Of a stretch of DNA of 64,000 nt, positions 1-64,000 are shown in pieces. Both the position numbers and the translations under genes were made by a program. How positions within the stretch are numbered: the first letter of the stretch is position 1; the number at the start of each line of letters is the position of its first letter. The DNA is from Candidatus Zixiibacteriota bacterium (GTDB lineage Bacteria > Zixibacteria > MSB-5A5 > GN15 > FEB-12). Under the pieces are notes generated by a model. It ran no database searches, was not told the origin of the DNA, and worked only from the letters and a program-made list of their open reading frames with translations. Location of the stretch: assembly GCA_036826635.1 (NCBI GenBank), contig DAISVY010000012.1, positions 9,170 through 73,169 on the forward strand, written 5' to 3'.

Positions 1-446
1 CTAACCAGCCATTGCTCCGAGAGATCGACTTCAACTCCTTCCTTCAGCTTGATAAGACACTCGAGCGGACCGATAGTGGAAAATGCCCAGCAACTTCCGC
101 AGCCCCCCTGGTTTCGACAGGGTGGCAGAGTAGTGGAATCGCGCCAGTCGAATCGAGCCGGGAGATCTTCGACACTGGTGGTCATAGAAACAAACCGGGC
201 ACGACCACGCCAATCCGGCGGCTCAACCATACCACAAATCTGCTCAAGAGGATATTGCGTCGCCGGATTGCTGTTAACCGTGAATGTCCAGCCCTCTTCG
301 CGAGCCCTCTGCTGAAGAGCGGCAATATCGTCCGCACTCAACTGGGCATAACAAAGCGAAGCCGACAGACAAATGGCCACTACGAGCACAAACAGAATAC
401 CGACGGTGGAAAGCGTACAAGGACCGGATCCTCGCTGGTGTGACAC
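1..446 (-). CDS. Papain-like (C1 family) cysteine peptidase, N-terminal part; the gene runs off the left edge of the window
   Basis: My own minus-strand translation. It is absent from the ORF track because no stop codon lies in the window. GTG at 446-444 sits 6 nt after AAGGAG. The product begins VSHQRGSGPCTLSTVGILFVLVVAICLSASLCYAQ (signal-like hydrophobic stretch) and continues to PARFDWRDSTTLPPCRNQGGCGSCWAFSTIGPLE, the canonical DWR / NQGxCGSCWAFS active-site cysteine block of papain-family enzymes. Confidence 0.75.
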   Translation of the reverse strand, partial: MSHQRGSGPCTLSTVGILFVLVVAICLSASLCYAQLSADDIAALQQRAREEGWTFTVNSNPATQYPLEQICGMVEPPDWRGRARFVSMTTSVEDLPARFDWRDSTTLPPCRNQGGCGSCWAFSTIGPLECLIKLKEGVEVDLSEQWLV

Positions 447-811
447 GACAAGCTCCTTTCAAAACGCCGACGAGACGGAGACAAATCTTTTCGGAAGGAT
501 ACGCTAATTCACCATTCCCGTTGTGCCGTCACGGCTTGCTCCGGATGAACCGGCGTTGTCGCCCCCGAGACAGAAGAAAAAACAAGCCAACACCTTGAGC
601 CACGACGCAGTAACCACTCTGCATTCACCGCTTGCGGCGTGATTTGCCAGGCCTCAATATCTCCCCTGATGCGGCGAATCGCCAGGAGACGGCTCTTTTA
701 CGACGACCGCCACAATCAACGTGTCTGCTTATTATATCGGCCATAAAGACGTCCCGTGCTGTTCAATAATTGAACAGTGTCCTGCTCATACCAACGAACC
801 GGGGCGTTGTG

Positions 812-854
812 ACAAAAACAAGACCCGGTGGTAGCTGTTGGCCCCACCGGGTCT
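812..854 (-). terminator. Rho-independent terminator after the metallopeptidase gene
   Basis: An 11-bp perfect stem, AGACCCGGTGG (821-831) / CCACCGGGTCT (844-854), with a 12-nt loop. On the minus strand it is followed by TGTTTTTGT (820-812). It lies 32 nt downstream of the stop at 886. Confidence 0.65.
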
Positions 855-885
855 CGGACATTACCGCTATAGATTGGCGCGAAAC

Positions 886-3800
886 TTATTTCAACAACAC
901 CATTTTCCTGGTATCAGTGAACGTTCCCGCCTGAATTCGATACAGATAAACACCACTGGCATAAGAACCGGCATCCCACTCGACACGGTGGTAGCCGGCC
1001 GGAAGATTCTCATCCAGTAACGTGGCGACTTTCTGCCCCAGCACGTTAAACACATCCAGACGGACGTTCGCCGGCTCCGGCAGGCTGAATTGAATATCGG
1101 TAACCGGGTTGAACGGGTTGGGATAGTTCTGTTCAAGCGCGAAACGATCCGGGAGCAGTTCGGCCGCGAGTTCCTCGATATCCTCCGACTTGAACAACAC
1201 GTTGGGTGTTTCGAGCGGGATAACCCCCGCGGCTATGAGTTCATTCCGCGAAATTTTAAGAACGTTCTCGCATTGGGAGTAATCACCGCTCCGGTGCAAA
1301 CGCGAGAAGTACGTGATGGCCTGACTGACGGTAGCACCATCGGCGCTGACTTCGGTAAGCTGGCTGAGATAGCCGGCGGCGATATTGAGCATAGCGGTCA
1401 GGAGACCCCGTTGCGATTTAAGTTCGGTGCTGACCTCAGGCATAGTGACTTCAATACCGGGACGAGGATTACCGTCTATCAGCGTCGAGAAAACATTGAT
1501 GCACTTCAGAGCACGGGGTGAATCACCGACATAGGTCACGTCGCTAATACCGATGGCGTGCTCGTCTCCGCGATTGCAGAAACACTCGAAAATGGTCTGG
1601 CCATACTCGTCGATATCAGCCCCGGCCAGTCCCCCCGGAATCGACGCCCCGCCTTGGATCGCCATTAATTGGGTTCGCCACCAGGCCAGATCACGCGCCC
1701 GCTGGAGAGATTCATCCGAAAGACCAAAATGGGCTTCAACGGGCAGGCCATTGGCCACCACGTGAGTGACGGTGTCGGTATAGGCCGTGAACCCGGTCGG
1801 CACTTTCATCTTTACGTCGTACTCACCCTTGCTCAGAGGCTGTACCGAATAATAGCCATACTCATCGGTGAAAGTCGTGGCAAAGGGCTGACCCATATCG
1901 TCAATGACGTCGATACGTACGCCCCGGGCGCCGGTCAAGCTGGCGAAATCGGCGTTGACAAGATTATGCGGGCCATCGACCACCACGTAGCCCGAAAGAG
2001 CCGAGGTCTCGATACCCTTGGCCCCGACCACCAGCGCATAGGGATAATCTCCGGAAGGAACATCGACCGCCGCCACGACTATTTCCCATTCACCGGGCAT
2101 GGCAGCCGGGATGGAAACATGCATGGGTGGGCTGGTCGTCTGCCACTCACCGTAGAGATTGCCGAAGGGGTCGTAAAGAGCCAGATACAGCTCGCTGCCA
2201 CCCCAGTTGAGCAGAATCTCCAAGTCGTGGGCTATCTCTTCTATCTGCAAGGCGAAAGACGCCGTACCGCCGGGATTTATGGTGCGGAGATCCTCAAGAA
2301 TAGGTCCATACTCCTCCGGCAGCATAGCGGCTGTTTCTCTGAGCAAATCGACCACGACCAGGTCATCAATCAGCCAGTAATTACCCTCATCGTGAATGAG
2401 CACGTAAGCGATGTTGTCACCGGAGACAGTCATCGAGTTCATGGTGTTGGTCCAGAGATTGCCCGGCCCCTGATCGGAGTCGATCAGGTTGTCGGAAGCA
2501 TCGTAGGCCTCGATGTGGTGATTATTGTAGCTGCTGTAAAGAATACTGATCGACTTGGTCGTGGCACCGGTGAAGTTGATGCGGCCCCAACCCTGGTTGA
2601 CACCGAGCCAGGCGAAGAAATTCCCGTGGCAGTAATAGGCCCCGGTACCGTACGGATAGACGTTGTAATTCCCGGTTCGAATGTCGCCGTAGACCCAGTC
2701 GTACCCGGCGGTGGTGATGAATTGCATACCGGGGATAGTGCTGGCGATAACGTGACCGTCGACCCCGTCCTCAAAATCCATCATGGCGATGTCACCGGAA
2801 ATGAGCAAATCAAAAGTCAGCGGACCGGTCAACAACTGCGCACCGACCAGACCCGGATAACCGTTGTACCATAGTTCCGCCCGATACTTGTAGATTCCTG
2901 CGACATAATCGTGAGCCAGGGAACTTTGACTAAGTATATAATCGGCGGTAAAAGTACGAGTCGCTGAAGCATCCAGTTTGCCTCCCTGAAGGGCACCGAA
3001 ATCGATATCACCAGCCACCAGAGGTGTAACTGTCCGTTCTACCAGTTCATTCGCCGATGTCAATATCTTAACAACCAGGAACGGATAGAAAAGATTGGAC
3101 GACGACGGGTTTTGCACATCGGCCGTAATAGATATGTGGTCGCCTACGGAAGCCGTTTTCGGATTAATATTGTTGGGGAAATTCGCAGACGGTTCTTCGG
3201 AGCGTTTCACAACTGATATCGTGTATTGCCCATTGGCCGTAGCTTGCCCTTTACGACGAATGACAAAAGTACAGTTATCCATAAGACCGCTGATGTACGT
3301 GTGGCGTCCGCCCACGCGCGGATTACCGGAAGCTGTATTGATACGCCACAGGTCATTATCGTGCAGCAGTATCACCGTGGAGTCGCTGTTCGGATCAACC
3401 CACACCTCGGACTCCAGAGTAAATCCGGAACTTAAATAGGATGTCCGAACGTAGTTTGCCGCCCAGGCGTTTTCAACCGGCGACGGAGCGGTGGTGCCTC
3501 CCCCGATTATGACCGGCGAGCCCCCGACCGGGATCAGTGTCTCGGAGTATTCCGGCTCGACCTCGATATCAATGTGATCGTATTGATACAGCGAATTGAT
3601 ATTGTCATCGTCGAGGTAGTTGGCAACAGTCCAGTTATCGAAGACAGTTTCGAAATTCGCGCTCTGCCCAATGTCCGAAAGAGCCTGGTTGATCCCGCCA
3701 ATGCCGTTACTGTTTTCGTGGAAAATCGCCGCTACCGTGGCTTGGCCACCATATTTCTCATGTATATACAAAAAGAAAGTGAAAGTGCACCCATACAGTC

Positions 3801-4632
3801 GCAGATTGGCCGTAAGATCGGCAGAGTATGCTGTCCAGGTAAGATTAACATCCGGATGCGATTCAAAATAGGGAACCTTATCATGCCCGAAGTCATCGCC
3901 GAACACCAGAAACTCGGCATACTGCGCGATGCCTTCCTTTACCCAAAGATCGTCGTCAGGATCTTCGGTTACTTCGAGCATATGACAGAACTCATGAGCC
4001 GTCGTGCTCTTCACATCATCATCGTCGGCCGTAACGTTCACATACACGACGTCTATGTCATTGCTGTTGGGATCGCTTGAGCTTTGATCGATTGGATTGA
4101 AATAGCCCAACACCGAACCTTGCAAGTCCGCGAGGAAAATAAGTACTCTCTCGTATCCGTCATGATCGGGTGGTGTACCAAGATTGTTTGGCCCTGAAAC
4201 TTCCACCTGGTAGATCAACCCGAGGGCCTCCCGCAATCGATTCTGTCGAGTTTCACTGAAACTCTCACCATCCTCAAGATACACTGCAAAGTGATCCGTC
4301 ATAAACAGCCGGTCGAAATCGGCCTGGTAATACGTGTCGGTGTCAAAATTGTACAGCCACTGGTCATCCAAATTTCCCGGGGGATCGGCCAGTATTTTCG
4401 TCTCAGCCGGTTCGTATACGAAATCTTCCGGCCATCCGAGCATCGGAGTACCGCATACTTTCACGGATACCGGTCTCGCTTCTGTAACAGACCGATTCGT
4501 GTCGCCCTGGTCTCGGGTCTCGACCTCCATCCCGAGTGCGGAACCGACGATCAATGACATAACCAGACCCAGAACAAGAGTACTGATGATGGCAATAGGC
4601 AAGGTGTGTTTGGTACTTTGGCGTTTCTTCAT
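886..4632 (-). CDS. Secreted multidomain zinc metallopeptidase (HExxH...E, gluzincin-like) with a T9SS type-A C-terminal sorting domain
   Basis: 1248-aa ORF; ATG at 4632 preceded by GGAGGGGAG. N-terminal hydrophobic signal/anchor (IAIISTLVLGLVMSLIVGSALG). HEFCH at nt 3996-3982, with EGIAQYAE 16 residues after the second His. A carboxypeptidase-regulatory-like stretch (GYVVVDG...YGYYSV...GEYDVKM). The last 80 aa (nt 889-1128), LEQNYPNPFNPVTDIQFSLP...SGVYLYRIQAG...KMVLLK, match the Por/T9SS sorting-domain pattern. Confidence 0.8.
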   Translation of the reverse strand: MKKRQSTKHTLPIAIISTLVLGLVMSLIVGSALGMEVETRDQGDTNRSVTEARPVSVKVCGTPMLGWPEDFVYEPAETKILADPPGNLDDQWLYNFDTDTYYQADFDRLFMTDHFAVYLEDGESFSETRQNRLREALGLIYQVEVSGPNNLGTPPDHDGYERVLIFLADLQGSVLGYFNPIDQSSSDPNSNDIDVVYVNVTADDDDVKSTTAHEFCHMLEVTEDPDDDLWVKEGIAQYAEFLVFGDDFGHDKVPYFESHPDVNLTWTAYSADLTANLRLYGCTFTFFLYIHEKYGGQATVAAIFHENSNGIGGINQALSDIGQSANFETVFDNWTVANYLDDDNINSLYQYDHIDIEVEPEYSETLIPVGGSPVIIGGGTTAPSPVENAWAANYVRTSYLSSGFTLESEVWVDPNSDSTVILLHDNDLWRINTASGNPRVGGRHTYISGLMDNCTFVIRRKGQATANGQYTISVVKRSEEPSANFPNNINPKTASVGDHISITADVQNPSSSNLFYPFLVVKILTSANELVERTVTPLVAGDIDFGALQGGKLDASATRTFTADYILSQSSLAHDYVAGIYKYRAELWYNGYPGLVGAQLLTGPLTFDLLISGDIAMMDFEDGVDGHVIASTIPGMQFITTAGYDWVYGDIRTGNYNVYPYGTGAYYCHGNFFAWLGVNQGWGRINFTGATTKSISILYSSYNNHHIEAYDASDNLIDSDQGPGNLWTNTMNSMTVSGDNIAYVLIHDEGNYWLIDDLVVVDLLRETAAMLPEEYGPILEDLRTINPGGTASFALQIEEIAHDLEILLNWGGSELYLALYDPFGNLYGEWQTTSPPMHVSIPAAMPGEWEIVVAAVDVPSGDYPYALVVGAKGIETSALSGYVVVDGPHNLVNADFASLTGARGVRIDVIDDMGQPFATTFTDEYGYYSVQPLSKGEYDVKMKVPTGFTAYTDTVTHVVANGLPVEAHFGLSDESLQRARDLAWWRTQLMAIQGGASIPGGLAGADIDEYGQTIFECFCNRGDEHAIGISDVTYVGDSPRALKCINVFSTLIDGNPRPGIEVTMPEVSTELKSQRGLLTAMLNIAAGYLSQLTEVSADGATVSQAITYFSRLHRSGDYSQCENVLKISRNELIAAGVIPLETPNVLFKSEDIEELAAELLPDRFALEQNYPNPFNPVTDIQFSLPEPANVRLDVFNVLGQKVATLLDENLPAGYHRVEWDAGSYASGVYLYRIQAGTFTDTRKMVLLK

Positions 4633-4941
4633 ACTCCCCTCCGAATTGATATGTGTTGGTTACCCCACCCTCGTCACCGCGAACGGAGATGGGCCGCATG
4701 TATGACGTATATGGTCTGAATTGAACGGATTAACACAATCCGATTGTGAATTACCCGATTCGTCCATTACCGCCAGCAAACCTGCCACCGACCAATCCGC
4801 AGAAATCAAAACAGATACCACCACCGGTCGGCGGTTAACCTACAGTCCAAGTTGCATTTTACACATGTAATCCAGCCCGGGAATCCGGGTGTGCTCACTG
4901 AATTATCGCCAATATACCCGAAGTCTACTTACAAATCAAGC

Positions 4942-4960
4942 CAAAAACCCGTGCCGGGTG
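4942..4960 (-). terminator. Weak candidate terminator after dpaL
   Basis: On the minus strand, ACCCG-GCA-CGGGT (5-bp stem, 3-nt loop) followed by TTTTT, about 50 nt downstream of the stop at 5010. The stem is short. Confidence 0.3.
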
Positions 4961-5009
4961 CGGCTTAACGCTTTTTTCACACCCCCGCGGGGAATCAAGT
5001 TCTCTCGGG

Positions 5010-6191
5010 TCAGGTGCGGAGTTTTATGATGTTTTTGAAGCTCGTCGGGTCGGTATCGCCTTCCGTATTCAACAGAAGAACGGTTGAATCACGGCCAAGT
5101 CCAAGTTGCTCACGAGCTTCCCGCAGACGGGGTAGTTCGCACAGCGCCAACAACGCCCCCAAACCGGCCGCCCCGGATTCACCCGACACGATGCGGGGAT
5201 CATCCCCCCCGGGATAATAGTAAGCCCGAATCGCCTGACGACAGAAATCATCGGAGATACTCACAAAAAAATCAAAACCCGCTCTGATCAGAGGCCAGGC
5301 CACCGGCGAGGGCGTTCCGCAATTGAGCCCGGCCATGATGGAGTCCAGACGGCCATGAAAAACATGTGGCTGTCCGTCGACCGAACGAGCGGATTCCAGC
5401 AGACAAGCCGCTTCGGTCGGTTCAACTGACACAAGTTTCACGCGATGGGACCGACCGAAAGAATTGTAATACCATGAAGCGGCGGCAGCCAATGCCCCCA
5501 CCCCGCCCGGGACAAAAACGACGTCAATATCCGAACAAAGCGATGCGATATCGTCAATCTCCCGAAACAAAGTCGTATAACCGGCCATGATCCAACGAGG
5601 GATTTTTTCATATCCCGGCCATGAAGTATCCGAAATAATTTGCCAACCGTTCTTCCCCGCCTCAGCCGCCGCCAAGGCCACGGCTCGGTCATAATCGCCG
5701 TCGGCTATCACCACTCTGGCGCCTTCGGCTCGGATGCTCTCAACGCGGTCCGGGACTGAACCGGCGGGCATATAAATAACGGCGCGCTGCTTTAGCTTTC
5801 GAGCAATCCAGGCAACACCTCGACCATGGTTACCGTCGGTAGCGGTACAGAACGTCAGTTCATTTTCGGACAGGGTGTCACCCCCGCTGTAAAATAATGT
5901 GGCCGCCGGCAGCTCTTTGCCCCGGAACGCCCGAACAAAGCGATAAACAGCATACGACGCCCCCAGCGCCTTGAACGCCTTCAGACCGAAACGATGACTT
6001 TCGTCCTTGACCAACAGGCACCCGATCCCGAGACGGTCGGCCAGTGACGGCAATGATATCAGTGGAGTCGGCGCATATTCGGGCAAGGAGCGATGCAGTT
6101 CAAGCACATCACCGGCCCGGAAAACACGGCGGGAAGATTCGTCCCAATCGGGATTTATCTGCCGATAGCGGTTGAAACAATACTGGCACAT
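5010..6191 (-). CDS. dpaL: Diaminopropionate ammonia-lyase (PLP-dependent)
   Basis: Blocks I recognise from E. coli YgeX/DpaL: KDESHRFGLKAFKALG, TATDGNHGRGVAW, SWPGYEKIPRWIMAGY, SGESGAAGLGAL, NTEGDTD. I chose the ATG at 6191 (GGAAGG 7 nt upstream). The ORF-track start at 6206 is a GTG five codons further up. Confidence 0.85.
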   Translation of the reverse strand: MCQYCFNRYRQINPDWDESSRRVFRAGDVLELHRSLPEYAPTPLISLPSLADRLGIGCLLVKDESHRFGLKAFKALGASYAVYRFVRAFRGKELPAATLFYSGGDTLSENELTFCTATDGNHGRGVAWIARKLKQRAVIYMPAGSVPDRVESIRAEGARVVIADGDYDRAVALAAAEAGKNGWQIISDTSWPGYEKIPRWIMAGYTTLFREIDDIASLCSDIDVVFVPGGVGALAAAASWYYNSFGRSHRVKLVSVEPTEAACLLESARSVDGQPHVFHGRLDSIMAGLNCGTPSPVAWPLIRAGFDFFVSISDDFCRQAIRAYYYPGGDDPRIVSGESGAAGLGALLALCELPRLREAREQLGLGRDSTVLLLNTEGDTDPTSFKNIIKLRT

Positions 6192-6343
6192 GACCGGGCC
6201 TTCCACGGACTAACGCGAAGATTTATATACCGTCAACTTACGCAACAATCCCCCGACGGGAAAGAGCCTTGTTCAAATGACGTTGACTCCGAGCGTCCGA
6301 AGGGTTAGTATCCGACATAACACTGATGACTTGGGAGGCGATA

Positions 6344-7918
6344 ATGACATCTATCAGAGTGACCGTAATTCTCCTGGCGCTGGCCGCACTCGCAATCTTC
6401 GGGTGGAACTGTTCTCCGACATCGGATTATCCGCCGGACGTAGCGGCCGCACTCAAGAAGGCCGGGGGTAACCGCAAGGAGCTTAAAAAAGTCCTTACTC
6501 ATTACGTCTCACAAGGCGATACGCTGAAACTCAAGGCGGCCTTTTACCTGATCGGCAACATGGAAGACCACTGCTACGTTACCTACGCTTTACAGGACAG
6601 CAGCGGCCAGGAGTTACCGTTCAACATCCTTGACTATCCCGATTTCGACTCGCTACTGGCCGCCGTGGACAGTCTGGAAAAACAGTACGGCGAAATCGAT
6701 TTCGAACGCAAGGTCAGAGTGAACGACTTGGACAGCATCACGGCAGATTACCTGATAGAGCAGATCGACTACGCTTTTCGAGCCTGGCGCGAGAGACCCT
6801 GGGCACGGCAGACCTCTTTCGAATGTTTCTGCGACTATGTTCTCCCTTACCGGGGAAGCAACGAACCGCTGGAATCATGGCGAAGCATCTTCTGGGATAA
6901 ATATAACGGAATCGTCGATAGTATGGTCGACTCTCTTGATCCCATGGAGGCGGCGCGGCTGATCAACAATGACGTGCGCTCGTGGTTCAAATTCGACCGC
7001 CGGTATTATTTCCACCCGACCGACCAGGGCGCGTCGGAAATGATGAAGACCCACATGGGACGTTGCGAGGACATGACCAACCTGACCATCTATGCCCTGC
7101 GGGCCAACGGTCTGGCGGTGACAAGCGACTACACGCCTCATTGGGCCAACGCCGGTAACAACCACGCCTGGAATGCTATCATCACCCCCGAAGATAAAGC
7201 CGTACCTTTCATGGGGGCGGAGGCCAACCCCGGCGAGTATCAACTGCGATACAAGATGGCCAAAGCCTATCGCAAAATGTTCGGAAAACAAAAAGAAAAC
7301 CTCGCTTTTCAGGACAACAAACAGGAGAAGACACCGGCCTGGCTGTCCGGGAAAAGCTACCGGGACGTAACCGCGGATTATGTCGACGCCCGCGACGTGA
7401 CGGTTGAATTCGATAAGCCGGTTCCCGATTCGGTCAACATAGCTTACCTGTGCGTTTTCAATTCGGGTAAGTGGCGGGCCATCCACTGGGGCAGAATCAA
7501 AGACAACCGGGCCGTTTTCAGTGATATGGGTCCGGATATCGCGTACCTTCCGGCCCTGTACCTGAACGAGGAAATCGTCCCCTGGGGTGCACCGTTCATA
7601 CTCGATGGCGACGGTCAGACACACCCCCTCCGCGCGGATACGACCAACACGACATCGGGGCGTCTGACTTCCATCACCCAGCCGGAACAGGCCAGCTCCA
7701 CCGACGGAGTGAAAGAAGTATTGCTCACCGATAGCGTGGAATACGAATTGTCGTACTGGAACGACAGTTGGTGCCCGATTGGCAAAGCCGTGGTCAAGAA
7801 CGGACACCTCAAATTCGAAAACATACCGGTCGGCGGCCTATACTGGCTGGTAGCGGTCGACGGTGACCAGGAAGAGCGGATTTTCACGCTGGACAACAAC
7901 CGCCAGGTCTGGTGGTAA
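6344..7918 (+). CDS. Transglutaminase-like (Cys-His-Asp core) lipoprotein
   Basis: MGRCEDMTNLTIYALRANGL...NHAWNAI resembles the transglutaminase-core Cys and His blocks. The ATG at 6344 has GGGAGG 5 nt upstream and gives MTSIRVTVILLALAALAIFGWNC, a lipoprotein-like signal ending in Cys. The track start at 6326 is an alternative. Confidence 0.65.
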   Translation: MTSIRVTVILLALAALAIFGWNCSPTSDYPPDVAAALKKAGGNRKELKKVLTHYVSQGDTLKLKAAFYLIGNMEDHCYVTYALQDSSGQELPFNILDYPDFDSLLAAVDSLEKQYGEIDFERKVRVNDLDSITADYLIEQIDYAFRAWRERPWARQTSFECFCDYVLPYRGSNEPLESWRSIFWDKYNGIVDSMVDSLDPMEAARLINNDVRSWFKFDRRYYFHPTDQGASEMMKTHMGRCEDMTNLTIYALRANGLAVTSDYTPHWANAGNNHAWNAIITPEDKAVPFMGAEANPGEYQLRYKMAKAYRKMFGKQKENLAFQDNKQEKTPAWLSGKSYRDVTADYVDARDVTVEFDKPVPDSVNIAYLCVFNSGKWRAIHWGRIKDNRAVFSDMGPDIAYLPALYLNEEIVPWGAPFILDGDGQTHPLRADTTNTTSGRLTSITQPEQASSTDGVKEVLLTDSVEYELSYWNDSWCPIGKAVVKNGHLKFENIPVGGLYWLVAVDGDQEERIFTLDNNRQVWW

Positions 7919-9162
7919 TGACCACTCGCTCGGTGATCGTGGTCGGCGCCGGGGCGGCCGGTCTGATGGCTGCGGGAAGTGCTGTCCGGGCAGGCGGTGA
8001 AGTTATCCTGCTGGAGAAAACAAACCGGCCTGCCCGCAAGCTTACCATCACCGGAAAAGGTCGTTGCAACCTTACCAATGTTGCACCTCTGACCGAATTC
8101 ATCGGTCATTTCGGGGACAACGGCAAATTCCTCCGCCAGGCCCTAACACATTTCTTCAGTCATGACCTGGTATCTTTTCTGGGGGAATTAGGACTGGAAA
8201 CCATTACCGAAAGAGGCGGTCGGGTTTTTCCCGCCAGCGAACGCGCCGAGGACGTAACCGAAACACTCATGCAATGGGTACGTGCCGAAGGTGTCCGGAT
8301 CAAAACAGGCCGAGGTGTCGGGAAACTCGTCGTCGAAGAAAACCGGATACGCGGTGTAACCGATACAACCGGGGCCTTCCTGCCGGCCGATGCGGTAATA
8401 GTTGCCACCGGAGGCGCATCGTATCCGGCCACGGGATCGACCGGCGACGGCTACCGCATGGCACATGAAGTCGGCCACTCCGTGGTTCCGATCCGTCCGG
8501 CTCTGGTCCCGGTCAATACCGAAGGGGATATCGCAGCTCGATTGCAGGGACTCAGCCTGCGCAATGTCACCGCCCGGATTATAATCGACGGCAGAAAAAA
8601 GGCCGAGGCTTTCGGTGAAATGCTCTTCACGCATTTCGGTCTCTCCGGCCCGATCATCCTCACGCTGAGTCGTGTCATGGTTGATGCCCTGCGTTCGGGA
8701 TTGCCGGTGGCGGTATCGCTCGATCTCAAACCGGCCCTGAATGAAGAGAAACTCGACGCCCGGCTTCTTCGCGATTTCAGCACTCACGGAAGTCGTCAAT
8801 TTCATACCCTTCTTAAAGACCTGCTGCCAAGCAAACTGATTCCCGTATGTCTCGATTTGATCGGCATAACCCCCGACCAAACCGCCAGTCAGATAACAGC
8901 GAGCGAGCGTCGACAATTGCGGCAATGGCTGAAGGATTTCCGTCTCAACGTAATTTCACACCGATCTTTCGACGAAGCCATCATTACGGCCGGGGGCGTA
9001 TCGCTTAAAGAAGTCGATCCGCGCACGATGCAGTCGCGCCTCGTTCGAGACCTGTATTTCGCGGGGGAAGTTCTGGATATTGACGGCGACACCGGCGGTT
9101 ACAATCTTCAGGCCGCTTTTTCGACCGGCTGGCTGGCCGGTCAATCGGCGGGAGCAGGTTGA
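7918..9162 (+). CDS. HI0933/BaiN-family NAD(P)/FAD-dependent oxidoreductase
   Basis: VIVVGAGAAGLMAAG dinucleotide-binding motif, TGKGRCNLTN, and the C-terminal GDTGGYNLQAAFSTG block typical of the HI0933-like family. The ATG overlaps the upstream stop (TAATG). The track start at 7912 is a GTG two codons upstream. Confidence 0.8.
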   Translation: MTTRSVIVVGAGAAGLMAAGSAVRAGGEVILLEKTNRPARKLTITGKGRCNLTNVAPLTEFIGHFGDNGKFLRQALTHFFSHDLVSFLGELGLETITERGGRVFPASERAEDVTETLMQWVRAEGVRIKTGRGVGKLVVEENRIRGVTDTTGAFLPADAVIVATGGASYPATGSTGDGYRMAHEVGHSVVPIRPALVPVNTEGDIAARLQGLSLRNVTARIIIDGRKKAEAFGEMLFTHFGLSGPIILTLSRVMVDALRSGLPVAVSLDLKPALNEEKLDARLLRDFSTHGSRQFHTLLKDLLPSKLIPVCLDLIGITPDQTASQITASERRQLRQWLKDFRLNVISHRSFDEAIITAGGVSLKEVDPRTMQSRLVRDLYFAGEVLDIDGDTGGYNLQAAFSTGWLAGQSAGAG

Positions 9163-9264
9163 AACGCGTCCGGGAGAACTTATACCACCTTTCCCGGAAC
9201 AGCTCATCGAACCGACGGCCATCAATCCGACTAACATCGTAAAAAAAGTCCGCCAAAAAACGGG

Positions 9265-9293
9265 TTGCCGCGACGGCGACAGATGGTTATATA
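9265..9293 (+). promoter_or_regulatory. Candidate sigma70-like promoter for the ior-buk-ptb operon
   Basis: TTGCCG, then 17 nt, then TATATA, ending 77 nt upstream of the iorA ATG. Pattern match only, and promoter consensus in this lineage is unknown. Confidence 0.3.
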
Positions 9294-9369
9294 CGATAAA
9301 TAACCTGCACCTCCTTTGAGGTGTATCAAAAAGATACTTGGACTATGTTTTAACACGTTGTGAGTTAAC

Positions 9370-11151
9370 ATGAAAGAATTACTCTCAGGAAACGAAGCGG
9401 TGGCGCGAGGAACACTGGAAGCCGGCGTTGAAATGGCTGTCGGCTATCCCGGGACACCTTCCACTGAAATACTGGAGACCGTCGCCGCACGCTATCCCTC
9501 CGTTTATGCCCAGTGGTCACCGAACGAAAAAGTCGCTTTCGAGGTTGGCATCGGGGCCTCCCTCGGTGGATCTCGCGCTCTGATTACGATGAAACATGTC
9601 GGTCTGAATGTTGCGGCCGACCCCTTTATGACTTTCGCCTATACCGGCGTCAACGGCGGCCTGGTGGTGGTTTCGGCCGACGATCCGGAGATGCACTCGT
9701 CACAGAACGAACAGGACAACCGGATATTCGCCAAATTCGCCAACGTCCCTTTCCTCTCCCCTGCCGACAGCCAGGAATGCCGTGACATGCTTCTGGAAGC
9801 CTACAAGATGTCCGAGGAATACGATACGCCGGTCATGCTTCACATGGAAACCCGTATCTCACATTCCAAGGGCGTGGTTAACACGGACGAACCGGTGGAA
9901 CCGCCGCAAAGAAAATTCGCCAGGGATCCGCGCAAGTACGTGATGATACCCGGATACGCACGCGGTCGGCACGTGGTTGTCAACGAACGTCTGGAAAAAT
10001 TAAAAAAACTGGCCGAAGAAACTCCGCTGAACGTGCTGGAAGAAAACGGATCGGACATCGGAATCATCACCGGGGGAGTATCGTACCAGTATGCCAAGGA
10101 AGTCGCCCCGGATTTTGATTACCTTAAGATAGGTCTCGGTTTTCCGCTTCCGCTCAGGAAAATCGAGGCTTTTGTCAAGAAACACAAGAAAGTGATCGTG
10201 GTCGAGGAACTCGAACCGTTCTACGAGGATATGATTCGGGCCGCCGGGATCGAAGTGGAGGGCAAAAAATACTTCGGCAATCTCGGCGAATACTCACCGC
10301 AGCGCGTGGAAGCCGGTCTCAAGGAAGCCGGGGTACTCTCGACCATCAAAGCTACGGAGATTCCCCCCGTCGAACAAATGTTCCCTCGCCCGCCGGTCCT
10401 CTGCCCCGGCTGTCCGCACAGGGGTGTGTTCATGGCCCTGAAAAAACTCAAGGTCGCCGTCACCGGTGATATCGGCTGCTATACGCTCGGTGTTCTGGAA
10501 CCGTTGAACGCCCTGGACTCCTGCATTTGCATGGGCGCGTCAATAGGCAACGCCATAGGTATGGAAAAAGTACAGGGTTCGGAAAAAGGCGTTGTGGCCG
10601 TAATCGGAGACAGTACGTTCTTCCATTCCGGTATTACGGGTCTGGTTGACGCCGTGTACAACAAGAGTAACGTGACGGTTATCATTCTGGATAACCGCGC
10701 TACGGCCATGACCGGCGGACAACAGCACCCGGCCACCGGCAAGACACTCATGGGCGACGACGCCGGTGTCGTTAACATAGAAAAGCTGGTAACGGCCATC
10801 GGTATCAAGAACTACCGAAATATCGATCCCTACGACTACGAAGCGACGATTAAAGCGATTCAGGAAGAGATCGGCAACCCCGGTCCTTCGGTTATCGTAA
10901 CCTCGCGGCCGTGCGTGCTGATGCCCAAACGCATCATGGACGAACCCTATGTGGTCGATCCGGAACTCTGCATCGCCTGTGGGGCTTGCTTCCGCATATC
11001 CTGCCCGGCCATTGCAGCCTCACACGAGACCAACGAAAAGGGCCACGCCAAGGCAATTATCGATGAGACCATGTGCACCGGCTGCACCCTGTGTTCACAG
11101 ATTTGCCCGGTCGAAGCAATTGTACTCAAGAGCCAGTACGTAAAAGAGTAG
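9370..11151 (+). CDS. iorA: Indolepyruvate:ferredoxin oxidoreductase, alpha subunit
   Basis: 593 aa. N-terminus MKELLSGNEAVARG...GYPGTPSTEI, a TPP-binding block GDSTFFHSG...ILDN, and two C-terminal ferredoxin-type motifs, CIACGACFRISCP and CTGCTLCSQICP. It is followed directly by an iorB-like gene. Confidence 0.85.
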   Translation: MKELLSGNEAVARGTLEAGVEMAVGYPGTPSTEILETVAARYPSVYAQWSPNEKVAFEVGIGASLGGSRALITMKHVGLNVAADPFMTFAYTGVNGGLVVVSADDPEMHSSQNEQDNRIFAKFANVPFLSPADSQECRDMLLEAYKMSEEYDTPVMLHMETRISHSKGVVNTDEPVEPPQRKFARDPRKYVMIPGYARGRHVVVNERLEKLKKLAEETPLNVLEENGSDIGIITGGVSYQYAKEVAPDFDYLKIGLGFPLPLRKIEAFVKKHKKVIVVEELEPFYEDMIRAAGIEVEGKKYFGNLGEYSPQRVEAGLKEAGVLSTIKATEIPPVEQMFPRPPVLCPGCPHRGVFMALKKLKVAVTGDIGCYTLGVLEPLNALDSCICMGASIGNAIGMEKVQGSEKGVVAVIGDSTFFHSGITGLVDAVYNKSNVTVIILDNRATAMTGGQQHPATGKTLMGDDAGVVNIEKLVTAIGIKNYRNIDPYDYEATIKAIQEEIGNPGPSVIVTSRPCVLMPKRIMDEPYVVDPELCIACGACFRISCPAIAASHETNEKGHAKAIIDETMCTGCTLCSQICPVEAIVLKSQYVKE

Positions 11152-11161
11152 GTGATTTACC

Positions 11162-11764
11162 ATGCAAGATAACAAATTCGACATACTGATAGTGGGAGTC
11201 GGCGGACAAGGCGTACTCCTGGCCTCGGAGATCATCTCCGAAGTCGCTATGAAGGCCGGCTTTGACGTGAAGAAATCGGAAATTCACGGCATGTCGCAAC
11301 GCGGTGGCGTCGTATCATCACACGTCAAGATCGGTTCCAGGGTTTATGCGCCCACGATACAGCGAGGACAGGCGGATTTTATCATGTCATTCGAGCAAGC
11401 CGAAGGCCTGCGGGCCATCGACTGGATGCATAAAGACGGCGTGGCAATCATCTCTCGCACCGAGATCGTACCGGCTATCGTGACGTCTTCAAAGCAATAC
11501 ACCTATCCCGAAGATGCTATGGAGCAGTTGCGCAAAAAGGCGGAAAAGGTCATTCCCGTCGACGCTGATGCCATAGCCCGCGAGCTGGGCAATCCGCGCC
11601 TGGTCAATACGATTCTCCTCGGCACACTTTCCAACTTCCTGCCGTTCGAACAGGAACAATGGTTCGAGGTGATGAAGTCCAGAATAAAAGCCAAATTCGT
11701 CGACATTAACCTGAAAGCTTTTGAACGCGGCCGTGAAATCAAGCTGACGGCCACGAGTGCTTGA
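11162..11764 (+). CDS. iorB: Indolepyruvate:ferredoxin oxidoreductase, beta subunit
   Basis: 200 aa. ILIVGVGGQGVLLAS...HGMSQRGG matches the gamma/IorB-type domain of 2-oxoacid:ferredoxin oxidoreductases. It starts 10 nt after iorA. Confidence 0.85.
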   Translation: MQDNKFDILIVGVGGQGVLLASEIISEVAMKAGFDVKKSEIHGMSQRGGVVSSHVKIGSRVYAPTIQRGQADFIMSFEQAEGLRAIDWMHKDGVAIISRTEIVPAIVTSSKQYTYPEDAMEQLRKKAEKVIPVDADAIARELGNPRLVNTILLGTLSNFLPFEQEQWFEVMKSRIKAKFVDINLKAFERGREIKLTATSA

Positions 11765-11775
11765 GAGACTGATCT

Positions 11776-12843
11776 ATGGCCGAGTTAATACTGACAATCA
11801 ATCCGGGGTCAACTTCAACCAAGCTGGCCCTGTTCGACGGCGATAAACGGATAGCCGAAAAACAAATACGCCACGACACAGACAAGCTGCGAACCTTCGA
11901 CCTGGTAATTGATCAGTTTGCGTATCGCATGGAAGCAATTGATACCTGGATCGATTCTCTGCAATTCGACCGACAGGAAATGAAACTGGTAGTCGGACGG
12001 GGAGCTCCGCTCCGACCGCTCGAAGGTGGCTCCTACGAAATCACCGCTCTTATGCTGGAAGACCTTCGGACCTCCAGGTACTCTAATCACGCTTCCAACC
12101 TTGGGGCGATAATCGCCCGTCATCTCGGAGAGCGTTACGGGGTCCCTTCGATGATATCCGATCCCGTTACCGTGGACAACTTCACCGCCATCGCCCGGGT
12201 CAGCGGAGTTCCGGAGATAGAGCGCAAGTGCCGGGTACATGCCCTGAATATAAAAGAAGTCTGTCGGCGCGAGGCCATTAAGCGGGGCAGGAAACTCGAC
12301 GAGCTGAATTTCGTTGCGGTTCACATGGGCGGCGGTGTGTCAGTGGCCGCTATCGAGAAAGGACGGTTCATCGACGCCAACGACGCTCTCCTGGGCATGG
12401 GACCATTCACTCCCGAGCGGACCGGAGCCCTGCCTGTCGGCGACCTGGCGAGATTATGCTATTCGGGCAAATACACCGAAAAGGAAATGCTCAACAAGCT
12501 GGTTCATAAATCCGGCCTGATAGCATACCTCGGTTCTTCGGACCTCCGTGAGATCGAGAAAATGATCGACCGGGGCGATGATAAGGCGCTGTTGTATTTC
12601 AACGCCATGGCGTACCAGATTGCCAAAGAAATCGGGGCCGCGGCCACTGTTCTGAAAGGTGATTTTGAAACTATCATACTCACCGGCGGCATGGCCAATT
12701 CTCAACGCCTTGCCGATGAGATCACCACACGGGTATCATTTATAAAAGAAGTGACGGTGGTTGCCGGGGAATTCGAAATGGAAGCTCTGGCGGCGGCGGG
12801 GCGGCGTTTCATTAGCGGCGAAGAATCATTGAAACCATACTGA
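11776..12843 (+). CDS. buk: Butyrate (short/branched-chain acyl) kinase
   Basis: 355 aa. ILTINPGSTSTKLALF N-terminal ASKHA motif, VAVHMGGGVSVAA, and ILTGGMANS. Confidence 0.85.
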   Translation: MAELILTINPGSTSTKLALFDGDKRIAEKQIRHDTDKLRTFDLVIDQFAYRMEAIDTWIDSLQFDRQEMKLVVGRGAPLRPLEGGSYEITALMLEDLRTSRYSNHASNLGAIIARHLGERYGVPSMISDPVTVDNFTAIARVSGVPEIERKCRVHALNIKEVCRREAIKRGRKLDELNFVAVHMGGGVSVAAIEKGRFIDANDALLGMGPFTPERTGALPVGDLARLCYSGKYTEKEMLNKLVHKSGLIAYLGSSDLREIEKMIDRGDDKALLYFNAMAYQIAKEIGAAATVLKGDFETIILTGGMANSQRLADEITTRVSFIKEVTVVAGEFEMEALAAAGRRFISGEESLKPY

Positions 12844-12853
12844 AGGACTTCTC

Positions 12854-13819
12854 GTGGAACCGCTCATGCACAAGAAGCCCATCCATTCGTCCGACCAGTT
12901 AATCGAACGCGCCGTAGACATCGCTAAAGAAGGACGCAGAAAAACCGTGGCGGTGGCGGCGGCCCAGGATATCGACGTCATCGGTGCCGTTTCCCAGGCG
13001 CACAACGACGGTTTCATTAACGGCATTCTGGTCGGCGACCGGGCGAAAATCGAGCAATTGGCTGGGGAAAACAACCTCGACATTTCGGCTCTGTCTCTTA
13101 TCGATGAGCCGGACCCGATCAAAGCCGCCCACGCGGCCGCGGGGCTCGTGGTTGACCGCAAGGCCGACGCTATCATGAAAGGTTTCCTGCCCACTTCAGC
13201 CCTGTTAAAAGTAATTCTCGACAAAAAATACGGCCTGCGCGGCACCGATACGTTGTCACACTGCGCCGTGCTCGACATTCCCGGCCGCAGCAAGATGCTG
13301 AATTTCACCGACGGTGGCATGGTCGTCAAACCGGATTCCGACCAGAAATATCAGATATTGGAAAACGCCGTATTGGTCGGTCGCGCTCTGGGACTGTCAC
13401 CGGTCAAAGTAGCCGTGTCGGCCGCGGCCGATAAACCGTCGATAAAAGTGCCTCACACCGTCTCGGATATCGACACCGTAATACCTGCAGCTCGGGAGCG
13501 CCTCAAGGACGTGATCATTCAGGGACCACTCTCGCTTGATCTCGCCGCTTCGAGAAAAGTCGCCGAAAGATGCAGCAACGTCGGTCAGGTCGTCGGGGAT
13601 GCGGACATATACCTGGTCGATTCAATCGAGGAAGCCAATATCATCGCCAAATCCTTGGTCCAGTTTGCCGATGCCGTTTTTGCGGGGGTCATCGTGGGAG
13701 CACGTGTGCCGGTGTCATTGGTTTCACGCACCGATACGGTAAAAAACAAGAAGGCCTCGCTCGCACTGGCGTGTGTGATCGCCGACTATTATGCACGGAA
13801 CAACACTTGGGAGAGTTAG
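12854..13819 (+). CDS. ptb: Phosphate butyryltransferase / phosphotransacylase (PTA_PTB family), copy 1
   Basis: 321 aa. Family-typical blocks: AVAAAQD...GILVGD, ADAIMKG, LNFTDGGMVV, GPLSLDLA, VGDADIYLVDSIEEANI, GARVPVSLVSRTD. GTG start with AAGGA 6 nt upstream. Confidence 0.8.
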   Translation: MEPLMHKKPIHSSDQLIERAVDIAKEGRRKTVAVAAAQDIDVIGAVSQAHNDGFINGILVGDRAKIEQLAGENNLDISALSLIDEPDPIKAAHAAAGLVVDRKADAIMKGFLPTSALLKVILDKKYGLRGTDTLSHCAVLDIPGRSKMLNFTDGGMVVKPDSDQKYQILENAVLVGRALGLSPVKVAVSAAADKPSIKVPHTVSDIDTVIPAARERLKDVIIQGPLSLDLAASRKVAERCSNVGQVVGDADIYLVDSIEEANIIAKSLVQFADAVFAGVIVGARVPVSLVSRTDTVKNKKASLALACVIADYYARNNTWES

Positions 13820-13821
13820 TC

Positions 13822-14757
13822 GTGTTACCGGAAATCGACATTCCTGAAGTACACACTTACGAAGCCATAGTGCAGCGGGCTCGGGACAAAGCGCGGAGAA
13901 AAACGCCACAGGCCGTAATCGCTCCGACGCCCGACCCCACAACCATGCAGGCCATCGCTCACGCCGCCTCGGAGAAGATCATTGCTCCGATTTTCGTAGC
14001 CGACAGAGAGCTTCTTTTACGTCAGGCCGACGAACTCGGTATCGCCGTGGACAACTTCACCGTCGTAAACAAACCGGACAACGACGCGGCCGTGATCGAA
14101 GCGGCCGGTATGGTCAAATCCAAAGAAGCTGACTTCATCGTCCAGGGCCACATGGCCGCGTTGCGCATGCTGCACATATTGTTCACCGAAGATTGTGGCT
14201 TCCGACTGCGCGGCAGGACAATCTCCCACGTGGCCGTGCTCAAACCCCGCAAGTATCCCAAGCTGTTGTTGCTGACCGACGGTGCTGTCGTGGTTCAACC
14301 GGACCTGAAGACCAAGATCAACCTGATCGGCAACCTGGTCTTCGTCTCGGAGCGTATCGGCGTGCCCAACCCCCGCATAGCCGTCATAGGGGCGGTGGAA
14401 GTGGTCTATCCTCAGATGGCAGCCACCGTGGACGCCGCGGTGCTGGCCAAAATGGCCGAGCGAAAACAGATCAAGGGGGCCCGCGTCGACGGTCCGCTCT
14501 CCTTTGATGTCGCTATCGATATGTTCGCCGCTCATTCCAAGGGCATAACACAATCGGAAGTGGCCGGTCAGGCCGATGGCATGGTCACATCAACTATCGA
14601 AGTCGCCAACGGCGTGTACAATGCAATGGCTCTCTACGGGCAAAGCCAAAGCGGCAGCGTGGTAGTCGGCGGCTGCGCACCACTTACAATCAACTTCCGT
14701 CCCGACAACGAAGAAGCCCGTTTCAACTCGATCATCCTGGCCGCCCTGACCTGCTGA
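13822..14757 (+). CDS. Second PTA_PTB-family phosphotransacylase paralog
   Basis: Same family layout: QAVIAPTPD, ADFIVQGH, LLLTDGAVVV, DGPLSFDVA, GQADGMVTSTIEVANG. I start it at the GTG at 13822, 2 nt after the ptb stop. The 395-aa track ORF (from 13570) has an implausible Arg/Gly-rich N-terminus that overlaps ptb in another frame. Confidence 0.7.
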   Translation: MLPEIDIPEVHTYEAIVQRARDKARRKTPQAVIAPTPDPTTMQAIAHAASEKIIAPIFVADRELLLRQADELGIAVDNFTVVNKPDNDAAVIEAAGMVKSKEADFIVQGHMAALRMLHILFTEDCGFRLRGRTISHVAVLKPRKYPKLLLLTDGAVVVQPDLKTKINLIGNLVFVSERIGVPNPRIAVIGAVEVVYPQMAATVDAAVLAKMAERKQIKGARVDGPLSFDVAIDMFAAHSKGITQSEVAGQADGMVTSTIEVANGVYNAMALYGQSQSGSVVVGGCAPLTINFRPDNEEARFNSIILAALTC

Positions 14758-14949
14758 ATTTTCGAGGCCGCTCTTCTTTCACTCACGGCATAAGCATGTC
14801 CGGCTAAAATTGTTCGGCCAACCGAGCCACGCAGATCAGTTTTTCCGTATCCCGATGACAGGTGCGACGTTCGAAATTGTCGTAGACGTACGGCCTCGGC
14901 TTCTCCATCCGATCTTACCTCCACGTTTATATCATCGCATAATGAAATA

Positions 14950-15645
14950 CTACCCGGTGGTTCCTGCTATGCGCCGGACAGCATCGGCCAGACCTTTGAT
15001 ACCGTCCAGTTCCAGATCGGCGGCTTCTGCCGGTATCCTCGGCTGCTGGTGTTTGTGAATGCCCATTCGCACCAGAATAGTCCGCATACCCAATTGGCGG
15101 GCGGGAATAATATCCTTGTCGATACGATCACCGACCATGATACATTCACCGGCCTCAATGCCCATAGCCCCGATGATTTGTTCGAAATAGCGCGGGTCCG
15201 GCTTGGTCAGATCAAAATCATCCTGAGTCAACCGCCACGAAAAGAAATCCAGAAGTGAATATTGACCGAGTGTATCCAGAAGCTCCCCCCCGTACTGCCC
15301 GGCAATACCGATTTTGAACCGTTGGCTGATAACTCGCAACTCCGGCTCAAGATCGGCGTGCGGCACCAGCGGCGGACAAGTGGCCAGATACAATTCGCGA
15401 TGCCGACCCCTGAGCCGTTCGAACACCTCGCGATCGGGTTTCAAATGTTTCCACAGAATGAACTGATAGACACTGGGACAATACGAAGCAACAGCCTCTT
15501 CCATGTCCTGCCAATACGTTCGCTGAGAGTATCCCGGCACACAATCCGAAAGAAGCCGTGATACAATCTCGGCATGTCGGGCTTCCTGGGGTGACTCATC
15601 GACAATAACACCCCCGGCATCAAGCAGAACTGTCGAAACGGGCAT
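14950..15645 (-). CDS. HAD-superfamily hydrolase
   Basis: N-terminal VLLDAGGVIVDES and C-terminal MVGDRIDKDIIPARQLGMRTILV (HAD motif IV-like). ATG at 15645 has GGAG 6 nt upstream. The track start at 15684 is an alternative. Confidence 0.65.
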   Translation of the reverse strand: MPVSTVLLDAGGVIVDESPQEARHAEIVSRLLSDCVPGYSQRTYWQDMEEAVASYCPSVYQFILWKHLKPDREVFERLRGRHRELYLATCPPLVPHADLEPELRVISQRFKIGIAGQYGGELLDTLGQYSLLDFFSWRLTQDDFDLTKPDPRYFEQIIGAMGIEAGECIMVGDRIDKDIIPARQLGMRTILVRMGIHKHQQPRIPAEAADLELDGIKGLADAVRRIAGTTG

Positions 15646-15881
15646 TGTTTTCTCCGATATGGCGACCGCCGTACCACCCGGCATCGCAACAAATATAACG
15701 GGTCGAACGAACGAGACCGATTTTCAAGTTCAAGATCGGTGTAACATATGGCCGGTGCAACCCAATTTTATACTTGCTCTCGCCGAGGGACAGGTACTAT
15801 CGTTCTTTCGGTGAGAATTGCGGGCAAGGACACAATAAACATGGATATTAACAAGAAGCACAAATCAAGGAAGGTACAACT

Positions 15882-16982
15882 ATGAAAAAAACTCTTATTG
15901 CAGTCATGGTGTTGATGCTGCTGGGCAGTGTTGCCTCGGTAACCGCAGCGGAAACGACTGTCCACGGAACGGTGTTTGCCCACTGGTATTGGGATACATC
16001 GGAAGATGCCAACGATGCCAACGCATTCGAACTGGGACGTACTTACATCACGGTCAAGTCGAAACTGTCCGATTATACCAGCGCCCGAATCACCACCGAC
16101 CTTCGCACCACCGATTTCGATGACAACGAACGATACAATGTCATTGTCAAGTACGGTTACTTCGATTGGTCTCCGGCTTTTACGAAGGGCAAGGGCATGG
16201 TTCGGTTCGGTTTGCAGCCCACGATGTATCTTGACTACCAACAGAAGGCATGGGGACGTCGCTATATCAACAAAGTGGTCGGCGACCTGGCCGGTTTCCT
16301 CACAACGTCCGATCTCGGTGCTTCGATTCACGCCAAACTGGGTGAAGAGGGAAAACTGGGGACTATCATTGCGGCCGTGTACAACGGAACATCTTACTCG
16401 GACCTTGAGGAGATAAACAAGCAGAAGGATTTCAACGGCGTAGTGATGTTCAAGCCGCTCTATAACAACCCCGATTTCGCCGAAGTTACCCTTCTCGGTC
16501 AGATCTATTACGGTGTTCAGAATCGTCGTATCGGCACTTACATCGAAGAAGTCGAAAGCGTGCTGGATACGATTGAATACAAAGCCTCGGATTATACGAG
16601 AATGCTGCTGTCTTTCGGTGGCTTGTTCGCTTACAAACACACCGCCAATCTGGGTGTTGACATCAACTTCAACACTCTCGGCCAGGGCGACGGCGTCGAT
16701 GATCTCAAGCAGAGTGCGATGTCGTTCTTCGGCACCGTGTATCTGGATGAACTCCTGCCGTCGGTCACCGCGCTCAGGACTCTCGATCTGTTCGGCCGGG
16801 TAGACCTGTCCGATCCTGACACCGACACCGACGACGACGGCAACACACTGATTATCGCCGGGGTCGAATGCGCACCGGTCAAGGGATTCAAGGCCTCGCT
16901 TAACGTCCGCTCGACGAGTTATCAGGCTGAAGGGGTGGACTCGGAGACCGAGGTGTTTCTTAACACGCTCATTGAATTCTGA
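15882..16982 (+). CDS. Putative outer-membrane porin-like beta-barrel protein
   Basis: Signal peptide MKKTLIAVMVLMLLGSVASVTAAE, alternating amphipathic strands rich in Y/G/T/D, and a C-terminal ...FLNTLIEF ending in Phe, as in many OMPs. AAGGAAGG RBS. Confidence 0.55.
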   Translation: MKKTLIAVMVLMLLGSVASVTAAETTVHGTVFAHWYWDTSEDANDANAFELGRTYITVKSKLSDYTSARITTDLRTTDFDDNERYNVIVKYGYFDWSPAFTKGKGMVRFGLQPTMYLDYQQKAWGRRYINKVVGDLAGFLTTSDLGASIHAKLGEEGKLGTIIAAVYNGTSYSDLEEINKQKDFNGVVMFKPLYNNPDFAEVTLLGQIYYGVQNRRIGTYIEEVESVLDTIEYKASDYTRMLLSFGGLFAYKHTANLGVDINFNTLGQGDGVDDLKQSAMSFFGTVYLDELLPSVTALRTLDLFGRVDLSDPDTDTDDDGNTLIIAGVECAPVKGFKASLNVRSTSYQAEGVDSETEVFLNTLIEF

Positions 16983-17028
16983 TCATATCCGAATCCCATT
17001 CGGATCTCAGGGATACATTAACGGAAGG

Positions 17029-17060
17029 AGAGGAGTCAAAAGGCTCCTCTCTTTTTGTTA
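17029..17060 (+). terminator. Rho-independent terminator after the porin-like gene
   Basis: Stem GAGAGGAG (17029-17036) / CTCCTCTC (17045-17052) with an 8-nt loop, followed by TTTTTGTT. Confidence 0.7.
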
Positions 17061-17156
17061 TCATGAGCGGGGATGTCATCCCCCTTGCCATTCGGACCAC
17101 TCGTGATATATTAGCTATAGCATTGGCCGCGGATCCGAACGACAAAAGAGGGACAG

Positions 17157-19304
17157 ATGTCAGAGGCTACTCACATCGCCGCAATCGCAGACGAACTCAA
17201 ACTGAACCGCAAGCAGGTACAGGCCACACTGGTCCTGCTGGATGATGACGCCACGGTACCGTTCATCGCTCGCTATCGCAAAGAGGCTACCGGGAGTCTT
17301 GACGAGGTACAGATCACGGCCATACGGGACCGCATCAAGCAACTCCGGGAGCTGGACAAGCGTCGCGAGGTCATCCTTAACTCGTTACAAGAACGCGACT
17401 TACTAACGGATGAGCTGGGCGAAAAAATCGCCGCCGCCACGACTATGGCGGAACTGGAAGATATTTATCTCCCCTTCCGGCCAAAACGCCGCACCCGGGC
17501 CACTATCGCTCGGGATCGGGGGCTGGAACCGCTGGCCGAGGTTATCTTCGCCCAGGATAACATCGATCCTCTGCTTGAAGCCAAGGCCTTTGTCAACCCC
17601 GAAAAAGAAGTCGCTACGATTGATGACGCTCTTAGCGGAGCACGGGACATAATCGCCGAATGGGTCAACGAGGACGGTGACGCCCGGCGGCAGATTCGCG
17701 AGCTTTTCGCCACCCGAGCGTCTATTCGCTCCCGGGTTATCCCCGGTAAAGAGGACGAAGGATCCAAGTATTCCGATTATTTCGACTGGGAAGAGCCACT
17801 AAACAGAATCCCTTCGCACCGCCTTTTGGCTATGCGGCGAGGCGAGGCGGAGTTGATTCTTTCATTGAAGATAGAGCCGCCCGTCGAAGACGCTCTGGCT
17901 GTTCTGGAGAAGATTTTCGTAATGAGTCACAACGCAGCCTCGGAACAGGTCCGTCAGGCGGTTCATGACAGCTACAAGCGACTTCTTGCCCCGGCCATGG
18001 AAACCGAAGTGCGCTCCGAAACCAAAACACAGGCCGATACCGAAGCTATCCGGGTTTTCTGTGACAATCTGCGAGAACTGCTCATGCATCCTCCGCTGGG
18101 ACGTCGCCGGGTGCTGGCTATCGATCCGGGTTTTCGCACCGGTTGCAAGGTCGTTTGTCTCGACCGTCAGGGTAAACTGGAACATCACACGACTATCTTC
18201 CCGCACAAATCAGAGGCCGAGCGCCGTAACGCGGCAAGCGAAATTAAAGCCCTGTGCGACAAGTTCCGCATCAACGTTATCGCCGTCGGCAACGGCACGG
18301 CGGGTCGGGAAACCGAAACATTCGTGCGCGAACTGGACCTGCCCGGTCACATAACAATCGAGATGGTCGATGAATCCGGGGCGTCGGTTTACTCGGCTTC
18401 GGAAATCGCGCGCGAGGAGTTTCCCAATCAGGATGTCACCGTGCGAGGGTCGGTATCTATCGGGCGTCGCCTGATGGATCCGCTGGCGGAGTTGGTCAAA
18501 ATTGATCCCAAGTCTATCGGCGTGGGTCAGTATCAACACGACGTCGACCAGTCGTCGCTCCGCCAGGGTCTCGACGATACGGTCATGAGCTGTGTCAACT
18601 CCGTCGGGGTCGAAGTCAACACGGCCAGCAAACAACTGCTCACTTATGTCTCGGGGCTGGGACCGCAACTGGCCCAGAATATCGTCAGGCACCGCGACGA
18701 ACACGGGCCTTTCAAATCCCGCAAGGCCCTGACGAAAGTTTCTCGCCTGGGGCCGAAAGCCTTCGAACAAGCCGCCGGTTTTCTTCGCATCGCCGACGCC
18801 AAAGACCCGCTCGACCGCAGTGCGGTGCATCCGGAGAGCTACGGCGTGGTTAACGCCATGGCCGCCGACCTCGGTTGTACGGTCGACCAGTTGATGCAGG
18901 ATGATATTCTGCGCGATAAAATCCGACTCGATCAATACGTATCGGACCGGGTAGGTCTGCCCACCCTTCACGATATCATGCAGGAGTTGGCCAAACCGGG
19001 GCGTGACCCACGGGCGGAATATCAGCCTTTCAGTTTCGAGGAATCGGTCCGAAGTATGGACGATCTCAAGGTCGGCATGAAACTCCCCGGAATAGTCACC
19101 AATGTGACGGCGTTCGGGGCTTTTGTCGATATCGGCGTGCACCAGGACGGGCTGGTACATATCAGCGAACTGGCCGACCGATTCGTGAAAAACCCCGGTG
19201 ACGTGGTCAAAGTCCGCCAGCGCGTATCCGTTACCGTTTTGGACGTCGACCCCGACCGCAAGCGCATATCTCTTTCAATGCGTCGGGACCGGCCGTCGGA
19301 ATAG
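17157..19304 (+). CDS. tex: Tex-family RNA-binding transcription accessory protein
   Basis: 715 aa. N-terminal ...VPFIARYRKEATGSLDE, YqgF-like RVLAIDPGFRTGCKV, helix-hairpin-helix region, and a C-terminal S1 domain (GMKLPGIVTNVTAFGAFVDIGVHQDGLVHISEL). Confidence 0.9.
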   Translation: MSEATHIAAIADELKLNRKQVQATLVLLDDDATVPFIARYRKEATGSLDEVQITAIRDRIKQLRELDKRREVILNSLQERDLLTDELGEKIAAATTMAELEDIYLPFRPKRRTRATIARDRGLEPLAEVIFAQDNIDPLLEAKAFVNPEKEVATIDDALSGARDIIAEWVNEDGDARRQIRELFATRASIRSRVIPGKEDEGSKYSDYFDWEEPLNRIPSHRLLAMRRGEAELILSLKIEPPVEDALAVLEKIFVMSHNAASEQVRQAVHDSYKRLLAPAMETEVRSETKTQADTEAIRVFCDNLRELLMHPPLGRRRVLAIDPGFRTGCKVVCLDRQGKLEHHTTIFPHKSEAERRNAASEIKALCDKFRINVIAVGNGTAGRETETFVRELDLPGHITIEMVDESGASVYSASEIAREEFPNQDVTVRGSVSIGRRLMDPLAELVKIDPKSIGVGQYQHDVDQSSLRQGLDDTVMSCVNSVGVEVNTASKQLLTYVSGLGPQLAQNIVRHRDEHGPFKSRKALTKVSRLGPKAFEQAAGFLRIADAKDPLDRSAVHPESYGVVNAMAADLGCTVDQLMQDDILRDKIRLDQYVSDRVGLPTLHDIMQELAKPGRDPRAEYQPFSFEESVRSMDDLKVGMKLPGIVTNVTAFGAFVDIGVHQDGLVHISELADRFVKNPGDVVKVRQRVSVTVLDVDPDRKRISLSMRRDRPSE

Positions 19305-19331
19305 GACACGGTCCCGCACGATCATCCATTT

Positions 19332-21818
19332 TTACCCGTCACTGCCGACCGGTTCGGCGCTTTCGCGCGGCGGGGCGTTTTTCACGTACTGGTCAAGCCA
19401 CCGACAGGTTTCCCAGAGCAGATGCATAACCGATTCACGCGCCTGGTAGCTGTGACTCTCGCTCGGCAGCATGACCAGCCGGACGGTCGCCCCCAGACCT
19501 TTGAGAGCGTCGAAAAACCGTTCGCTCTGCAGCGGATAGGTGCCGGAGTTGTTATCGGCGTCGCCGTGAACAAGCAGAATCGGTTCGTCTATTTTGTCGG
19601 CGTGCATAAACGGAGACATAGTGAAATAAACTTCCGGAGCCTCCCAGAATGTACGGTCTTCCGACTGAAAACCGAACGGTGTGAGAGTCCGATTGTAAGC
19701 ACCGCTTCGCGCCAGACCCGCCCGGAACAAATCGGAATAAGCCAGCAGGTTGGCCGTCATGAAAGCACCGTAAGAATGGCCGCCGATAGCAATACGGTCG
19801 GGATCGGCCACCCCGCGACGCACCACCTCGTCAACGGCCGCCTGAGCACTGCTGACGAGTTGTTCGATAAAGCTGTCGTTCGGTTCCACGTCTCCCTCGC
19901 CGACCACCGGCATGGAAGGATCGTCCAGCACGGCATATCCCTGCATGAGAAAAATCACCGGCGACCACCAGCCCACCCGCACAAAACGATACGGTGAGTC
20001 CTTGACCTGCCCGGCCGCGTCGGCGCTCTTATACTCTTCGGGGTAAGCCCACATCACCATCGGCAGCGGGCCGTCATCGGGAGAATAACCGGGCGGAAGA
20101 TAAAGAGTACCCGTCAACTGTAACCCGTCGGCGCGCTCGTAACGGATCAATTCCTTCTGCACATCGGCCAACTGGGGCGTCGGGTGCGGGAAAAACGTCA
20201 ACTGATCAATTTGACCGGTCTTCAGGTCCCGGAGAAAGTAGTTGGGAGGTTCACTGACCGATTCCCGCCGCGTTACCAACAGACCTTTCCGGGCATCAAT
20301 CAGACGCACGGGGCTTTCATAGTAAGGCTCACTGGAACGGAAAAGACGCTCGGTTTTGCCCGTTTTCAGATCCAACTCATCCAGAAACGGCCGATCACCT
20401 TCGGGCGAAGCTCCGTTACCGCGGTAGAACAGCTTACGGCCCTTATCCGCGGTCTGAAGCACCCACGTGTTCCGATCTGTCCGTTGGGTCATCGGGGTCC
20501 CGGGATCATTATAGCGATCTTCCCAGGAGTAATCATGAATCAACCGCGGGGCTGCTTCCGGTTTCCCCGGGGCAACAGCCCAAACGCGCTCCCGGCGTGT
20601 CTTCCACCACCATTCATCCACGAGAGCCGTATTGTCACTCCCCCAGGTAACCCCACCACAACGAAGCGCCAGAGTAATAAGCGGTGTCGGTGCCTCGTCG
20701 AACGGTGCCTTGAGCATGAAAATGCGATCCCGCTGTTCGGCTTCGGCCCCGGCGTCTCCGCCATCCATGGCTTCGGCCCAGCATAATGTCGCATCGGCGT
20801 CAGCTCTCCAGCCGATTTCGCGGCGGCCGGTACGCACCGATCCGTATGCTATCGGTATTTGATCGGCCAGCGGCTGATCGACGATTTCGAAAACCGGTTT
20901 ACCATTCATATCCCAGACTTCGCTCTTCAGCGGAAAGCGGGAGGCCGGCACGGTATACGAGTAGGGACGATGGGTTGTCTCCACCAAAAGATATTCCCCG
21001 TCCGGCGAGGGACCGGCAAAACTGATCAACGCCGGCTCACCCAGAGGGGTAACCTCACCTTCGAGGGTAATCCGCACGAGCTGAGAGGTCATATAATACT
21101 CGAACAGCGCCTCGTCATAGGGATTCTCGAGCAGGTCCTGATATGTCCGGGTGGGGGCTTTGCGCCCGATATTTTCCTGCACAACGGGACCCGACGGAAC
21201 CAGCGATTCGGTGGGTGGAGCACCACGATCCGGCGGAATAATCTTGGCTATAAGAATGTGTTTGTCGGAGACCCATTCATAGATATTGCCGGAGGCTCCG
21301 TTGAGGATCACATCAGCCAGTCGATTTGCCGCTGCCGTTTTCATATCCAGCAACCATAATTCCAGCGCGTCGGCCGTGGTAACCACAAAAGAAACGTACT
21401 TGCCGTCCGCCGACCAGCCCACGTCGCTTATACGCGGACGGTCGGGAAGACCGGTCACTTGTTTTTCACTGCCGTCGGATATTTTTCTGATGGTCAGGCC
21501 ATTGTAATACCAGCCTCGACTCGGCCCGTTGGTGCGGGGGTTAATGCGACTTCCCGCCAAACGCAACTCCGGCTGTGAGACCTCCTCTATCGACGGAAGT
21601 CCGGGGCGATCCAGAAGCAACATCCACTCGTTGTCGGGACTCATAGAAGCCACGGGCGTATAGGGAGCATCAATGAGGTCGGCCACCGCCTTGGGCGGCA
21701 TCATGTAAGGCTGAGCCGACTGGCCCGTTACCAACGGACAACATAGCAGCAACAGCGCAATCGTCAGGGTTAAAGATACTGTTATCTCACGTCCTCTTGA
21801 GGGAAACAGACTGTTCAT
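19332..21818 (-). CDS. S9-family serine peptidase (prolyl oligopeptidase/dipeptidyl peptidase type), secreted
   Basis: 828 aa. Signal-like N-terminus, a long beta-propeller-type region, and a C-terminal alpha/beta-hydrolase domain with GGHSYGAFM (GxSxG), VHGDADNN and PSESHSY as a candidate Ser/Asp/His triad. Confidence 0.85.
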   Translation of the reverse strand: MNSLFPSRGREITVSLTLTIALLLLCCPLVTGQSAQPYMMPPKAVADLIDAPYTPVASMSPDNEWMLLLDRPGLPSIEEVSQPELRLAGSRINPRTNGPSRGWYYNGLTIRKISDGSEKQVTGLPDRPRISDVGWSADGKYVSFVVTTADALELWLLDMKTAAANRLADVILNGASGNIYEWVSDKHILIAKIIPPDRGAPPTESLVPSGPVVQENIGRKAPTRTYQDLLENPYDEALFEYYMTSQLVRITLEGEVTPLGEPALISFAGPSPDGEYLLVETTHRPYSYTVPASRFPLKSEVWDMNGKPVFEIVDQPLADQIPIAYGSVRTGRREIGWRADADATLCWAEAMDGGDAGAEAEQRDRIFMLKAPFDEAPTPLITLALRCGGVTWGSDNTALVDEWWWKTRRERVWAVAPGKPEAAPRLIHDYSWEDRYNDPGTPMTQRTDRNTWVLQTADKGRKLFYRGNGASPEGDRPFLDELDLKTGKTERLFRSSEPYYESPVRLIDARKGLLVTRRESVSEPPNYFLRDLKTGQIDQLTFFPHPTPQLADVQKELIRYERADGLQLTGTLYLPPGYSPDDGPLPMVMWAYPEEYKSADAAGQVKDSPYRFVRVGWWSPVIFLMQGYAVLDDPSMPVVGEGDVEPNDSFIEQLVSSAQAAVDEVVRRGVADPDRIAIGGHSYGAFMTANLLAYSDLFRAGLARSGAYNRTLTPFGFQSEDRTFWEAPEVYFTMSPFMHADKIDEPILLVHGDADNNSGTYPLQSERFFDALKGLGATVRLVMLPSESHSYQARESVMHLLWETCRWLDQYVKNAPPRESAEPVGSDG

Positions 21819-21972
21819 GCTTTGAATCTCCGTTTTCAGGTATAGGTTCTATCTTCGATACAGAATAAAAAACGAGCATAATTCCGTTTTGTTTCAATAC
21901 GATAGACCATGTCAGCAATAGTGACAAGTTTATTCTTGAACCGCGGCTGAACGTGTTGACGATTTGCCCACC

Positions 21973-22004
21973 CAAAAATACAGCCGACCCGTTCGAGTCG
22001 GCTG
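21973..22004 (-). terminator. Rho-independent terminator after rnfB
   Basis: Stem CAGCCGAC (21981-21988) / GTCGGCTG (21997-22004) with an 8-nt loop. On the minus strand it is followed by TATTTTTGG. It lies 26 nt after the rnfB stop. Confidence 0.7.
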
Positions 22005-22029
22005 CAGCAATCGCCTTTGTACTCAATAC

Positions 22030-22890
22030 TTATTTCAAAGCATCCGAGGTGGAAGAAGCGGTATGTCGTTCCGGGGGACGGTCGTCATGGAACAACAACA
22101 GGCAGTTGTTGGGACAGGCCTCAAGACACTCGCCGCAGAGAGTGCATTTCTCCGCATTGAAAACCGGGAAATTGCGTGCGTCATCCCAGGTTACGGCTTC
22201 GTACTGACAGACATTCATACACTTCTTGCAGTGCAGACAACCGTGGGGTCCCCGACCCCGGCCCGGGATATTCTTCTGCGCATCGTAACTGCACAACAGA
22301 ACAACTTTGCTGTTCTCAGGCACGAGATGGATAATTCCGCGAGGGCATTCCTTGACGCACAAACCGCAACCGGTACATTTCGCCGGATCGACCACGGCCA
22401 CATCATTTTCCGGATCGATATGAATAGCCCCCTCGGGGCAAACTTCAACACAATCCCCCAACCCGAGACAACCGTAAGGACAACGCTTGTACCCCCCAAG
22501 CAACAGAGTCGCCGCTTTGCAGGTCTTAACACCGGAGTACTCGCCGATCCTCTCGCCATCGCCGCTGCAGGCCACCACCGCTTTGTTCCTCACGGCCGAG
22601 GCATCGATATCCAGATCGAGCATCTCCTTCAAAGCGGCCAGCATCTTCGGACTCTGCATAACGCCGGGACACGGAGAATTGATAAACACCTGCTTGTCCT
22701 CGGCCAGCGCCTGCGCATAGGCAAAACAGCCCGGATAACCGCAGGCTCCGCAGTTGGCGGCGGGCAGATTGGCCGAGATCTTCTCGATTTTCTTGAACGA
22801 CTCGGGCTCGGCCGGCAAAACGCGGTAAGCAATGTAAATGGCCAATCCGCAGATCAACCCGATTGATGTCAAAAGCGCAACAACTACCAT
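22030..22890 (-). CDS. rnfB: Rnf complex subunit B (polyferredoxin)
   Basis: N-terminal TM helix, then CGACGYPGCFAYA, and several CxxCxxCxxxCP ferredoxin motifs (CTGCGLCVKECP, CTLCGECLEACP). Confidence 0.85.
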   Translation of the reverse strand: MVVVALLTSIGLICGLAIYIAYRVLPAEPESFKKIEKISANLPAANCGACGYPGCFAYAQALAEDKQVFINSPCPGVMQSPKMLAALKEMLDLDIDASAVRNKAVVACSGDGERIGEYSGVKTCKAATLLLGGYKRCPYGCLGLGDCVEVCPEGAIHIDPENDVAVVDPAKCTGCGLCVKECPRGIIHLVPENSKVVLLCSYDAQKNIPGRGRGPHGCLHCKKCMNVCQYEAVTWDDARNFPVFNAEKCTLCGECLEACPNNCLLLFHDDRPPERHTASSTSDALK

Positions 22891-22914
22891 ACTATCACAC
22901 CGTCCGATTAACGA

Positions 22915-23133
22915 CTAACCCGAATTTCTGTTGTTAGCCCGTACCTTTGCCTGCACCGTGACGGGACATCGCCCCGGATGAGCACAATCCCGACAGCCGT
23001 GCTGCAAGTTATCACCCATGTCGTTATGGGCACCACCGGAGGTCTTCTCCTGCAAGACACTGCTGCCACCCAGCCAGAGAATCACGCCACACAACACGAG
23101 TATCGCGGTCACGAGCAGAACTCCCGTCAACAT
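22915..23133 (-). CDS. Small (72 aa) single-TM, Cys/His-rich membrane protein inside the rnf operon
   Basis: ATG at 23133 with GGAGGA 6 nt upstream. Product: MLTGVLLVTAILVLCGVILWLGG (TM helix), then ...HNDMGDNLQHGCRDCAHPGRCP. It fills an otherwise unexplained 274-nt gap between rnfA and rnfB. The longer track ORF (to 23190) would overlap rnfA. Confidence 0.55.
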   Translation of the reverse strand: MLTGVLLVTAILVLCGVILWLGGSSVLQEKTSGGAHNDMGDNLQHGCRDCAHPGRCPVTVQAKVRANNRNSG

Positions 23134-23164
23134 ATTCCGTCCTCCGGCTTCTCCCGACTCGACC

Positions 23165-23740
23165 TCACACCATTCCGCTGAAACCCACAAAGGCCAGGGC
23201 CAGCAGCGCCGCCGTAATGTAGGCTATCGGCAGACCTTTCATACATCGCGGACAATCGCACAATTCCAGCTTCTCGCGAATGCCCGACATAATCAGCAGC
23301 ACCATGGTGAACCCCACACCGCCGCCAAAGGCGCTGACGAGGCTCTCCAAAATCGTATATTCTTCCTGGGCGTTGATCAGCGTCACCCCGAGAACGGCAC
23401 AATTGGTCGTTATCAGCGGCAGGAAAATCCCCAGGGCATTATACAGCTTTATGTTCGTCCGCTTGATCGCCAGTTCCGTTATCTGCACCAGCGAAGCAAT
23501 CACCAGGATATAGGTGACGATGTTCATGAACTGAACGTTATATGGAATAAGAACCAAACGATCAATAATGGCCGTGGCGAACGACGCAATCAGCATGACC
23601 AAAGTGACAGCAATACCCATGCTGAGAGCGTTGGAGGTATCCTTGGACACGCCGAAGAACGGACACAGGCCGAGGAACTTGGCCAGCACCATATTATTGA
23701 TGATGGCCATGACGACGAATATCGTAAGCAGACTACTCAT
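23165..23740 (-). CDS. rnfA: Rnf complex subunit A
   Basis: 191 aa, six-TM protein. NNMVLAKFLGLCPFFGVS and LPLITTNCAVLGV match RnfA/NqrE-family blocks. Confidence 0.9.
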   Translation of the reverse strand: MSSLLTIFVVMAIINNMVLAKFLGLCPFFGVSKDTSNALSMGIAVTLVMLIASFATAIIDRLVLIPYNVQFMNIVTYILVIASLVQITELAIKRTNIKLYNALGIFLPLITTNCAVLGVTLINAQEEYTILESLVSAFGGGVGFTMVLLIMSGIREKLELCDCPRCMKGLPIAYITAALLALAFVGFSGMV

Positions 23741-24374
23741 TCTTGATCACCCCCACGCGCCGGAACAGCGCCAGCAACAAACCAATAACCAAAAAGGCCC
23801 CGGGTGAGAGCACAAAGAAGAACAACGGGTGATCCGCCAGCCCGGGAATGGAGAACAACTTGACACCGAAGGTCGACAGGCTGCCGCTGCCGAGCAGTTC
23901 CCGGAACAGCGCAATCAGCACCAGTGCGATAGTAAACCCGACACCGATACCAAGAGCATCGCTTATCGACATCGCCACGGAATTCTTCGAGGCAAACACT
24001 TCCGCCCGCCCCAGAATCACACAGTTGACCACTATCAGTGAAAGGTAAATCCCCAGAGACTCGTAAAGAGGCGGGAAATAGGCTTCAAAGACAAGGCTTA
24101 CGATAGTCACAAAAGTGGCAATAATCACGATAAAGACCGGAATCCTTACCATGTTGGGAATAATCCGCCGCATCATGGCTATAATGATATTGGCACATAG
24201 CAGCACGAATATAACACCGGCTCCCATACCGATGGCGTTATCCACACTCGAGGTTACCGCAAGCGTGGGACACAGTCCCAGAGTGAGTACGAATACCGGG
24301 TTGGATATTACCAACCCCTTCGTGAATTCCTTCCAGAACCGTTTTCCGAAACTTTCGTTTTGGTTCTTACTCAA
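23733..24374 (-). CDS. rnfE: Rnf complex subunit E
   Basis: 213 aa. NPVFVLTLGLCPTLAVTSS and LSLIVVNCVILGRAE match RnfE/NqrD-family blocks. TTG start as in the track; 8-nt overlap with rnfA. Confidence 0.88.
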   Translation of the reverse strand: MSKNQNESFGKRFWKEFTKGLVISNPVFVLTLGLCPTLAVTSSVDNAIGMGAGVIFVLLCANIIIAMMRRIIPNMVRIPVFIVIIATFVTIVSLVFEAYFPPLYESLGIYLSLIVVNCVILGRAEVFASKNSVAMSISDALGIGVGFTIALVLIALFRELLGSGSLSTFGVKLFSIPGLADHPLFFFVLSPGAFLVIGLLLALFRRVGVIKNE

Positions 24375-24396
24375 AGTCCGAGAGCTTTCTGTACAA

Positions 24397-24993
24397 TCAG
24401 TTCTTTGTCCCGGCCGGGGCTATTTCTCCCGACTCTGGCTGTTCGCTCTGTTTCAGCTTTATATATTCTATCTTCTCGGTCATCATCGTCCTTACGGCAT
24501 TCGTTACCGCCCGGGAACTGATAGTCGCCCCCGAGATAGCGTCTATCTTGCCGCCTTCCTTGCTCAGCGCCACGTCGTCCAGAGACAACCCCCGATATTG
24601 ACTCCGGAATGCCTCCTCTTTCACCTTGTCTCCCAGACCCGGCGTTTCGGTGTGAGCCAGTACGGCCACATCCTTGATAATAAAATCAGCCGTCATACCG
24701 ACCAGCAGCCGAATATCCCCGCCATATCCTTTGCCATTGCCCAGCAGAGCATAACCGACAATGGCGGAATCGCACCGAATCGTATAGATATCGTTCTCGA
24801 AACCGTAATCGGTCATCTCGGGGAAAAGACTGACCAGCAGGGCCTTGACATTGGCCTCGCGCGCCTGTTGGATTTTCGGTTCCGTTACACCGTAGACACT
24901 CATCAATATGGCTACCGAAAGGAGCACAACGAGAGTAAGGAAAACAACGGCGTATATTCTGTTCTCGACTATGTTTTTCAGCATTGTCGTCAT
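24397..24993 (-). CDS. rnfG: Rnf complex subunit G (FMN-binding)
   Basis: 198 aa. N-terminal TM anchor, HTETPGLGDK, and the flavinylation-type motif DAISGATISSRAV. Confidence 0.85.
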   Translation of the reverse strand: MTTMLKNIVENRIYAVVFLTLVVLLSVAILMSVYGVTEPKIQQAREANVKALLVSLFPEMTDYGFENDIYTIRCDSAIVGYALLGNGKGYGGDIRLLVGMTADFIIKDVAVLAHTETPGLGDKVKEEAFRSQYRGLSLDDVALSKEGGKIDAISGATISSRAVTNAVRTMMTEKIEYIKLKQSEQPESGEIAPAGTKN

Positions 24994-24997
24994 CCGC

Positions 24998-25966
24998 CTA
25001 CATTTTGGCCGCCTTCACCTTCTGATAACCGAAGGGGCGAGGTCTGATGTGCTTATCGATAAGAGGCGTAACACAGTTCATCAGGAGTATGGAAAAACAA
25101 ACCCCCTCCGGCATGCCTCCGAAATTGCGAATCAAAACCACGAGCACCCCGGCGCCGATCCCGAATATGATCCGGCCGCGACCGGTCACCGGCGAGGTGA
25201 CATAATCGGTAGCCATAAACAGCGCCCCGAGCAGCAGTCCCCCGGCCAACAGGTGAAAAATCACATCCTGACCCAGAATGGCCGAACCCAGAGCCACCGT
25301 ACCGACATAGAACAGGGGGATTCTCCAGTCAATCGCTCTTGTTACAAGCAAGATAAGGCCCCCGATAATAACGAAAAGGGCCGAGGTTTCACCTATCGAG
25401 CCCCCCACATTACCGATCAACAGATTCCAATACAGATCAACCTTATCACCGGTGAAAACAAAGCTGCTGTTCAACGGGGTCGCCGTCGAAACCGCATCGA
25501 AAGTAAACCCGGTCGGGGCTACCCAGGTGGTCATCTCACCGGCGAAACAGACCGTCAGAAAAGCCCGGCCAGCCAGAGCCGGATTGAATATGTTGCAGCC
25601 CAGTCCGCCGAAAGCCTCCTTGGCCACGGCGATGGAGAAGATCGTCCCGAGAGCCGCCATCCAGAGCGGCAAAGTGGGCGGAAGCACGAGCGCCAGCAAC
25701 AAGCCGGTAATAACAGCACTGCCGTCCATAACAAAGGGCCGTTTGCGCCACTTCTTGATCAGCCACTCCGTGATTACCGCCGTCGCGACGCAGACTATTA
25801 CGGACAAAGCCGCATAGTAACCGAAAAAGTAAATGCCGGCGCCCGTAGGAAACAGCAAAGCGATTACGACAAGGTACATGAGTTTGCTGACGGAAGTACC
25901 CTGCCATATGTGCGGAGCCCGCAGGATGAGCAGCTTATCTCTATATTCCGAAGCTCTGTCTACCAT
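24998..25966 (-). CDS. rnfD: Rnf complex subunit D
   Basis: 322 aa polytopic protein with NqrB/RnfD-type blocks: FNPALAGRAF, DAVSTATPL, GETSAL, and FMATDYVTSP. Confidence 0.9.
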   Translation of the reverse strand: MVDRASEYRDKLLILRAPHIWQGTSVSKLMYLVVIALLFPTGAGIYFFGYYAALSVIVCVATAVITEWLIKKWRKRPFVMDGSAVITGLLLALVLPPTLPLWMAALGTIFSIAVAKEAFGGLGCNIFNPALAGRAFLTVCFAGEMTTWVAPTGFTFDAVSTATPLNSSFVFTGDKVDLYWNLLIGNVGGSIGETSALFVIIGGLILLVTRAIDWRIPLFYVGTVALGSAILGQDVIFHLLAGGLLLGALFMATDYVTSPVTGRGRIIFGIGAGVLVVLIRNFGGMPEGVCFSILLMNCVTPLIDKHIRPRPFGYQKVKAAKM

Positions 25967-26023
25967 AATCCGTGGTCCGTTCCGAGGATTTCTTTAACCG
26001 TCGGAACCCTCAGATAGCCTTTC

Positions 26024-27388
26024 TTATTTCTTTCCTTTTTTGGCCAGCACACTCTTGGCCGTCTTTACATATTGCACGGCCGCTATATTGGCCGGGCAGG
26101 CATAGGCACAGGTGCCGCACTCGATACAATCGGCAATGAAGTAATCCTCACAAGCCTCGTACCGTCCGGCCTTAACGTTGCGCACGAACATCAGCGGCAT
26201 GAGATTCATGGGACAAGCCTGCACACATCGACCGCAATTGATGCAGTTTCCTTCTTCGGCGGGCCGGCTTTCCCTGACCAGAATACAGTTAACCGCTTTC
26301 GTAACGGGATAGGTCGGGTCGGCAATAGCCACCCCCATCATCGGCCCACCGGTGACGATTTCATTGGCTTTTCCAATCGGACCGCCACAGTAGTCGATAA
26401 GAGACTGGATAGGCACCCCCATGCGAACCAGCAGGTTTTTCGGCTCTTTAACCGCCCCGGTAACCGTAACCAGACGCTCGATCAGCGGTCGGCCTTCAAC
26501 CACACCCTCCCATACAACCTTGGCGGTAGTGACATTACTGACGACCACACCGACATCCATGGGCAGTCCGCCGATAGGCACTTCCCGCCCCAGGATTGTC
26601 TTAATGAGAGTTTTTTCCGCTCCCATGGGGTATTTGGACTCAAGCGAGACCACCGTAAACTTGTCGGCGAACCCCATTTCCCCGATCAGTTTGACCATAT
26701 TGTCGATAGCGTCCGGTTTGTTGTCCTCGATACCGATGTATACCTCACGCGGATTCAGCAATTTGTATATAATGTACAAGCCAAGAAGCACCTCGCGTCC
26801 GTTTTCGACAAGGGTGCGGTGATCCGACGTGATAAAAGGCTCGCACTCGCAGCCATTAAGAATCAGCGTATCTATCTTTTTATCCGGCGGCGGCGACAGT
26901 TTGATATGAGTCGGGAAAGTTGCTCCGCCCAAACCGACCGCTCCCGACTCGCGAACCCGCTTTATAACCTCATCCCGGGGAAGCTTATCAATAGCGCTCA
27001 GGACCTGCGACAGACTGTCGGTATCGTCGATTCCGGGCAAACGGTTCAGCTCGACCCATTCGTCTTTACCGTCGGAAGTTATCTCCAAAGCATCAATAAT
27101 CCGACTGTTCACCGGGCTGACATACTTCACCAACTTGCTGACCTTCCCCGAAACGGGCGAATGCAGCGGCACCGAGACGAAAGCATCGGACTCAGCGATC
27201 TTCTGTCCCGTTTTGACCTCTTCCCCCCGCTTTACCAGCGGCGTACACGGTGCCCCGATATTCTGGTTAAGCGGAATGAGGACCTTCTCCGGAAGAGGGA
27301 ATTTCTCGGTTGCGCTGGCGGCGGTCAGTTTGTTTTCCGGCAAATGGCGCCCTTTGAAAGCGCTTTTTTTCTTAATCGCCACAGTCAT
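26024..27388 (-). CDS. rnfC: Rnf complex subunit C
   Basis: IPLNQNIGAPCTPLVKRGEEVKTGQKIAE, GLGGATFPTHIKL, LILNGCECEPFITSDHR, and two 4Fe-4S motifs (CINCGRCVQACP, CIECGTCAYACP). I chose the ATG at 27388. The track start at 27403 is a TTG five codons upstream. Confidence 0.9.
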   Translation of the reverse strand: MTVAIKKKSAFKGRHLPENKLTAASATEKFPLPEKVLIPLNQNIGAPCTPLVKRGEEVKTGQKIAESDAFVSVPLHSPVSGKVSKLVKYVSPVNSRIIDALEITSDGKDEWVELNRLPGIDDTDSLSQVLSAIDKLPRDEVIKRVRESGAVGLGGATFPTHIKLSPPPDKKIDTLILNGCECEPFITSDHRTLVENGREVLLGLYIIYKLLNPREVYIGIEDNKPDAIDNMVKLIGEMGFADKFTVVSLESKYPMGAEKTLIKTILGREVPIGGLPMDVGVVVSNVTTAKVVWEGVVEGRPLIERLVTVTGAVKEPKNLLVRMGVPIQSLIDYCGGPIGKANEIVTGGPMMGVAIADPTYPVTKAVNCILVRESRPAEEGNCINCGRCVQACPMNLMPLMFVRNVKAGRYEACEDYFIADCIECGTCAYACPANIAAVQYVKTAKSVLAKKGKK

Positions 27389-27922
27389 AGTTTTGTTGCC
27401 CAACCTTGCCTTATTCTGTTCTGCAACGGTCCTGCTTTTCCGCGACAGTCCGAGCCACTTCTGCCCGACAGATTAAAAGCATCCGGCCGGGGCGGTTCAA
27501 TCCCGAGGCCGTGCTTTCCGCCGAACAGGCTATACTCGTACAGGGGAGATAAGTGCGGCCCGGTATCAGACGATGCATTACCATAATCATTACTACCCCG
27601 GTGCTCTTAAGCTTTTTGACTTCGAGCTCCCGTCTGCCGGTCACAGTACATTCGCGGGCAGTCACTCAGGTGACGTGCAGGCTTCCGTGGCCAAGTTTGG
27701 CCAATATAACGGACAATAAAAAGATTCCAAGTATTTTCTTCCATATTGTTATCTGCCATATCCGAATAGTGTTTATGCACTTACCTTCCGTCCGGTTAAA
27801 CCGCCGGTTTATCTCTCGTTGGCAGTTCCGCGACATCTCGCAACTTACCGACCCGGCGAGCGGTCAGATAAGTTAAAAACAACACCGGTTTTTCAGGAGC
27901 AATGGATTTCGTAGTTGTATTT

Positions 27923-27960
27923 CCTCCCTGTTTTCCACACCTTTCCACACCATAGGGAGG
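27923..27960. promoter_or_regulatory. Candidate regulatory element upstream of the efflux operon: an inverted repeat enclosing a perfect tandem 10-bp direct repeat
   Basis: CCTCCCT (27923-27929) and AGGGAGG (27954-27960) flank TTTCCACACC TTTCCACACC (27932-27941 and 27942-27951). The element ends about 80 nt upstream of the ABC ATPase start at 28039. Confidence 0.35.
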
Positions 27961-28038
27961 GAATGTACGCCTAATAGGATTTGTCTAATGGCATGTATTG
28001 TGGCAAGCTGAGATACCACAGGCAAAGAAAGGGCAGAA

Positions 28039-28950
28039 TTGCAGATTTCGATAAGCGGCCTCACCAAACGCTACCCCGGAGGTAAATATGCCATCAGGGA
28101 TATTGATCTGAACATCGGCAGCGGCATGTTCGGACTTCTCGGCCCCAATGGCGCCGGCAAAACCACCCTGATGCGAATTCTGGTCACGATGCTCAAACCG
28201 ACCACCGGGCAGGTTCTGGTCGACGGGATGGACCTGCAGAAACACCGCCGCCAGATTCGCAAGATGGTCGGGTACCTGCCGCAGGATTTCAGCACGTTTT
28301 CGAAACTGGCCGTCTGGGAATTTCTGGATTACGCCGGATCGCTCAGCGGTCTGCGCAATCGCAAAGAGCGTTCGGCCCAGGTGGACCGACTGCTCGACAG
28401 CGTGGGGCTTTTTGACGTCCGTGACCGACGAGCCGACAAGTTATCGGGCGGCATGAAGCGACGCCTCGGGATCGCCCAGACTTTGGTGGGTGATCCCAAA
28501 ATCATGGTCGTCGACGAGCCTACGGTCGGTCTTGATCCTCAGGAGAGACTGCGCTTTCGCAACCTCATGGCCGACCTGACCCGACAGGACATCATCATCA
28601 TTCTGTCCACCCATATCGTGGGTGATATTTCTTCAACCTGTACCGACATGGCCCTTCTGAACACGGGCAAGATCGTATTCAACGGTCCGCCTACCGATCT
28701 GGTGACAGCCGCCAAAGGACGGGTATGGAAAGTCTCCGCTTCGGATCAGGAATTAGACAACCTCAAGGAACGTTACCCGGTTATATCGACCGTACCTGCC
28801 GAGCACGGATATGAAGTTCGACTGGTCGCCGATGAAGTCGCCGGCAAAGCGGCCGAACCGGTGGAACCGAACCTGGAAGATGCGTACATTCTATACATGC
28901 AATCGGTCGGCTACGATGTCGATCTGGAGGCAGGAGTCAACGAATGGTAA
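28039..28950 (+). CDS. ABC transporter ATP-binding protein (ABC-2/DrrA-like type)
   Basis: Walker A GPNGAGKTT, Q-loop YLPQD, signature LSGGMKRRLGIA, Walker B IMVVDEPTVGLD, H-loop STHIV. TTG start as in the track. Confidence 0.88.
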   Translation: MQISISGLTKRYPGGKYAIRDIDLNIGSGMFGLLGPNGAGKTTLMRILVTMLKPTTGQVLVDGMDLQKHRRQIRKMVGYLPQDFSTFSKLAVWEFLDYAGSLSGLRNRKERSAQVDRLLDSVGLFDVRDRRADKLSGGMKRRLGIAQTLVGDPKIMVVDEPTVGLDPQERLRFRNLMADLTRQDIIIILSTHIVGDISSTCTDMALLNTGKIVFNGPPTDLVTAAKGRVWKVSASDQELDNLKERYPVISTVPAEHGYEVRLVADEVAGKAAEPVEPNLEDAYILYMQSVGYDVDLEAGVNEW

Positions 28951-28971
28951 TCGGACAAGGAGTTCCCGTTC

Positions 28972-31900
28972 ATGGTTGATCTTTGGGCCGTATGGTGTGT
29001 TGCTCGCTACGAAGCCAAACTGCTTTTTCGCTCGTGGGCTTTTCGAATTTTTACGATACTCGGCCTGACTATTCTCGTTTTTATGAACATTGGGCTGGGA
29101 ACCTCCATCGGGAGCTCTCCCTTCTTCTTTCATTCCTTTGCAGGCTCACTGCCGCTGACCAACATAAAACTGCTCAACATATACCAGGGAATAATTGCGG
29201 CCTTCCTGGCGACGGAATTCATCAAGCGTGACCGGCGCCACGACTCCACGCAGGTCGTTCTGGCTCGTTCGTTTTCGAATGTCGATTATATCCTCGGCAA
29301 AGTCATCGGTATCCTGGCTGTCTTTGCGGTCCTGAACATTCTGGTCCTGGCTTTCGGCTTTGTCATCCACGCTTTCTTCTCGTCCTCGCCGTTTGCCTGG
29401 CAACCTTATATTCTTTACCCGCTGTTGATAAGTCTGCCGACGCTGGTATTCATAATCGGAGTTTCCTTCGTACTGATCACGTTGCTTCGCAGTCAGGCTA
29501 TCGTGTTCGTTATAATGCTGGGGTATTCGCTGCTCGTACTCATTCTTCTCGGCCCCAAGCTCTTCTGCATATTCGACAGTTACGCTTTTTACCAACCGCT
29601 GGTCTACTCCGACTTTATCGGACTGGGCAACACGGGCGAGGTGCTTCTGCTGCGCGGGGCATATCTGCTTGTCGGTATCGGGCTGATTTCACTGACAGCC
29701 CTTACTCTGAAGCGTCTGCCGCAGTCACAAACCGGCAATGTCCTCGCCGGCGCACTGGCCGTGGTCTGCTTTGCAACGTCCCTGATTCTGGGAACGGTTT
29801 ATATGCACGATCACTATGCCCAGCGTGATTTTCGGGAACAGCTTAGAAATACCAGCGCCGCCGTGGTGGAAATACCCACCGTCATGGTTACCGACTGCAA
29901 TCTGGAAATAGAACACGAAGGGACCGTTATCACCGGCAAAGCTTCTCTGGCTGCGGTCAATCACAGCCAGCAACCGCTGGATTCTTTGCTGTTCACTCTC
30001 AATCCCGGTTTGGAAGTGTCCAAAGTCACGTCGGCCACCGGCGATGTCGCTTTCACCCGCAACCGGCACCTTCTCTGGATAAAACCCGACGCCGCTCTGC
30101 TTCCCGATGACTCCGTTGCTCTTACAATCGTATACAGCGGGCGGGTGGACAGCCGGTATTGTTATCTGGATATCGATGACGAACGGGTGGAAGGCTATTA
30201 CCAACTGTGGCTGTACTCCATACCCAAGCAATACGTACAAAGCGAGACAGACTGCGTTCAACTTACACCGGAAGCCGGATGGTATCCGATTGCGAGCCTC
30301 TCCCCCGGCACGGCTTTCCCCGCCGCCACGACCCGCGACTACGCTCATTATTCTCTCAGAGTCACGGTAGACGAAGAATTGACAGCCATATCGCAAGGTC
30401 AAACCGAGATTGAGCAAACCGACGGCAACAAGACATACACTTTTCGGGAAACGTCCCGGCTGCCCCAGATTTCTCTGACGATAGGTCGCTATGACCGACG
30501 CGAGATAGTGGTCGACAGTATTGTTTATTCGCTGTACACGTTGCCGGGGCACGATTTCTTCAGCCCTTATTTCGATCAGATAACCGACACCCTGCCTCAT
30601 CTGATCCGGGATTTGAAAAACGAATATGAAACGGCTCTCGGTTTCGAATATCCCTATGACAAACTTGACCTGGTCGAGGTACCCCTTCAGTTTTATAGTT
30701 GTCGGCGTCTCTGGACCACCGCTCAGGAAATGGTCCAGCCGCAAATAGTGTTTATCCCGGAGTCGGGGACGCTGTGCGCCGGGGTCGATTTCCAACAGAT
30801 GAAACGCCGCGATGAACACCGGCAGGAGCGAGCCAATCAGGCCGATAGCCCCCTGGAAATTCAGGCCCGATATTTCGCGAGTTTTGCCCGCACGGACCTT
30901 CTCGGTCTGGAAGGCAGTGGCTGGAGTGTAAGAAATAATCCGAACATCGAACCGCGCATGGAGATATTCCCGAACTTCATATCATATGCCAGTCAGGTAT
31001 CTTCGGCCCGGTGTCCGGTTCTTAACTACGCTTTCGAGGCCTATTTCAAAGATAAGGTAACCGTGCCGGAAGACCCGCACTGGCGCTCATGGCTCGGTTT
31101 GACCGATGTCGAACGCGCCAATCTGATCCTGCAAAAACAACCGCTGGTCAACGTAATCAGTGACTCCGAGCTTGAGCCGGGCACTATTGCCAACGTCCTG
31201 GAAGCCAAAGGCGGTTACCTGCTGACCATACTGGAGGCGCGAGTCGGCGAAGAAACCTTCACCTCGGCCATAGCCGATTTCCTGACCGAACACCGCTTCC
31301 GGAACATTCACGAAGAGGACCTCGACGCATTCGCCGCAAGCCTCGGGCAGGACAATCTGGCCGCCATCATAGACGCCTGGTACCGCGACACTCTCCTGCC
31401 GGGTTATCTCATAGATGACATAGAGAGCTATGGCGTGGTCGATGGCGAACGCACGCGCACCCAGTTCAAATGTCGCCTGACCAATCCCACGACTGTCGAC
31501 GGCGTGGTAGCGCTGACCCTTCGCTACCGCATGCAGCGTGGCGGCGGTATGGGTTGGTGGATGCGCATGGAAAATGACGCAGACTTCTCACAGAAATTGC
31601 TTATACCGGCGATGTCCAGTCGTTACGTCGGCCTGGTGCTGGATGACCCTCTGGCCGAGATGACTATTGACACGTACGTTTCGCAAAACATTCCGTCACT
31701 GGTATCTCACCATTTCCGGGATCAAGACCTTCGCCAGGGAGCACAACCGTACAGCGGCGACTCGCTGGTATCCCTCGGCGACACCTCGCCGACCGAAGAA
31801 GGGCTGGTGGTTGACAACGAGGACAGCGGCTTCGAAATAATGAGTCACACCGAAGAGAGCTGGTTGCGTACCGCTCTGCTTAGCTTGTTCGGAGTGAAAA

Positions 31901-32346
31901 GTTCCGACGATCCGTACGTTGGTTTCAACGCCTGGCGACCGCCCAGCAACTGGAGCGCCACCACCGACAACCAATTTTTCGGACGGTTTATCCATTCCGC
32001 TTATTACAAGAAATCAGGCGATGGTGACAGCAAAGCCGCGTGGAACACCCGGATAGACCAGGCGGGCGATTATGACGTCTACTACTACTGTGAGGGCCAG
32101 ACACACAGGCCACCGATGTTCCGGCGACCCGAACCGGGCAGACGTATGGATAGTGGCGAGAAACATTTCCTGGTATACCACGAAGACGGAGTAGAAGAAA
32201 TATCCCTGGACCTGAACGGTGTGGATGACGGCTGGAATCATCTGGGAACATTCAGACTGGCCGAAGGGGCCAACCGCATCGAACTGACGGATCAAAACGA
32301 ACTGGAATACGTCACCGCCGACGCCGTCAAGTGGGTCAGGCACTGA
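28972..32346 (+). CDS. ABC-2-type permease fused to an M1-aminopeptidase-like ectodomain (no HExxH) and a golvesin-like C-terminal domain
   Basis: 1124 aa. Residues 1 to about 300 contain 6-7 hydrophobic helices. From about residue 310 there is an M1 N-terminal beta-sandwich-like region (CNLEIEHEGTVITGKASLAAVN...LLFTLNPGLEV) and a catalytic-domain-like KLDLVEVPLQF, but no GAMEN or HExxH anywhere in the ORF. The last 140 aa or so (...AWNTRIDQAGDYDVYYY...GWNHLGTFRLAEGANRIELTD...VTADAVKWV) resemble golvesin/Xly C-terminal domains. Confidence 0.7.
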   Translation: MVDLWAVWCVARYEAKLLFRSWAFRIFTILGLTILVFMNIGLGTSIGSSPFFFHSFAGSLPLTNIKLLNIYQGIIAAFLATEFIKRDRRHDSTQVVLARSFSNVDYILGKVIGILAVFAVLNILVLAFGFVIHAFFSSSPFAWQPYILYPLLISLPTLVFIIGVSFVLITLLRSQAIVFVIMLGYSLLVLILLGPKLFCIFDSYAFYQPLVYSDFIGLGNTGEVLLLRGAYLLVGIGLISLTALTLKRLPQSQTGNVLAGALAVVCFATSLILGTVYMHDHYAQRDFREQLRNTSAAVVEIPTVMVTDCNLEIEHEGTVITGKASLAAVNHSQQPLDSLLFTLNPGLEVSKVTSATGDVAFTRNRHLLWIKPDAALLPDDSVALTIVYSGRVDSRYCYLDIDDERVEGYYQLWLYSIPKQYVQSETDCVQLTPEAGWYPIASLSPGTAFPAATTRDYAHYSLRVTVDEELTAISQGQTEIEQTDGNKTYTFRETSRLPQISLTIGRYDRREIVVDSIVYSLYTLPGHDFFSPYFDQITDTLPHLIRDLKNEYETALGFEYPYDKLDLVEVPLQFYSCRRLWTTAQEMVQPQIVFIPESGTLCAGVDFQQMKRRDEHRQERANQADSPLEIQARYFASFARTDLLGLEGSGWSVRNNPNIEPRMEIFPNFISYASQVSSARCPVLNYAFEAYFKDKVTVPEDPHWRSWLGLTDVERANLILQKQPLVNVISDSELEPGTIANVLEAKGGYLLTILEARVGEETFTSAIADFLTEHRFRNIHEEDLDAFAASLGQDNLAAIIDAWYRDTLLPGYLIDDIESYGVVDGERTRTQFKCRLTNPTTVDGVVALTLRYRMQRGGGMGWWMRMENDADFSQKLLIPAMSSRYVGLVLDDPLAEMTIDTYVSQNIPSLVSHHFRDQDLRQGAQPYSGDSLVSLGDTSPTEEGLVVDNEDSGFEIMSHTEESWLRTALLSLFGVKSSDDPYVGFNAWRPPSNWSATTDNQFFGRFIHSAYYKKSGDGDSKAAWNTRIDQAGDYDVYYYCEGQTHRPPMFRRPEPGRRMDSGEKHFLVYHEDGVEEISLDLNGVDDGWNHLGTFRLAEGANRIELTDQNELEYVTADAVKWVRH

Positions 32347-32361
32347 TACAAAAGGACCGCT

Positions 32362-33894
32362 ATGACACGTGTCTTCATTTCCGAAAAACGCCGGAGCGCA
32401 ACAGATCACACTTTCCAAAGTCAGAAGGGCCGGATCGGTGCGGTTTGCCTGTGGCTGCTTGTCGCAACAGCCTTTCTTGTCGTTCCCGGACGTCTGTCGG
32501 CCGAACAATTAACTCTCGAAGAGGCCCTTCAGATCGCCTTCGAGAAGAGCCCGACCATGCAACAGTCAGCCTTGAATCTGAAGATGAGCGAGAGTAACCT
32601 CAAGGCTCAGCAGGCGTCACTCAAATCGCAACTCAGTCTGACCCTCACCCCATACCAATACTCCAAGGACCGAGTTTTCAGCAACCTGGTTTCAGCCTAC
32701 AACTCCGAGGAACAAACCCGCAGCGCCGCCCAGTTTTCGATAGTCCAACCCATCAAGTGGACCGATGGCACCCTCAGCATATCGGAGACGGTCGACCGCC
32801 GGGAAGCCTCCAGCGATTATACCGGAAGCTACAAACAGACAAGTTACAGCAACACTCTCCAGTTGACCTTTTCGCAGCCGCTGTTCACCTACAACCGAAC
32901 GCAATTGAACCTGAAGGAACTCAAGCTGGCTCTCGAGAACGCCGAACTCAGTTTCGCGATCCAAAAGCTGAGCATCGAGAAACAAGTCACCCAAGAGTTT
33001 CTGGACCTCTACCTGAATCAGCGCAGTGTTGAAATTTCCCAGGAAGAACTGGACAATGCCAACGAGAGCTATGAGATAATCGAAAGCAAGGTCAACGCCG
33101 GGATTTCCGCTCCCGAAGAGTTGTATCAGGCCGAGCTTACCCGGGCCGACAGCCGGGGAACACTTCAGACCAATCGGACCACTCTGGATAACTCTCTCGA
33201 CAATTTCAAGATGTTGCTGGGCCTGCCGCTGGAAACCGAAATCGAGGCTATCGCCGACGTGCAGAAACTCCTGGTCGATGTCGACCTGGCCAAAGCCGTT
33301 AACCACGGCCTGCAATACCGCATGGAACTCCGCCAGCATGATATCGCCATTCAGAACGCCATGTGGGATCTTACACAAACCGGCGCCGACAACGAATTCA
33401 AGGGAGAGATCAACCTTTCTTACGGCCTGACCGGCACCGACGACGAATTCAACAACATCTACGATTCCCCCAGCCAGACGCATTCGGTGGAACTCAGTTT
33501 CAACATCCCGCTCTTCGACTGGGGCCAGAAAAGACATCGCTTAGATGCGAGCGAAGCCCAGGTGGAGAGCCAGCGTGTCTCGGCCGAGGAAGAACAAAAA
33601 CAAGTCATGTACGAAATTCGTGAGGCTTTCCGAAGCCTGCAGAATCAGCAAACGCAAATAGAAATCGCCGAGCAAAACGTTCGTAACGCCCGACTTACTT
33701 ATGAGATAAACCTCGAACGTTATCGTAACGGCGATCTGTCGTCCAAAGATATCAGCTTCTATCAAACCCAGCTTTCGCAGCAGCAGTTGAGCGAGGTACA
33801 GGCATTGATCAATTATAAAATATCCCTGCTTGACCTGAAGATTCGCTCGCTTTGGGATTTCGAAAACAACGTACCCGTATTGGGGCAGGAATAG
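32362..33894 (+). CDS. TolC-family outer-membrane efflux protein
   Basis: 510 aa. Signal-like N-terminus, LTLEEALQIAFEKSPTMQQ opening typical of OEP proteins, two coiled-coil/barrel repeats, and NLERYRNGDLSSKDI. Confidence 0.85.
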   Translation: MTRVFISEKRRSATDHTFQSQKGRIGAVCLWLLVATAFLVVPGRLSAEQLTLEEALQIAFEKSPTMQQSALNLKMSESNLKAQQASLKSQLSLTLTPYQYSKDRVFSNLVSAYNSEEQTRSAAQFSIVQPIKWTDGTLSISETVDRREASSDYTGSYKQTSYSNTLQLTFSQPLFTYNRTQLNLKELKLALENAELSFAIQKLSIEKQVTQEFLDLYLNQRSVEISQEELDNANESYEIIESKVNAGISAPEELYQAELTRADSRGTLQTNRTTLDNSLDNFKMLLGLPLETEIEAIADVQKLLVDVDLAKAVNHGLQYRMELRQHDIAIQNAMWDLTQTGADNEFKGEINLSYGLTGTDDEFNNIYDSPSQTHSVELSFNIPLFDWGQKRHRLDASEAQVESQRVSAEEEQKQVMYEIREAFRSLQNQQTQIEIAEQNVRNARLTYEINLERYRNGDLSSKDISFYQTQLSQQQLSEVQALINYKISLLDLKIRSLWDFENNVPVLGQE

Positions 33895-33904
33895 GAGAAA
33901 ACGC

Positions 33905-34963
33905 ATGAGACGCTGGCAAACTTCACTCATGCTGTGTGTTACCATAACCGTCATGGCGGGCTGCGGTGACCAGGGTCCGGATATTGACATCGAATCCTCG
34001 ATACCGGTGCGGGTCGAGGAAGTAACAGCCGGTCCCATGAAGGAGTATGCCTTCGCTACCGGCACCCTGGTAGCGGCCGAGGAAGCGACACTCGACGTCC
34101 AGCAATCCGGATACTACCATTTGCAAACCAACCCGCGCACCGGCACCACGTTTGCCATGGGAGATCAGGTCCGAAAAGGGGACACGATCATTACACTCCA
34201 AAACGCCGAATTCGAAAACCAGGTGGCGATTGATTCCAAGAAACTCAATCACGAAATCTCCGAACGTGAATTCGAAAAACAAAAAGGCCTCTACGAAAAA
34301 GGCGGCGTGACGATGCGTGAATTGGCCGACGCGGAACAGTCGTTTATCGATGCCCGCTACGCATACGAAAACGCCAAGCTGCAACTGGCCAAATTGCAGA
34401 TCGTGGCCCCGTTCGACGGCATACTGGTCGATCTGCCTTTCTACAGCCCGGGCCAGTTGGTTGAATCCGACGCTACCATGGCCCAGATAATGGATTACAG
34501 ACACCTGTATGCGGAAGTTACACTGCCGGGGAAAGAGATGGAGCGCGTCGAGCGTGGTCAGACGGCCATCGTCACCAACTACGCCGACCCGCTTGACACT
34601 CTCACCGGCCAGGTTACGCAGGTGTCACCGACACTGGACCCCGACAACCGCATGTTCAAACTGACGCTTGAGATAGATAACGACAGCCTCTCTTTCCGCC
34701 CCGGCATGTTCGCCAAAATAGATATAGTCGTCGAAGAACGCGATTCCACGCTGGTCATCCCCAAGGATATCATCCAGGAACGCCACGGCGCCCAAACCGT
34801 GTTCGTGGTAGACAAAGGGATAGCGGTCGAGCGACGTATCGAGACAGGCCTGTCCAACCGTGAGCAGGTAGAAGTTGTCAACGGTCTGGAAGCCGGTGAC
34901 CGACTCGTCGTTGAGGGTTTCGAGACCCTGCGTCATCGCTCCAAGGTCAAGGTAACCAAGTAA
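33905..34963 (+). CDS. Efflux RND periplasmic adaptor (membrane-fusion protein), lipoprotein
   Basis: Lipobox-like VTITVMAGC; alpha-hairpin region (YENAKLQLAKLQIVAPFDGIL); beta-barrel/MP domains (RPGMFAKIDIVV...VFVV...VERRIETG). AGGAG RBS. Confidence 0.85.
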   Translation: MRRWQTSLMLCVTITVMAGCGDQGPDIDIESSIPVRVEEVTAGPMKEYAFATGTLVAAEEATLDVQQSGYYHLQTNPRTGTTFAMGDQVRKGDTIITLQNAEFENQVAIDSKKLNHEISEREFEKQKGLYEKGGVTMRELADAEQSFIDARYAYENAKLQLAKLQIVAPFDGILVDLPFYSPGQLVESDATMAQIMDYRHLYAEVTLPGKEMERVERGQTAIVTNYADPLDTLTGQVTQVSPTLDPDNRMFKLTLEIDNDSLSFRPGMFAKIDIVVEERDSTLVIPKDIIQERHGAQTVFVVDKGIAVERRIETGLSNREQVEVVNGLEAGDRLVVEGFETLRHRSKVKVTK

Positions 34964-34982
34964 CCGACGGGCGGAATTCGAC

Positions 34983-37900
34983 ATGTATAAGCTGGCTCGC
35001 TTTTCCGTTAAATATCCCACCACCGTTCTCATGGTGGTCCTGGCCGTTATCCTTCTCGGTTACATTTCGTTCAGCCGTCTGGGCGTCGACCTCTTCCCCG
35101 ACCTCAACAGCCCTCGTCTTTTCATCGAGATCGAAGCCGGTGAACGCCCGCCGGAGGAAATGGAGCAGCAGTTCGTCACCCAGATGGAAGCGGTAGCGGC
35201 CCGCGGAAACGGCGTGATCAATGTTTCTTCCATCTCTCGGGTCGGACAGGCGCTTCTGACGGTTGAATACACGTGGCAGACCGACATGGACGCAGCTTTT
35301 CTGGACCTTCAGAAACTGGTCGCCGATTTCACTCAGAACAGCGAGGCCGACGAGATAACCGTCTCCGAACATGATCCCAACGCCGACCCCGTGGTGGTAG
35401 CGGTCTTTTCGCACCCTGAGATCGACGATCTGGACAAACTGCGCCAGACAGCCGAAAACATTATTCGCAACGAACTGATCCGTCTCCCGGACGTGGCGGC
35501 GGTGGATATCGTCGGGGCTCGTGAGCGGGAAGTTGAAATCCTGACCGATCCCTACACGCTGGAAGCACACGGATTGACCGCCTCGCAACTCGCTTCAACC
35601 ATAAGCAGCGCCAATCGCAACATGTCGGGCGGTTCAATCGTGGAAATGGGCATTCGTTATGTCCTGCGCGGGGTGGGAGAATTCACTTCCGAAGACGACA
35701 TCCGTAATCTGATCGTCGCCTACGAAACGCAAGAAGAGACCGGACAACCGCTCAAACGCATCCCCACGTATCTGCGGGAAGTGGCGGAAGTACACACCGT
35801 CCTGAGTGAACCGGAGAATATCGTACGCTATAACGGCCAACGCTGTCTGGCTCTTGAAGTGTTCCGGGAAGCACGGGCCAATACGGTCGATGCGGCTGCC
35901 AGTACCGTTGAGCAACTGGAAAAACTGGGGCGTTCGTTGCCGGGGTATGAACTTCGCGTGATTCAGAATCAGGCCGGTTTTATCAAGTCGGCCATCACCG
36001 AAGTCGAAGAAACCGGACTGATCGGCATTATCCTGGCCGTGTTGGTGTTGTACCTTTTTCTCCGTCGCATCGGCGTCACCGTGATCATCAGTCTGGCCAT
36101 TCCGATTTCCATTATAGCAACTTTCAACCTGATGTTCTTCAATGACCTTTCTCTGAACATCATGACTTTGGGAGGCCTGGCGCTTGGCGCCGGCATGCTT
36201 GTCGATAACGCCATTGTCGTAATGGAAAACGTGTTCCGACATCTCGAAGAAGGCAAACCGCTTACCGAAGCAGCCGTATTGGGAGCCGGCGAAGTCGGCG
36301 GAGCTATCACCAGTTCCACCCTTACCACCGTCGTCGTGTTTCTCCCCATCGTTTATCTGCACGGGGCGGCGGGCGAACTCTTCCGCGACCAGGCCTGGAC
36401 TGTCGCCTATTCGCTGATCTCTTCCCTCTTCGTGGCCCTGGCCGTGATTCCCATGCTCTGCTCGCGCCTGTTGAAACGCGGGAATCGAAGCGTCCCCACC
36501 AGTTCCGTCAGTTTCCCCGGCTATGGCAGATTCCTGCAAAAAATCTTAAAGCGACGCGGCTTAGTCATTACGGCGAGCCTGGTGCTGGTAATCTTAACCG
36601 CCCTGTTAATTCCGACCATCGGCAGCGAATTCATGCCTCGCGCCGACCAGGGCGATTTGTATATCAATCTGACCCTGCCCGAGGGTACCAGTCTCGAACG
36701 CACCGAGGGAACCGTGCGTAATCTCGAAGCCGTCATAGACCAGAAGTACGGCTCACAACTCAGCAATATATATTCGCGAGTGGGACCATCAGGGACATCG
36801 ACAAGTGAGCTTGAAGCGCTCAGTGACGAAAACAGCGCCGTGATGTACCTGACACCGGCTGTCGACAGCGACCTGCCCACCGACGAACTCGCCGCCGGCA
36901 TTGAACGCGAACTGGAAAAACTGCCCGACGTGGAATCGCAACTGACGGTGCAACAAACGGCCCTGCAATCAATCCTGGGGACCAGCTCCGCCCCTCTGGT
37001 AGTGGAGATAAAAGGCAAAGAACTCGACGAACTTTCGCGGCTGACCGACAGCGTATACGCCCGCCTGTCCCCGATGAGTGAACTGGCCAATATCGAGACG
37101 AGCTTCGAGCAGGGCCGCCCGGAAATCGATATCGTTGTGGATCGAACGGTGGCCACCCAATTTTCTCTCACCGTCGAAGAAGTGGGTTCGCAGGTACACG
37201 ATATTCTCTCCGGCACCGAAAGCGGAGAAATGGAAATCAATGGTGAATACGCCGACATCATTGTCCGCGGCCCGGATGTGTCACTAACCGAACTGGCCGG
37301 CATCATGCTGGAGACCTCATCGGATCGCCGTGTCAGACTGGACGAGGTAGCTCGACTGGTCCCGGCTGTCTCCCCCCGCGAAATCAACCGCAATAACCAG
37401 ACAAGGGTAGCCACGGTGAGCGCCAGCCTGGTTGGCGACGCGCCTTTCGACAAGGTAGCAACAGCCGTCAAAAAAGCCATCGCCGACGTGCCGCTCCCGC
37501 AGCAGTATTCGTTCGCCGTAACCGGCGAGGAAGAGCTTCGGCAGGAAGCCTTCGGCAATCTGGAATTCGCCCTGCTTCTGGCCGTCATACTGGTGTACAT
37601 GGTCATGGCCGCTCAGTTCGAATCGCTCCTGCACCCGTTCGTAATTCTTCTGACCATTCCGCTGGCCGGGGTGGGCGCCGTGCTGCTTCTGCTCATTCTC
37701 GGCATGCCGCTGAATATCATGTCTTTCATCGGTATGATCATGCTGGCCGGTATAGCCGTAAACGACTCGATCATCCTGGTGGACCGCATAAACCAAAATC
37801 GCCGGGGCGGACAGGATCTCGACAAGGCCATCATCAACGCCGGTCAGACGCGTATCCGACCGATCATCATGACCAGCGTTACGACTATTTTGGCGCTGCT

Positions 37901-38078
37901 GCCGCTCACCATCGGTCTCGGTGAAGGGGCATCATTGCGGGCTCCCATGGCGGTGGCGGTTATCGGCGGGCTGATCACTTCAACCGCCCTGACCCTGGCC
38001 GTCATACCGACGGTATATCACCTTCTGGCCGGTAAAGTACGGATTGAAACGGAGTCCACCACCCGGGCGCAGATATGA
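34983..38078 (+). CDS. RND (AcrB/HAE-type) efflux permease
   Basis: 1031 aa with a 12-TM, two-large-loop layout. Family blocks: ALGAGMLVDNAIVVMENV, MLAGIAVNDSIILVD, GQTRIRPIIMTSVTTILALLPL. Confidence 0.9.
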   Translation: MYKLARFSVKYPTTVLMVVLAVILLGYISFSRLGVDLFPDLNSPRLFIEIEAGERPPEEMEQQFVTQMEAVAARGNGVINVSSISRVGQALLTVEYTWQTDMDAAFLDLQKLVADFTQNSEADEITVSEHDPNADPVVVAVFSHPEIDDLDKLRQTAENIIRNELIRLPDVAAVDIVGAREREVEILTDPYTLEAHGLTASQLASTISSANRNMSGGSIVEMGIRYVLRGVGEFTSEDDIRNLIVAYETQEETGQPLKRIPTYLREVAEVHTVLSEPENIVRYNGQRCLALEVFREARANTVDAAASTVEQLEKLGRSLPGYELRVIQNQAGFIKSAITEVEETGLIGIILAVLVLYLFLRRIGVTVIISLAIPISIIATFNLMFFNDLSLNIMTLGGLALGAGMLVDNAIVVMENVFRHLEEGKPLTEAAVLGAGEVGGAITSSTLTTVVVFLPIVYLHGAAGELFRDQAWTVAYSLISSLFVALAVIPMLCSRLLKRGNRSVPTSSVSFPGYGRFLQKILKRRGLVITASLVLVILTALLIPTIGSEFMPRADQGDLYINLTLPEGTSLERTEGTVRNLEAVIDQKYGSQLSNIYSRVGPSGTSTSELEALSDENSAVMYLTPAVDSDLPTDELAAGIERELEKLPDVESQLTVQQTALQSILGTSSAPLVVEIKGKELDELSRLTDSVYARLSPMSELANIETSFEQGRPEIDIVVDRTVATQFSLTVEEVGSQVHDILSGTESGEMEINGEYADIIVRGPDVSLTELAGIMLETSSDRRVRLDEVARLVPAVSPREINRNNQTRVATVSASLVGDAPFDKVATAVKKAIADVPLPQQYSFAVTGEEELRQEAFGNLEFALLLAVILVYMVMAAQFESLLHPFVILLTIPLAGVGAVLLLLILGMPLNIMSFIGMIMLAGIAVNDSIILVDRINQNRRGGQDLDKAIINAGQTRIRPIIMTSVTTILALLPLTIGLGEGASLRAPMAVAVIGGLITSTALTLAVIPTVYHLLAGKVRIETESTTRAQI

Positions 38079-41000
38079 TTGAACGCATTATCAGACGGCC
38101 GATTCTCGTGGCCATGATAATCATCGGGCTTTGCCTGCTGGGTGTCGTTTCGTATACCAAACTGCCCGTGGAGCTCATCCCCTATACGGAACTGCCGATG
38201 CTGGTCGTGCAGGTAAGCACCGCGCTCGACGCCGATCCCGACTACGTGGAAAAACACGCCATCATCCCGCTCGAAAGTGCTATTGCCGGACTCGAAGATA
38301 TCGAGAGCATCGAATCGTACATCGATCGCCGTCGCGCCATTATCTTTGTTTATTACCATCAAAATTCCGATGCCAAATACGCCTATCTCAAGCTTCAGGA
38401 ACGGGTCGAAAGCGCCCGCTCGTTATTGGGTGACGACTTCTACGCCAGCGTCCTGAAAATCGACACCGAACAACTTTCCAATCAATTCATGTCACTGCAG
38501 GCCAGAGGCGAGGGTGATCTCGATCAGATACGGGAAGTGGTGGACGAAGAAATAACCGAAGAGCTGGAGAAAATAGACGGTATCGCCAGTGTTGCCGTCT
38601 ACGGCGGTCGACAGCACTCTATCGAAGTCGTTCTCGACGAAGGAGCATTGCGCTCGCACAATATCACCGCTTCCCAGGTTTCTTCCAAAATCAGCGGCGG
38701 GACTGCCGACCGCCAGTATCTGGGCCAGGCTATCGAAGGGAACAAGCAGTATTTCGTCAACCTGACCGCCGACTATACGGCTGTTCCGGCCCTTGAGGAT
38801 ATTGTCATCAAGGAAGAAGGTCCGGTTCTTCTCAAACACGTGGCCACGATCATCGACGGCGGCGCGGAAGAAGAGACAATTTCCCGCGTCAATGGTATGG
38901 AATCGATTTCCATTTCGCTTGTCCGTGATCAACAAGCCAACCTTCTCAGCCTTTCTCGCGAGACACGCCGGGAGATCGAGCACCTGAATAAAAAAGTGGC
39001 AGCCACCGGGGTGGAACTGGTCATTCAAAGCGACTCGGCCGAAGAGATCGAAGAGAATATAGAAGTCATCAAGATGCTGGCCCTTATAGGCGGCCTGCTG
39101 GCGGTGGTGGTTCTGTGGTTGTTTCTCCGCAATCTTCCCCTGGTTCTGGTAGTGGCGGCATCGATACCGATATCGGTACTCATATCGTTGAATTTCTTCT
39201 ACGCCTTCGACATCACGATCAACACCCTCACGCTGGTGGGTATAGCTATCGCCATCGGCATGCTCATCGACAACAGCGTCGTTGTCCTGGAGAACATTCA
39301 CCGCAAAGTGGCCCACGGCAATACCCCCTATCGGGCGGTCGTGGACGGAACCCACGAGGTCTGGCGGGCGGTATCGGCGGCCACTCTTACCACCGTCTGC
39401 GTCTTCGTCCCGTTCATCTTCTCCAACAGTTTTCTGGTTAAGACATTAGGCCGACACGTCGGCATATCGATTATCTCGACTCTCCTGGTGTCACTTGGCG
39501 TGGCTTTCGTCCTGATACCTCCCGCGACTTATTATTTCCTCTCTCGCAAGAAAGGCCGGGTGGAATCTTTCAACGTCATATCTCAGAAGAACCGACTACA
39601 GCAAATCTATACCCTGTTGCTCAAGTCGTGCCTGAGATTCCCGGCCCGAACACTGATTGTCAGTGTGGTGGTTTTCTTCGCCAGTGTGCTTATCTGTCTG
39701 GCCGTAAGTATCAACGTCCCCGAGGAAGTGGAACTGGACGAATTCAATCTCTACGCCACCATGCCGTCCGGGACAACACTGGCCACGGCCGACGAGCAGG
39801 TTAAAGAGATGGATCAGCGGTTGAGTGATATCGCCGAGCTCAAAGAACGTCGGGCCAACATCGAAGAAGACAACATCGTGTTTACGTTCGAGCTGAAGGA
39901 AGACTACGAAGATATCGCCCGGCGTAATCTCAGCGAGGTCAAGGACGAAGTGCTCGAGAAACTTTCCAACGCCTATCCCCTGATCGACTTCACATATGAG
40001 GAACCGGCTTCCGACGTCCGTTTCCGGGGCGGTGGCGGCGGCGGTCAGGGCATGCGCGGTTTCACTCGTTTGCTCGGTATCGGCACATCCGAGGAGAGCG
40101 TCGTTATTCGGGGACAGGATTTGGGGATGCTGCGCTCCATCGCCGAAGACGTTCGTTATAACCTCGATAACCTGGAAACCATCAAGAGCACGCAACTTTC
40201 GGTTACCGAACACGATCCCGGCATAGATCTGCTGCTTGATCAGTCGGCCATGCGTCATTTCAACGTCGGGTCGGCCAATATCATCGCCGAACTGTCCGGT
40301 TTTCAAAGCGAGGTTTCCTCGGGAGTAACGCTCAAACGCGGGACCGACGAAATAGATATCATCCTCAAAAAGAACGAACTGGAAGACAAAACTTCCGACG
40401 ATCTCAGAGAACTTGAGGTGGCCGGAGGCGACGGCGGCACGGTGCCGATAGTACAACTCGCACGATTCCTTTACACCAGCGGCACGTCCAACATCAACCG
40501 CGTAAATCAGGAAAAAGAAGTTTCGGTCGTTTATCGCTTTGAGGATGATGTCGAAAGTTCCAAACCGTTACTGGAAAACGCTCGCCTCACCGTGGACGAA
40601 ATAGCGGCCGGAATAAGCCCGCCGTCGGGAGTGGCCATCGAGGTGGTCCACGACGAGACCGATCTCTCGGAGTTCTATTTTCTCATTTTCGCGGCCGTGA
40701 TTCTTATATACATGATTCTGGCCTCGGTTTTCGAGTCTTTAGCTACCCCGCTGGTCATCATGTTCACTATCCCGCTGGCCACCATCGGTGCCCTTTGGGG
40801 ACTGATTCTGACCGGCAACTCGATCCTTAACGCCAATTCGATCATCGGCCTGTTTATCCTTCTTGGGGTGGTGGTCAACAACGGCATTATTCTGATCGAT
40901 TATTCGCGTCTGCTTCGCCGGCAACGCATGCGCCCGGGCAGGGCCTTGATCACCGCCGGACAGGCACGAATCAGACCGATCCTCATCACCGCCATCACCA

Positions 41001-42772
41001 CCGTGCTGGCCATGCTGCCACTGGCTATGGGCAAGGCCGAGTACGTGGCCAAAATCGGAGCACCTTTCGCTATCGTCGTCATTGGCGGACTGAGTTTCGG
41101 TACGCTGTTCACACTACTGTTAATTCCGACAGTATCCTTCGGAACCGATAATGCCATGGCCTGGTGGCGACAGTTGAGCGGCCGCAACAAAGCAATCCAG
41201 ACAGCGGTTCTGATCATCGGCGTATTCCTTATTTACAAGAATATCGACTCGTTCCTCTGGCAAATGGTCGACCTGATCGCTCTTCTGGCCGTCATCCCGG
41301 CCTTTACGTATTTCACCCAGACGAGCCTGCGACGAAGCCGTCGAGCCATTATCCCGACCGGCGATTCCATTACCATCACCATCCGCAACGTCGTCAAGGT
41401 CTACGACGATTTCTCCCGGTTCGTCCGCGAATGGCGCAAAGGGGAACGCCAGCATCAGCATGGCTCACCCGATGAACCGGTAAAGAACCGTGACCTGCTG
41501 CTTACCCGGATGTGGCAGCTTCCCCTGTATGTTTTCCTGTTCTACTTTACATATTTGTATCTGGAGAGCGGGTTCTGGATTTTCGTCTTCTCGGTCGTGT
41601 TTTACATCTATTCGCTTAATCTCTGGCGACCGCTGTTGCTGACGAGTGGAATATCAACCGGGAAGTGGCGATGGCCTCGAACACGCCGGTGGTTGTACAA
41701 ACTGATTTTCTGGCTGGGCCCGTTGCTCAATCTGATCTGGTTCAAACTTACCTGGTCCGGTCTGGCGCTGGTCATTGTTCTGGGATTTGCCTGGTATCTG
41801 GCGGCCTTGACTTACAACACTTCATCGCGCCTCTATCGGAAGCGGATCGATATCAATCGTCTTACCGGACGATTCGTCAGGATTCGCAAATTCTTCTATC
41901 GACTGGTCAAAGCCACGCCTCTGATCGGAAAACGCCGGGTTCCGTTTGTCGCTCTGAATCAGGTGTCAATGGAGATCGGCAGCGGCATGTTCGGACTTGT
42001 CGGTCCCAACGGGGCAGGCAAAACAACGCTCATGCGGGTTATTTGCGGGATTCTTCCGCCGGCTCGCGGCACGGTAAAAATCAATGGTATCGATCTGGTC
42101 AAACAACGCGAGGAACTTCAGTCGCTCATCGGCTACCTGCCACAGGAATTCGGCACCTACGAGAATATGACAGCTTACCAGTTTCTGGATTACCAGGCGC
42201 TTCTGAAAGGCCAGTGGAATGACCGACAGCGGCGGGAAACGGTAGAGAAAGCTATTCATTCGGTCCATCTCGAGGACAGCCGCAACACGAAAATAAAGTC
42301 TTTCTCCGGAGGCATGAAACAGCGCGTCGGTATCGCCCAGACGCTGTTGCACCTGCCGCGTATTATGGTGGTGGACGAACCGACCGCAGGACTGGACCCG
42401 CGCGAACGGATTCGGTTCAGGAACCTTCTGTCGGAACTGGCGCGGGACCGCGTTGTTATTTTCTCGACTCACATCATTGAAGACATCTCCAGCAGTTGCA
42501 GCCGACTGGCCGTGCTGGATGATGGTGCGGTCAAATTCCTGGGCTCTCCCAGGGAAATGGTGGAACTGACCAGAGGCTATGTCTGGCAGGCCCAGATAGC
42601 CCGGGAGCAGTTCGAAAAAGTACGGAACAACCTGCGGATAGTGCACCACATGCGCGACGGCGATCTTATCAGAGTAAGGGTACTCGCGTCCAAACAGCCG
42701 CTGACCGAAGCTATCGAGGTAACCCCGACGCTGGAGGATTCGTACCTTTGGTTACTGAATCAACAAGGGTAG
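38075..42772 (+). CDS. RND efflux permease fused C-terminally to extra TM helices and an ABC ATPase domain (hybrid RND-NBD protein)
   Basis: An uninterrupted 1565-codon ORF; ATGA overlap with the preceding RND gene. Residues 1 to about 1030 are a complete RND layout (IAIGMLIDNSVVVLENI, LLGVVVNNGIILID, GQARIRPILITAITTVLAMLPL). Residues about 1040-1095 add two more hydrophobic helices. Residues 1099-1565 form an ABC NBD: ITITIRNVVKVYDD, then a 176-aa insertion, then Walker A GPNGAGKTT (nt 42002-42028), YLPQE, SGGMKQRVGIA, MVVDEPTAGLD and STHII. Confidence 0.8.
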   Translation: MIERIIRRPILVAMIIIGLCLLGVVSYTKLPVELIPYTELPMLVVQVSTALDADPDYVEKHAIIPLESAIAGLEDIESIESYIDRRRAIIFVYYHQNSDAKYAYLKLQERVESARSLLGDDFYASVLKIDTEQLSNQFMSLQARGEGDLDQIREVVDEEITEELEKIDGIASVAVYGGRQHSIEVVLDEGALRSHNITASQVSSKISGGTADRQYLGQAIEGNKQYFVNLTADYTAVPALEDIVIKEEGPVLLKHVATIIDGGAEEETISRVNGMESISISLVRDQQANLLSLSRETRREIEHLNKKVAATGVELVIQSDSAEEIEENIEVIKMLALIGGLLAVVVLWLFLRNLPLVLVVAASIPISVLISLNFFYAFDITINTLTLVGIAIAIGMLIDNSVVVLENIHRKVAHGNTPYRAVVDGTHEVWRAVSAATLTTVCVFVPFIFSNSFLVKTLGRHVGISIISTLLVSLGVAFVLIPPATYYFLSRKKGRVESFNVISQKNRLQQIYTLLLKSCLRFPARTLIVSVVVFFASVLICLAVSINVPEEVELDEFNLYATMPSGTTLATADEQVKEMDQRLSDIAELKERRANIEEDNIVFTFELKEDYEDIARRNLSEVKDEVLEKLSNAYPLIDFTYEEPASDVRFRGGGGGGQGMRGFTRLLGIGTSEESVVIRGQDLGMLRSIAEDVRYNLDNLETIKSTQLSVTEHDPGIDLLLDQSAMRHFNVGSANIIAELSGFQSEVSSGVTLKRGTDEIDIILKKNELEDKTSDDLRELEVAGGDGGTVPIVQLARFLYTSGTSNINRVNQEKEVSVVYRFEDDVESSKPLLENARLTVDEIAAGISPPSGVAIEVVHDETDLSEFYFLIFAAVILIYMILASVFESLATPLVIMFTIPLATIGALWGLILTGNSILNANSIIGLFILLGVVVNNGIILIDYSRLLRRQRMRPGRALITAGQARIRPILITAITTVLAMLPLAMGKAEYVAKIGAPFAIVVIGGLSFGTLFTLLLIPTVSFGTDNAMAWWRQLSGRNKAIQTAVLIIGVFLIYKNIDSFLWQMVDLIALLAVIPAFTYFTQTSLRRSRRAIIPTGDSITITIRNVVKVYDDFSRFVREWRKGERQHQHGSPDEPVKNRDLLLTRMWQLPLYVFLFYFTYLYLESGFWIFVFSVVFYIYSLNLWRPLLLTSGISTGKWRWPRTRRWLYKLIFWLGPLLNLIWFKLTWSGLALVIVLGFAWYLAALTYNTSSRLYRKRIDINRLTGRFVRIRKFFYRLVKATPLIGKRRVPFVALNQVSMEIGSGMFGLVGPNGAGKTTLMRVICGILPPARGTVKINGIDLVKQREELQSLIGYLPQEFGTYENMTAYQFLDYQALLKGQWNDRQRRETVEKAIHSVHLEDSRNTKIKSFSGGMKQRVGIAQTLLHLPRIMVVDEPTAGLDPRERIRFRNLLSELARDRVVIFSTHIIEDISSSCSRLAVLDDGAVKFLGSPREMVELTRGYVWQAQIAREQFEKVRNNLRIVHHMRDGDLIRVRVLASKQPLTEAIEVTPTLEDSYLWLLNQQG

Positions 42773-42776
42773 CGTT

Positions 42777-43523
42777 ATGATACAGTCGACGACATCTTCC
42801 CCCGCCTCACAAACGAGCCTTCTCTCCGGTCTTCGGAGTCTGGTAGCTTTCTTCCGGTACAACGCCACTCACGTTTTCGCGGGGAAATTCATCTATTTCC
42901 TGGCCCTGGGGATCGGGATTTTCATTCTCGTGACGGTAATATACGTTTTGGACAGCAGCACCCCGCCGGATGCCGAGGCCATTTACTACTTTCTTTTGGT
43001 CCCGGGGGTATTGTTGATTTTCTATCCGTCGGCCTATTCCATTCAGAGCGACGTCGACAGCCGCATGATAGAAACGCTCTTCGGTATTCCCGACTACCGT
43101 TACAAAGTCTGGCTGGCCCGAAACATCACCATGTATCTGGTCGTGACCGCCCTGCTGTTTTTACTGGCGTTGTTTTGCCGACTGACGATGGCCGATTTTT
43201 CGATATGGTCAATGTCGTTTCAACTCCTGTTCCCGGTGGCGTTCATCGGCAGTCTGGCGTTTATGACCGCAACCATCACGCGCAGCGGCAACGGCACCGC
43301 CGTCATCATGGTGATAATCCTTCTTGTCTTCTGGATTGCCGCCGAACCGCTCGAGGGCAGCCGCTGGAATCTGTTTCACAACCCCTTCACTCAGGTGGAT
43401 CAGTTCGAGACTTTTTTGTGGGCGGAGACGACGCTTTATAACCGCATTTACCTGCTGACAGGTGCGGCTGTGGCCACCATGTTCGGTCTGCTGCGTCTGC
43501 AACGTCGCGAGAAATTGATCTGA
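42777..43523 (+). CDS. ABC-2-like six-TM permease
   Basis: 248 aa with about six hydrophobic helices. It starts 4 nt after the NBD-bearing gene, and its size and position match the membrane partner of an ABC-2 ATPase. I saw no diagnostic motif. Confidence 0.5.
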   Translation: MIQSTTSSPASQTSLLSGLRSLVAFFRYNATHVFAGKFIYFLALGIGIFILVTVIYVLDSSTPPDAEAIYYFLLVPGVLLIFYPSAYSIQSDVDSRMIETLFGIPDYRYKVWLARNITMYLVVTALLFLLALFCRLTMADFSIWSMSFQLLFPVAFIGSLAFMTATITRSGNGTAVIMVIILLVFWIAAEPLEGSRWNLFHNPFTQVDQFETFLWAETTLYNRIYLLTGAAVATMFGLLRLQRREKLI

Positions 43524-43544
43524 TACGCCCGGGAAACCGGATCG

Positions 43545-45206
43545 TCAGGCTTCCGGGTGCAGAGGAAAACGAAAGACGAAAGTTGTTCCCTGACCCGGTT
43601 CGCTGTTTATATCGACCTCGGCCCGGTGGTTGCTGATAATCTTCGCACAGATAACCAACCCGTAACCATGTCCCGTTTCCTTCGTCGTCAGATGAAATTT
43701 GAAAAGCTTCTTCTTGACTTCCGGAGTGATCCCCGAACCGTTATCGGAAATGGACAGGAGAACGGTGTCCCCTTCGACACTTGTCTTGACTTCGATATGA
43801 CCGTCGGGACGCCGGGTTTCGGCGACGGCATCAGCGGCGTTGTTGAGCACATTAAGTAACAGTTGTGCTATCTGATCGGTGTCCATTTCGAAAGACGGCA
43901 AGTTCGGCTCGAGGTCGGTCGAGATCGACACCCGCGTGAACTTTTTCTGCACCAATACGAAGGACAGCACATCGGTGACCGTGGAATTCAGACTGGCGAT
44001 GCTCTTGCATGCCTCCAGCCGGGTGTAGTCGGTCAAACCGGCCGTGTAGCGTTCCATCTTGCCGACATGGGATTTCAGCTTCTCGAGCGAGTTGGCCACT
44101 TTATCCATATTGCCCCGCGCCATAGCCATCTGGGCCAGTTCTACCCCGCCCAGAATGAGAGCCAGGAAGTTATTCAACTCGTGGGCGATGGACGAGGCCA
44201 TTACGCCCTTGTCGGCGAATTTTTCGAGGTCGAACAGCTTTTGCTCGTTCTCTTTTTGCGCCGTGACATCGTCCAGCGTAAAAACGAGATCGGATTCGCG
44301 TTCGTCGCGACGTTCAATAGAAGAAAACCGGACGTTATATATTCGCTCGAATTCGGGCCCTTTGGCCACCTGATTTTCTATGAAACTGCTGTGAGTTCCG
44401 GCCCGGGTTTTAAGTAACCGCCGCCCCCAACCGGGGAAAGCGTACTCGGGGAAAACGCTGTCCAGCGGCTGTCCGATAACCGAGTCGAAATCGGACACGT
44501 TGGGCAGACAGTCCCGAAGAATGCTCATACCGGCACTGTTCACTTTCTTGAGAGTATAGTCCTGCTCTCCGAAAACGAAAACACCCTGCCTGACGCTGTC
44601 CAGAATTTCCAGATACCATGCGTTCAGGCCCCGCATCTGCGTAATCAAAAAAGAATTGGCGATAAACGGCGCACTGGCGTTGGCAAGCGTACTCAACAAC
44701 TCAAGTTCACTGTCAGCCAGCGGCTTGTGGCTGATCTTCTCCCCCAGTCCGATCACGCCCCAATACCATTCCCCGTGGATCAGCGGAACCAGTACCTGAA
44801 CACCCGTTTCCTTCAGTCTCGCCAGGATTCGCTGAGCGTCATCCGGCAAATCTTCCCGATCAAAACAACATGGCCGGGGATCGGCCAGGAAATATTCGGA
44901 CAATTCCAATTGCTGACAATCCAGCCCTATTCCGGCAGCATCCTGAAAATGGCCGGTTCCGGAACAGATAGGCGGGCTGGCGCCGGCTTCCGGGTTGCGC
45001 ACCACGGCAATGACATCAGCCACGGAGAACTGCCCGGAAACGGTGAGAACCAACTGGTCGAGAAGACAACGGTAATCCGGTTTTTTTGAAAACTGCTCGG
45101 TTAGTTCGGCCAGCGCGTTGAGCGCCATGGCTTCAATATCCACCGAGGCCCGACGACGAACTGTCGCGGCACTCTCGTTCCGGACTGAATCTGTAATCTG
45201 TGACAT
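43545..45206 (-). CDS. Cytoplasmic GAF/PAS sensor histidine kinase
   Basis: 553 aa with no obvious TM segment. GAF-like N-terminal half, a PAS-like middle region, H-box SSIAHELNNFLALILGG, N box LLNVLNNAADA, G boxes DNGSGI and GHGYGL, and GQGTTFVFRFP. Confidence 0.85.
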   Translation of the reverse strand: MSQITDSVRNESAATVRRRASVDIEAMALNALAELTEQFSKKPDYRCLLDQLVLTVSGQFSVADVIAVVRNPEAGASPPICSGTGHFQDAAGIGLDCQQLELSEYFLADPRPCCFDREDLPDDAQRILARLKETGVQVLVPLIHGEWYWGVIGLGEKISHKPLADSELELLSTLANASAPFIANSFLITQMRGLNAWYLEILDSVRQGVFVFGEQDYTLKKVNSAGMSILRDCLPNVSDFDSVIGQPLDSVFPEYAFPGWGRRLLKTRAGTHSSFIENQVAKGPEFERIYNVRFSSIERRDERESDLVFTLDDVTAQKENEQKLFDLEKFADKGVMASSIAHELNNFLALILGGVELAQMAMARGNMDKVANSLEKLKSHVGKMERYTAGLTDYTRLEACKSIASLNSTVTDVLSFVLVQKKFTRVSISTDLEPNLPSFEMDTDQIAQLLLNVLNNAADAVAETRRPDGHIEVKTSVEGDTVLLSISDNGSGITPEVKKKLFKFHLTTKETGHGYGLVICAKIISNHRAEVDINSEPGQGTTFVFRFPLHPEA

Positions 45207-45209
45207 ATG

Positions 45210-45581
45210 CTAATACGTTATGCCGCACATGGCGGCCGCTTCCTTTTCATCGGATCGAATCGTGAGATAATCGGCCAGATCGAGCACCTCAAGAATATGC
45301 CGGATATGATCGGACACGTTGCACAAGACTATATCGCCGCCCCGCTCGCGAAAAGACTGGACAGTGCCAAGTATAGAACCAACCCCGGCCGATGACAAAA
45401 ACTCGAGGCGAGCCATATCGATGATGACGTACTTGTAACCTTTTTTCTCTCCGGTCGATATAATCTTGACCATCTCATGAGCGTTTTGATTGTCCAAAAC
45501 CGGTCCGGGGTCCACAACTACCGTATCGTCCCGCAAAACACGCTCTTTTATCTCTTCGTACCCCATCCTTATTGGCTCCAT
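45210..45581 (-). CDS. STAS-domain protein (anti-sigma-factor antagonist, SpoIIAA/RsbV-like)
   Basis: 123 aa. IIDMARLEFLSSAGVGSILG contains the conserved phosphorylatable Ser context. Also GGDIVLCNVSDHIRHILEVLDLADYLTI. Confidence 0.8.
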   Translation of the reverse strand: MEPIRMGYEEIKERVLRDDTVVVDPGPVLDNQNAHEMVKIISTGEKKGYKYVIIDMARLEFLSSAGVGSILGTVQSFRERGGDIVLCNVSDHIRHILEVLDLADYLTIRSDEKEAAAMCGITY

Positions 45582-46333
45582 TTCTTCTCGAGAGTAAGTT
45601 CGTTCATGGTCCCGTCCTTGCGACGATACGAAATGCGGTCAACGAGTCTGCTTAACATAGGCAGTCCAAAACCCCGTTTTTGACCACTTTTAGCCGAGGC
45701 CACAACATCCAGGTCCATCGAACGAGAAGTTGGATCAAACGGAATCCCGGGATCGGTGAAGGTCAAGACCATCATTTCATCGTAAGGACTGACCGTGAAA
45801 ACGATTTCGTCACCGACTTCCAGAGCGGCATAGCTCTGAATGTTAGTTGTCACCTCATAAAAAACCGTCCGCAGTTCGAACTCCAGAACCTCGGAGAGCC
45901 CCATATCCGAGAGAAAACTCCGAAATCTCATCCTGGCTCGCGCTATGCTGTCAACATCAGCATGGAAACGATCCTGATAAGTCTCCTCAAAATGATTTTG
46001 CTTCCGGCAACGGCCGCCGACATTCAGAGATCCCGTAGCATCTTCCTCGGGAAAGAATTCCCTGAGATCCAACGCCTGAAGGACCCGCATAAGACCCCGC
46101 GAGGCCGCTTTGAGCTTAAGGGGTACCCCGGCCGAATGACAAGTTTCGTAAAGTTGCCAGAGAATTCCCACCTGACGCGACTTGACATGGGCCAGTTTTG
46201 AGCAATCCAGAATTATAGCAGGAGGTTTCTGTCCCAGTAGTTTCGCCAGTTCTTCCTCAAAGGCAGCCATTCCCGTAACTGACATATCCCTGGGAACCTC
46301 TATTGTCACTTCCCCTTTTGTACTAGTTTGCAT
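45569..46333 (-). CDS. STAS domain fused to an RsbW/SpoIIAB-like serine kinase (HATPase) domain
   Basis: The N-terminal ~110 aa are STAS-like (ILDCSKLAHVKSRQVGILWQL...LKLKAASRGLMRVLQALDL). The C-terminal half is an anti-sigma kinase fold (ELRTVFYEVTTNIQSYA, FTDPGIPFDP, GFGLPMLSRLVD). ATG at 46333 is preceded by GAGAGGG. The track start at 46360 is an alternative. Confidence 0.7.
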   Translation of the reverse strand: MQTSTKGEVTIEVPRDMSVTGMAAFEEELAKLLGQKPPAIILDCSKLAHVKSRQVGILWQLYETCHSAGVPLKLKAASRGLMRVLQALDLREFFPEEDATGSLNVGGRCRKQNHFEETYQDRFHADVDSIARARMRFRSFLSDMGLSEVLEFELRTVFYEVTTNIQSYAALEVGDEIVFTVSPYDEMMVLTFTDPGIPFDPTSRSMDLDVVASAKSGQKRGFGLPMLSRLVDRISYRRKDGTMNELTLEKKWSQ

Positions 46334-47921
46334 GTACCCTCTCTTCATTCCTGTCAACATTTATATCGACTGAAAGCCCTTTCCACTTCATGGCCAGAAG
46401 CGTAATATCGTCGTATTGTGGTGCCGAACCGACGAAATCCCGGTGCCGGTCAAGAGTTTGACTGACCAGTCGGGGCGGATCCAGATCTTTGTAATCGCTT
46501 ACTATCTCTATAAATCTGTCCATACCAAACTCGTCGGCCGCTTCGTTCTGAGCTTCATTGACTCCGTCCGAATACTGAATAAGCCAATCGCCGCTGTTAA
46601 GCATCACATGTGCTTCTTCTATCCGTCGGGCAAAAGGTTCGGGTGGCATCATTCCCAAGGGATAGCCCCTGGTTTTTATCAATTCGGTCCGACCGCTCAG
46701 TCCGTCGATTCGAATCAGCGGGTTGTGTCCGGCTGACGCAAAATCGAACCGGCCCGATTTCTTATTCAAAAGACCGAAGAACATCGTCACGAACATCCCC
46801 TTCTTGATGTTCTGCAGTAACTCGCTGTTGACCTCCGAAAGCAGCCGGCCCGGTGTCCGGATCGAACGCGAAACCTGCCGCACGATATCACGGGTAAGAA
46901 GCATGACCAGCATACCCGGAAGCGACTTGCCTGACACGTCGGCTACGAGAAAACCAAGCTGCTCATCATCGAAATTGATGAAATCATAATAATCGCCGCC
47001 GACCTCCCGGGCGCTGTGATAGGAACCGGCAAACTCGAAATCCGACGCCGAAGGATAGGCACGCGGCAGGATATTGGCCTGGATTTCATGGGCGATTTCC
47101 AATTCTCGAGAAATGCGCTCGTTCTGTATCTTCTCCTGCTGAGCGCTCTGTAAGCGCGATCCCATAACCCGGAGAGTCTCCGCCAGATAGCCAAACTCGT
47201 TCTTACTGGTCACGGGAATATCCAGGGTCATATTATCTACCGAAACGTGCCGCAATTTATCGGTGATGATGCTGACCGGACGCAGTTTCCGATGCAGCAA
47301 CACCATGCCCACGATCATCCCCACCAGAACCATGAACAGAGTAGTGGAAGCCACGGCAATCACGGACGCCCGCCGCGCATCGGTGATCTCACGAACTGAA
47401 GAGGCCAGCCCCAGCCGGCCCAGCAGAATACCGTTTTCGACAATCGGCGTGGTAATATAGATCGTATCCCCGCGCTGGGCGAATCTCTCGTTTTCATGCA
47501 GAATCTCGCCGAAGTGTCCTTCGGGCGGCTCGGACATCTCGGCTTTGGAGATAACCTGTTTCAGATCGGTATGAGCCAGAAAGACCCGATCGGTACCGGC
47601 AATACCGGCCCAGTAAATATCGGGGTTGTCGACAGCGAGTTTCTTGCAAATGTTGTTAAGCAGCAAAGCATCCGGTTCGCCGGACGAAATGATATGCTTG
47701 CCCGCCATACCTGAAAAAGATCGGGCCTGAACCAGGAGTTTCTCAGCTACACTGCGAGTAACGGTGCCGACGAATTTATCGGTAATAACATAGCCGGTAA
47801 CAGCCATCAGGGCGAGAATCAGCAACGAAATATATAAGGAGAACTCAAACCGAATCGATTTGCGAAAATTTCTGGCTTCGGGCCAACTTGCCACCGGGCG
47901 GCCGGGCTCACTGTTGCTCAT
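46323..47921 (-). CDS. Membrane sensor PP2C phosphatase (SpoIIE/RsbU family) with periplasmic domain and HAMP
   Basis: 532 aa. TM1 (FSLYISLLILALMAVTGYVI), an extracytoplasmic region of about 150 aa, TM2, a HAMP-like linker, then PP2C blocks EIAHEIQANILP, GGDYYDF, VADVSGKSLPG, SDGVNEA. Confidence 0.85.
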   Translation of the reverse strand: MSNSEPGRPVASWPEARNFRKSIRFEFSLYISLLILALMAVTGYVITDKFVGTVTRSVAEKLLVQARSFSGMAGKHIISSGEPDALLLNNICKKLAVDNPDIYWAGIAGTDRVFLAHTDLKQVISKAEMSEPPEGHFGEILHENERFAQRGDTIYITTPIVENGILLGRLGLASSVREITDARRASVIAVASTTLFMVLVGMIVGMVLLHRKLRPVSIITDKLRHVSVDNMTLDIPVTSKNEFGYLAETLRVMGSRLQSAQQEKIQNERISRELEIAHEIQANILPRAYPSASDFEFAGSYHSAREVGGDYYDFINFDDEQLGFLVADVSGKSLPGMLVMLLTRDIVRQVSRSIRTPGRLLSEVNSELLQNIKKGMFVTMFFGLLNKKSGRFDFASAGHNPLIRIDGLSGRTELIKTRGYPLGMMPPEPFARRIEEAHVMLNSGDWLIQYSDGVNEAQNEAADEFGMDRFIEIVSDYKDLDPPRLVSQTLDRHRDFVGSAPQYDDITLLAMKWKGLSVDINVDRNEERVHAN

Positions 47922-49923
47922 AGGAAAGCTCTCTCAGTTTCAGAATCTCGGTTTCGGTGCGTTTGATGTAATCCTGAATAGCCTCGTTATCGGGATCAAG
48001 TCGGGCGGCCTTTTTCCATGTGGCCACGGCTTCCTGCAATTGGTTCTTTCCGTACAGTTCGATACCGACAAACTTATAGGCGTTGATCAAGTACTTTCGC
48101 ACCGACTGATAATCCGGCGCCAGACGTTCGACCCTCTCCCAGTTGGCAATTGCTTCACCCAGACGGCCGTTCTCAAAGGCGTCCTGCGCCGCCTTGTTGA
48201 CTCCTTCTATTTCTTTGCGCAATTCATCGCTAAGCACCACGGCTGTTTTGGGCGCAACCGCAACCGTATCAACCGACGGCTTGTGCATATCGTCCAGAAT
48301 CCGACGGCGCAGATCCAGACACCATTGGTGATCCGGGAAAAGAACCAAGGCCGAATCGACCGTCGCCAGGGCGGTTTTGAAGTTCTCGCCTACGAAAGCC
48401 ACCGAGGCTGTTTCGCGCAGGTGTTCGAATTCAACCCGCTTGATAGCCAACCGGACACTGGCGTTTTCATCGGCGAATTGACGGAGGCTCCGAACGAGTT
48501 CAAGGGCATCATCCACGTATCCATAGCTCAGAAGCGAATCGATATCCCACAGGCGTTCTCTTATCAGCTCGTCTTTGGCCACCGTCCGTTCGATAGCGGC
48601 ATCAGCCTGTTCCAGAATCCTTTGAGCCTGTTCCGAATTGGAAACGTCAGACAAAGCCAGATCGGCAAAATGCCGAGCGCCGAGGTAGTCCTTCCGGGCC
48701 AGCCGTTCCTGCGCCGACTTCAGATTCTTATCAAAGCGACCGACTCGTTCGGCCCGGTCAAGCCGCTCATGGGCTGTAAGGACCATCTCATAAATGGCGG
48801 TCGTGTCCATGTCATTACCGCGCGCCAGGAACAAGGCCCGATCAAGCATGGTGGCGGCCTGCACCAGATCTCCTTTATCAAGAAGCTCCCGGCCACGATC
48901 CACCAACTGCCCGACTGTCTGACGGTTGCGCTCGCCCAGCCGCGTGTTCATCAAATCGTTGAATTGCGACTCTCTCTCCCGGGTCCGGGCCAGCCGCCGT
49001 TCATTTACGGGTGTTCCGAAAGAAGTCGTCAGAGTGAACATATGCAGACTGCCGAGATCACGATCCACAAGGGCGTAATCGAACCTTAGCAGCTTATACT
49101 GTAAACCGACACCGAACGACAACTTGCCCTCACGGACACCACCGCGCAGATGGAGAAGCTCTTTGAAACTATACTCGACCCCGACAGCCAACCGGGGATC
49201 GATATCTTCTATCTTGGTAAGTCGGGCACAGAGCGTAGCCTCCTGTCCCCAGTCGGCCCCGGGCACCAACCCAAGCGCAACCCCCAGATCGAAACTGGTC
49301 GGATACTCGACCGTCTCTTCCGACAGCTTCATCCCGGGTTTCAACAGATTGCGACCTTCCGCGGTCACGATAAGGTGATCAAAAAACGTCGAGCCAAAAG
49401 CAAACCTGCGACTGACCGACAAAGCCATACCGGGCGACGAAGTCGCCGTGTAATCGTCGATAGAATGATGCTCCAGAGACAGGCTCATCCCGACAGCATA
49501 ACCGGCGATGAATCGTCCATAGGCAAGATTAAATCCGAGCCGGTTGTCGTCGGTCTCCCCCAGCAGAAGATTACCGGCGTCTCGCTTTTCTATCCCGCTG
49601 ACACCGAGCCGGAAAATACCCAAACCGAAAACACCGTAGTCAAGCGTGGGAATGGCTATGCCCAGATACTGGTAAGCAACATCGGAATCATACAACGTAC
49701 TGTGGAAACCGCCGAATTCATACTGTTGGGCATCAGCCAGTCGCGAGGCATTCCAGAACGGGGCCGTAGTGGCGTCACTTACGGAAAGAGCCGCCCCGCC
49801 CAGTGAGAGCTCACGAGCCCCGGCACCGAAACTGAACGGTGATTGCGTACCACCGTCGTCGGCCGCCATAGAAACGCCGAAGCTCAGCAAGACCACGAGT
49901 ATGATTGATCCAAGTCGCCTCAT
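47908..49923 (-). CDS. Outer-membrane beta-barrel-like domain (PorQ/PorV-like pattern) fused to a C-terminal TPR array
   Basis: 671 aa. Signal peptide. Residues about 25-305 have GARELSLGGAALSV...APFWNASRLA and alternating beta-strand periodicity ending ...SLHMFTLTTSF. Residues about 330-671 are helical TPR-like repeats (GRLGEAIANWERVERLAPDYQ..., LQEAVATWKKAARLDPDN). ATGA overlap with the giant gene's stop. Confidence 0.6.
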   Translation of the reverse strand: MRRLGSIILVVLLSFGVSMAADDGGTQSPFSFGAGARELSLGGAALSVSDATTAPFWNASRLADAQQYEFGGFHSTLYDSDVAYQYLGIAIPTLDYGVFGLGIFRLGVSGIEKRDAGNLLLGETDDNRLGFNLAYGRFIAGYAVGMSLSLEHHSIDDYTATSSPGMALSVSRRFAFGSTFFDHLIVTAEGRNLLKPGMKLSEETVEYPTSFDLGVALGLVPGADWGQEATLCARLTKIEDIDPRLAVGVEYSFKELLHLRGGVREGKLSFGVGLQYKLLRFDYALVDRDLGSLHMFTLTTSFGTPVNERRLARTRERESQFNDLMNTRLGERNRQTVGQLVDRGRELLDKGDLVQAATMLDRALFLARGNDMDTTAIYEMVLTAHERLDRAERVGRFDKNLKSAQERLARKDYLGARHFADLALSDVSNSEQAQRILEQADAAIERTVAKDELIRERLWDIDSLLSYGYVDDALELVRSLRQFADENASVRLAIKRVEFEHLRETASVAFVGENFKTALATVDSALVLFPDHQWCLDLRRRILDDMHKPSVDTVAVAPKTAVVLSDELRKEIEGVNKAAQDAFENGRLGEAIANWERVERLAPDYQSVRKYLINAYKFVGIELYGKNQLQEAVATWKKAARLDPDNEAIQDYIKRTETEILKLRELSYEQQ

Positions 49924-52900
49924 CGTATTATCGCAATCTTTCGCTTATGCTCTTCGGTCCGTCCCGAAACATAATGCGCCGTTATCCGGCAGAAGTATGT
50001 CCCCGGAACAACATCACAACCCGCGTCATTGTCGCCCGACCAGATATCCGTCTGCTGCGACCCGGCTTCGCGGAAAGCATTCTCGGCTACCGTTTTCACC
50101 GCTTCGCCGGTAATCGAGAACAACTCAATATCCACATGGGCATCTTCGGACAACACGTACCCGATAGTGGTAGCACCGTCCTGAGCCGGGTTGAACGGGT
50201 TGGGATAATTCGTAAATGATTGCCCCAGGCTGGCCTCGGTGATCGATATCTCGGTACCGTACAGCGGGTATGACGTGCCGCTCTCCAAAACCGGATATAT
50301 CGCGGTTGCCATGTTTTTGTCCGCAATGTCGAACGAAGTGGAGTCCTCGAAGAGAATCAGATAATCACCCCGACGAGCGTCATCTCGTACGTCACAAACA
50401 ACGCTTACCGGCACCGTTCCCCCGGAAGAGACATCGTAACCGCCGTCGATGGTAAACAGCAAGGTATCACCGTTCAGAACCGAATCGGTGGCGACAACCT
50501 CGTCATCGAACACCAGATGTACGGCCCGGAAAATCTCCGCACCCGCACCGGCCTCAAGATGATCGCTGTATCGCCGGACAACTTTCCCCTGCCAGGAAGC
50601 GACGACCAGATCGCCTTCAAGCGTGGGGCTGTCATATTCCAGATCGCCGGAGAAAACGATCAATCCGGTTTGACCGGCACAAGTAAGTTGAACAGGGGCG
50701 GTAACGGTTGACAACACCGGTCGCCCGGCCGGCTGGAAGATATCCGTTTCTTCCGTTCTGAAGGGGAAACCGTCGGCACACCCGTCGGCCACCTCTATGC
50801 CGGGGCTCCGCGTAGTATCGCTGGCGTCACGCACCGTGATAGCCGGGGAAGCCGATATCTCAAGGACAAAATTATCATACGGCACGTCGGCCTCGATATC
50901 GCCGTACAAACCGACCGTGACACTGTCGCCGGGGTTAAGCAATACACCTTCGGTGCCCATTTCAAACGTAACCGCACCGATCAACGGCTCGATAAACGAC
51001 TGGTAAGTGACAGGAGCATCGCCAATCGATATTCCTACCCGGTCAAAGAGAAATTCCGGGCGCAACATAGTACCATCGGCATCAAGCACGGATACGAGAA
51101 TGTCACCGATACGCACCGATGAATAGTCCGTGGTGAACGGATAAACCAGCGCCAGTTCCATAAGAACCAGAGAATCAACCCCGCCGACAACGGCCGCAGA
51201 CAGCGGAGCCGTAACACAAAGCTGCGGTGCCCCGGCCGGATATCGCAATTGTGTCCAGCCGGTTCTAATGGGGAAAACATCACCGGTCGCAAGCATCGTA
51301 TCAGGAGAAACCTGAAGCGGTGAACCGGAGCTCAGATCGCGGACGGTGAAGCAGGTACTGTCGGTTATAAGCAGCGAAAAACCATCCAGGGAAGTCTCCT
51401 CGACCAGCGACAAAATAATCGTAAGCGAGTCAATCTCACCGGCGCTGAGTGTAAGCGGTGAAGTCAGGGATAAGTTAACATGGGTCGAGTCGGTCCTGAA
51501 ATCGGCCACATGTCCCACCACCACCTGTTGTCTGAGAGCACTGGCACTTTGCAAAATCGCCGCCGCTTCCACGGGATCACCGGCCAAATCGGCAAGGCAG
51601 AAAGACAGACCGGAAAGCTGAATCTGCGAGGTCCCGACATCGCCTCCGTGGCGGAACCTGAGCATAACGGCTTCGACTCCATTCTGCCCGTAGTTTGCGG
51701 TCGAACCGAGCAGCGATACGGAAGAAGTTGCCAGCGCCTGTGACGGATCGTCCAGACGGCACGAGGCCGTTCTGAGCGGAAAACTTACGGCCGGATTAAT
51801 AGAAACCGGCAACAGCGTATTAGCATCCACGAGCACGGTCGAGGCGGCACTCTCCAGAGCCAGGGCAAAACTGGAAGCCGACGCGGCACTGTCGATGCTC
51901 ACGATAAGCATAAGATTCGAAGACTTGCCCGGAGCAATTAGAACAGGCTCCGTGAAGGTCAGCAACAAATCGGACGTATGAGGAACTTCTTCGACCGCCG
52001 CCACTATAACATACCCGGCCGCTATTACCACCCGGCTAAGAGCTTCATCCGCCGCCTGGGGTGTACCAAAACCGTCTTCAACCCGCAGGACCAGACTGTC
52101 CAACCGCAAATCGGCTCCGGTTGCGGCCGTGTCCGGGTGCGTGATGGCTATACTCATCGGGAACACGCTTGACTGCCCCCGGGTGACCGAGGTCGGCATG
52201 GAATTGATAAGCTCGACCAGTACGTCCGCGGGGGATGTCTGGATATGGACCGCTGATGTCTGGATCACCGCGGATGAATCGGGCAAAGACTCGGCAACGG
52301 CACGCAACTGCCAGGATACTTCACCGGGCTGAAGAGCCGTATAATAGAAGACGAACTCGGCCGATGTACCGCTGGACACGGCGACCGGTCCGCTGGCGCT
52401 GCTGTCAAAAACGACCAGCTCGGAATCGCTTATTCCGACGACCTGAGCTTGCACATCGTCAATCTGAATCGGCAGCAGGTTAGTCGCGTTGAAATGCACC
52501 GCGATAGTCTGCCCCACCGAATAACTTTCCGCCAAAGGCTCATAACCGGCCCGCAGACTGGAATTAGATATCGTGAATCGGTTTTCACCGCTCAGAGCGG
52601 CGTCATGAGGTCCGTCGTTGGCCGAAGCATACTGACAGCCGTTTATCGGAATTTCACCCTGGAACTCCGCCCCGGGAGCGGCTGAAGCGGCCACATCGCC
52701 CACCACGAATAATACCGGCGGGGTACTGTTAACAGCCAGATCAAGCGTTGTTATGTTCCACTCTGTCCCGGTATAGGTAAACGTACCCAGCAACAGGTCA
52801 CTTGAACTCCAATCCTCACTGGCATCGTTGTCTTTCCATAATTCCAGCGAGGAAATATCACTGGTATCCGCATCCGCCAGATTGGCCAGCCTCAAAGATT

Positions 52901-55900
52901 GCAGAAAATCCGTTTGGTCACCGTTAAAGGCCGGACGGAATGAGAAGAGAGTGACCGAAGTATCCCCCGGGCTGAGCGTTCGCGCCGGGAGATCCCGTAC
53001 ATTATACTGCGCTGCAATTGAACCATCGACCACAAGATAAGCACCGCTGGTGAGCGGAAGGTCACCGTTGATATTAACCGGCGAGGAGAAAATGATATCG
53101 TCCTGCCGCGGGACAACCACGGCCAGACTGTCGGAGTCTATCACGTTCTGCGGCACGTCGACCAGTACCCAGAAATACAGCAACGATTCCGGAGGCAGGG
53201 CAATGTTCAAACCGGAGAGTTGCAATTCTCCATCGTAGAAACTGGCACTGGCGGCCAGCGGATCACCGTCAAGCAAACGATTGTTGTCGGCGTCGTAGTA
53301 CAACGACACCTGCCCGACCTCATAGTCGGCAAACGACATAGTCGATACCGAGCGCGTGGTGTTGGTCAGACGAAGGGTTTGCAGCGTCTGTTCCTGACCG
53401 ACATAACCATTATAAAGAGCAAAAGTGAGAATGACATTCTCAGCGCTGCCCGGCAACACGTTGACCGAAGAAGCCGGTATGGAAATAACCGTGATCCGGT
53501 CCGAAGGCAAAACAAGATGGGCCGAGGGATTGCTCAGCGCAACGTCGTCGGGTCCGATGGTCCCGGAAAGGTACTCTATCCCCTGACGCGGTATCCGGAA
53601 CTGCAGGGTCCCGCCCTTAAACTGACCGCTGCCGATACTCGCCGTTACGATCATTCGATTGTGCAGTGCGTTAAGCGGCCAGGACAGCTCGGCGAGGGTC
53701 CAGGATAATCCGTTGTATACAAACTGCCCTACCAGTTCTTCATCACCATCGAAACCGTCGGCGGCGGCATCAAACCACAACCGCAGACTCATCAGATCGC
53801 TTGATTCCTCGAAAGTACCGATATTAACCAGGGTTATCTGCTTGAGATGCCCGACTGCATACCCGTCCCGTGGCAACTCGATATCGAGTACCGGCTCAAC
53901 AGTACAACCGCCGAACAGCGTAGAGCCTTCCACCTCGTTCACGGTCACGGCCGCCGAGGGAAAAGCATCAACGGTGAAATCATCGGGATTGGTTACGGGG
54001 AATACCCCGGTGACACGTTCGCCATCGGAAGTATACACATCGGTGCTGTCGTCGATGGAGATATTGATGCGGTTGCCGTTTTTGGCATTGGCGAGACTGA
54101 TCGCCGCCACGACCGACAGGCTCAGCGAATCTCCGACTCCGCCAATAGTGAACCCGTCCGTCACAAACACCGCCCGACCGTCAGAGACCAACGCCGAAGC
54201 TACCAGCGTATCCGCCGCCCCTATGGCCATCGGATTTCCGTCCAGGTCCGCGTACAACATGAGGCTGTCGATCTGGCTGTCCAGTTGGGATTGATCGGCA
54301 CCGTCAGGATCGGCGGCTACCAACTGACAAAGAAGACTGTCCACAGACACCGAATTGGCGTAACTGTTTTTCAACCGCAGACACATAATGGGATCACTGT
54401 ATTCCCCCGGCGTCAGGCGATGATCCAAAAGAGGCAGATTCGCTACGGTAAGTGCCTGTTCCGTCTGAATCGAAATCGTATCGGCCGGTTCCAGAACAAT
54501 GTCAATCGGACCGTCGTTACCGGACGACATCCGAACCCCCTCAATCGGCACTTCAAAGGCCACCGTGGCACCCTGAACCGGGTAAGCAGCCAGACCCGCG
54601 GCCAGATAAAAACGAGTCAGCGTGTCCGTCATGACCGTCGATAACCCGCTGAGTGTCCATTGACTGCCCGTGAAACTCAACTCGCCGAGACGTGTTTCCT
54701 CGGCAGAGCCTCCCCAGACACCATTGCCATCGTCAACGTAAAGCACCAGCGAATCGATATCATCGACCTGAGCTGTCCCCATATTGGTTACGGTGAATAC
54801 ATTGAGTTCGTCGGCAGCGTAACCGTTGCGGGGGACATCGAGAATCATGACGTTGTACACCGTATCGCCGGGGGACATAATCTCTACTCCGGTCGAAACA
54901 ACGCCATACTGAGCGGCAATGGAACCGTCGAACACGGCATAGCCGAGCGAATTGGCGGTATCCGGTCCCACCACTGTGGTAGCATCCGCGGTCGTTATAT
55001 CCGTAGCGGTAAAGAGCTCCAAATCAATTGAGTCGCCGTCACGAGGATACATTCCGGCGGTTACCGTAACGAGCAGGGTCCTTCCGGAATCCGGACCGAT
55101 AGTCAGCGGTCCCAGCGGCAAATTGACAACGGCGGTATCGTAAACCGCGGTCACCAGCAGGCTGTCACTGCCGCTCAGTAGTGAATCGTTGTCGATATCA
55201 AGGTACAGAGCAATCGAATCGACATTCGACAGCCGTTGTTCGGCCGTACCCACCCCGCGTGAAGCGTCGCGCACGGTCAGATCGGTTACGGTTTTGGCGT
55301 GATCGAAGTAGTTCTCGATACGGAAAGCCAGCACCACAGCATCCGCCTGATTCGGTCGCAACCGGCTTTGTCCCAGGGCAATGGTGGTCAGGTGCAGTTC
55401 ATCCACCTGAATGGTACCGCTGGAATCGGCAATATCTCTTATGTTGCTGGTGGCGCGTATCTGACCGTTGCCGGGACGGCTGGCGATAAACAGCCCGGTA
55501 GTGTCGATGCTGCCGATCCGCCCGACCGAACGCCAGGTAATTTCTCCGGCCGAGGTCACGTTGCTGTCGGCATCATAACCGGTCACGCTAAACTGTACCG
55601 AGTCGCCCAGACTTACGGCAGCCGTATCCGGCGAGACAACGATTCTGACCAGTTCGCCCGACACAACTTCCAGGTAAGCGCTTGAATCCGTCACGCCCAG
55701 GTCGGAAGAAACCGTCACCTGCCCCGTACCCGTAGTCGTGGCCTCGAAAAGACCGTCGGTACCAATCGTCCCCAGAGACGCGGTCAGATCCCAGGTAATA
55801 GTCCCCATATCTCGCTGATTATCATCAGCGTCATAACCCAGTACTTCATACTGAAGCGTGGAATCGGCGGACACAATGGCCGAGTCGGGCGATATTGCCA

Positions 55901-58900
55901 AACGAGCCAGGTCACCGACTACAACTTCAAGGTAGGCACTTGAATCGACCGCGCCCAGATTGGACGAGGCCGTCACCTGCCCGGTCCCAACCGTCGTAGC
56001 TTCGAAAAGACCATCGGTATCAATTGTCCCCAGAGACGCGGTCAAATTCCAGGTAATAGTTCCCGGATGGCGTTCGTTGCCATCGGCGTCATAGCCCACC
56101 ACCTCGTACTGAAGCGTAGAATCGGCGGACAGGATAGCCGAGTCCGGTGAAATAGTGATACTGGCCAGTTCGCCCGGTACCACTTTAAGGTAAGCGCTCG
56201 AATCCGTCACCCCCAGATCGGAGGAGGCCGTCACCTGCCCCGTACCCGTAGTCGTGGCTTCGAAAAGACCATCGGTACCAATCGTCCCCAGAGACGCGGT
56301 CAGATCCCAGGTGATCGTACCCGCATTCCGTTCGTTGCCGTCGGCGTCATAGCCGAGGACTTCATACTGAAGAGTGGAATCAGTCGAAACGACCGCCGAA
56401 TCGGGTAAGACAACAAGGTAACTCAGCGACCCGACAGTTACCACAATCGGTCCGACCGTATCAGCCAGACCGCCGCCGGAAGCTACTATCCATCCGCTTC
56501 CAACGGTAGTCGGGGAAAACAATCCGCCGGTCGAAATCGTGCCGATATCCCCCAGAACCGACCAGGCAGGGACCACGGCGGGAACGCTCTGGTTGCCGTC
56601 GGCATCGAGCGACTTCACGTAGAATTGCAGCGAGCTGTCGGTGGTGAGGGTAGCCGAAGTCGGAGACACCGACAACTTAGCGGGATGACCTGCCGTACAG
56701 GTAATCACGCCCGTACTATCGATAATCGTCGGCGAAGAGCGAGCGACAACACGCCCCGTTCCCGGTTTGGTGAGAATCATGGTCGTGGAAGTACCGACCG
56801 AATCGGACAGATGACCAATACCATCGGCCCCGATAAGGAACCACGAAACCGAGACATCGCCCAACTCCCACCAGAGATCGCTATAACCGCGCGCATACAA
56901 AACTGTCGTGTCATTGTCCGTAGCAAGGGTGGTATCACCCACCACCGTACCATCTTCAAGCTGGATTTGTACGTGCGTAAAGAAATTCGATACATGAACG
57001 CGGGCCGAGTCACTCAGGCCGCCATGGTCGGCCACAACCCAGTACCAACCGTAAACAACCCCTGCTTTGTATAAGCCGGTCCCGGACACGCTGCCGCTGA
57101 CATCGGAAGTGCTCCAGGTTACGGTACTCGTGAGGCCGCTGACCAGGTTAGAGTCGCTGTCCTTACCCGTAGCTGAGAACTGAACCGAATCCAGTCGGTG
57201 AATCGTTACTTCTTCCGGGGTAACCCGAAGCGTTACCGGATCGCCGGGAATGACCCAAATAGTGTCGGTGGTATCGACCGGTCCGAGATCACTGGAAACC
57301 CGAATGAAACCCACCCCCGCCGTCTGCGCCTCGAAGAGCCCGGTCGCGTCGATCAAACCGATCCCGTCTATGACCTGCCACGTCAGGCTACCGTGTTCGG
57401 ACACCTCGTTGCCGTTAGCGTCGTAGCCGGTCACGCTGAACTGACGGGTAGAATCGGCCGAGACCGTATCGCGGTCGGGGGTAATGGCCAGACTGACCAT
57501 GCTGCCGGACACAACTTCCAGGAATATGGTTGAATCCGTCAGCCCAAGGCTGGTATCGCTTACCACTATTCGACCCGAGCCTGACAAATCAGGAGTAAAA
57601 AGACCGGTGGCATCGATTGAACCGGTGGCGAACGTATGCGTCCAGACCGGGTTATCCACCGCCACCGTATCCCCTTCGTTGTTCACCGCCACTATCTCGA
57701 ACTGGTAGGTGGAATCGGCAAACAGGGAATCGTATTCCGGGACGATTTCAAAACTGCTTATTCCGGCGATTTCGTGAGCGCCCATATCCGGGGCGGTACC
57801 CAGATAGGTATAACCCAGATCCATACCGGCGTCGACAGCCGGAGAATTGGAGGCCAGCCTGAAATCACTGGCCGCCGTATCCATGAAAAGCGGGTCGGCC
57901 GATATTCCTCCGGCCGAATCGACCGGACCGTCGTAATGACCGTTGGCATTATCCCAAAGGTCATTGAAACCGCAGACGTTGTCGACATCGGCGTGGATAC
58001 CCTTGTCGTTCCAGGCAATGATGTTATTGAAGGCGCGCAATGTCTGGACACTGGATTGACACTCTATACCATTCCTGTCACAAAGGACTATCGTATTTCC
58101 ATATAACCGATTGTTCTCACCGGCATCGCGGTTATTGATACCCTGACTATTACACCGGGCGACGATGTTGCGGAGTATGAGATTGGCACTCCCTTCCAAC
58201 TGAAGGCCATCCTTGCCGACCTCGTGAATATAGCAATCCGAAATCCGACAGGAGTCTCCCTGCAGCATTATCCCGTCTTCGTTGCCGGCGGTTATCTCCA
58301 GCCCTTCCAGAAAGACATGATCACTATCGATGACGATAACGTTGTCTACTACCTCGTCACCGTCAATGAGCACCGAAGCATTCTCGTAGGCCCGGTATAT
58401 AATCGGAAAAGCGGCGGTTCCGTCGGTGTGGAAAGACAGCGACGTCGACAACACGTACGTACCGGCAAGGATGTTGACGGTATCCCCCGGTTGCAGAGTC
58501 GCCGTAATCTCGCCGTTATCGATTGACGCCCAGGCATCGGCGATACTCAATCCGTCGTTACCGTCGTCACCGACTGGACTGACATAAAAAGCCCGGCCGC
58601 CCGCATATTCCACGGCTCCGATATCGGGAGCGTTGCCGGTGTAAGCATCCCCGATATCAATACCGGCATCAATGACCGGAGATGTCGCCTGCACACTGAA
58701 ATCACCCGAGGCGGGATCGACGAAAAGCGGGTCGACATAGATACTCCCGGCCGAATCGGTGGCACCACCGCCGTAGTCACTGGTCGTGTTGTTCCAGAAG
58801 CAATTGAAGGCGCAAACATTACCCGACAGAGCGTCAAACCCCAGGTTGTTACCGGAAAACACGTTGTTTATGGCCCGGCCCGTGACAACTGTCGACCGGA

Positions 58901-59498
58901 TATAAAGACCTCTCAACCCGTTGCCGTGGAATACGTTGTTGTAATGCTCGTTGTATTCACCGGTAGGATCGTTGTCTAATCCCGATTCGCTGTTGAACGC
59001 AAATACGTTCCTCTTGAAGCAATTGTAACTTCCGTGGACATAAATGCCGTCCGCCCCGTTGTTGTGCACGTAACAATCGGAAATCACGCAAGAGTCGGAT
59101 TCGACAAACATCCCCTGTATCTGGGAATTGTAAATGTTCAGCCTTTCAAGCCTGGTGAATTTCCCTTCCATGGAAACGGGCGCGAATGCCTGCCAGTTAC
59201 CGTTAAGATAAGACCAGGCGGTATCGTCGCCGCGATAGACAATCGGGTCCGCAGCCGTACCATCGGTTATCAGGCGCATCGTCCCGGCGAGCACATACGT
59301 ACCCGGCAGAACATACACCGTATCTCCGGGTACAAGCACACCGGTCTGATCACCGTTATCGAGCGACAACCAGGCGCTTTCCGAAGAGAGCCCATCGTCG
59401 AAATCGTTCCCGGTCGGGGAGACATAATAAGTAGTAGCTCCGACGCTCCGGACCAGAACGGCAGAAATGAAAAATACGACGAGGAATGCTTTGCGCAT
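49920..59498 (-). CDS. Giant (3192 aa) T9SS-sorted surface protein: 2 parallel beta-helix modules, 9 Ig-like (Big_2-type) domains, about 1730 aa of unassigned repeat modules, and a C-terminal sorting domain
   Basis: Signal peptide MRKAFLVVFFISAVLVRSVGA. Residues 23-577 hold two paralogous right-handed beta-helix/DUF1565-like modules (YYVSPTGND..., FYVSPVGDD...). Residues 578-1365 are nine ~86-aa Ig-like domains. Residues 1366-3096 are repeated ~155-170-aa modules with no family I can name. Residues 3097-3192, NYPNPFNPAQDGATTIGYVL...PGTYFCRI...KIAIIR, form the sorting domain (nt 49923-50210). Confidence 0.85.
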   Translation of the reverse strand: MRKAFLVVFFISAVLVRSVGATTYYVSPTGNDFDDGLSSESAWLSLDNGDQTGVLVPGDTVYVLPGTYVLAGTMRLITDGTAADPIVYRGDDTAWSYLNGNWQAFAPVSMEGKFTRLERLNIYNSQIQGMFVESDSCVISDCYVHNNGADGIYVHGSYNCFKRNVFAFNSESGLDNDPTGEYNEHYNNVFHGNGLRGLYIRSTVVTGRAINNVFSGNNLGFDALSGNVCAFNCFWNNTTSDYGGGATDSAGSIYVDPLFVDPASGDFSVQATSPVIDAGIDIGDAYTGNAPDIGAVEYAGGRAFYVSPVGDDGNDGLSIADAWASIDNGEITATLQPGDTVNILAGTYVLSTSLSFHTDGTAAFPIIYRAYENASVLIDGDEVVDNVIVIDSDHVFLEGLEITAGNEDGIMLQGDSCRISDCYIHEVGKDGLQLEGSANLILRNIVARCNSQGINNRDAGENNRLYGNTIVLCDRNGIECQSSVQTLRAFNNIIAWNDKGIHADVDNVCGFNDLWDNANGHYDGPVDSAGGISADPLFMDTAASDFRLASNSPAVDAGMDLGYTYLGTAPDMGAHEIAGISSFEIVPEYDSLFADSTYQFEIVAVNNEGDTVAVDNPVWTHTFATGSIDATGLFTPDLSGSGRIVVSDTSLGLTDSTIFLEVVSGSMVSLAITPDRDTVSADSTRQFSVTGYDANGNEVSEHGSLTWQVIDGIGLIDATGLFEAQTAGVGFIRVSSDLGPVDTTDTIWVIPGDPVTLRVTPEEVTIHRLDSVQFSATGKDSDSNLVSGLTSTVTWSTSDVSGSVSGTGLYKAGVVYGWYWVVADHGGLSDSARVHVSNFFTHVQIQLEDGTVVGDTTLATDNDTTVLYARGYSDLWWELGDVSVSWFLIGADGIGHLSDSVGTSTTMILTKPGTGRVVARSSPTIIDSTGVITCTAGHPAKLSVSPTSATLTTDSSLQFYVKSLDADGNQSVPAVVPAWSVLGDIGTISTGGLFSPTTVGSGWIVASGGGLADTVGPIVVTVGSLSYLVVLPDSAVVSTDSTLQYEVLGYDADGNERNAGTITWDLTASLGTIGTDGLFEATTTGTGQVTASSDLGVTDSSAYLKVVPGELASITISPDSAILSADSTLQYEVVGYDADGNERHPGTITWNLTASLGTIDTDGLFEATTVGTGQVTASSNLGAVDSSAYLEVVVGDLARLAISPDSAIVSADSTLQYEVLGYDADDNQRDMGTITWDLTASLGTIGTDGLFEATTTGTGQVTVSSDLGVTDSSAYLEVVSGELVRIVVSPDTAAVSLGDSVQFSVTGYDADSNVTSAGEITWRSVGRIGSIDTTGLFIASRPGNGQIRATSNIRDIADSSGTIQVDELHLTTIALGQSRLRPNQADAVVLAFRIENYFDHAKTVTDLTVRDASRGVGTAEQRLSNVDSIALYLDIDNDSLLSGSDSLLVTAVYDTAVVNLPLGPLTIGPDSGRTLLVTVTAGMYPRDGDSIDLELFTATDITTADATTVVGPDTANSLGYAVFDGSIAAQYGVVSTGVEIMSPGDTVYNVMILDVPRNGYAADELNVFTVTNMGTAQVDDIDSLVLYVDDGNGVWGGSAEETRLGELSFTGSQWTLSGLSTVMTDTLTRFYLAAGLAAYPVQGATVAFEVPIEGVRMSSGNDGPIDIVLEPADTISIQTEQALTVANLPLLDHRLTPGEYSDPIMCLRLKNSYANSVSVDSLLCQLVAADPDGADQSQLDSQIDSLMLYADLDGNPMAIGAADTLVASALVSDGRAVFVTDGFTIGGVGDSLSLSVVAAISLANAKNGNRINISIDDSTDVYTSDGERVTGVFPVTNPDDFTVDAFPSAAVTVNEVEGSTLFGGCTVEPVLDIELPRDGYAVGHLKQITLVNIGTFEESSDLMSLRLWFDAAADGFDGDEELVGQFVYNGLSWTLAELSWPLNALHNRMIVTASIGSGQFKGGTLQFRIPRQGIEYLSGTIGPDDVALSNPSAHLVLPSDRITVISIPASSVNVLPGSAENVILTFALYNGYVGQEQTLQTLRLTNTTRSVSTMSFADYEVGQVSLYYDADNNRLLDGDPLAASASFYDGELQLSGLNIALPPESLLYFWVLVDVPQNVIDSDSLAVVVPRQDDIIFSSPVNINGDLPLTSGAYLVVDGSIAAQYNVRDLPARTLSPGDTSVTLFSFRPAFNGDQTDFLQSLRLANLADADTSDISSLELWKDNDASEDWSSSDLLLGTFTYTGTEWNITTLDLAVNSTPPVLFVVGDVAASAAPGAEFQGEIPINGCQYASANDGPHDAALSGENRFTISNSSLRAGYEPLAESYSVGQTIAVHFNATNLLPIQIDDVQAQVVGISDSELVVFDSSASGPVAVSSGTSAEFVFYYTALQPGEVSWQLRAVAESLPDSSAVIQTSAVHIQTSPADVLVELINSMPTSVTRGQSSVFPMSIAITHPDTAATGADLRLDSLVLRVEDGFGTPQAADEALSRVVIAAGYVIVAAVEEVPHTSDLLLTFTEPVLIAPGKSSNLMLIVSIDSAASASSFALALESAASTVLVDANTLLPVSINPAVSFPLRTASCRLDDPSQALATSSVSLLGSTANYGQNGVEAVMLRFRHGGDVGTSQIQLSGLSFCLADLAGDPVEAAAILQSASALRQQVVVGHVADFRTDSTHVNLSLTSPLTLSAGEIDSLTIILSLVEETSLDGFSLLITDSTCFTVRDLSSGSPLQVSPDTMLATGDVFPIRTGWTQLRYPAGAPQLCVTAPLSAAVVGGVDSLVLMELALVYPFTTDYSSVRIGDILVSVLDADGTMLRPEFLFDRVGISIGDAPVTYQSFIEPLIGAVTFEMGTEGVLLNPGDSVTVGLYGDIEADVPYDNFVLEISASPAITVRDASDTTRSPGIEVADGCADGFPFRTEETDIFQPAGRPVLSTVTAPVQLTCAGQTGLIVFSGDLEYDSPTLEGDLVVASWQGKVVRRYSDHLEAGAGAEIFRAVHLVFDDEVVATDSVLNGDTLLFTIDGGYDVSSGGTVPVSVVCDVRDDARRGDYLILFEDSTSFDIADKNMATAIYPVLESGTSYPLYGTEISITEASLGQSFTNYPNPFNPAQDGATTIGYVLSEDAHVDIELFSITGEAVKTVAENAFREAGSQQTDIWSGDNDAGCDVVPGTYFCRITAHYVSGRTEEHKRKIAIIR
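50211..55403 (-). repeat. Unassigned repeat-module region of the giant protein (about ten modules of 155-170 aa)
   Basis: A recurrent skeleton is visible in the translation, e.g. L.FTV(T/L)N.G...(D/S)DI.SL.L(Y/W).D...LG.(F/L).(F/Y).G..W.(L/I)...F.(I/V)P..G.....NDGP.D in modules 2, 4 and 6. Modules 1, 3 and 5 carry a second subtype (..(F/L).(I/L).N.(F/Y)......SI.LY.D.D.N). Confidence 0.6.
55404..57767 (-). repeat. Coding tandem array of nine Ig-like (Big_2-type) domains
   Basis: Units of 86, 87, 86, 99, 86, 86, 86, 86 and 86 aa. They share ...SPD...V..(A)DST.QF.V.GYDA.GN......TW....G.ID..GLF.A...G.G.V...S. Confidence 0.75.
55662..56435 (-). repeat. Three highly similar 258-bp (86-aa) tandem units (Ig domains 6-8)
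   Basis: The anchor GTCACCTG recurs at 55714, 55972 and 56230, an exact 258-nt period. Long identical runs include CGAAAAGACC.TCGGTA.CAAT.GTCCCCAGAGACGCGGTCA. The proteins differ at only a few positions (DSTLQYEV(L/V)GYDAD(G/D)N(E/Q)R...GLFEATT(T/V)GTGQVT). Confidence 0.85.
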
Positions 59499-59779
59499 GC
59501 TGAAAATCCGGACCTCTTTATTTCCTTTGATTATCGGTCGATTCCCGCAAAACCTAAACCGTCCATCTCGTTACGCGAGATTACGACAGACCAGAAAAAA
59601 AGACTGAAATAACCCCGAAGACCTCAAAGGCCGAGTTACTGACAAAACTTCCAATAATCCACACAACCGATTGGCGAACAATACGTTAGGGCATTAACGT
59701 ACGCCTCTTGACCACCCTTGAAAAAAGTCGTAGCTTGCTTTGGTAAAAAAGCACCCTGTACACATTTGCGGAGATCCCG

Positions 59780-61222
59780 ATGAAAGATAAACTCAAGGAG
59801 TGCATAGGACTTCTGAAGGCTAAGGGCGTCGACTATGCCGATTGCCGTTTCGTACGCCGTCAGAAAGAATCCGTGCGGGCGTCCGATGGTCGGGTCGATT
59901 CACTGGCCCGAAACCTGGATGTTGGAGTCGGCATCAGGGTATTGACCGGCGGTTCGTGGGGATTCGCGGCCAGTGCCAACCTGACAGCGGCCGAGTTGAA
60001 GAAAACGGCCAACAGAGCACTACAGATTGCCAGAGCCTCGGCCATTATCAAACATGAACCGGTGGTCCTGGCCGAACAGGAAGCGTATATCGACCACTAC
60101 CGCTCCGACTGCAAGGTTGATCCTTTTGAAGTATCGTCGGATGTAAAGATCGACCTGCTACTGAAAACATGCGAAATCCTGATGAAATCCAAAAAGATCA
60201 AAACCGCCGAAGCATCAATGGATTTCTTCAAAACCAACAAGCTGTTCGTTTCGTCCGAAGGAGCGGAGATCGAACAGGACATCATCGAATCCGGCGGTGG
60301 CTATAGCGCCGTGGCGTTCGACGGTGGCCACGCCCAAAAGCGTTCCTATCCCAACTCCTTCGGTGGTGATTTCATGACCCGCGGCTATGAGTTCATCGAG
60401 GAATTGAATTTTCTCGACCACGCCGAGCGGGTGCGCGAGGAAGCTATCGCCCTGCTGACGGCACCGCCCTGCCCCGAGGAAGAAACGACGATCATCATCA
60501 GCGCTCCGCAGATGGCCCTGCAGGTGCATGAATCATGCGGCCACCCGGTCGAGCTGGACCGCGCTCTCGGGACCGAAATTTCACTGGCCGGAGGCTCGTT
60601 CATGACCATCGACAAACTGAACAAGCTTCAGTACGGCTCGAAGATCGTGAATATCACGGCCGACGCAACCTCGCCGGGCGGACTGGGAACGTTCGGTTAT
60701 GACGACGAGGGGGTAAAGGCTCAGCGAACACCGATTATCAAAAACGGACTTTTTGTCGGCTATTTGACCAGCCGCGAGACAGCCCCGATAATAAAGCAAC
60801 GCTCGAACGGAACGATGCGGGCCGACGGCTGGAATCGCCTGCCGATCATCCGTATGACCAACATCAATCTGGAACCGGGTACGTGGGAGCTGAAAGATCT
60901 GATCGCCGACACGAAGAAGGGGATATTCTTCGACCTGAACAAGAGTTGGTCAATCGATGACCGCCGTCTCAATTTCCAGTTCGGCGTGGAAGCCGCCTGG
61001 GAAATAAAGAACGGCAAGCTCGGTCGGATGTTCAAAAATGCAACCTACACGGGCATTACGCCCGAATTCTGGAATTCCTGCGACGCTGTCTGCAACAAAA
61101 ACCACTGGCACATCTGGGGAGTACCGAACTGCGGCAAAGGTGAACCGATGCAGACGGCCCATGTGGCCCACGGCGCGGCCCCGGCTCGTTTTCACAAAGT
61201 GAAAGTGGGGGTGACGAAATGA
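59780..61222 (+). CDS. tldD: TldD-family zinc metalloprotease
   Basis: 480 aa. Metal-binding motif HESCGHPVELD (HExxxH), GSWGFA, and a C-terminal GxC...AHVAHGAAP-type region, paired with a PmbA-like gene. Confidence 0.85.
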   Translation: MKDKLKECIGLLKAKGVDYADCRFVRRQKESVRASDGRVDSLARNLDVGVGIRVLTGGSWGFAASANLTAAELKKTANRALQIARASAIIKHEPVVLAEQEAYIDHYRSDCKVDPFEVSSDVKIDLLLKTCEILMKSKKIKTAEASMDFFKTNKLFVSSEGAEIEQDIIESGGGYSAVAFDGGHAQKRSYPNSFGGDFMTRGYEFIEELNFLDHAERVREEAIALLTAPPCPEEETTIIISAPQMALQVHESCGHPVELDRALGTEISLAGGSFMTIDKLNKLQYGSKIVNITADATSPGGLGTFGYDDEGVKAQRTPIIKNGLFVGYLTSRETAPIIKQRSNGTMRADGWNRLPIIRMTNINLEPGTWELKDLIADTKKGIFFDLNKSWSIDDRRLNFQFGVEAAWEIKNGKLGRMFKNATYTGITPEFWNSCDAVCNKNHWHIWGVPNCGKGEPMQTAHVAHGAAPARFHKVKVGVTK

Positions 61223-62571
61223 TCGGCAAAGAAAAACTATTCGCCCAACTCGAAAAAGTCCTGGCCTCATCCCGGGCCGATCAGACCGAAATAGTCTATG
61301 TCGGCAGCGAATCCGGCCTGACCCGCTACGCCAATTCACACATTCACCAGAACGTATTTCAGGACAACCACCAAGTTTATTTCCGTTCGGTTCTGGGTAA
61401 GCGTGTCGGTGTAGCCTCGACCAACTCTCTCGTACCGGCAGACCTGAAAAAAACGCTGGGTGATTCGATTGAAATCGCACGGCAACAACCGGAAAACCCG
61501 ACTTTCCCCGGACTTCCCAAGCCGGCCAGATACAAAGACATCGATACTTTCGATCCCGACACGGCGCGTTACACGCCGAAGGATCGGGCCAAAATCGTCA
61601 AGCGGATCGTGACCGAAGCCGCTCGAAAGAAATTTACCGCCGCCGGTTCTTTTGCCACCACCTCCGGTGAGATTGCAGTCCTTAATTCTCTGGGCTTGCA
61701 GGCATACCAGCCGGTGACTTCGGCCTCGGTCAACATGATCGTCATGTCCGATACTTCGTCGGGTTACGCTTCCGGCACGGCACGGCGGGCCGGTGATCTT
61801 AACATCTCCGCCATGGCCAAAAGAGCCGTGCAGAAGTGCGACTTGTCACAGAACCCCGAACAAATCGAACCGGGAGAATACGAGGTCCTGCTGGAGCCGC
61901 CCGCTGTAGCCGAAATGCTGGAGTGGCTCAATTTCGTCGGCTTCGGTTCCAAACCGTTCCTGCAAAAGATGTCGTTCCTTTCGGGCAAGATCGGCAAAAA
62001 GATCACTTCGGAAAAAGTCAGCATCTACGACGACGGTCTGGATCTCCGTTCGATAGCTTTCCCCTTCGATTTCGAGGGTGTCCCGAAAAAGAAAGTCTAC
62101 TTCATCAAAAACGGGATAGCCAAAGGCGTGGTGTACGACACCATAGCAGCCCTCAAGAATAAAACCAGGTCGACCGGCCACGCCGTTCTCCCGGACGAGC
62201 GCGATGAAGGAGCGTTAGGCTTCAACATCGCCATGGCCCCCGGCACGGTCAGACGAGACCGGATGATATCAAAAGTGAAAAACGGTATTCTGGTCACGCG
62301 TTTTCACTATCTCAACGGACTTATCGATCCGCGGAATTCGGTTCTTACGGGCATGACACGCGACGGCACGTTTCTCGTTGAGAACGGTGAGATCAAGTGT
62401 GGTCTGAAGAACCTTCGGTTCACCGACTCCTTCGCCCGGGCTTTCAAATCGGTGATAGCCATGTCTCGTGAGAGGGAATGTATCGAGTCGTGGTGGAGCG
62501 CGATCGGTTGTATCACGGTCCCGGCCGTGCATCTCAAATCGTTCCGTTTTTCCGGCAAGACCGATTTCTGA
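61219..62571 (+). CDS. pmbA: PmbA/TldE-family protein (TldD partner, no HExxxH)
   Basis: 450 aa. TldD/PmbA-fold blocks: FDFEGVPKKKV.FIKNGI, VTRFHYLNG, and FLVENGEIK. ATGA overlap with tldD. Confidence 0.8.
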   Translation: MIGKEKLFAQLEKVLASSRADQTEIVYVGSESGLTRYANSHIHQNVFQDNHQVYFRSVLGKRVGVASTNSLVPADLKKTLGDSIEIARQQPENPTFPGLPKPARYKDIDTFDPDTARYTPKDRAKIVKRIVTEAARKKFTAAGSFATTSGEIAVLNSLGLQAYQPVTSASVNMIVMSDTSSGYASGTARRAGDLNISAMAKRAVQKCDLSQNPEQIEPGEYEVLLEPPAVAEMLEWLNFVGFGSKPFLQKMSFLSGKIGKKITSEKVSIYDDGLDLRSIAFPFDFEGVPKKKVYFIKNGIAKGVVYDTIAALKNKTRSTGHAVLPDERDEGALGFNIAMAPGTVRRDRMISKVKNGILVTRFHYLNGLIDPRNSVLTGMTRDGTFLVENGEIKCGLKNLRFTDSFARAFKSVIAMSRERECIESWWSAIGCITVPAVHLKSFRFSGKTDF

Positions 62572-62581
62572 TCAAACAAAA

Positions 62582-62617
62582 GGCCGGGCTCTTAAAATGA
62601 GTCCGGCCTGTCGATAT
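62582..62617 (-). terminator. Hairpin terminator between convergent genes (T-run on the minus strand; may act in both directions)
   Basis: GGCCGGGCTC (62591-62600) / GAGTCCGGCC (62608-62617), 9 of 10 bp paired, with a 7-nt loop. The minus strand continues TTTTGTTTG. It lies between the pmbA stop (62571) and the 62635 stop. Confidence 0.55.
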
Positions 62618-62634
62618 CGCTTTAATCTTCCGAA

Positions 62635-63492
62635 TCATTCAAGCGGGGCGTTTTTCAAGTGAATCAGTAATTCGATATATCGGTCTTTCAATGCCACACG
62701 TCCATACTCACCGTTGAAATCCTTGAAGGCGAAGCCGTCTTTCCATTTGCGAGTTACCTGCAGTTCTCGGTCGAGGTTCTTTACCAGATGTGCATAAGCC
62801 TCCTCGGCTTTCTTCGTCCCGGGGTACGGCACCAGTATGCAGGTGTAACTGATATTGCTGTCGGCATAATCGGCGACCACACCGAACGCTCTGCCTTCCA
62901 GACTCAGGATGTCTCCCGACCCGAACGTATAAATCGGCTGCAGACTGTAGCGACCGCGAATAATCGATTCCGAACCCGGCACCAAATTGCGCTGAGACAA
63001 TTTACCAAAAAGCGTAATCGGTACACCCTCGGGGATTTTTTCCAAAGTGATATTCGCCATCGTTACCATCACGGGCAAAAGCGCGTCGTCACCGATGAAA
63101 CTGTTCACCTGTATGAAATACCGGTTCTTGACAATGGTAAGTTGCGAACTGCTTCCCGTATTGCGGGCATTGATTCCTTCAACCGGCTTTTCCTTACCGC
63201 ACTTCATCAGGTAAATACCCAGGGCTCCTTCGGGGCTGTCCATCTGATAAATCTCAAGATCTATTTCCTGCTCTCCCCTGGCGTAGCGCTGGACAACCAA
63301 TTGCTCGAAGCCGAACTCCAGAAACAACTCCGCACCGCCGTCGATATGACCGTAGAGATCGCTGCCCGCGAACTTTACCCTCTCACCCGAACGTTTCCAG
63401 CCGTCATAAAAATCATCAGGGGGAATAACCGGCCGGGCGGCGACATAACCAGCCATAAATAACACGACGCAAATACAAATCAGTCTTTTCAT
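62635..63492 (-). CDS. Secreted hypothetical protein
   Basis: 285 aa. Signal peptide MKRLICICVVLFMAGYVAARP, and a coding-like composition with no stops. The motif DLYGHIDGGAELFLEFGF recalls an uncharacterised domain family that I cannot name with confidence. Confidence 0.5.
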   Translation of the reverse strand: MKRLICICVVLFMAGYVAARPVIPPDDFYDGWKRSGERVKFAGSDLYGHIDGGAELFLEFGFEQLVVQRYARGEQEIDLEIYQMDSPEGALGIYLMKCGKEKPVEGINARNTGSSSQLTIVKNRYFIQVNSFIGDDALLPVMVTMANITLEKIPEGVPITLFGKLSQRNLVPGSESIIRGRYSLQPIYTFGSGDILSLEGRAFGVVADYADSNISYTCILVPYPGTKKAEEAYAHLVKNLDRELQVTRKWKDGFAFKDFNGEYGRVALKDRYIELLIHLKNAPLE

Positions 63493-63519
63493 GTCTTTCT
63501 TATCTCACCAATCTAACAG

Positions 63520-64000
63520 TTATACTCTCAAATGTCGGATCTTCTCCGGATCAACCACGCCCAAACCGAGACGCTCGGCATAGCGCAGATAATCGGTAAA
63601 TATGGGATGCTCGTTCACCTTTACTTCCATGCTTTTACGCTTTTCGACCATCAGATTGTGGCAAACCATATCGAGAGCGAAAGGATCGGTGGCGAAGAAA
63701 AGGCGATTGTAAATATACGCCGCGTCGGCCAGGGCCATCGGTCCGCCGTCGTACTGCGCGCGAAGACCATCGGTGACATTAAGCACCATCTTATCGCGAA
63801 TACACGGAAAAGCCAGCACCTCGGTGCAAACGTCGAAAAACAGCGGTTGGTGCAACCGACCGGTGTTGCATATGGCTCCGTAGCTGACGTTTTTGGTGGC
63901 CATGGAAATACCGTTGCCGGTGTTTTTGAAAACTGGCACGTTGATAATCTTGGTTAATTTTTGTGTCAACAGCTTGCCGAAATACGAATACTTGCCGTTG
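63520..64000 (-). CDS. DUF362-like protein, C-terminal part; the gene starts beyond the right edge
   Basis: The reading frame stays open to nt 64000 (upstream residues ...NGKYSYFGKLLTQKL), so the track's TTG start at 63969 is not the true start. PVFKNTGNGISMATKNVSYG...LNVTDGLRAQYDGGP...FFATDPFALD resembles DUF362 family blocks. Confidence 0.55.
   Translation of the reverse strand, partial: NGKYSYFGKLLTQKLTKIINVPVFKNTGNGISMATKNVSYGAICNTGRLHQPLFFDVCTEVLAFPCIRDKMVLNVTDGLRAQYDGGPMALADAAYIYNRLFFATDPFALDMVCHNLMVEKRKSMEVKVNEHPIFTDYLRYAERLGLGVVDPEKIRHLRV

What the first reader, a model, noticed from the sequence alone, without database searches (positions are those of the whole stretch)
28039..43523. 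A 15.5-kb co-directional operon nests a TolC-MFP-RND-RND efflux core between two ABC-2-type half-systems
Gene order with tiny gaps (21, 15, 10 and 19 nt, a 4-nt overlap, then 4 nt): NBD; ABC-2 TMD fused to a large ectodomain; TolC; adaptor; RND-1; RND-2 fused to an NBD; ABC-2-like TMD. The two NBDs are clear paralogs, sharing long blocks: GSGMFGL(L/V)GPNGAGKTTLMR, GYLPQ(D/E)F, SGGMK(R/Q)R(L/V)GIAQTL, MVVDEPT.GLDP.ER(L/I)RFRNL. Each is adjacent to a polytopic permease. This gives two ATP-driven ABC-2 modules, two RND permeases, one adaptor and one outer-membrane channel in a single transcription unit, with one NBD physically attached to an RND subunit. Inference: either a composite envelope-spanning exporter using both PMF and ATP, or an ABC system that regulates or loads an RND pump. 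The large ectodomain on the first permease suggests a polymer or peptide substrate or a surface-associated function.
Basis: partly seen in the sequence, partly recalled or inferred. Interest (0 to 1): 0.8.

Follow-up and report, generated by a model that had tools for sequence, protein, structure and literature searches.

The report
RND efflux pump fused to ABC ATPase
This is a conserved seven-gene cassette in which a proton-driven RND efflux pump is physically fused and always co-inherited with an ATP-driven ABC-2 transporter module, a hybrid that is widespread in sediment and gut bacteria but that I could not find described anywhere.

Summary
Seven co-directional ORFs lie at 28039-43523 with the stated gaps, bounded by oppositely oriented genes.

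- **Products:** NBD1; an ABC-2 permease with a periplasmic ectodomain; a TolC-like OMF; a lipoprotein adaptor; RND1; RND2 fused to NBD2; and a second ABC-2 permease.
- **The fusion is real.** Full-length homologues of about 1550-1590 aa occur in Bacteroidota (including cultured Marivirga, Prolixibacter, Draconibacterium and Parabacteroides), Calditrichaceae and Latescibacterota. Partial fused hits come from Zixibacteria, Aminicenantes and Spirochaetales.
- **Synteny is strict.** Gene order is colinear in 42 of 42 loci. A natural split variant cuts the fusion at a domain boundary.
- **New anatomy.** RND2 is tethered by six extra TM helices. The NBD2 first strand and A-loop sit about 190 aa upstream of the rest, separated by a four-TM insertion found only in this family. 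The ectodomain has an M1-aminopeptidase fold with no zinc site (a pseudo-peptidase) plus a CBM-like Golvesin_C domain. Both RNDs have a reduced proton relay (DD/K to DN/N).

Functional coupling of the ABC and RND parts is strongly supported. The mechanism is inference: most likely a hard-wired ABC-to-RND export relay, possibly built on a single heterodimeric ABC. I found no literature on it. I rate it a new variant of known kinds, of high interest.

The parts
27404..28038 (.). Upstream intergenic region (635 nt) between the divergent rnfC gene and g1; presumed promoter region
   Evidence: RnfC lies on the minus strand at 26024-27403. No Rfam match. Promoter-like hits do not exceed chance.
28039..28950 (+). 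g1: NBD1, a stand-alone ABC ATPase (303 aa; Walker A K41, Walker B E160, H192) with a C-terminal regulatory domain
   Evidence: Pfam ABC_tran 6e-33. Best NCBIfam hits are drrA and GldA, both below cutoff. ATPase motifs are conserved in orthologues.
28972..29859 (+). g2 N-terminal part (aa 1-296): interface helix plus 7 TM helices, an ABC-2 (NosY-like) permease domain
   Evidence: AF2 model with pLDDT 87. Sub-threshold ABC2_membrane_2/4/5 hits in the window protein and orthologues. PF12679 hits and JGI NosY-type names in homologues. Positive-inside analysis gives N-in, C-out.
29869..31401 (+). g2 ectodomain, M1-aminopeptidase-like fold (aa ~300-810) lacking the zinc site: a pseudo-peptidase
   Evidence: Foldseek matches IRAP, ERAP1, ERAP2, PSA and F3 over ~650 columns, E ~3e-19. 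No HExxH or GxMEN in 81 family members. Partial Pfam Peptidase_M1 hit.
31408..32346 (+). g2 C-terminal beta-sandwich (aa 813-956) and Golvesin_C / CBM-like domain (aa 992-1122)
   Evidence: Pfam Golvesin_C 2e-11. The all-beta segments appear in the AF2 model. The golvesin C-terminal domain is classed as CBM6-CBM35-CBM36-like in PMC9166713.
32362..33894 (+). g3: TolC-family outer-membrane factor (510 aa) with a signal peptide
   Evidence: Pfam OEP 5.7e-48, two repeats. TIGR01844 and TIGR01845 hits are below cutoff. N-terminal hydrophobic segment.
33905..34963 (+). g4: periplasmic adaptor (MFP, 352 aa), a lipoprotein (lipobox ..MAGC, Cys20)
   Evidence: TIGR01730 RND_mfp scores 195 bits, above the 94.9 cutoff. 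N-terminal sequence shown.
34983..38078 (+). g5: RND1 permease (1031 aa); TM4 Asp408, TM10 Asn927, TM11 Arg957
   Evidence: ACR_tran 1e-220, full length. Motif conservation.
38075..41134 (+). g6 aa 1-1020: RND2 permease core; TM4 Asp399, TM10 Asn935, TM11 Arg965; variable Gly-rich loop at aa ~645-665
   Evidence: ACR_tran 1e-153. Closest solved structure is MdtB 9lyq, 6.6e-71, with an alignment of TM4, TM10 and TM11. 28% identical to RND1. Loop shown.
41180..41335 (+). g6 aa 1036-1087: extra TM hairpin (TM13-14) after the RND core
   Evidence: Helices 16-36 and 40-67 of the AF2 model. Conserved W1062, P1075, F1080 and S1084-L1085. This hairpin stays with RND2 in the split variant.
41375..41404 (+). 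g6 aa 1101-1110: displaced first beta-strand and A-loop Tyr1110 of NBD2 ('ITIRNVVKVY')
   Evidence: Strand E81-90 in the AF2 model, pLDDT ~89. The family consensus I.i..LvKiY matches the solo-NBD beta1 consensus l.i..l.K.y. It is the first element of the 483-aa split form.
41516..41839 (+). g6 aa 1148-1255: four-TM insertion (two hairpins) inside NBD2
   Evidence: AF2 helices. Hydropathy and charge distribution. In the representative library this region matches complete proteins only of the 1550-1590 aa fusion class.
41945..42772 (+). g6 aa 1291-1565: NBD2 core plus C-terminal regulatory domain (Walker A K1316, Walker B E1435, H1466)
   Evidence: ABC_tran 9e-31. 43% identical to g1. Foldseek top hits are TM_1403, NosF and ABCA NBDs. 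Motifs are conserved.
42777..43523 (+). g7: second ABC-2 permease (248 aa, interface helix plus 6 TM)
   Evidence: Orthologues hit ABC2_membrane_3 (4.9e-6) and families 4, 2 and 5. Conserved motifs RYNxK and QNDxDxRxLExLFGIPxYRYK. Present directly after the fusion in 36/36 loci.

Best explanation
The seven genes encode one envelope-spanning export machine with two energy inputs.

**RND conduit.** RND1 and RND2 are both MdtB/C-like. With one lipoprotein adaptor and a TolC-like channel, they form the route from periplasm to outside. This route is presumably proton-driven, through the retained TM4 Asp and TM11 Arg.

**ABC-2 module.** A NosFY/ABCA-type ABC-2 module is held against this pump because NBD2 is covalently tethered to RND2 by six extra TM helices. 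The module has NBD1 with the g2 permease and NBD2 with the g7 permease. It is most economically read as a single heterodimeric ABC.

**Proposed sequence of events.** ATP hydrolysis moves or extracts the substrate from the cytoplasm or inner membrane to the periplasmic face. There the g2 ectodomain (a dead M1-peptidase cavity plus a CBM-like domain) captures it and hands it to the RND porter for expulsion. This is a hard-wired two-step relay.

**Shown versus inferred.** The parts, their conservation, the fusion and its split form, the intact ATPase motifs and the dead peptidase are shown. The periplasmic location of the ectodomain is predicted from the model and charge distribution. The stoichiometry, the direction of transport, the hand-over and the substrate (a peptide- or glycan-bearing amphiphile is the best guess) are inferred.

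The confidence of 0.4 is for the relay mechanism. For the weaker claim that the ABC and RND parts work together as one system, I put confidence at about 0.85.
For: **Linkage**
- Gene order is colinear in 42/42 loci. Each gene is present wherever the sequence reaches: g1 10/10, g2 32/32, g3 33/34, g4 35/36, g5 36/36 and g7 36/36.
- No other neighbour is conserved.
- Searching from g2 gives the same cassette.

**Fusion**
- About 30 full-length homologues occur among GTDB species representatives, including cultured strains.
- The linker is under purifying selection.
- In the representative library, the complete proteins it matches are all of the fusion class.
- A natural split into adjacent genes falls at the predicted domain boundary.

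**ATPases**
- All catalytic motifs are canonical and conserved in both NBDs.

**ABC-2 identity**

**Ectodomain**
- The AF2 model is confident (pLDDT 87, pTM 0.85).
- A seventh TM helix and the positive-inside pattern place the ectodomain in the periplasm.
- It has an M1 fold with no zinc site.

**RND**
- Both proteins are full-length ACR_tran, and the TM4 Asp and TM11 Arg are invariant.
- Paired RND genes with one adaptor resemble MdtABC. MdtBC is a known heterotrimer (PMC8277102).

**Heterodimer hint (weak)**
- There are two distinct NBDs and two distinct TMDs.
- Residual rate covariation between NBD1 and NBD2 is r = 0.32, the highest value between separate polypeptides.
- An ABC heterodimer avoids the mismatch between a two-fold ABC and a three-fold RND trimer (my inference).
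Against: - No experiment, transcript data or multimer model supports any step of the relay.
- NosDFY, the closest structural relative of the NBD, is understood to be a periplasmic copper-delivery machine rather than a trans-membrane transporter (my knowledge of the NosDFY structural work; PDB entries 7o0y and 7osf). A non-transporting mechanotransducer is therefore equally natural.
- Both RNDs lack the D408/K940 pair of the canonical HAE-1 relay, so proton coupling is not assured.
- Homology between the g7 and g2 TMDs is not significant by hhalign (E = 0.077).
- The rate-covariation signal rests on 15 taxa and could merely reflect two domains of the same type.
- The Latescibacterota variant lacks an OMF gene in the cassette.
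Confidence: 0.4

Rival explanations
1. Mechanotransducer or loader model. The ABC-2 module carries nothing across the inner membrane. As in NosDFY, MacB, LolCDE and FtsEX, cytoplasmic ATP hydrolysis drives conformational changes in the periplasmic g2 ectodomain. The ectodomain then captures a periplasmic or outer-leaflet substrate (a peptide or glycoconjugate) and loads it into the RND. Alternatively it gates or assembles the RND-MFP-OMF pump.
For: - The NBD fold is closest to TM_1403 and to NosF of NosDFY.
- The g2 TMD is NosY-like by source names and PF12679 hits.
- The large periplasmic domain is fused directly to the permease.
- A dead peptidase fold suits a binding or clamping role.
- RND pumps normally take substrate from the periplasm or outer leaflet (established knowledge of AcrB-type pumps).
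Against: - It does not explain why a second, ectodomain-less ABC-2 permease (g7) with its own NBD is strictly conserved.
- It does not explain why that NBD, rather than the ectodomain-bearing half, is the part tethered to RND2.
- There is no direct evidence.
Confidence: 0.3
2. ATP-assisted or ATP-driven RND. The reduced proton relay means that RND2, or the RND1/RND2 trimer, no longer cycles on proton flux alone. NBD2, dimerising with NBD1 or with itself, transmits ATP-driven motion through the six-TM tether to the RND transmembrane domain. This would make a primary-active or ATP-gated RND pump.
For: - The NBD is covalently tethered to TM12 of RND2 through conserved TM helices.
- The D408 and K940 equivalents are replaced by Asn or other polar residues in both RNDs across the family.
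- The four-TM insertion within the NBD is unique to this family. It could act as a force-transmitting element.
Against: - The D407 and R971 equivalents are invariant in both RNDs. This fits a working single-Asp proton relay.
- RND1, which has no NBD, shows the same substitutions.
- The split variant shows that covalent linkage is dispensable.
- The presence of two complete ABC-2 TMDs argues that the NBDs serve their own permeases.
- No precedent exists.
Confidence: 0.12
3. Independent neighbours. Two ordinary ABC-2 transporters and an ordinary RND pump sit side by side, perhaps co-regulated for a shared stress, without forming a complex. On this view the fusion is an evolutionary accident or a gene-calling or assembly artefact.
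For: - Every component belongs to a known, independently functional class.
- NBD plus permease/M1 pairs exist alone in other genomes, for example Winogradskyella L072.
Against: - The order is colinear in 42/42 loci spanning several phyla, with no other conserved neighbours.
- Full-length homologues of the fused ORF recur in independent assemblies and isolates.
- The linker is conserved and family-specific.
- The g2 subfamily (pseudo-M1 plus Golvesin_C) lay in this cassette in every context examined.
- The split form remains adjacent.
Confidence: 0.05

Closest known systems
MdtABC-TolC (E. coli), a tripartite RND pump with two different RND subunits (MdtB2C heterotrimer) and one adaptor
   Same: Two adjacent, divergent RND genes (28% identical) sit with a single MFP and an OMF. 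MdtB is the closest solved structure to RND2. Both RNDs score on the MdtB and MdtC NCBIfam models.
   Different: - The scores are far below the equivalog cutoffs (395 and 267 bits against 1584).
- The TM4 DD and TM10 K of MdtB are DN and N here.
- RND2 carries six extra TM helices and an ABC NBD.
- The cassette adds two ABC-2 permeases and a second NBD.
NosDFY (ABC-2-type machine of nitrous-oxide reductase maturation; PDB 7o0y, 7osf)
   Same: The NBD with its C-terminal domain is among the best structural matches. The permease is NosY-like. Both couple an ABC-2 core to a large periplasmic module.
   Different: - The periplasmic module here is fused to the permease. It is an M1-like pseudo-peptidase plus a CBM-like domain, not a NosD beta-helix.
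- There is no nos gene context.
- There are two different NBDs and two different TMDs.
- The module is linked to an RND pump.
YbhGFSR and RbbA-YhhJ-YhiI (E. coli), ABC-2 exporters with two different permeases and an MFP adaptor
   Same: An ABC-2 core with two non-identical TMDs and two NBD units is encoded with a periplasmic adaptor. RbbA is among the NCBIfam hits of both NBDs. YbhFSR is described as an efflux system in PMC7190983.
   Different: - Those systems contain no RND permease.
- Their two NBDs are fused to each other, not to another transporter.
- They have no large ectodomain.
Stand-alone 'NBD + ABC permease/M1 aminopeptidase' gene pairs (for example Winogradskyella, locus L072)
   Same: The NBD is of the same subfamily (42% identical). 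It is followed by a permease of about 1190 aa fused to an M1 domain.
   Different: - The stand-alone form keeps the HEMGH zinc motif and a full Peptidase_M1 match.
- The cassette form has lost it in all 81 members checked.
- The cassette form adds Golvesin_C and is always embedded in the RND cassette.
MacAB-TolC, a tripartite ABC efflux pump
   Same: An ATP-driven permease with a periplasmic domain works with an MFP and TolC. The idea of mechanotransmission applies to both.
   Different: MacB has a four-TM FtsX-type (type VII) fold with an N-terminal fused NBD. Here the permeases are 6-7 TM ABC-2 types, and an RND is present.

Membership tests
Tripartite RND efflux system (HAE-1-like) | RND permease with 12 TM helices and two large periplasmic loops (full-length ACR_tran) | tested here: met
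   g5 matches ACR_tran at 1e-220 (model positions 2-1020 of 1021). g6 matches at 1e-153 (positions 1-1015).
Tripartite RND efflux system (HAE-1-like) | Cognate periplasmic adaptor and outer-membrane factor in the same operon | tested here: met
   g4 scores 195 bits on TIGR01730, above the 94.9 cutoff. g3 scores 164 bits on OEP, above the 22 cutoff.
Tripartite RND efflux system (HAE-1-like) | Canonical proton-relay quartet (AcrB D407, D408, K940, R971) | tested here: not met
   The alignment to MdtB shows only the D407 and R971 equivalents. D408 is replaced by N and K940 by N in both RNDs, and this is conserved across orthologues.
NCBIfam NF033617 RND_permease_2 / MdtB / MdtC equivalogs | Score at or above the curated cutoff | tested here: not met
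   RND1 scores 623 bits and RND2 460 bits against a cutoff of 1250. On the MdtB model they score 395 and 267 bits against 1584.
MdtBC-type heterotrimeric RND | The two RND subunits assemble into one trimer | not testable with these tools
   Only the gene arrangement (two RND genes, one MFP) is analogous. No multimer prediction was available.
ABC transporter ATPase (ABC_tran) | Walker A, Q-loop, LSGG signature, Walker B with catalytic Glu, and H-loop all present | tested here: met
   Both NBDs carry all the motifs, and these are conserved in 19 g1 and 33 g6 orthologues.
ABC-2 (type V) permease clan | Six-TM permease matching the ABC2_membrane families | tested here: inconclusive
   All hits are below the gathering scores. 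g7 orthologues match ABC2_membrane_3 at 4.9e-6 and family 4 at 6e-4. The g2 TMD matches ABC2_membrane_2/4/5 at 4e-5 to 4e-3. Some homologues carry PF12679. g7 against the g2 TMD by hhalign gives E = 0.077.
GldA / DrrA NBD equivalogs | Score at or above the curated cutoff | tested here: not met
   g1 scores 180 bits on GldA against a cutoff of 402.6, and 196 bits on drrA against 312.
M1 zinc aminopeptidase | M1 multidomain fold | tested here: met
   Foldseek matches IRAP, ERAP1 and ERAP2 at E ~3e-19 over ~650 columns, using a model with pLDDT 87.
M1 zinc aminopeptidase | HExxH(18)E zinc-binding motif and GxMEN exopeptidase motif | tested here: not met
   The motifs are absent in 81 of 81 family members. 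They are present (HEMGH) in the stand-alone Winogradskyella homologue.
NosDFY | NosD beta-helix partner and nos gene-cluster context | tested here: not met
   There is no NosD-like domain or nos gene in the cassette or its flanks. The resemblance is limited to the NBD fold and the NosY-like TMD.

The most novel reading that the evidence does not exclude
This would be a true primary/secondary hybrid transporter. ATP hydrolysis by an ABC heterodimer (NBD1 with NBD2) is mechanically coupled to the conformational cycle of an RND trimer whose proton relay has been pared down. The coupling runs through the family-specific six-TM tether and the four-TM insertion that splits NBD2. ATP would then gate or power RND efflux, rather than merely feeding it substrate.
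Probability: 0.15. Interest if true: 0.92.

Novelty: new variant of a known kind. Interest (0 to 1): 0.76.

Why it matters
RND pumps and ABC transporters are the two great classes of bacterial efflux machines. They are treated as separate, differently energised systems that cooperate only loosely.

Here the two are welded together, both genetically and covalently, and the cassette has been kept intact across several phyla. This offers a natural test case for three questions:
- how cytoplasm-to-periplasm and periplasm-to-outside export steps are coupled;
- whether ATP can gate a proton-driven pump;
- what a catalytically dead M1 peptidase does in the periplasm.

The cassette occurs in cultured Bacteroidota (Marivirga tractuosa, Prolixibacter bellariivorans, Draconibacterium mangrovi, Parabacteroides massiliensis), so the questions can be approached experimentally. 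Thousands of database entries for its parts are currently labelled only 'hypothetical protein' or 'efflux RND transporter permease subunit'.

Tried and rejected
- **Artefact hypothesis.** I considered a frameshift, a missed stop or a chimera. Full-length fusions in independent genomes and the conserved linker rule it out. The 800-900 aa 'fusions' on long contigs turned out to be frameshift-fragmented genes of long-read assemblies.
- **Recent NBD duplication.** g1 and NBD2 are no closer to each other than to solo NBDs.
- **Active periplasmic aminopeptidase.** No zinc motif is present.
- **Extra 253-aa gene in L089 as a relocated g7.** It is a Spy/CpxP-like periplasmic protein.
- **Conserved neighbours as substrate clues.** I looked for a regulator or a biosynthetic cluster. 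None exists beyond clade-level synteny.
- **Internal promoters, terminators and riboswitches.** Nothing exceeds chance, and there are no Rfam matches.
- **Literature.** Four full-text searches and two reviews gave no description of an RND-ABC fusion.
- **Profile-profile test of g7 against the g2 TMD.** The alignment is co-linear but not significant.
- **Rate-covariation analysis for the heterodimer idea.** It gave only a weak signal.
- **Whether the DN/N relay is cassette-specific.** I could not establish this, because only two unrelated RNDs were available for comparison.
- **Source organism.** It was not identified.

Full report
**Observation**

Pfam and NCBIfam assign them as follows:
- g1: ABC ATPase.
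- g2: a 1124-aa protein with a hydrophobic N-terminus, a partial Peptidase_M1 hit and a Golvesin_C domain.
- g3: OEP (TolC family).
- g4: RND-type adaptor. TIGR01730 scores 195 bits, above its cutoff.
- g5: full-length ACR_tran.
- g6: a 1565-aa protein with full-length ACR_tran (residues 1-1019) and ABC_tran (residues 1294-1438).
- g7: a 248-aa six-TM protein with no hit.

The unit is bounded by a divergent rnfC/rnfD operon upstream and a convergent histidine-kinase/STAS/SpoIIE cluster downstream. Scans for internal promoters or terminators give nothing above shuffled controls, and there are no Rfam matches. The two NBDs are 43% identical. The two RNDs are 28% identical.

**Is the fusion real?**

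A search with the g6 C-terminal 545 residues found hundreds of close relatives. Many carry both the ACR_tran and ABC_tran Pfam domains. They come from Zixibacteria, Aminicenantes, Krumholzibacteria, Latescibacterota, Spirochaetales and many Bacteroidales. All listed hits were shorter than 1000 aa, which looked odd. Two on long contigs proved to be genes fragmented by frameshifts in long-read assemblies, still sitting in the same cassette.

A scan of one genome per GTDB species returned 34 loci with the fusion, about 30 of them full length (query residues ~1-1560). Cultured strains among them include Draconibacterium mangrovi, Prolixibacter bellariivorans ATCC BAA-1284, Marivirga sericea DSM 4125, Marivirga tractuosa, Parabacteroides massiliensis, Bacteroides sp. 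224 and Maribellus maritimus. The set also includes Calditrichaceae and Latescibacterota MAGs.

A phmmer search with the linker alone (g6 residues 1095-1300) against 1.84 billion representative proteins gave 79 hits. Every apparently complete one is 1550-1590 aa long with the linker at about 1097-1305. The rest are shorter, mostly fragments, and at least one (526 aa) may be a split form. The linker therefore belongs to this fusion family only.

**Synteny**

I ran tblastn with the seven window proteins against 42 related loci. Order is colinear in 42/42. Each gene is present wherever the fetched DNA reaches its expected position:

| Gene | Present / reachable | Note |
|---|---|---|
| g1 | 10/10 | |
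| g2 | 32/32 | |
| g3 | 33/34 | absent in one Latescibacterota genome |
| g4 | 35/36 | the exception is a locus with small genes inserted |
| g5 | 36/36 | |
| g7 | 36/36 | includes one divergent copy found by HMM |

Starting from g2 instead, three distant homologues on megabase-scale or long contigs lie in the same cassette, next to 1558-1565 aa fusions. No gene outside the seven is conserved next to the cassette.

**A natural split form**

In three metagenomic contigs RND2 (1101 aa) is followed 16 nt later by a separate 483-aa gene and then by g7. The 483-aa product covers the last 86% of the C-terminal query. It therefore starts near the displaced strand described below. This confirms the domain boundary and shows that the two halves stay partners even when unlinked.

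**Anatomy of the g6 C-terminal extension**

An AF2 model of residues 1021-1565 (pLDDT 82.6) shows these elements in order:
- a TM hairpin (residues 1036-1087);
- a ten-residue beta-strand (residues 1101-1110, 'ITIRNVVKVY');
- amphipathic helices;
- four more TM helices arranged as two hairpins (residues 1148-1255);
- the NBD, from residue 1291.

The strand's family consensus, I.i..LvKiY, matches the first strand and A-loop tyrosine of ordinary NBDs of this subfamily, l.i..l.K.y. The NBD core of g6 lacks that element. I infer that NBD2 is split: its first strand lies about 190 residues upstream of the rest, with a four-TM insertion in between. The evidence is the sequence pattern plus DSSP strand assignment in the model. 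I could not inspect coordinates directly.

Charge distribution fits cytoplasmic placement of the strand, of the loop between the two hairpins and of the NBD. Many linker residues are invariant across 22-62 homologues. By Foldseek the NBD is closest to TM_1403, to NosF of NosDFY and to ABCA-family NBDs.

**The two permeases**

Orthologues of g7 give sub-threshold hits to ABC2_membrane_3, 4, 2 and 5 (best 4.9e-6). They share an N-terminal amphipathic 'RYNxK' helix and a 'QNDxDxRxLExLFGIPxYRYK' motif.

The g2 N-terminus gives similar sub-threshold ABC-2 hits. Some homologues carry PF12679, and JGI names them after the NosY-type COG. A profile-profile comparison of the two permeases is co-linear but not significant (E = 0.077).

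The g7 family has at least 5158 clusters at 90% identity. Among the 120 best hits, every source name given is 'hypothetical protein'.

**The ectodomain**

The AF2 model of g2 is confident (pLDDT 87, pTM 0.85). It shows an interface helix and seven TM helices, the last continuing out of the membrane, followed by about 830 residues of folded domains. Positively charged loops alternate in the pattern expected for N-in, C-out topology.

Foldseek aligns about 650 columns with M1 aminopeptidases (IRAP, ERAP1, ERAP2, PSA, tricorn F3) at E ~3e-19. Yet none of 81 family members has HExxH or GxMEN. A stand-alone NBD plus permease-M1 pair in Winogradskyella keeps HEMGH.

The C-terminal Golvesin_C domain belongs to a CBM6/35/36-like class according to PMC9166713. 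The ectodomain is thus predicted to be a periplasmic pseudo-peptidase with a lectin-like appendage. That suits a binding role, not a catalytic one, and hints at a peptide- or glycan-bearing ligand.

**The RNDs**

MdtB (9lyq) is the closest solved structure to RND2 (6.6e-71). The alignment shows three things:
- TM4 'VDD' becomes 'IDN'.
- TM10 'KKN' becomes 'VNN'.
- The TM11 Arg is retained.

RND1 shows the same pattern, and it is conserved across orthologues. The D408-K940 ion pair of canonical HAE-1 pumps has thus been replaced by uncharged polar residues in both subunits, while the D407 and R971 equivalents are invariant. I read this as a reduced but probably functional proton relay. That reading is inference.

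RND2 also carries a Gly/Ser-rich loop of variable length at about residues 645-665, which RND1 lacks.

**The NBD relationship**

In a neighbour-joining tree of 19 g1, 33 NBD2 and 42 stand-alone NBDs, g1 and NBD2 each form a clade but are not sisters. Mean identity is 41% between g1 and NBD2, against 42% between either one and the solo NBDs. All catalytic motifs are canonical in both NBDs, so neither ATP site looks degenerate.

**Mechanism**

What is shown is a self-contained, strictly conserved cassette whose ABC and RND parts are covalently linked. I estimate the probability of functional coupling at about 0.85.

How it works is inference. I favour a hard-wired relay (0.4). The ABC-2 module brings substrate to the periplasmic face, the pseudo-M1/CBM ectodomain holds it, and the MdtBC-like RND with its adaptor and TolC expels it.

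Two distinct NBDs and two distinct permeases are most simply read as one heterodimeric ABC, as in YbhFSR (PMC7190983). A heterodimer would also avoid the mismatch between a dimeric ABC and a trimeric RND. Rate covariation gives only a weak hint: the NBD1-NBD2 residual correlation is r = 0.32 on 15 taxa.

The rivals are:
- a NosDFY/MacB-style mechanotransducer that loads or gates the RND without trans-membrane transport (0.3);
- an ATP-assisted RND (0.12);
- independent neighbours (0.05).

**Novelty**

Full-text searches and two comprehensive reviews gave no description of an RND-ABC fusion or of this cassette. Where sources name the parts, they use generic labels.

Every component belongs to a known kind. 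What is undescribed is the combination, the tether, the split NBD and the pseudo-peptidase permease. I class it as a new variant of known kinds, with a minority reading (a true ATP/PMF hybrid pump) that would be categorically new.

Noticed in passing
window 24998-27403 (minus strand): An Rnf-type electron-transport complex operon (RnfC at 26024-27403, RnfD at 24998-25966) lies divergent from the cassette. Long + strand ORFs overlapping these genes (26072-27586, 24908-26017) have no Pfam hits and are probably spurious.
   Followed up: partly
window 43545-47921 (minus strand): A partner-switching regulatory cluster is convergent on the cassette, only 21 nt from the g7 stop. It comprises a histidine kinase (553 aa), a STAS protein (123 aa), a STAS plus HATPase_c_2 protein (263 aa) and a HAMP-SpoIIE phosphatase (532 aa).
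   Followed up: partly
L089 13694-14455: One lineage has an extra 253-aa gene inserted between g2 and the OMF. It encodes a secreted protein with LTxxQ-type repeats (Spy/CpxP-like) and a long Gly/Met/Arg-rich stretch (GGMRRGRGGPGMRNGGMVGGMSSGGMGGGMGRG). It may be a periplasmic chaperone or a metal-binding accessory protein.
   Followed up: partly
L084 3072-5414: In the split-fusion lineage, a block of small genes, including a Polbeta-type nucleotidyltransferase, is inserted between the gene upstream of RND2 (probably RND1) and RND2. This interrupts the otherwise tight cassette.
   Followed up: no
L034 (Latescibacterota chromosome OZ244847) 1924-15901: This variant cassette lacks the OMF gene, so g2 is followed directly by the adaptor. 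Its g7 is divergent and overlaps the end of the fusion gene. The fusion is only 35% identical to the window's.
   Followed up: partly
window 40007-40069 (g6 aa ~645-665): RND2 carries a low-complexity Gly/Ser-rich loop ('RFRGGGGGGQGMRGF') in its periplasmic porter region. Its length and sequence vary between orthologues, but it is always present. RND1 has no counterpart. It may correspond to an enlarged switch (G-)loop.
   Followed up: partly
window 32362-32500 (g3 N-terminus): The OMF ORF begins with about 24 polar residues before its signal-peptide-like hydrophobic segment. The true start codon may therefore lie downstream of the ATG at 32362.
   Followed up: no
L023 and L050 (same MAG, labelled 'uncultured Eubacteriales'): The closest genome-collection relative of the window cassette (57% identity for the fusion, 64% for g1) comes from a MAG labelled Eubacteriales. 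The cassette encodes TolC and a lipoprotein adaptor. The taxonomic label or the binning is therefore doubtful.
   Followed up: no
L072 9947-14433 (Winogradskyella): A stand-alone two-gene ABC system consists of a 294-aa NBD and a 1193-aa permease fused to an apparently active M1 aminopeptidase (HEMGH). It is itself an uncharacterised architecture and a probable evolutionary relative of g1-g2.
   Followed up: partly

What the first reader, a model, noticed from the sequence alone, without database searches (positions are those of the whole stretch)
38075..42772. An RND efflux pump fused to an ABC ATPase domain in a single 1565-codon ORF
Seen in the sequence: one uninterrupted reading frame encodes three parts in order. 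First is a complete 12-TM RND permease (residues 1 to about 1030, with both large periplasmic loops and the usual TM4/TM10-region blocks). Next come two additional hydrophobic helices (AIQTAVLIIGVFLIY and LIALLAVIPAFTYF). Last is a full ABC nucleotide-binding domain with Walker A GPNGAGKTT at nt 42002-42028, Q-loop, signature SGGMKQR, Walker B MVVDEPTAGLD and H-loop STHII. Established knowledge: RND pumps are proton-motive-force antiporters, and ABC NBDs couple ATP hydrolysis to ABC-type membrane domains. The two energy-coupling modules are normally on separate machines (AcrAB-TolC versus MacAB-TolC). I know of no described family that joins them covalently. Inference: an even number of added helices keeps the NBD cytoplasmic, so the topology is self-consistent. 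That argues for a real hybrid rather than an accidental read-through.
Basis: partly seen in the sequence, partly recalled or inferred. Interest (0 to 1): 0.88.

Follow-up and report, generated by a model that had tools for sequence, protein, structure and literature searches.

The report
RND efflux pump fused to ABC ATPase
One 1565-residue protein really does join a complete proton-driven RND efflux pump subunit to a working-looking ATP-driven ABC motor; the fusion is conserved in dozens of bacterial species, including cultured and human-gut Bacteroidota, no study of it was found, and it probably ties an ATP-driven inner-membrane exporter to an RND pump that spans the cell envelope.

Summary
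ORF 38075-42772 is uninterrupted. It encodes a full 12-TM RND permease (Pfam ACR_tran, residues 1-1019, E 1e-153) and a complete ABC ATPase whose catalytic motifs are all invariant in 115 homologues.

It is not an assembly artefact. Thirty of 31 species genomes with enough upstream DNA carry the same 1562-1616-residue ORF. They include Marivirga, Draconibacterium, Prolixibacter and Parabacteroides isolates.

It has six helices in three hairpins, not two helices. The first strand of the ATPase, with its A-loop tyrosine, lies about 170 residues upstream of the rest, and four membrane helices are inserted between them.

The gene sits in a conserved 7-gene cluster (28039-43523): paralogous ABC ATPase, 6-TM/M1-like protein, outer-membrane factor, adaptor, RND1, the fusion, and a 248-residue protein. 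That last protein is named 'hypothetical' in RefSeq and IMG, but it folds like a type V (ABC-2) permease.

The best reading is an ABC-2 exporter tethered to a two-paralogue RND tripartite pump. The unusual proton-relay residues (D-N, N-N) also occur in unfused relatives, so they do not argue for an ATP-driven RND.

No literature on the fusion was found; databases name it only automatically. I rate it a new variant of a known kind, interest about 0.72.

The parts
28039..28950 (+). Stand-alone DrrA/GldA-type ABC ATPase (303 aa). It is a paralogue of the fused ATPase (43% identity) and the first gene of the conserved 7-gene cluster.
   Evidence: Pfam ABC_tran E 6e-33. NCBIfam best matches are drrA and GldA. 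BLASTP against the fused NBD gives 43% identity over 274 aa. It lies upstream of the 1124-aa gene in every metagenome locus with DNA upstream of that gene.
28972..32346 (+). 1124-aa membrane protein: about 6 N-terminal TM segments, a partial M1-peptidase-like region with no HEXXH motif, and a C-terminal Golvesin_C domain. Probably the permease partner of the upstream ATPase.
   Evidence: Pfam Golvesin_C 992-1122 and Peptidase_M1 738-803. Hydropathy peaks in residues 18-275 and no HEXXH found. Its C-terminus lies directly upstream of the OMF gene in about 30 loci.
32362..33894 (+). Outer-membrane factor (TolC/NodT-like), 510 aa.
   Evidence: Pfam OEP E 6e-48. NCBIfam type_I_sec_TolC and outer_NodT. 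Conserved at this position.
33905..34963 (+). Periplasmic adaptor (membrane fusion protein), 352 aa.
   Evidence: NCBIfam RND_mfp 195 bits, above its cut-off of 94.9. Pfam HlyD_D23. Present in all 29 loci that reach this far.
34983..38078 (+). RND1: an ordinary 1031-aa RND permease, paralogue of the fused RND (about 27-29% identity). Its stop codon overlaps the start of the fusion gene (ATGA).
   Evidence: Pfam ACR_tran 5-1015, E 1e-220. Conserved immediately upstream of the fusion in all loci. The overlap is seen in the DNA.
38075..42772 (+). The fusion ORF, 1565 aa: RND2 (12 TM), three TM hairpins, ABC ATPase, C-terminal domain.
38075..41131 (+). RND2 domain, residues 1-1019: 12 TM segments and two large periplasmic loops. 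TM4 reads Asp399-Asn400, TM10 Asn935-Asn936, TM11 Arg965...Thr972.
   Evidence: Pfam ACR_tran matches model positions 1-1015 of 1021. Best PDB match is MdtB, E 7e-73, with residue-level alignment. Motif conservation.
41180..41335 (+). TM13-TM14 hairpin, residues about 1036-1087.
   Evidence: Hydropathy. AF2 helices 16-36 and 40-67 of the model, pLDDT about 87-94.
41369..41413 (+). Displaced first beta-strand of the ATPase with the A-loop tyrosine (ITITIRNVVKVYDDF; Tyr1110).
   Evidence: AF2/DSSP assigns a strand at model residues 81-90; every other strand in the model lies in the ATPase. The pattern matches the N-terminus of the paralogue, ISISGLTKRY. The Tyr is invariant in 17 sequences and at least 90% conserved in 115.
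41411..41944 (+). Insertion of about 170-180 residues inside the ATPase's beta1-beta2 hairpin. It carries two further TM hairpins (nt 41516-41641 and 41675-41839) and basic cytoplasmic loops.
   Evidence: AF2 helices 128-169 and 181-235 of the model. Hydropathy. K+R counts are 14, 5 and 14 in the cytoplasmic loops against 0-1 in the periplasmic turns. Conserved motifs REW.xG and WQxPL.
41945..42574 (+). ABC ATPase core: Walker A 42002-42028, Q-loop 42137-42154, signature 42305-42325, Walker B with catalytic Glu1435 and the D-loop 42365-42397, H-loop 42464-42478.
   Evidence: Pfam ABC_tran. The motif residues are invariant in 115 homologues. Foldseek best matches are TM_1403, NosF, ABCA1/3/4/7 and LptB.
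42575..42769 (+). C-terminal beta-rich domain of the ATPase, as in DrrA/NosF/TM_1403-type ATPases.
   Evidence: AF2 strands at model residues 483-517, pLDDT above 90. The alignment to the paralogue and to drrA/GldA models runs through this region.
42777..43523 (+). 248-aa six-TM protein named 'hypothetical' in RefSeq and IMG, with a predicted type V (ABC-2) permease fold. Inferred membrane partner of the fused ATPase. It starts 4 nt after the fusion's stop codon.
   Evidence: No Pfam or NCBIfam hit for the window protein. AF2 pLDDT 88.8, pTM 0.85. Foldseek top hits are PmtCD, ABCG2, NosY, Wzm, CcmB, TarG and KpsM; the three PmtCD hits have TM-score 0.57-0.60 and probability 1.00. 23 of 68 homologues weakly match ABC2_membrane_2. 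Always adjacent to the fusion.

Best explanation
The ORF encodes a genuine, conserved hybrid membrane protein of 18 TM helices: a complete RND permease (RND2), three extra helical hairpins, and a cytoplasmic DrrA/GldA-class ABC ATPase. The proposed mechanism has four steps. (a) The ATPase pairs with the 248-residue ABC-2-type permease encoded 4 nt downstream, forming a type V ABC exporter (two ATPase domains plus two permeases). (b) This exporter is covalently anchored, through the six linker helices, to the RND2 subunits of a tripartite pump built from the adaptor, the outer-membrane factor and the two RND paralogues. Two fused RND2 subunits plus one RND1 subunit per trimer would supply exactly the two ATPase domains that an ABC dimer needs. 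(c) The ATP-driven module moves or extracts an amphipathic substrate from the cytoplasm or inner leaflet to the outer leaflet or periplasm. (d) The proton-driven RND module captures the substrate there and expels it through the outer-membrane channel, so the whole envelope is crossed by one assembly. Shown here: the domain composition, intact catalytic motifs, topology, strict synteny and wide conservation. Inferred: the ATPase-permease pairing, the RND heterotrimer and its 2:1 stoichiometry, the hand-off, and the nature of the substrate.
For: The fusion is real. One ORF carries both Pfam domains. Thirty of 31 species genomes with complete upstream DNA have an intact 1562-1616-aa ORF. RefSeq proteins exist for cultured Marivirga, Draconibacterium, Prolixibacter, Parabacteroides and Bacteroides sp.. 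Further 1548- and 1560-aa examples come from other MAGs, and an independent assembly gives the same gene. The linker is conserved and specific to this family: 92 hits in 1.84e9 representatives, and every full-length one has the same architecture. The ATPase looks competent: the Walker A Lys, Q-loop Gln, signature SGG, Walker B Asp-Glu, D-loop and H-loop His are invariant in 115 sequences, and the A-loop Tyr is at least 90% conserved. It belongs to the ABC-2/type V class. The downstream protein is always adjacent and has a confident model whose best structural matches are all type V permeases, plus weak ABC2_membrane_2 hits. The tripartite context (OMF, adaptor, two tandem RND paralogues) is conserved in all loci. 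Both RND paralogues keep the TM4 Asp and the TM11 Arg/Thr. Their D-N / N-N pattern is shared by ordinary unfused RND pumps, so proton coupling of the RND part remains the default. Topology follows the positive-inside rule. From my own knowledge: tandem RND paralogues such as MdtBC work as 2:1 heterotrimers (Kim, Nagore and Nikaido 2010), and RND pumps capture substrates delivered to the periplasm by single-component pumps (Tal and Schuldiner 2009).
Against: No structure of a complex, no co-purification and no genetics exist for any member. The pairing of the ATPase with the small permease rests on adjacency and a predicted fold. Foldseek E-values for that fold are weak (0.02 and above), and the window protein itself has no Pfam hit. 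Heterotrimer formation and the 2:1 ratio are analogies, not tests. The cluster contains a second ATPase (28039-28950) and a second 6-TM protein (28972-32346), which allow other stoichiometries. The RND halves lack the AcrB Asp408 and Lys940 equivalents, so proton coupling is assumed rather than shown. The substrate is unknown.
Confidence: 0.5

Rival explanations
1. ATP-powered or ATP-gated RND pump. The fused ATPase domains transmit ATP-dependent movements through the six linker helices into the RND transmembrane domain. This would replace or gate the proton relay, by mechanotransmission in the manner of MacB. The 248-aa protein would be an accessory.
For: The ATPase is tied to RND TM12 by three conserved hairpins and three short connections. 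Both RND paralogues lack the AcrB Asp408 and Lys940 equivalents. The ATPase is the most conserved part of the protein, at 55-69% identity against 34-58% for the RND part.
Against: The same D-N / N-N pattern occurs in unfused 1022-1047-aa RND pumps of Acetoanaerobium and Pontibacillus, so it is a subgroup trait and not an adaptation to the fusion. The TM4 Asp and TM11 Arg/Thr are conserved in both paralogues. A conventional ABC-2-type permease partner is strictly co-conserved. RND proteins have no known coupling helix for an ABC ATPase (my own knowledge).
Confidence: 0.1
2. Heterodimeric ABC-2 transporter. The fused ATPase pairs with the stand-alone paralogue (28039-28950), and the 248-aa permease pairs with the 6-TM N-terminus of the 1124-aa protein. 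One asymmetric ABC exporter, with a large periplasmic M1-like/Golvesin_C domain, would then be attached to a trimer holding a single fused RND2 subunit.
For: All seven genes are co-conserved in order. The two ATPases are close paralogues, 43% identical with shared extended motifs. The 1124-aa protein has about 6 N-terminal TM segments, as an ABC-2 permease would.
Against: Both ATPases keep fully canonical motifs, with no degenerate site of the kind many heterodimers show. Each ATPase gene is directly followed by its own membrane partner, the usual layout of two separate homodimeric systems. No sequence similarity was detected between the 248-aa protein and the 1124-aa protein.
Confidence: 0.15
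3. Neutral 'Rosetta-stone' fusion. Two neighbouring operon genes (RND2 and an ABC ATPase) merged. The halves work independently, and the tether only secures co-expression or co-localisation.
For: Operon neighbours often fuse. The ATPase has its own permease, and the RND part has its own adaptor and OMF.
Against: The join is not a simple loss of a stop codon. It is a 270-residue, six-helix, family-specific segment, part of which is inserted inside the ATPase fold. It has been kept across at least five phylum-level lineages. No convincing unfused version was found: the ~590-aa hits are truncated gene calls that start inside RND TM11-12, and only one ambiguous 526-aa sequence exists.
Confidence: 0.15
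4. Assembly or sequencing artefact (chimeric join or indel) that creates a false read-through in this window.
For: The window comes from a metagenome-derived contig. Some long-read MAGs show the gene broken by frameshifts (L001, L002, L035).
Against: The same architecture is intact in 30 other species and in finished isolate genomes. An identical gene appears in an independent assembly. There is no compositional break at the junction. The junction region is conserved at the protein level.
Confidence: 0.01

Closest known systems
MdtABC / MuxABC-OpmB type tripartite pumps with two tandem RND paralogues
   Same: One adaptor gene is followed by two paralogous RND permease genes with an outer-membrane factor in the cluster. 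The best solved-structure match of the fused RND is MdtB.
   Different: The second RND carries about 545 extra residues (six TM helices plus an ABC ATPase). The relay residues are D-N / N-N instead of D-D / K. Heterotrimer formation was not tested.
Type V (ABC-2) exporters with separate ATPase and 6-TM permease: DrrAB, PmtCD, NosFY, Wzm-Wzt, TarGH
   Same: The ATPase scores best with the DrrA and GldA models, and its fold matches TM_1403, NosF and ABCA ATPases, including the C-terminal domain. The downstream 248-aa protein has the type V permease fold.
   Different: The ATPase is not soluble. It is membrane-anchored by six helices and covalently joined to an RND permease. Its first strand is separated from the rest by an insertion of about 170 residues. 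The permease family has no Pfam or NCBIfam model.
MacAB-TolC (ATP-driven tripartite efflux)
   Same: An ABC ATPase works in the context of an adaptor and an outer-membrane factor.
   Different: MacB is a type VII ABC protein: an N-terminal ATPase, 4 TM helices and a periplasmic domain (review PMC8277102). Here the periplasmic machinery is a full RND permease, and the ATPase is C-terminal and of the ABC-2 class.
AcrAB-TolC / HAE-1 RND pumps
   Same: 12-TM RND fold with two periplasmic loops, and adaptor and OMF partners.
   Different: About 25-30% identity only. AcrB Asp408 is replaced by Asn and Lys940 by Asn. NCBIfam subfamily scores are far below their cut-offs. The protein has the C-terminal ABC module.
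Unfused RND pumps of the D-N / N-N subgroup (e.g. Acetoanaerobium noterae, Pontibacillus sp.)
   Same: The same TM4 VDN, TM10 VVNN and TM11 RxRP motifs, at 33-35% identity to RND1.
   Different: They are 1022-1047 residues long, with no linker and no ATPase.

Membership tests
RND permease superfamily (Pfam ACR_tran, PF00873) | Full-length match to the family model above its gathering score | tested here: met
   513.9 bits against a cut-off of 28; residues 1-1019 cover model positions 1-1015 of 1021.
RND permease superfamily (Pfam ACR_tran, PF00873) | 12 TM helices with two large periplasmic loops (TM1-2 and TM7-8) | tested here: met
   Hydropathy gives TM segments at 10-28, 331-481 (five segments), 528-546 and 867-1017 (five segments), with loops of about 300 residues each.
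HAE-1 (AcrB-type) RND pumps | Proton-relay set: TM4 Asp407-Asp408, TM10 Lys940, TM11 Arg971/Thr978 | tested here: not met
   TM4 reads D399-N400 and TM10 reads N935-N936; only the first Asp and the Arg/Thr are kept. The same pattern occurs in RND1 and in unfused relatives.
NCBIfam RND_permease_2 (NF033617) and MdtB/MdtC equivalogs | Score above the curated cut-off | tested here: not met
   459.6 bits against 1250; MdtB 266.9 against 1584; MdtC 251.3 against 1774.
Tripartite RND efflux system | Adaptor and outer-membrane factor genes in the same cluster | tested here: met
   RND_mfp scores 195 bits (cut-off 94.9) at 33905-34963, and OEP is at 32362-33894. Conserved in the related loci.
Heteromeric (MdtBC-like) RND pump | Two paralogous RND genes in tandem after one adaptor gene | tested here: met
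   RND1 (34983-38078) and RND2 (38075-) are 27-29% identical, and the pair is found in all 29-30 loci.
Heteromeric (MdtBC-like) RND pump | Assembly as a 2:1 heterotrimer | not testable with these tools
   Needs co-purification, cryo-EM or multimer modelling.
ABC ATPase (PF00005) | Walker A, Q-loop, signature, Walker B with catalytic Glu, D-loop, H-loop | tested here: met
   107.7 bits against a cut-off of 25. All motif residues are invariant in 115 homologues; coordinates.
ABC ATPase (PF00005) | N-terminal beta1 strand with A-loop aromatic residue contiguous with the domain | tested here: not met
   The strand and Tyr1110 are present and conserved, but about 170-180 residues with four TM helices separate them from beta2.
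DrrA / GldA ATPase equivalogs (TIGR01188, TIGR03522) | Score above the curated cut-off | tested here: not met
   170.6 against 312.45 and 171.7 against 402.6. These are the best ABC families but fall below threshold.
Type V (ABC-2) exporter | Partner permease with six TM helices, an N-terminal interface helix and the type V fold | tested here: inconclusive
   The AF2 model is confident (pLDDT 88.8, pTM 0.85). The 25 best Foldseek matches are all type V permeases, with TM-score up to 0.60 and probability 1.00 for the top three, but E-values are 0.02 or worse. 23 of 68 homologues hit ABC2_membrane_2 weakly, best E 0.0014; the window protein has no hit.
Type V (ABC-2) exporter | Physical ATPase2:permease2 complex with ATP-dependent transport | not testable with these tools
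   Needs biochemistry or a structure.
MacB-type (type VII) ABC tripartite pump | N-terminal ATPase fused to a 4-TM FtsX-type domain with a MacB periplasmic domain | tested here: not met
   No FtsX or MacB_PCD hit. Here the ATPase is C-terminal and follows an RND domain.

The most novel reading that the evidence does not exclude
The fused ATPase dimer does not merely sit next to the RND pump. Through the six conserved linker helices it gates or drives the RND conformational cycle. That would make this the first RND transporter energised or controlled by ATP hydrolysis, or by both ATP and proton-motive force.
Probability: 0.1. Interest if true: 0.95.

Novelty: new variant of a known kind. Interest (0 to 1): 0.72.

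Why it matters
RND pumps (proton-driven, capturing substrate from the periplasm) and ABC exporters (ATP-driven, exporting from the cytoplasm or inner leaflet) are treated as separate machines. Their cooperation in drug efflux has so far been inferred only from genetics. A conserved protein that joins the two covalently points to a single assembly carrying a substrate from the inner membrane across the whole Gram-negative envelope using both energy sources. It offers a natural system in which to study hand-off between pump classes. It also shows a structural oddity: an ABC ATPase with four membrane helices inserted in its first hairpin.

The family occurs in cultured Bacteroidota (Marivirga tractuosa, Draconibacterium orientale, Prolixibacter) and in human-gut Parabacteroides, so the questions can be tested directly. 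Current annotation hides the system: RefSeq calls the fusion 'efflux RND transporter permease subunit' and its permease partner 'hypothetical protein'.

Tried and rejected
1. Loss of the proton relay as a signature of an ATP-driven RND. I first noticed Asp-Asn in TM4 and Asn-Asn in TM10. The plain partner RND1 and unfused RND pumps of Bacillota share the pattern, so I rejected this as fusion-specific evidence.

2. An unfused lineage. Many ~590-aa hits looked like stand-alone linker-ATPase genes. They all start at conserved Met980/985 inside RND TM11-12, and most sit on short contigs, so they are truncated gene calls. One 526-aa sequence (P0292) that starts at TM13 remains ambiguous.

3. Locus search with a linker-only alignment (A1). 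It failed because no stretch was conserved enough. I repeated it with linker plus ATPase (A2).

4. An HMM of the 248-aa family against ORFs next to 45 stand-alone ATPase relatives gave one weak hit (L044, E 4e-5). The permease family is therefore essentially confined to the cassette.

5. BLASTP of the 248-aa protein against the 1124-aa protein found no significant similarity.

7. Literature. Eight full-text searches (one further query was rejected for syntax), one of them on accession numbers, and two targeted reads found nothing on RND-ABC fusions.

8. The neighbouring histidine kinase and partner-switching genes are not conserved next to the cassette elsewhere, so I did not count them as part of the system.

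Full report
**1. Observation**

The window has one open frame from 38075 to 42772 on the + strand, 1565 codons long. Pfam places ACR_tran on residues 1-1019 (E 1e-153, nearly the whole model). It places ABC_tran on residues 1294-1438 (E 9e-31) of the same polypeptide. NCBIfam assigns the N-terminal part to RND permeases. It assigns the C-terminal part most closely to the DrrA and GldA ATPases of ABC-2 systems.

GC content is even across the junction. An independent Logan assembly of run SRR2043635 contains the identical 1565-residue gene.

**2. The fusion is real and conserved**

I searched residues 1001-1565 against the 5.8-billion-protein collection. More than 100 clusters came back at 46-62% identity; nearly all cover 90-100% of the linker plus ATPase, and most also carry an ACR_tran hit. 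Their source labels include Zixibacteria, Aminicenantes, Krumholzibacteria, Latescibacterota, Bacteroidales and Spirochaetales MAGs.

A scan of one genome per GTDB species found 35 loci with the full linker plus ATPase. In 30 of the 31 loci with enough upstream DNA, the frame is open for 1562-1616 residues. The exception, L035, is a MAG whose genes at this locus are broken by several frameshifts.

The family includes cultured organisms and finished genomes:
- Marivirga tractuosa (WP_013453215.1, UniProt E4TUV9) and M. sericea
- Draconibacterium orientale, D. mangrovi and D. sediminis
- Prolixibacter bellariivorans and P. denitrificans
- Parabacteroides massiliensis, with P. johnsonii carrying the adjacent permease
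- Bacteroides sp. 224 and Maribellus maritimus

Further 1548- and 1560-residue examples were called by other pipelines in an Acidobacteriota MAG and on a 4.2-Mb contig.

Using only the 270-residue linker as a query against 1.84 billion cluster representatives gave 92 hits. Every full-length hit is 1550-1590 residues long, with the linker starting at about residue 1016-1071 and ending near 1300. An artefact or accidental read-through is excluded.

**3. Anatomy of the junction**

Hydropathy and an AlphaFold2 model of residues 1021-1565 (115-sequence alignment, mean pLDDT 84.8, pTM 0.70) show three helical hairpins:
- TM13-14, about residues 1036-1087
- TM15-16, about residues 1148-1189
- TM17-18, about residues 1201-1255

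Between the first and second hairpin lies a conserved beta-strand, residues 1101-1110 (ITIRNVVKVY). It has the pattern of the first strand of an ABC ATPase; the paralogue in the same cluster starts ISISGLTKRY. It ends in a tyrosine that is invariant in 17 homologues and at least 90% conserved in 115. That is the position of the A-loop aromatic residue. All other strands in the model belong to the ATPase, so this strand must pair with them.

Sequence alignments to stand-alone ATPases begin only at their residue 18, which corresponds to fusion residue about 1293. The ATPase is therefore split. Strand 1 and the A-loop come first. An insertion of about 170-180 residues follows, carrying four membrane helices. 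Then comes the rest of the domain and a C-terminal beta-rich domain.

The cytoplasmic loops are strongly basic (14, 5 and 14 Lys+Arg). The three periplasmic turns have 0-1. The topology is coherent, with 18 TM helices and a cytoplasmic ATPase. All catalytic residues are invariant in 115 homologues: Lys1316, the Q-loop Gln, SGG, Asp1434-Glu1435, the D-loop and His1466.

**4. Surroundings**

The gene is the sixth of seven co-directional genes, 28039-43523:
1. A DrrA/GldA-type ABC ATPase, 43% identical to the fused ATPase.
2. A 1124-residue protein with about six N-terminal TM segments, a partial M1-peptidase-like region without HEXXH, and a Golvesin_C domain.
3. An outer-membrane factor.
4. A periplasmic adaptor.
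5. RND1, an ordinary 1031-residue RND permease whose stop codon overlaps the fusion's start.
6. The fusion.
7. A 248-residue membrane protein that starts 4 nt after the fusion's stop.

The adaptor-RND1-fusion-small protein order is found in every locus that extends far enough. The OMF gene and the C-terminus of the 1124-residue protein lie upstream in about 30 loci. In metagenome contigs recovered with the 1124-residue protein, the same gene order is present as far as each contig extends; L087, L094 and L095 run from the ATPase into the fusion's own ATPase domain.

The flanking genes are not conserved with the cluster. These are rnfCD on one side, and a histidine kinase with a STAS/SpoIIE partner-switching set on the other.

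**5. The 248-residue protein**

It has no Pfam or NCBIfam hit. Its roughly 3400 homologue clusters are unnamed or 'hypothetical' in the 120 listed, and RefSeq and IMG call the orthologues 'hypothetical protein'; a single UniRef entry reads 'ABC-2 family transporter protein'.

Its AlphaFold2 model is confident (pLDDT 88.8, pTM 0.85): an N-terminal helix followed by six long helices. The 25 best Foldseek matches in the PDB are all permeases of type V (ABC-2) exporters:
- PmtCD (three hits, TM-score 0.57-0.60, probability 1.00)
- NosY, ABCG2, Wzm, CcmB, TarG and KpsM

The E-values are weak, 0.02 or worse. Twenty-three of 68 homologues also match ABC2_membrane_2 weakly. The fused ATPase matches TM_1403, NosF and the ABCA ATPases, the same class. 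I conclude, with moderate confidence, that the fused ATPase and the 248-residue protein form an ABC-2-type exporter.

**6. Is the RND half still proton-coupled?**

Alignment to MdtB and MdtF shows that the AcrB relay is incomplete. Asp407 is kept (Asp399), but Asp408 is Asn. Lys940 is Asn. Arg971 and Thr978 are kept. This looked at first like evidence for an ATP-driven RND, but two results argue against that.

First, the plain partner RND1 has the same pattern in this window and in 29 orthologues. Second, the closest unfused relatives in the plasmid collection have the same VDN and VVNN motifs. These are the 1047-residue Acetoanaerobium and 1022-residue Pontibacillus pumps, 33-35% identical. 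Proteobacterial hits have DD and KN. The pattern is a trait of an RND subgroup, not of the fusion.

**7. Mechanism**

The best-supported reading (confidence about 0.5) is a composite machine. An ATP-driven type V exporter, made of two fused ATPase domains and two 248-residue permeases, is tethered through the six linker helices to the RND2 subunits of a tripartite pump. That pump is built from RND1, RND2, the adaptor and the outer-membrane factor.

ABC ATPases act as dimers, while RND pumps are trimers. A 2:1 RND2:RND1 heterotrimer would give exactly one ATPase dimer per pump. MdtB2C is a precedent, cited here from my own knowledge and not tested. The ABC module would deliver an amphipathic substrate to the outer leaflet or periplasm, and the RND module would expel it through the outer-membrane channel.

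The rivals are:
- Direct ATP gating or driving of the RND cycle (0.10).
- A heterodimeric ABC exporter that also uses the stand-alone ATPase and the 1124-residue protein (0.15).
- A mechanistically neutral fusion of operon neighbours (0.15). The elaborate, conserved, intra-domain linker and the absence of unfused forms argue against it.
- Artefact (0.01).

**8. Comparison with known systems and novelty**

The parts belong to known superfamilies, RND and ABC, and both Pfam memberships are met. The protein fails the curated thresholds of every named subfamily. It lacks the HAE-1 relay set, and its ATPase has a non-contiguous first strand.

Eight full-text searches returned nothing on an RND-ABC fusion; one of them used accession numbers of isolate proteins, and a further query was rejected for syntax. 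Targeted reads of a 2021 review of tripartite pumps (first 300,000 characters) and of a 2024 RND phylogeny paper also found nothing. Subscription-only papers and TCDB could not be searched.

Databases hold the proteins under automatic names. RefSeq uses 'efflux RND transporter permease subunit'. IMG uses 'AcrB/ABC-type multidrug transport system ATPase subunit'. I rate it a new variant of a known kind: an uncharacterised, widely conserved hybrid architecture. Interest is about 0.72.

Noticed in passing
window 28972-32346 (+), with 28039-28950 (+): A 1124-aa protein with about six N-terminal TM segments, a partial M1-peptidase-like region that has no HEXXH zinc motif, and a C-terminal Golvesin_C domain. 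It is preceded by a DrrA/GldA-type ATPase. The pair is conserved directly upstream of the efflux cassette in about 30 loci. It looks like a second ABC-2 system with a large, probably non-catalytic, periplasmic domain.
   Followed up: partly
window 43545-47921 (-): A histidine kinase, a STAS protein, a STAS plus HATPase_c_2 protein (anti-sigma-kinase-like) and a HAMP-SpoIIE phosphatase: a partner-switching module convergent with the cassette. It is not conserved next to the cassette in other genomes.
   Followed up: partly
window 49920-59498 (-) and 886-4632 (-): A 3192-aa giant protein with beta-helix/NosD-like and Big_2 domains, and a 1248-aa protein with a T9SS C-terminal sorting domain (Por_Secre_tail). 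This agrees with an FCB-group organism.
   Followed up: no
window 24998-27403 (-): rnfD and rnfC homologues, divergent from the first gene of the 7-gene cluster. The + strand ORF 26072-27586 (504 aa, no family hit) overlaps rnfC and is probably not a gene.
   Followed up: partly
L028 3753-6924 (Marivirga tractuosa ac6, complete genome): RND1 is split into two ORFs (485 and 558 aa) while the fusion gene is intact. This is either a sequencing error or a strain in which the partner RND is a pseudogene.
   Followed up: no
P0292 (526 aa): A sequence that begins with Met at the position of TM13 and contains the linker plus ATPase but no RND part. It could be a rare unfused form or a truncated gene call.
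   Followed up: partly
The search for homologous proteins listed no hit longer than 1000 aa, although the collection holds many 1548-1616-aa members. The pile of ~590-aa hits starts at conserved Met980/985 inside RND TM11-12; these are truncated calls, not separate genes.
   Followed up: yes
L001, L002, L035: In these MAG contigs (157 kb to 613 kb) the fused gene and RND1 are broken into several ORFs by frameshifts, which could be mistaken for unfused genes.
   Followed up: partly
fusion residues 396-404 and 933-940; RND1; L096, L097: An RND subgroup that includes unfused pumps of Bacillota has Asp-Asn in TM4 and Asn-Asn (or Asn-Asp) in TM10, in place of the AcrB Asp-Asp / Lys set. How these pumps relay protons is not explained here.
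   Followed up: partly

Follow-up and report, generated by a model that had tools for sequence, protein, structure and literature searches.

ABC ATPases are among the best-studied folds and are regarded as soluble cassettes that meet the membrane only through partner domains. The window analyzed here, a 64,000-nucleotide stretch of a Candidatus Zixiibacteriota contig, encodes an ABC ATPase that is fused to an RND permease and whose apparent first strand is parted from the rest of the cassette by 176 residues containing four hydrophobic segments. The locus thus raises the question of what this segment is, and of what it may do inside a nucleotide-binding domain (NBD). The fusion gene is part of an operon with the order OMF-MFP-RND1-RND2::ABC-6TM, which is conserved across related genomic loci, and an unfused ATPase elsewhere in the window serves as reference.

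28039-28950, + strand: unfused, insertion-free paralogous ATPase (reference), 41% identical to the spliced fused ATPase
32362-33894, + strand: outer-membrane factor (NCBIfam and Pfam)
33905-34963, + strand: periplasmic adaptor (NCBIfam and Pfam)
34983-38078, + strand: unfused RND1 (NCBIfam and Pfam), its stop overlapping the start of the fusion gene by 4 nt
38075-42772, + strand: fusion ORF RND2::ABC, 1565 aa in an unbroken reading frame
42777-43523, + strand: six-helix membrane protein (6TM or TM6), 248 aa (AF2 pLDDT 88.8, pTM 0.84)

The fused gene

From N to C terminus, the 1565-residue protein consists of the RND permease, two extra TM helices, strand beta1, the 176-aa insertion and the remainder of the ABC ATPase.

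38075-41131, + strand: RND permease domain, residues 1-1019 (Pfam ACR_tran, PF00873, E 1e-153; NCBIfam RND_permease_2)
41195-41335, + strand: extra TM hairpin TM13-TM14, residues 1041-1087 (AF2 helices at 2-17 and 21-48 of the model, pLDDT 91-96)
41369-41410, + strand: ATPase strand beta1 and A-loop, residues 1099-1112, ITITIRNVVKVYDD, as assigned from alignments, profile gain and an AF2 strand
41402-41404, + strand: A-loop Tyr1110, at the end of beta1
41411-41938, + strand: 176-aa insertion in the beta1-beta2 turn, residues 1113-1288, present in every sequence aligned or examined
41939-42772, + strand: remaining ABC ATPase and C-terminal domain, residues 1289-1565 (Pfam ABC_tran, PF00005, E 9e-31)

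The permease part has the full-length 12-TM RND architecture (ACR_tran profile positions 1-1015 of 1021). The operon resembles those of MdtABC-type tripartite pumps, which combine two different RND subunits, in that it has an outer-membrane factor, an adaptor and a pair of paralogous RND genes; for the C-terminal RND segment of the fusion, MdtB ranks among the best matches of solved structure. Unlike in MdtABC, one RND subunit here carries an ABC ATPase. The fused RND2 does not have the complete AcrB/HAE1-type proton-relay set (TM4 Asp-Asp, TM10 Lys, TM11 Arg). When it is aligned to solved RND pumps including MdtB, the TM10 Lys of the AcrB/MdtB relay is an Asn; TM4 reads 'IDNS' by eye, and the TM11 Arg is retained. 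RND1, again by eye, also has Asn at the TM10 position, and both RND genes have 'DN' where TM4 of AcrB has 'DD'. Since the altered relay residues are common to the unfused RND1 as far as examined, they are not evidence specific to the fusion.

TM13-TM14 (family mean KD hydropathy 1.7-1.8) is predicted to bring the chain back to the cytoplasm after the RND domain. By length and alignment, this hairpin remains with the RND gene in variants of the locus where the two parts are split.

The ABC_tran match covers residues 1294-1438 and starts at profile position 1, which corresponds to beta2. Walker A (G1310-T1318, GPNGAGKTT), the Q-loop (Q1357), the signature (S1411-G1413, FSGGMKQR), Walker B with the catalytic Glu (D1434-E1435) and the H-switch (H1466) are invariant in 121 of 121 sequences. 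Judged by these motifs, the ATPase in the fusion is complete and catalytically intact. Its body finds its best sequence and fold matches in the NBDs of ABCA1/3/4/7, TM_1403, NosF and DrrA/GldA-like proteins, and a Foldseek search of the PDB recovered this body alone, with TM_1403, NosF, LptB and ABCA proteins as matches. The ABCA-type and bacterial ABC-2-type ATPases all have a contiguous beta1-beta2 hairpin, and none is fused to an RND permease.

The insertion and the neighboring membrane protein

The insertion starts two residues past Tyr1110, in the turn of the beta1-beta2 hairpin, and ends at beta2, about 20 residues upstream of Walker A. It has no Pfam or NCBIfam match. Besides four predicted TM helices, it holds conserved basic cytoplasmic helices (residues 1115-1130 and 1268-1280). 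The AF2 model of the C-terminal part of the protein (pLDDT 85, pTM 0.74) gives pLDDT values above 90 in the helices of the insertion; AF2 positions below are those of the model.

41417-41464, + strand: basic cytoplasmic helix aH1, residues 1115-1130, 'RFVREWRKGE' (AF2 helix 76-91)
41513-41563, + strand: predicted TM helix a, residues 1147-1163, WQLPLYVFLFYFTYLYL (AF2 helix 109-123, pLDDT ~95)
41570-41626, + strand: predicted TM helix b, residues 1166-1184 (AF2 helix 127-150)
41690-41743, + strand: predicted TM helix c, residues 1206-1223 (AF2 helix 162-187)
41753-41815, + strand: predicted TM helix d, residues 1227-1247 (AF2 helix 191-216, pLDDT ~92)
41876-41914, + strand: basic helix aH3, residues 1268-1280 (AF2 helix 229-241)

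In aH1, R79, E80, W81 and G84 are each conserved at 90% or more. Helix a is short and aromatic (42%), with a family mean KD of 1.33 and 0.07 K+R per sequence, and forms a hairpin with helix b through the three-residue turn LES. The 19-mer of helix b has a Wimley-White octanol value of -15.6 kcal/mol, and a second such value among the insertion segments is -13.8 kcal/mol. Trp1213 in helix c is invariant and Pro1216 is present in 118 of 121 sequences; the cytoplasmic loop ahead of this helix is K/R-rich (5.2 K+R vs 1.3 D+E per sequence). Helix d has a family mean KD of 2.36 and 0.04 K+R per sequence. Between it and beta2 there are 11.9 K+R per sequence along with the invariant Gly1265 and Pro1282, and aH3 and the following 'PLIGKRR' lead back into beta2.

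Across the family the four segments are nearly free of charge and the turns within the pairs are of three and five residues. The cytoplasmic loops carry 9.4, 5.2 and 11.9 K+R per sequence vs 0.5 and 1.1 in the turns (121 sequences). The insertion is therefore predicted to be two hydrophobic hairpins of four TM helices that obey the positive-inside rule, with both ends cytoplasmic. Helix a is only 15-17 aa long, which leaves room for re-entrant hairpins that do not cross the membrane completely. The first-pass annotation had described an insertion with four membrane helices between the first strand of the ATPase and the Walker A region, and this stands: 41411-41938 corresponds exactly to residues 1113-1288, all four hydrophobic strings it quoted are in the translation, the segments are TM-like by predicted topology, and the position holds and can be refined to the hairpin turn. 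Its question whether homologous fusions conserve the insertion is answered by its presence in all 121 aligned sequences, at 169-193 aa.

The 248-aa protein encoded directly downstream of the fusion, at all loci of sufficient length, has no Pfam match. Type V (ABC-2) membrane domains make up all of its best fold matches in the PDB (PmtCD with a TM-score of 0.60, then ABCG2, TarG, NosY and Wzm), at TM-scores of 0.55-0.62 but with weak E-values (5e-3 and above). On the strength of this modeled fold, the 6TM protein is the likely membrane domain for the fused ATPase. The opposite assignment would cast the 6TM protein as an accessory and TM13-14 plus helices a-d as the ABC transport pathway, in a membrane domain that beta1 interrupts. 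The count of two plus four helices equals the six of a type V domain, and the strong conservation of the helices, with their invariant Trp and near-invariant Pro, could be read in the same way. However, it is the downstream protein and not the insertion that models as a type V domain, and adding the TM region lifts the Foldseek TM-score to ABCA transporters only from ~0.41 to ~0.43. Turns of three to five residues would also leave nothing exposed on the periplasmic side. Finally, the sister RND::ABC fusions L027 and L032 of uncultured bacteria, which combine an RND permease with a closely related ATPase, have an insertion of ~45-50 aa without hydrophobic helices and a separate ABC-2 permease. 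The latter, 922 aa long and with TM segments at its N terminus, matches the ABC-2-permease/M1-like protein of the window and not the small 6TM protein. An ABC pathway formed by the fusion's own helices is thus unlikely.

It is also quite unlikely that the helices stay on the cytoplasmic face without spanning the membrane, as a peripheral, interfacial or lipid-binding helical domain. Interfacial helices are often rich in aromatic residues, and helices a-c are unusually so (29-42% F/W/Y), which together with the shortness of helix a would suit such a domain. Against it stand four segments of about 17-19 residues with almost no charge, joined by tight turns, the strong positive-inside pattern over 121 sequences, octanol-scale insertion energies of -14 to -16 kcal/mol, and the long continuous helices of 15-26 residues in the AF2 model.

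Strand beta1 and the family

Residues 1099-1112 are, by sequence comparison, homologous to NBD strand beta1. Once the insertion is removed, the fused ATPase aligns without gaps through the junction to beta1 of ABCA1 NBD1, to which it is nearly identical (10-residue comparison including 'IRNVVKVYDD'), and to LptB, where Tyr1110 falls on Tyr13, the residue that stacks on adenine. With residues 1113-1288 taken out, the identity to the paralog at 28039-28950 is 41% over 292 aa, starting from paralog residue 1 and running straight across the junction, and Tyr1110 also aligns with the Tyr of the paralog, whose own short turn reads 'PGGK'. Lys1108 and Tyr1110 are each conserved in 120 of 121 sequences, and the K-x-Y is near-invariant even in relatives with 23-31% identity in the region. 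The first-pass annotation, which had aligned the two ATPases by eye and had taken the peptide before the insertion for beta1, was correct on both counts.

A profile of 38 insertion-free relatives, with shuffled, absent and native-upstream sequence as controls, gains 5.8-7.0 bits from beta1 in 121 of 121 members, with the alignment running from profile position 2. AF2 predicts a 10-residue strand at model positions 62-71 (pLDDT ~93). All other strands of the model fall in the ATPase, so the pairing partners of beta1 must be ATPase strands. The coevolution pairs 63-261 and 61-261 fit an antiparallel beta1-beta2 register; they are weak and noisy (mean-field analysis, Meff ~122-131), and are the only pairs that recur in both runs. 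From the DSSP strand assignment and these two noisy pairs it can be deduced that beta1 probably docks onto beta2. The NCBIfam ATPase models start matching only at their positions 14-17, which is in keeping with a displaced beta1, and the hairpin is not contiguous, as Tyr1110 sits 200 residues before Walker A vs the usual ~25.

If the region were a plain TM linker, six TM helices would join the RND permease to an ATPase that has no beta1, and the beta1-like peptide would be there by chance. It is true that the Pfam and NCBIfam models match only from beta2 on, and that a strand of ~14 residues is worth only ~6-7 bits. However, chance would have to account for the near-invariant K-x-Y, for gapless junction alignments to three independent ATPases that put the Tyr on a known A-loop position, and for a bit gain in every member and a confident AF2 strand. 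In split variants, moreover, a 1101-aa RND gene is followed by a 483-aa ATPase gene that begins exactly at beta1, and in the sister fusions the beta1 'LTRIY' is parted from beta2 at the same position, before a different and shorter insert. The linker is largely refuted by this evidence for beta1 homology and is very improbable.

Beta1 and the insertion occur together in 120 of 120 homologs among the matches listed (47-62% identity), and they persist in the most distant relatives, which are 23-31% identical in the region. In the alignment of homologs the four hydrophobic segments are free of gaps, and the loops have only a few short ones. A sequence search with the insertion matched only 72 of 1.84 billion cluster representatives; the full-length ones all have the fusion architecture, the rest being shorter or partial proteins, and no sequence similarity of the insertion was found outside the RND::ABC fusion family in this set. 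For the genome scan, an alignment of the insertion only yielded no stretch conserved enough, and the alignment of the whole C-terminal part was used instead. The family with the TM insertion is found in Bacteroidota, Zixibacteria, Latescibacterota and Aminicenantes and is monophyletic (100 of 100 bootstraps). Its cultured carriers include Marivirga tractuosa, Prolixibacter bellariivorans, Draconibacterium mangrovi and Parabacteroides massiliensis. The window comes from a metagenome-type contig and split versions of the locus exist, but the idea of an artefact (mis-assembly, frameshift or read-through joining separate genes) has next to no probability: the architecture recurs in independent genomes, which refutes it. 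The reading frame is continuous, public records call the same 1565-aa protein on a 74-kb contig, and many genomes, among them those of cultured isolates and one complete chromosome, encode full-length homologs of 1550-1590 aa.

The sister relationship of this family to the short-insert fusions is weakly supported (40 of 100 bootstraps), and stepwise growth of the insertion is accordingly a suggestion that the tree may offer.

Known insertions at this site and a proposed role

The A-loop aromatic residue of CFTR presumably lies immediately before the regulatory insertion, much as Tyr1110 does here. That insertion is 32-35 aa long, soluble, mobile and phosphorylatable, without TM helices, and its deletion stabilizes the protein, whereas the insertion of the fusion has 169-193 aa, is strongly conserved and by prediction makes four membrane crossings. 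The two share the site in the fold, the CFTR insertion being a lineage-specific addition to a canonical ATPase in the S1-S2 loop of NBD1 (~residues 404-435; PMC7350234, PMC5065228). The long beta1-beta2 loops of ABCG2, ABCG5 and ABCG8 lie at the same site, A-loop included, in the same class of exporters (ABC-2/type V), but are 20-40 aa long, disordered in crystal structures and not membrane-embedded. Both the CFTR insertion and the ABCG loops are soluble occupants of this loop, of 20-40 aa (PMC7350234, PMC5065228), and modeling has placed the ABCG loop near the entry to the substrate cavity (PMC5065228), suggesting that the site may be close enough to the membrane for an insertion to reach it.

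Literature searches turned up nothing relevant on an RND-ABC fusion or on a TM insertion in an ATPase, and no description of a segment of four TM helices in the first beta-hairpin of any ABC ATPase. The initial remark that such a feature is not recognized from known ABC families is borne out by these searches for the membrane-embedded insertion but not for the site, which CFTR and ABCG insertions use. The site itself is not unprecedented, and it is the content of predicted membrane helices that sets this insertion apart from the known soluble ones.

The stretch 41411-41938 is probably a conserved membrane module in the beta1-beta2 turn, serving as membrane anchor and docking surface for an intact ABC ATPase. 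It would comprise two hairpins of TM helices with basic cytoplasmic helices on either side. The chain would exit the RND domain in the cytoplasm and form the TM13-14 hairpin. After beta1, placed in the cytoplasm, it would make four membrane passes and come back to the cytoplasm, where the rest of the ATPase would be built and beta1 would dock back onto its sheet. The module would hold the ATPase against the membrane beside TM13-14 of the RND protein and the predicted type V domain of the downstream gene, and an RND-ABC supercomplex would be assembled. Between TM14 and TMb the coevolution signal is weak, its register is inconsistent, and it is not relied on here. Any supercomplex would also have to reconcile the trimeric state of RND pumps with the dimeric state of ABC ATPases. 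We infer a role of the insertion in anchoring the ATPase, docking it to its membrane partners and coupling it to them, and the role as a tether or gate proposed in the first-pass annotation is plausible. Since the insertion starts at the A-loop, there could be a mechanical link between nucleotide binding and movement of the membrane helices, working either way.

It is a more doubtful idea that the protein is a hybrid pump, in which ATP binding and hydrolysis at the A-loop would be passed through helices a-d and TM13-14 to the RND TM domain, and tripartite efflux would be driven or gated by ATP instead of or besides the proton gradient. If true, primary and secondary transport machinery would be coupled within a single polypeptide for the first time. 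The fusion in any case raises the question of whether ATP powers or controls an RND-type tripartite pump, and the presence of family members in cultured Bacteroidota makes genetics, biochemistry and cryo-EM feasible. A conserved set of four membrane helices inside the cassette, beginning at the adenine-binding A-loop, would mean that the first hairpin of this fold can accommodate an entire membrane domain, and would point to communication between nucleotide site and membrane along a path other than the usual coupling helices.

Strand beta1 of the fused ATPase

RND2::ABC, in which a full RND permease is joined to an ABC ATPase, is an unusual protein in itself. The insertion lies in the first hairpin of the ATPase.

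Features of the fusion and its neighbor
38075-42772 (+): RND2::ABC fusion gene, a single ORF of 1565 aa that holds the whole feature
Residues 1-1019: RND permease (ACR_tran, Pfam E 1e-153)
Residues 1294-1438: ABC ATPase (ABC_tran, Pfam E 9e-31; match begins at profile position 1, which is strand beta2)
ATPase motifs: Walker A G1310-T1318, Q1357, signature S1411-G1413, D1434-E1435 and H1466, all invariant in the family alignment (121 sequences)
42777-43523 (+): 6TM protein of 248 aa, downstream of the fusion gene

The interval 41411-41938 corresponds exactly to residues 1113-1288, as the first-pass annotation gave, and the four hydrophobic strings listed there all occur verbatim in the translation. 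The NCBIfam ATPase models are matched only from positions 14-17. Since the catalytic motifs are all invariant, the fused ATPase should be an active enzyme.

ITITIRNVVKVYDD (residues 1099-1112) is a genuine ATPase strand beta1 by several independent tests; alignments, HMM scores, an AlphaFold2 strand and split genes all support the earlier assignment to this strand. When residues 1113-1288 were deleted and the spliced construct was searched against all PDB chains with HMMER, the alignment to ABCA1 NBD1 ran gapless across the junction ('tititirnvvkvyddvpfvalnqvsm'). A BLASTP alignment of this construct to the E. coli LptB sequence also crosses the junction, and places Tyr1110 on LptB Tyr13, the adenine-stacking residue. 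The unfused paralog (28039-28950), previously aligned by eye, is 41% identical to the spliced construct over 292 residues, starting from paralog residue 1. In a family alignment of the window protein and its 120 best relatives (47-62% identity, n=121), Lys1108 is conserved in 120/121 and so is Tyr1110, and the K-x-Y motif persists in relatives with 23-31% identity in the beta1/insertion region.

All 121 family members, with the insertion spliced out, were scored against an HMM built from 38 of the nearest insertion-free ATPases in reference genomes. Alignments that include the real beta1 begin at HMM position 2, and those of the controls (shuffled beta1, no beta1, or the 17 residues natively preceding beta2) at positions 15-17. 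The score gain from the real beta1 is 5.8-7.0 bits and is positive in 121/121. An AlphaFold2 model of residues 1040-1565, computed with the 121-sequence alignment (mean pLDDT 85.2, pTM 0.74), shows beta1 as a strand of 10 residues (model positions 62-71, residues 1101-1110; block pLDDT 93). All other strands of the model fall within the ATPase, so the ladder partners of beta1 must be ATPase strands, and its predicted docking onto them is deduced from this strand assignment. The pairs 63-261 and 61-261, returned in both runs of a crude and noisy coevolution analysis (Meff about 122-131), lend weak support to an antiparallel beta1-beta2 register.

Predicted membrane character of the insertion

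The insertion has two unbroken hydrophobic blocks, residues 1147-1187 and 1207-1245, and its best Wimley-White octanol 19-mers score -15.6 kcal/mol (residues 1166-1184) and -13.8 kcal/mol (residues 1210-1228). Across the 121 sequences, helices a-d average 1.3-2.4 on the Kyte-Doolittle scale and contain just 0.04-0.4 Lys+Arg per sequence, the a-b turn (3 residues) has 0.5 and the c-d turn (5 residues) 1.1 Lys+Arg, and the three predicted cytoplasmic stretches have 9.4, 5.2 and 11.9. This distribution is the positive-inside pattern expected with both ends of the insertion in the cytoplasm. The AlphaFold2 model has helices at positions 109-123, 127-150, 162-187 and 191-216, with pLDDT mostly >90, and predicted basic cytoplasmic helices at positions 76-91 and 229-241. 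Sequence and model together predict a four-TM topology. The two helices ahead of beta1 (TM13-14, residues 1041-1087) form a third hairpin of like kind. The C-terminal end of an RND permease is cytoplasmic, and with an even number of crossings after it (2 + 4), beta1 and the ATPase body are predicted to be cytoplasmic as well.

Relatives and known insertions

More than 120 proteins span the whole of query residues 1040-1565, many with both ACR_tran and ABC_tran, from sources that include Zixibacteria, Aminicenantes, Bacteroidales, Krumholzibacteria, Latescibacterota and Spirochaetales bins. The NCBI label for the RND::ABC homologs is merely 'efflux RND transporter permease subunit'. When 1.84 billion cluster representatives were scanned exhaustively with HMMER, using beta1 and the insertion alone as the query (198 aa, E <= 0.001), only 72 proteins matched; the full-length ones are all 1550-1590 aa and matched at approximately residues 1097-1295, and the rest are shorter or partial. 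By sequence, therefore, the insertion module is restricted to the RND::ABC fusion family. It occurs in 23 reference-genome loci, with Draconibacterium mangrovi, Prolixibacter bellariivorans ATCC BAA-1284, Parabacteroides massiliensis and Marivirga tractuosa among the cultured carriers. The insertion-bearing family is monophyletic in a neighbor-joining tree of the ATPase body (100/100 bootstraps), which points to a single origin.

Split and sister loci
L001 4679-9452: split variant
L022 4758-9452: split variant
L027 4518-8831: sister RND::ABC fusion, 1437 aa
L032, ORF from about 4485: sister RND::ABC fusion, 1455 aa

In the split relatives, a 1101-aa RND gene is followed after 16 nt by a 483-aa gene. 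The RND product retains the TM13-14 hairpin, judged by length and alignment, and the 483-aa product opens with '...EPLRIKVQNVVKIYDKD', which is beta1, followed by the four-TM insertion and the ATPase. Read from their sequences, these variants are a natural domain-boundary experiment in which the ATPase gene starts at beta1.

In the two sister fusions beta1 reads 'LQIEIDHLTRIYQP' and 'LVIVTKNLTRIYAP', and beta2 follows after about 45-50 residues. Unlike the four predicted TM helices of the window family, this insert of ~45-50 aa contains no hydrophobic helices; ATPases fused to an RND permease have thus taken up an insertion in the beta1-beta2 loop at least twice. The best tree places the sister fusions with the TM-insertion family, at a support of only 40/100, and a stepwise origin, with the short insert first and the TM hairpins afterwards, is possible. 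Their partner permease (922 aa, hydrophobic N-terminal segments) is encoded between two RND genes and matches the window's ABC-2-permease/M1-like protein.

That the beta1-beta2 loop tolerates insertions is already known. The CFTR regulatory insertion ('S1-S2 loop', about 32-35 aa, residues about 404-435) sits in it (PMC7350234), and the corresponding loops of ABCG2, ABCG5 and ABCG8 are 20, 20 and 40 residues long, the CFTR insertion being the sole other one described there (PMC5065228). Those insertions are short, soluble and mobile, whereas the one in the window has 176 aa with predicted TM helices. A literature search found no report of TM helices within an ABC ATPase and no description of an RND-ABC fusion. 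The site and fold are known, and the content and context are unprecedented.

Operon, putative 6TM partner and proposed working

The gene order outer-membrane factor, adaptor, RND1, RND2::ABC and small 6TM protein (window 32362-43523 (+)) is kept across loci. Apart from Draconibacterium mangrovi, where it is undetected, and one Latescibacterota locus, where it is replaced, the outer-membrane factor is absent only from loci whose fetched flank ends too early. The fusion-gene start codon and the RND1 stop codon overlap by 4 nt (38075-38078) and the 6TM gene begins 5 nt past the fusion-gene stop, a spacing that suggests the three membrane components are translationally coupled.

The 6TM protein has no match in Pfam or NCBIfam; 3438 homologs were detected, and all 120 listed are unnamed or 'hypothetical'. 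The nearest folds to its AlphaFold2 model (pLDDT 88.8, pTM 0.84) are type V (ABC-2) membrane domains: PmtCD (TM-score 0.60), ABCG2, ABCG25, TarG, NosY and Wzm. The E-values are weak (5e-3 and above), though the match list is consistent. From this modeled resemblance, the likely transport domain for the fused ATPase is the 6TM protein rather than the insertion, and the 6TM family looks like a group of ABC-2 permeases that has escaped annotation.

In TM4, RND2 (39290-39300) and RND1 (34983-38078) read 'DN' by eye, compared with Asp-Asp in AcrB. The TM10 proton-relay Lys of AcrB/MdtB is Asn by eye in RND2 (about 40970-40990) and RND1, and the TM11 Arg is retained in both. The TM10 substitution in RND2 is borne out against solved RND pumps; the other relay sites were read by eye. 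Immediately upstream of the efflux operon, 28039-32346 (+) encodes a second ABC pair, the insertion-free paralogous ATPase and a 1124-aa protein that matches Peptidase_M1 and Golvesin_C weakly and could be an ABC-2 permease carrying a fused M1-like ectodomain. Partners of this kind also occur with the sister fusions and beside the Latescibacterota locus L025. A very large ORF (3192 aa) lies at 49920-59498 (-).

The anatomy is that of an intact canonical ATPase with a module in its first hairpin that is conserved, hydrophobic and specific to the family. This ATPase is tied to an RND permease bearing an extra hairpin, covalently or, in the split variants, non-covalently, and the type V-like 6TM partner is present in every locus that reaches that far. 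The insertion probably anchors the ATPase in the membrane and offers a docking surface that is part of the ATPase chain itself, placing it next to RND2 and the 6TM protein; the split-variant ATPase keeps the module without the covalent RND tie, which argues for TM-TM docking. A trimeric RND and a dimeric ATPase could be reconciled as a heterotrimer in which one RND1 joins two RND2::ABC, by analogy with the MdtB2C stoichiometry. In ABCG type V transporters, modeling puts the beta1-beta2 loop near the substrate-cavity entry (PMC5065228), making a membrane reach of the insertion there geometrically plausible. Because the insertion begins two residues past the A-loop tyrosine, the nucleotide state of the site could affect where helices a-d lie, and the reverse. 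Such coupling would either pass motion driven by ATP on to the membrane partners or allow these partners to gate ATP binding.
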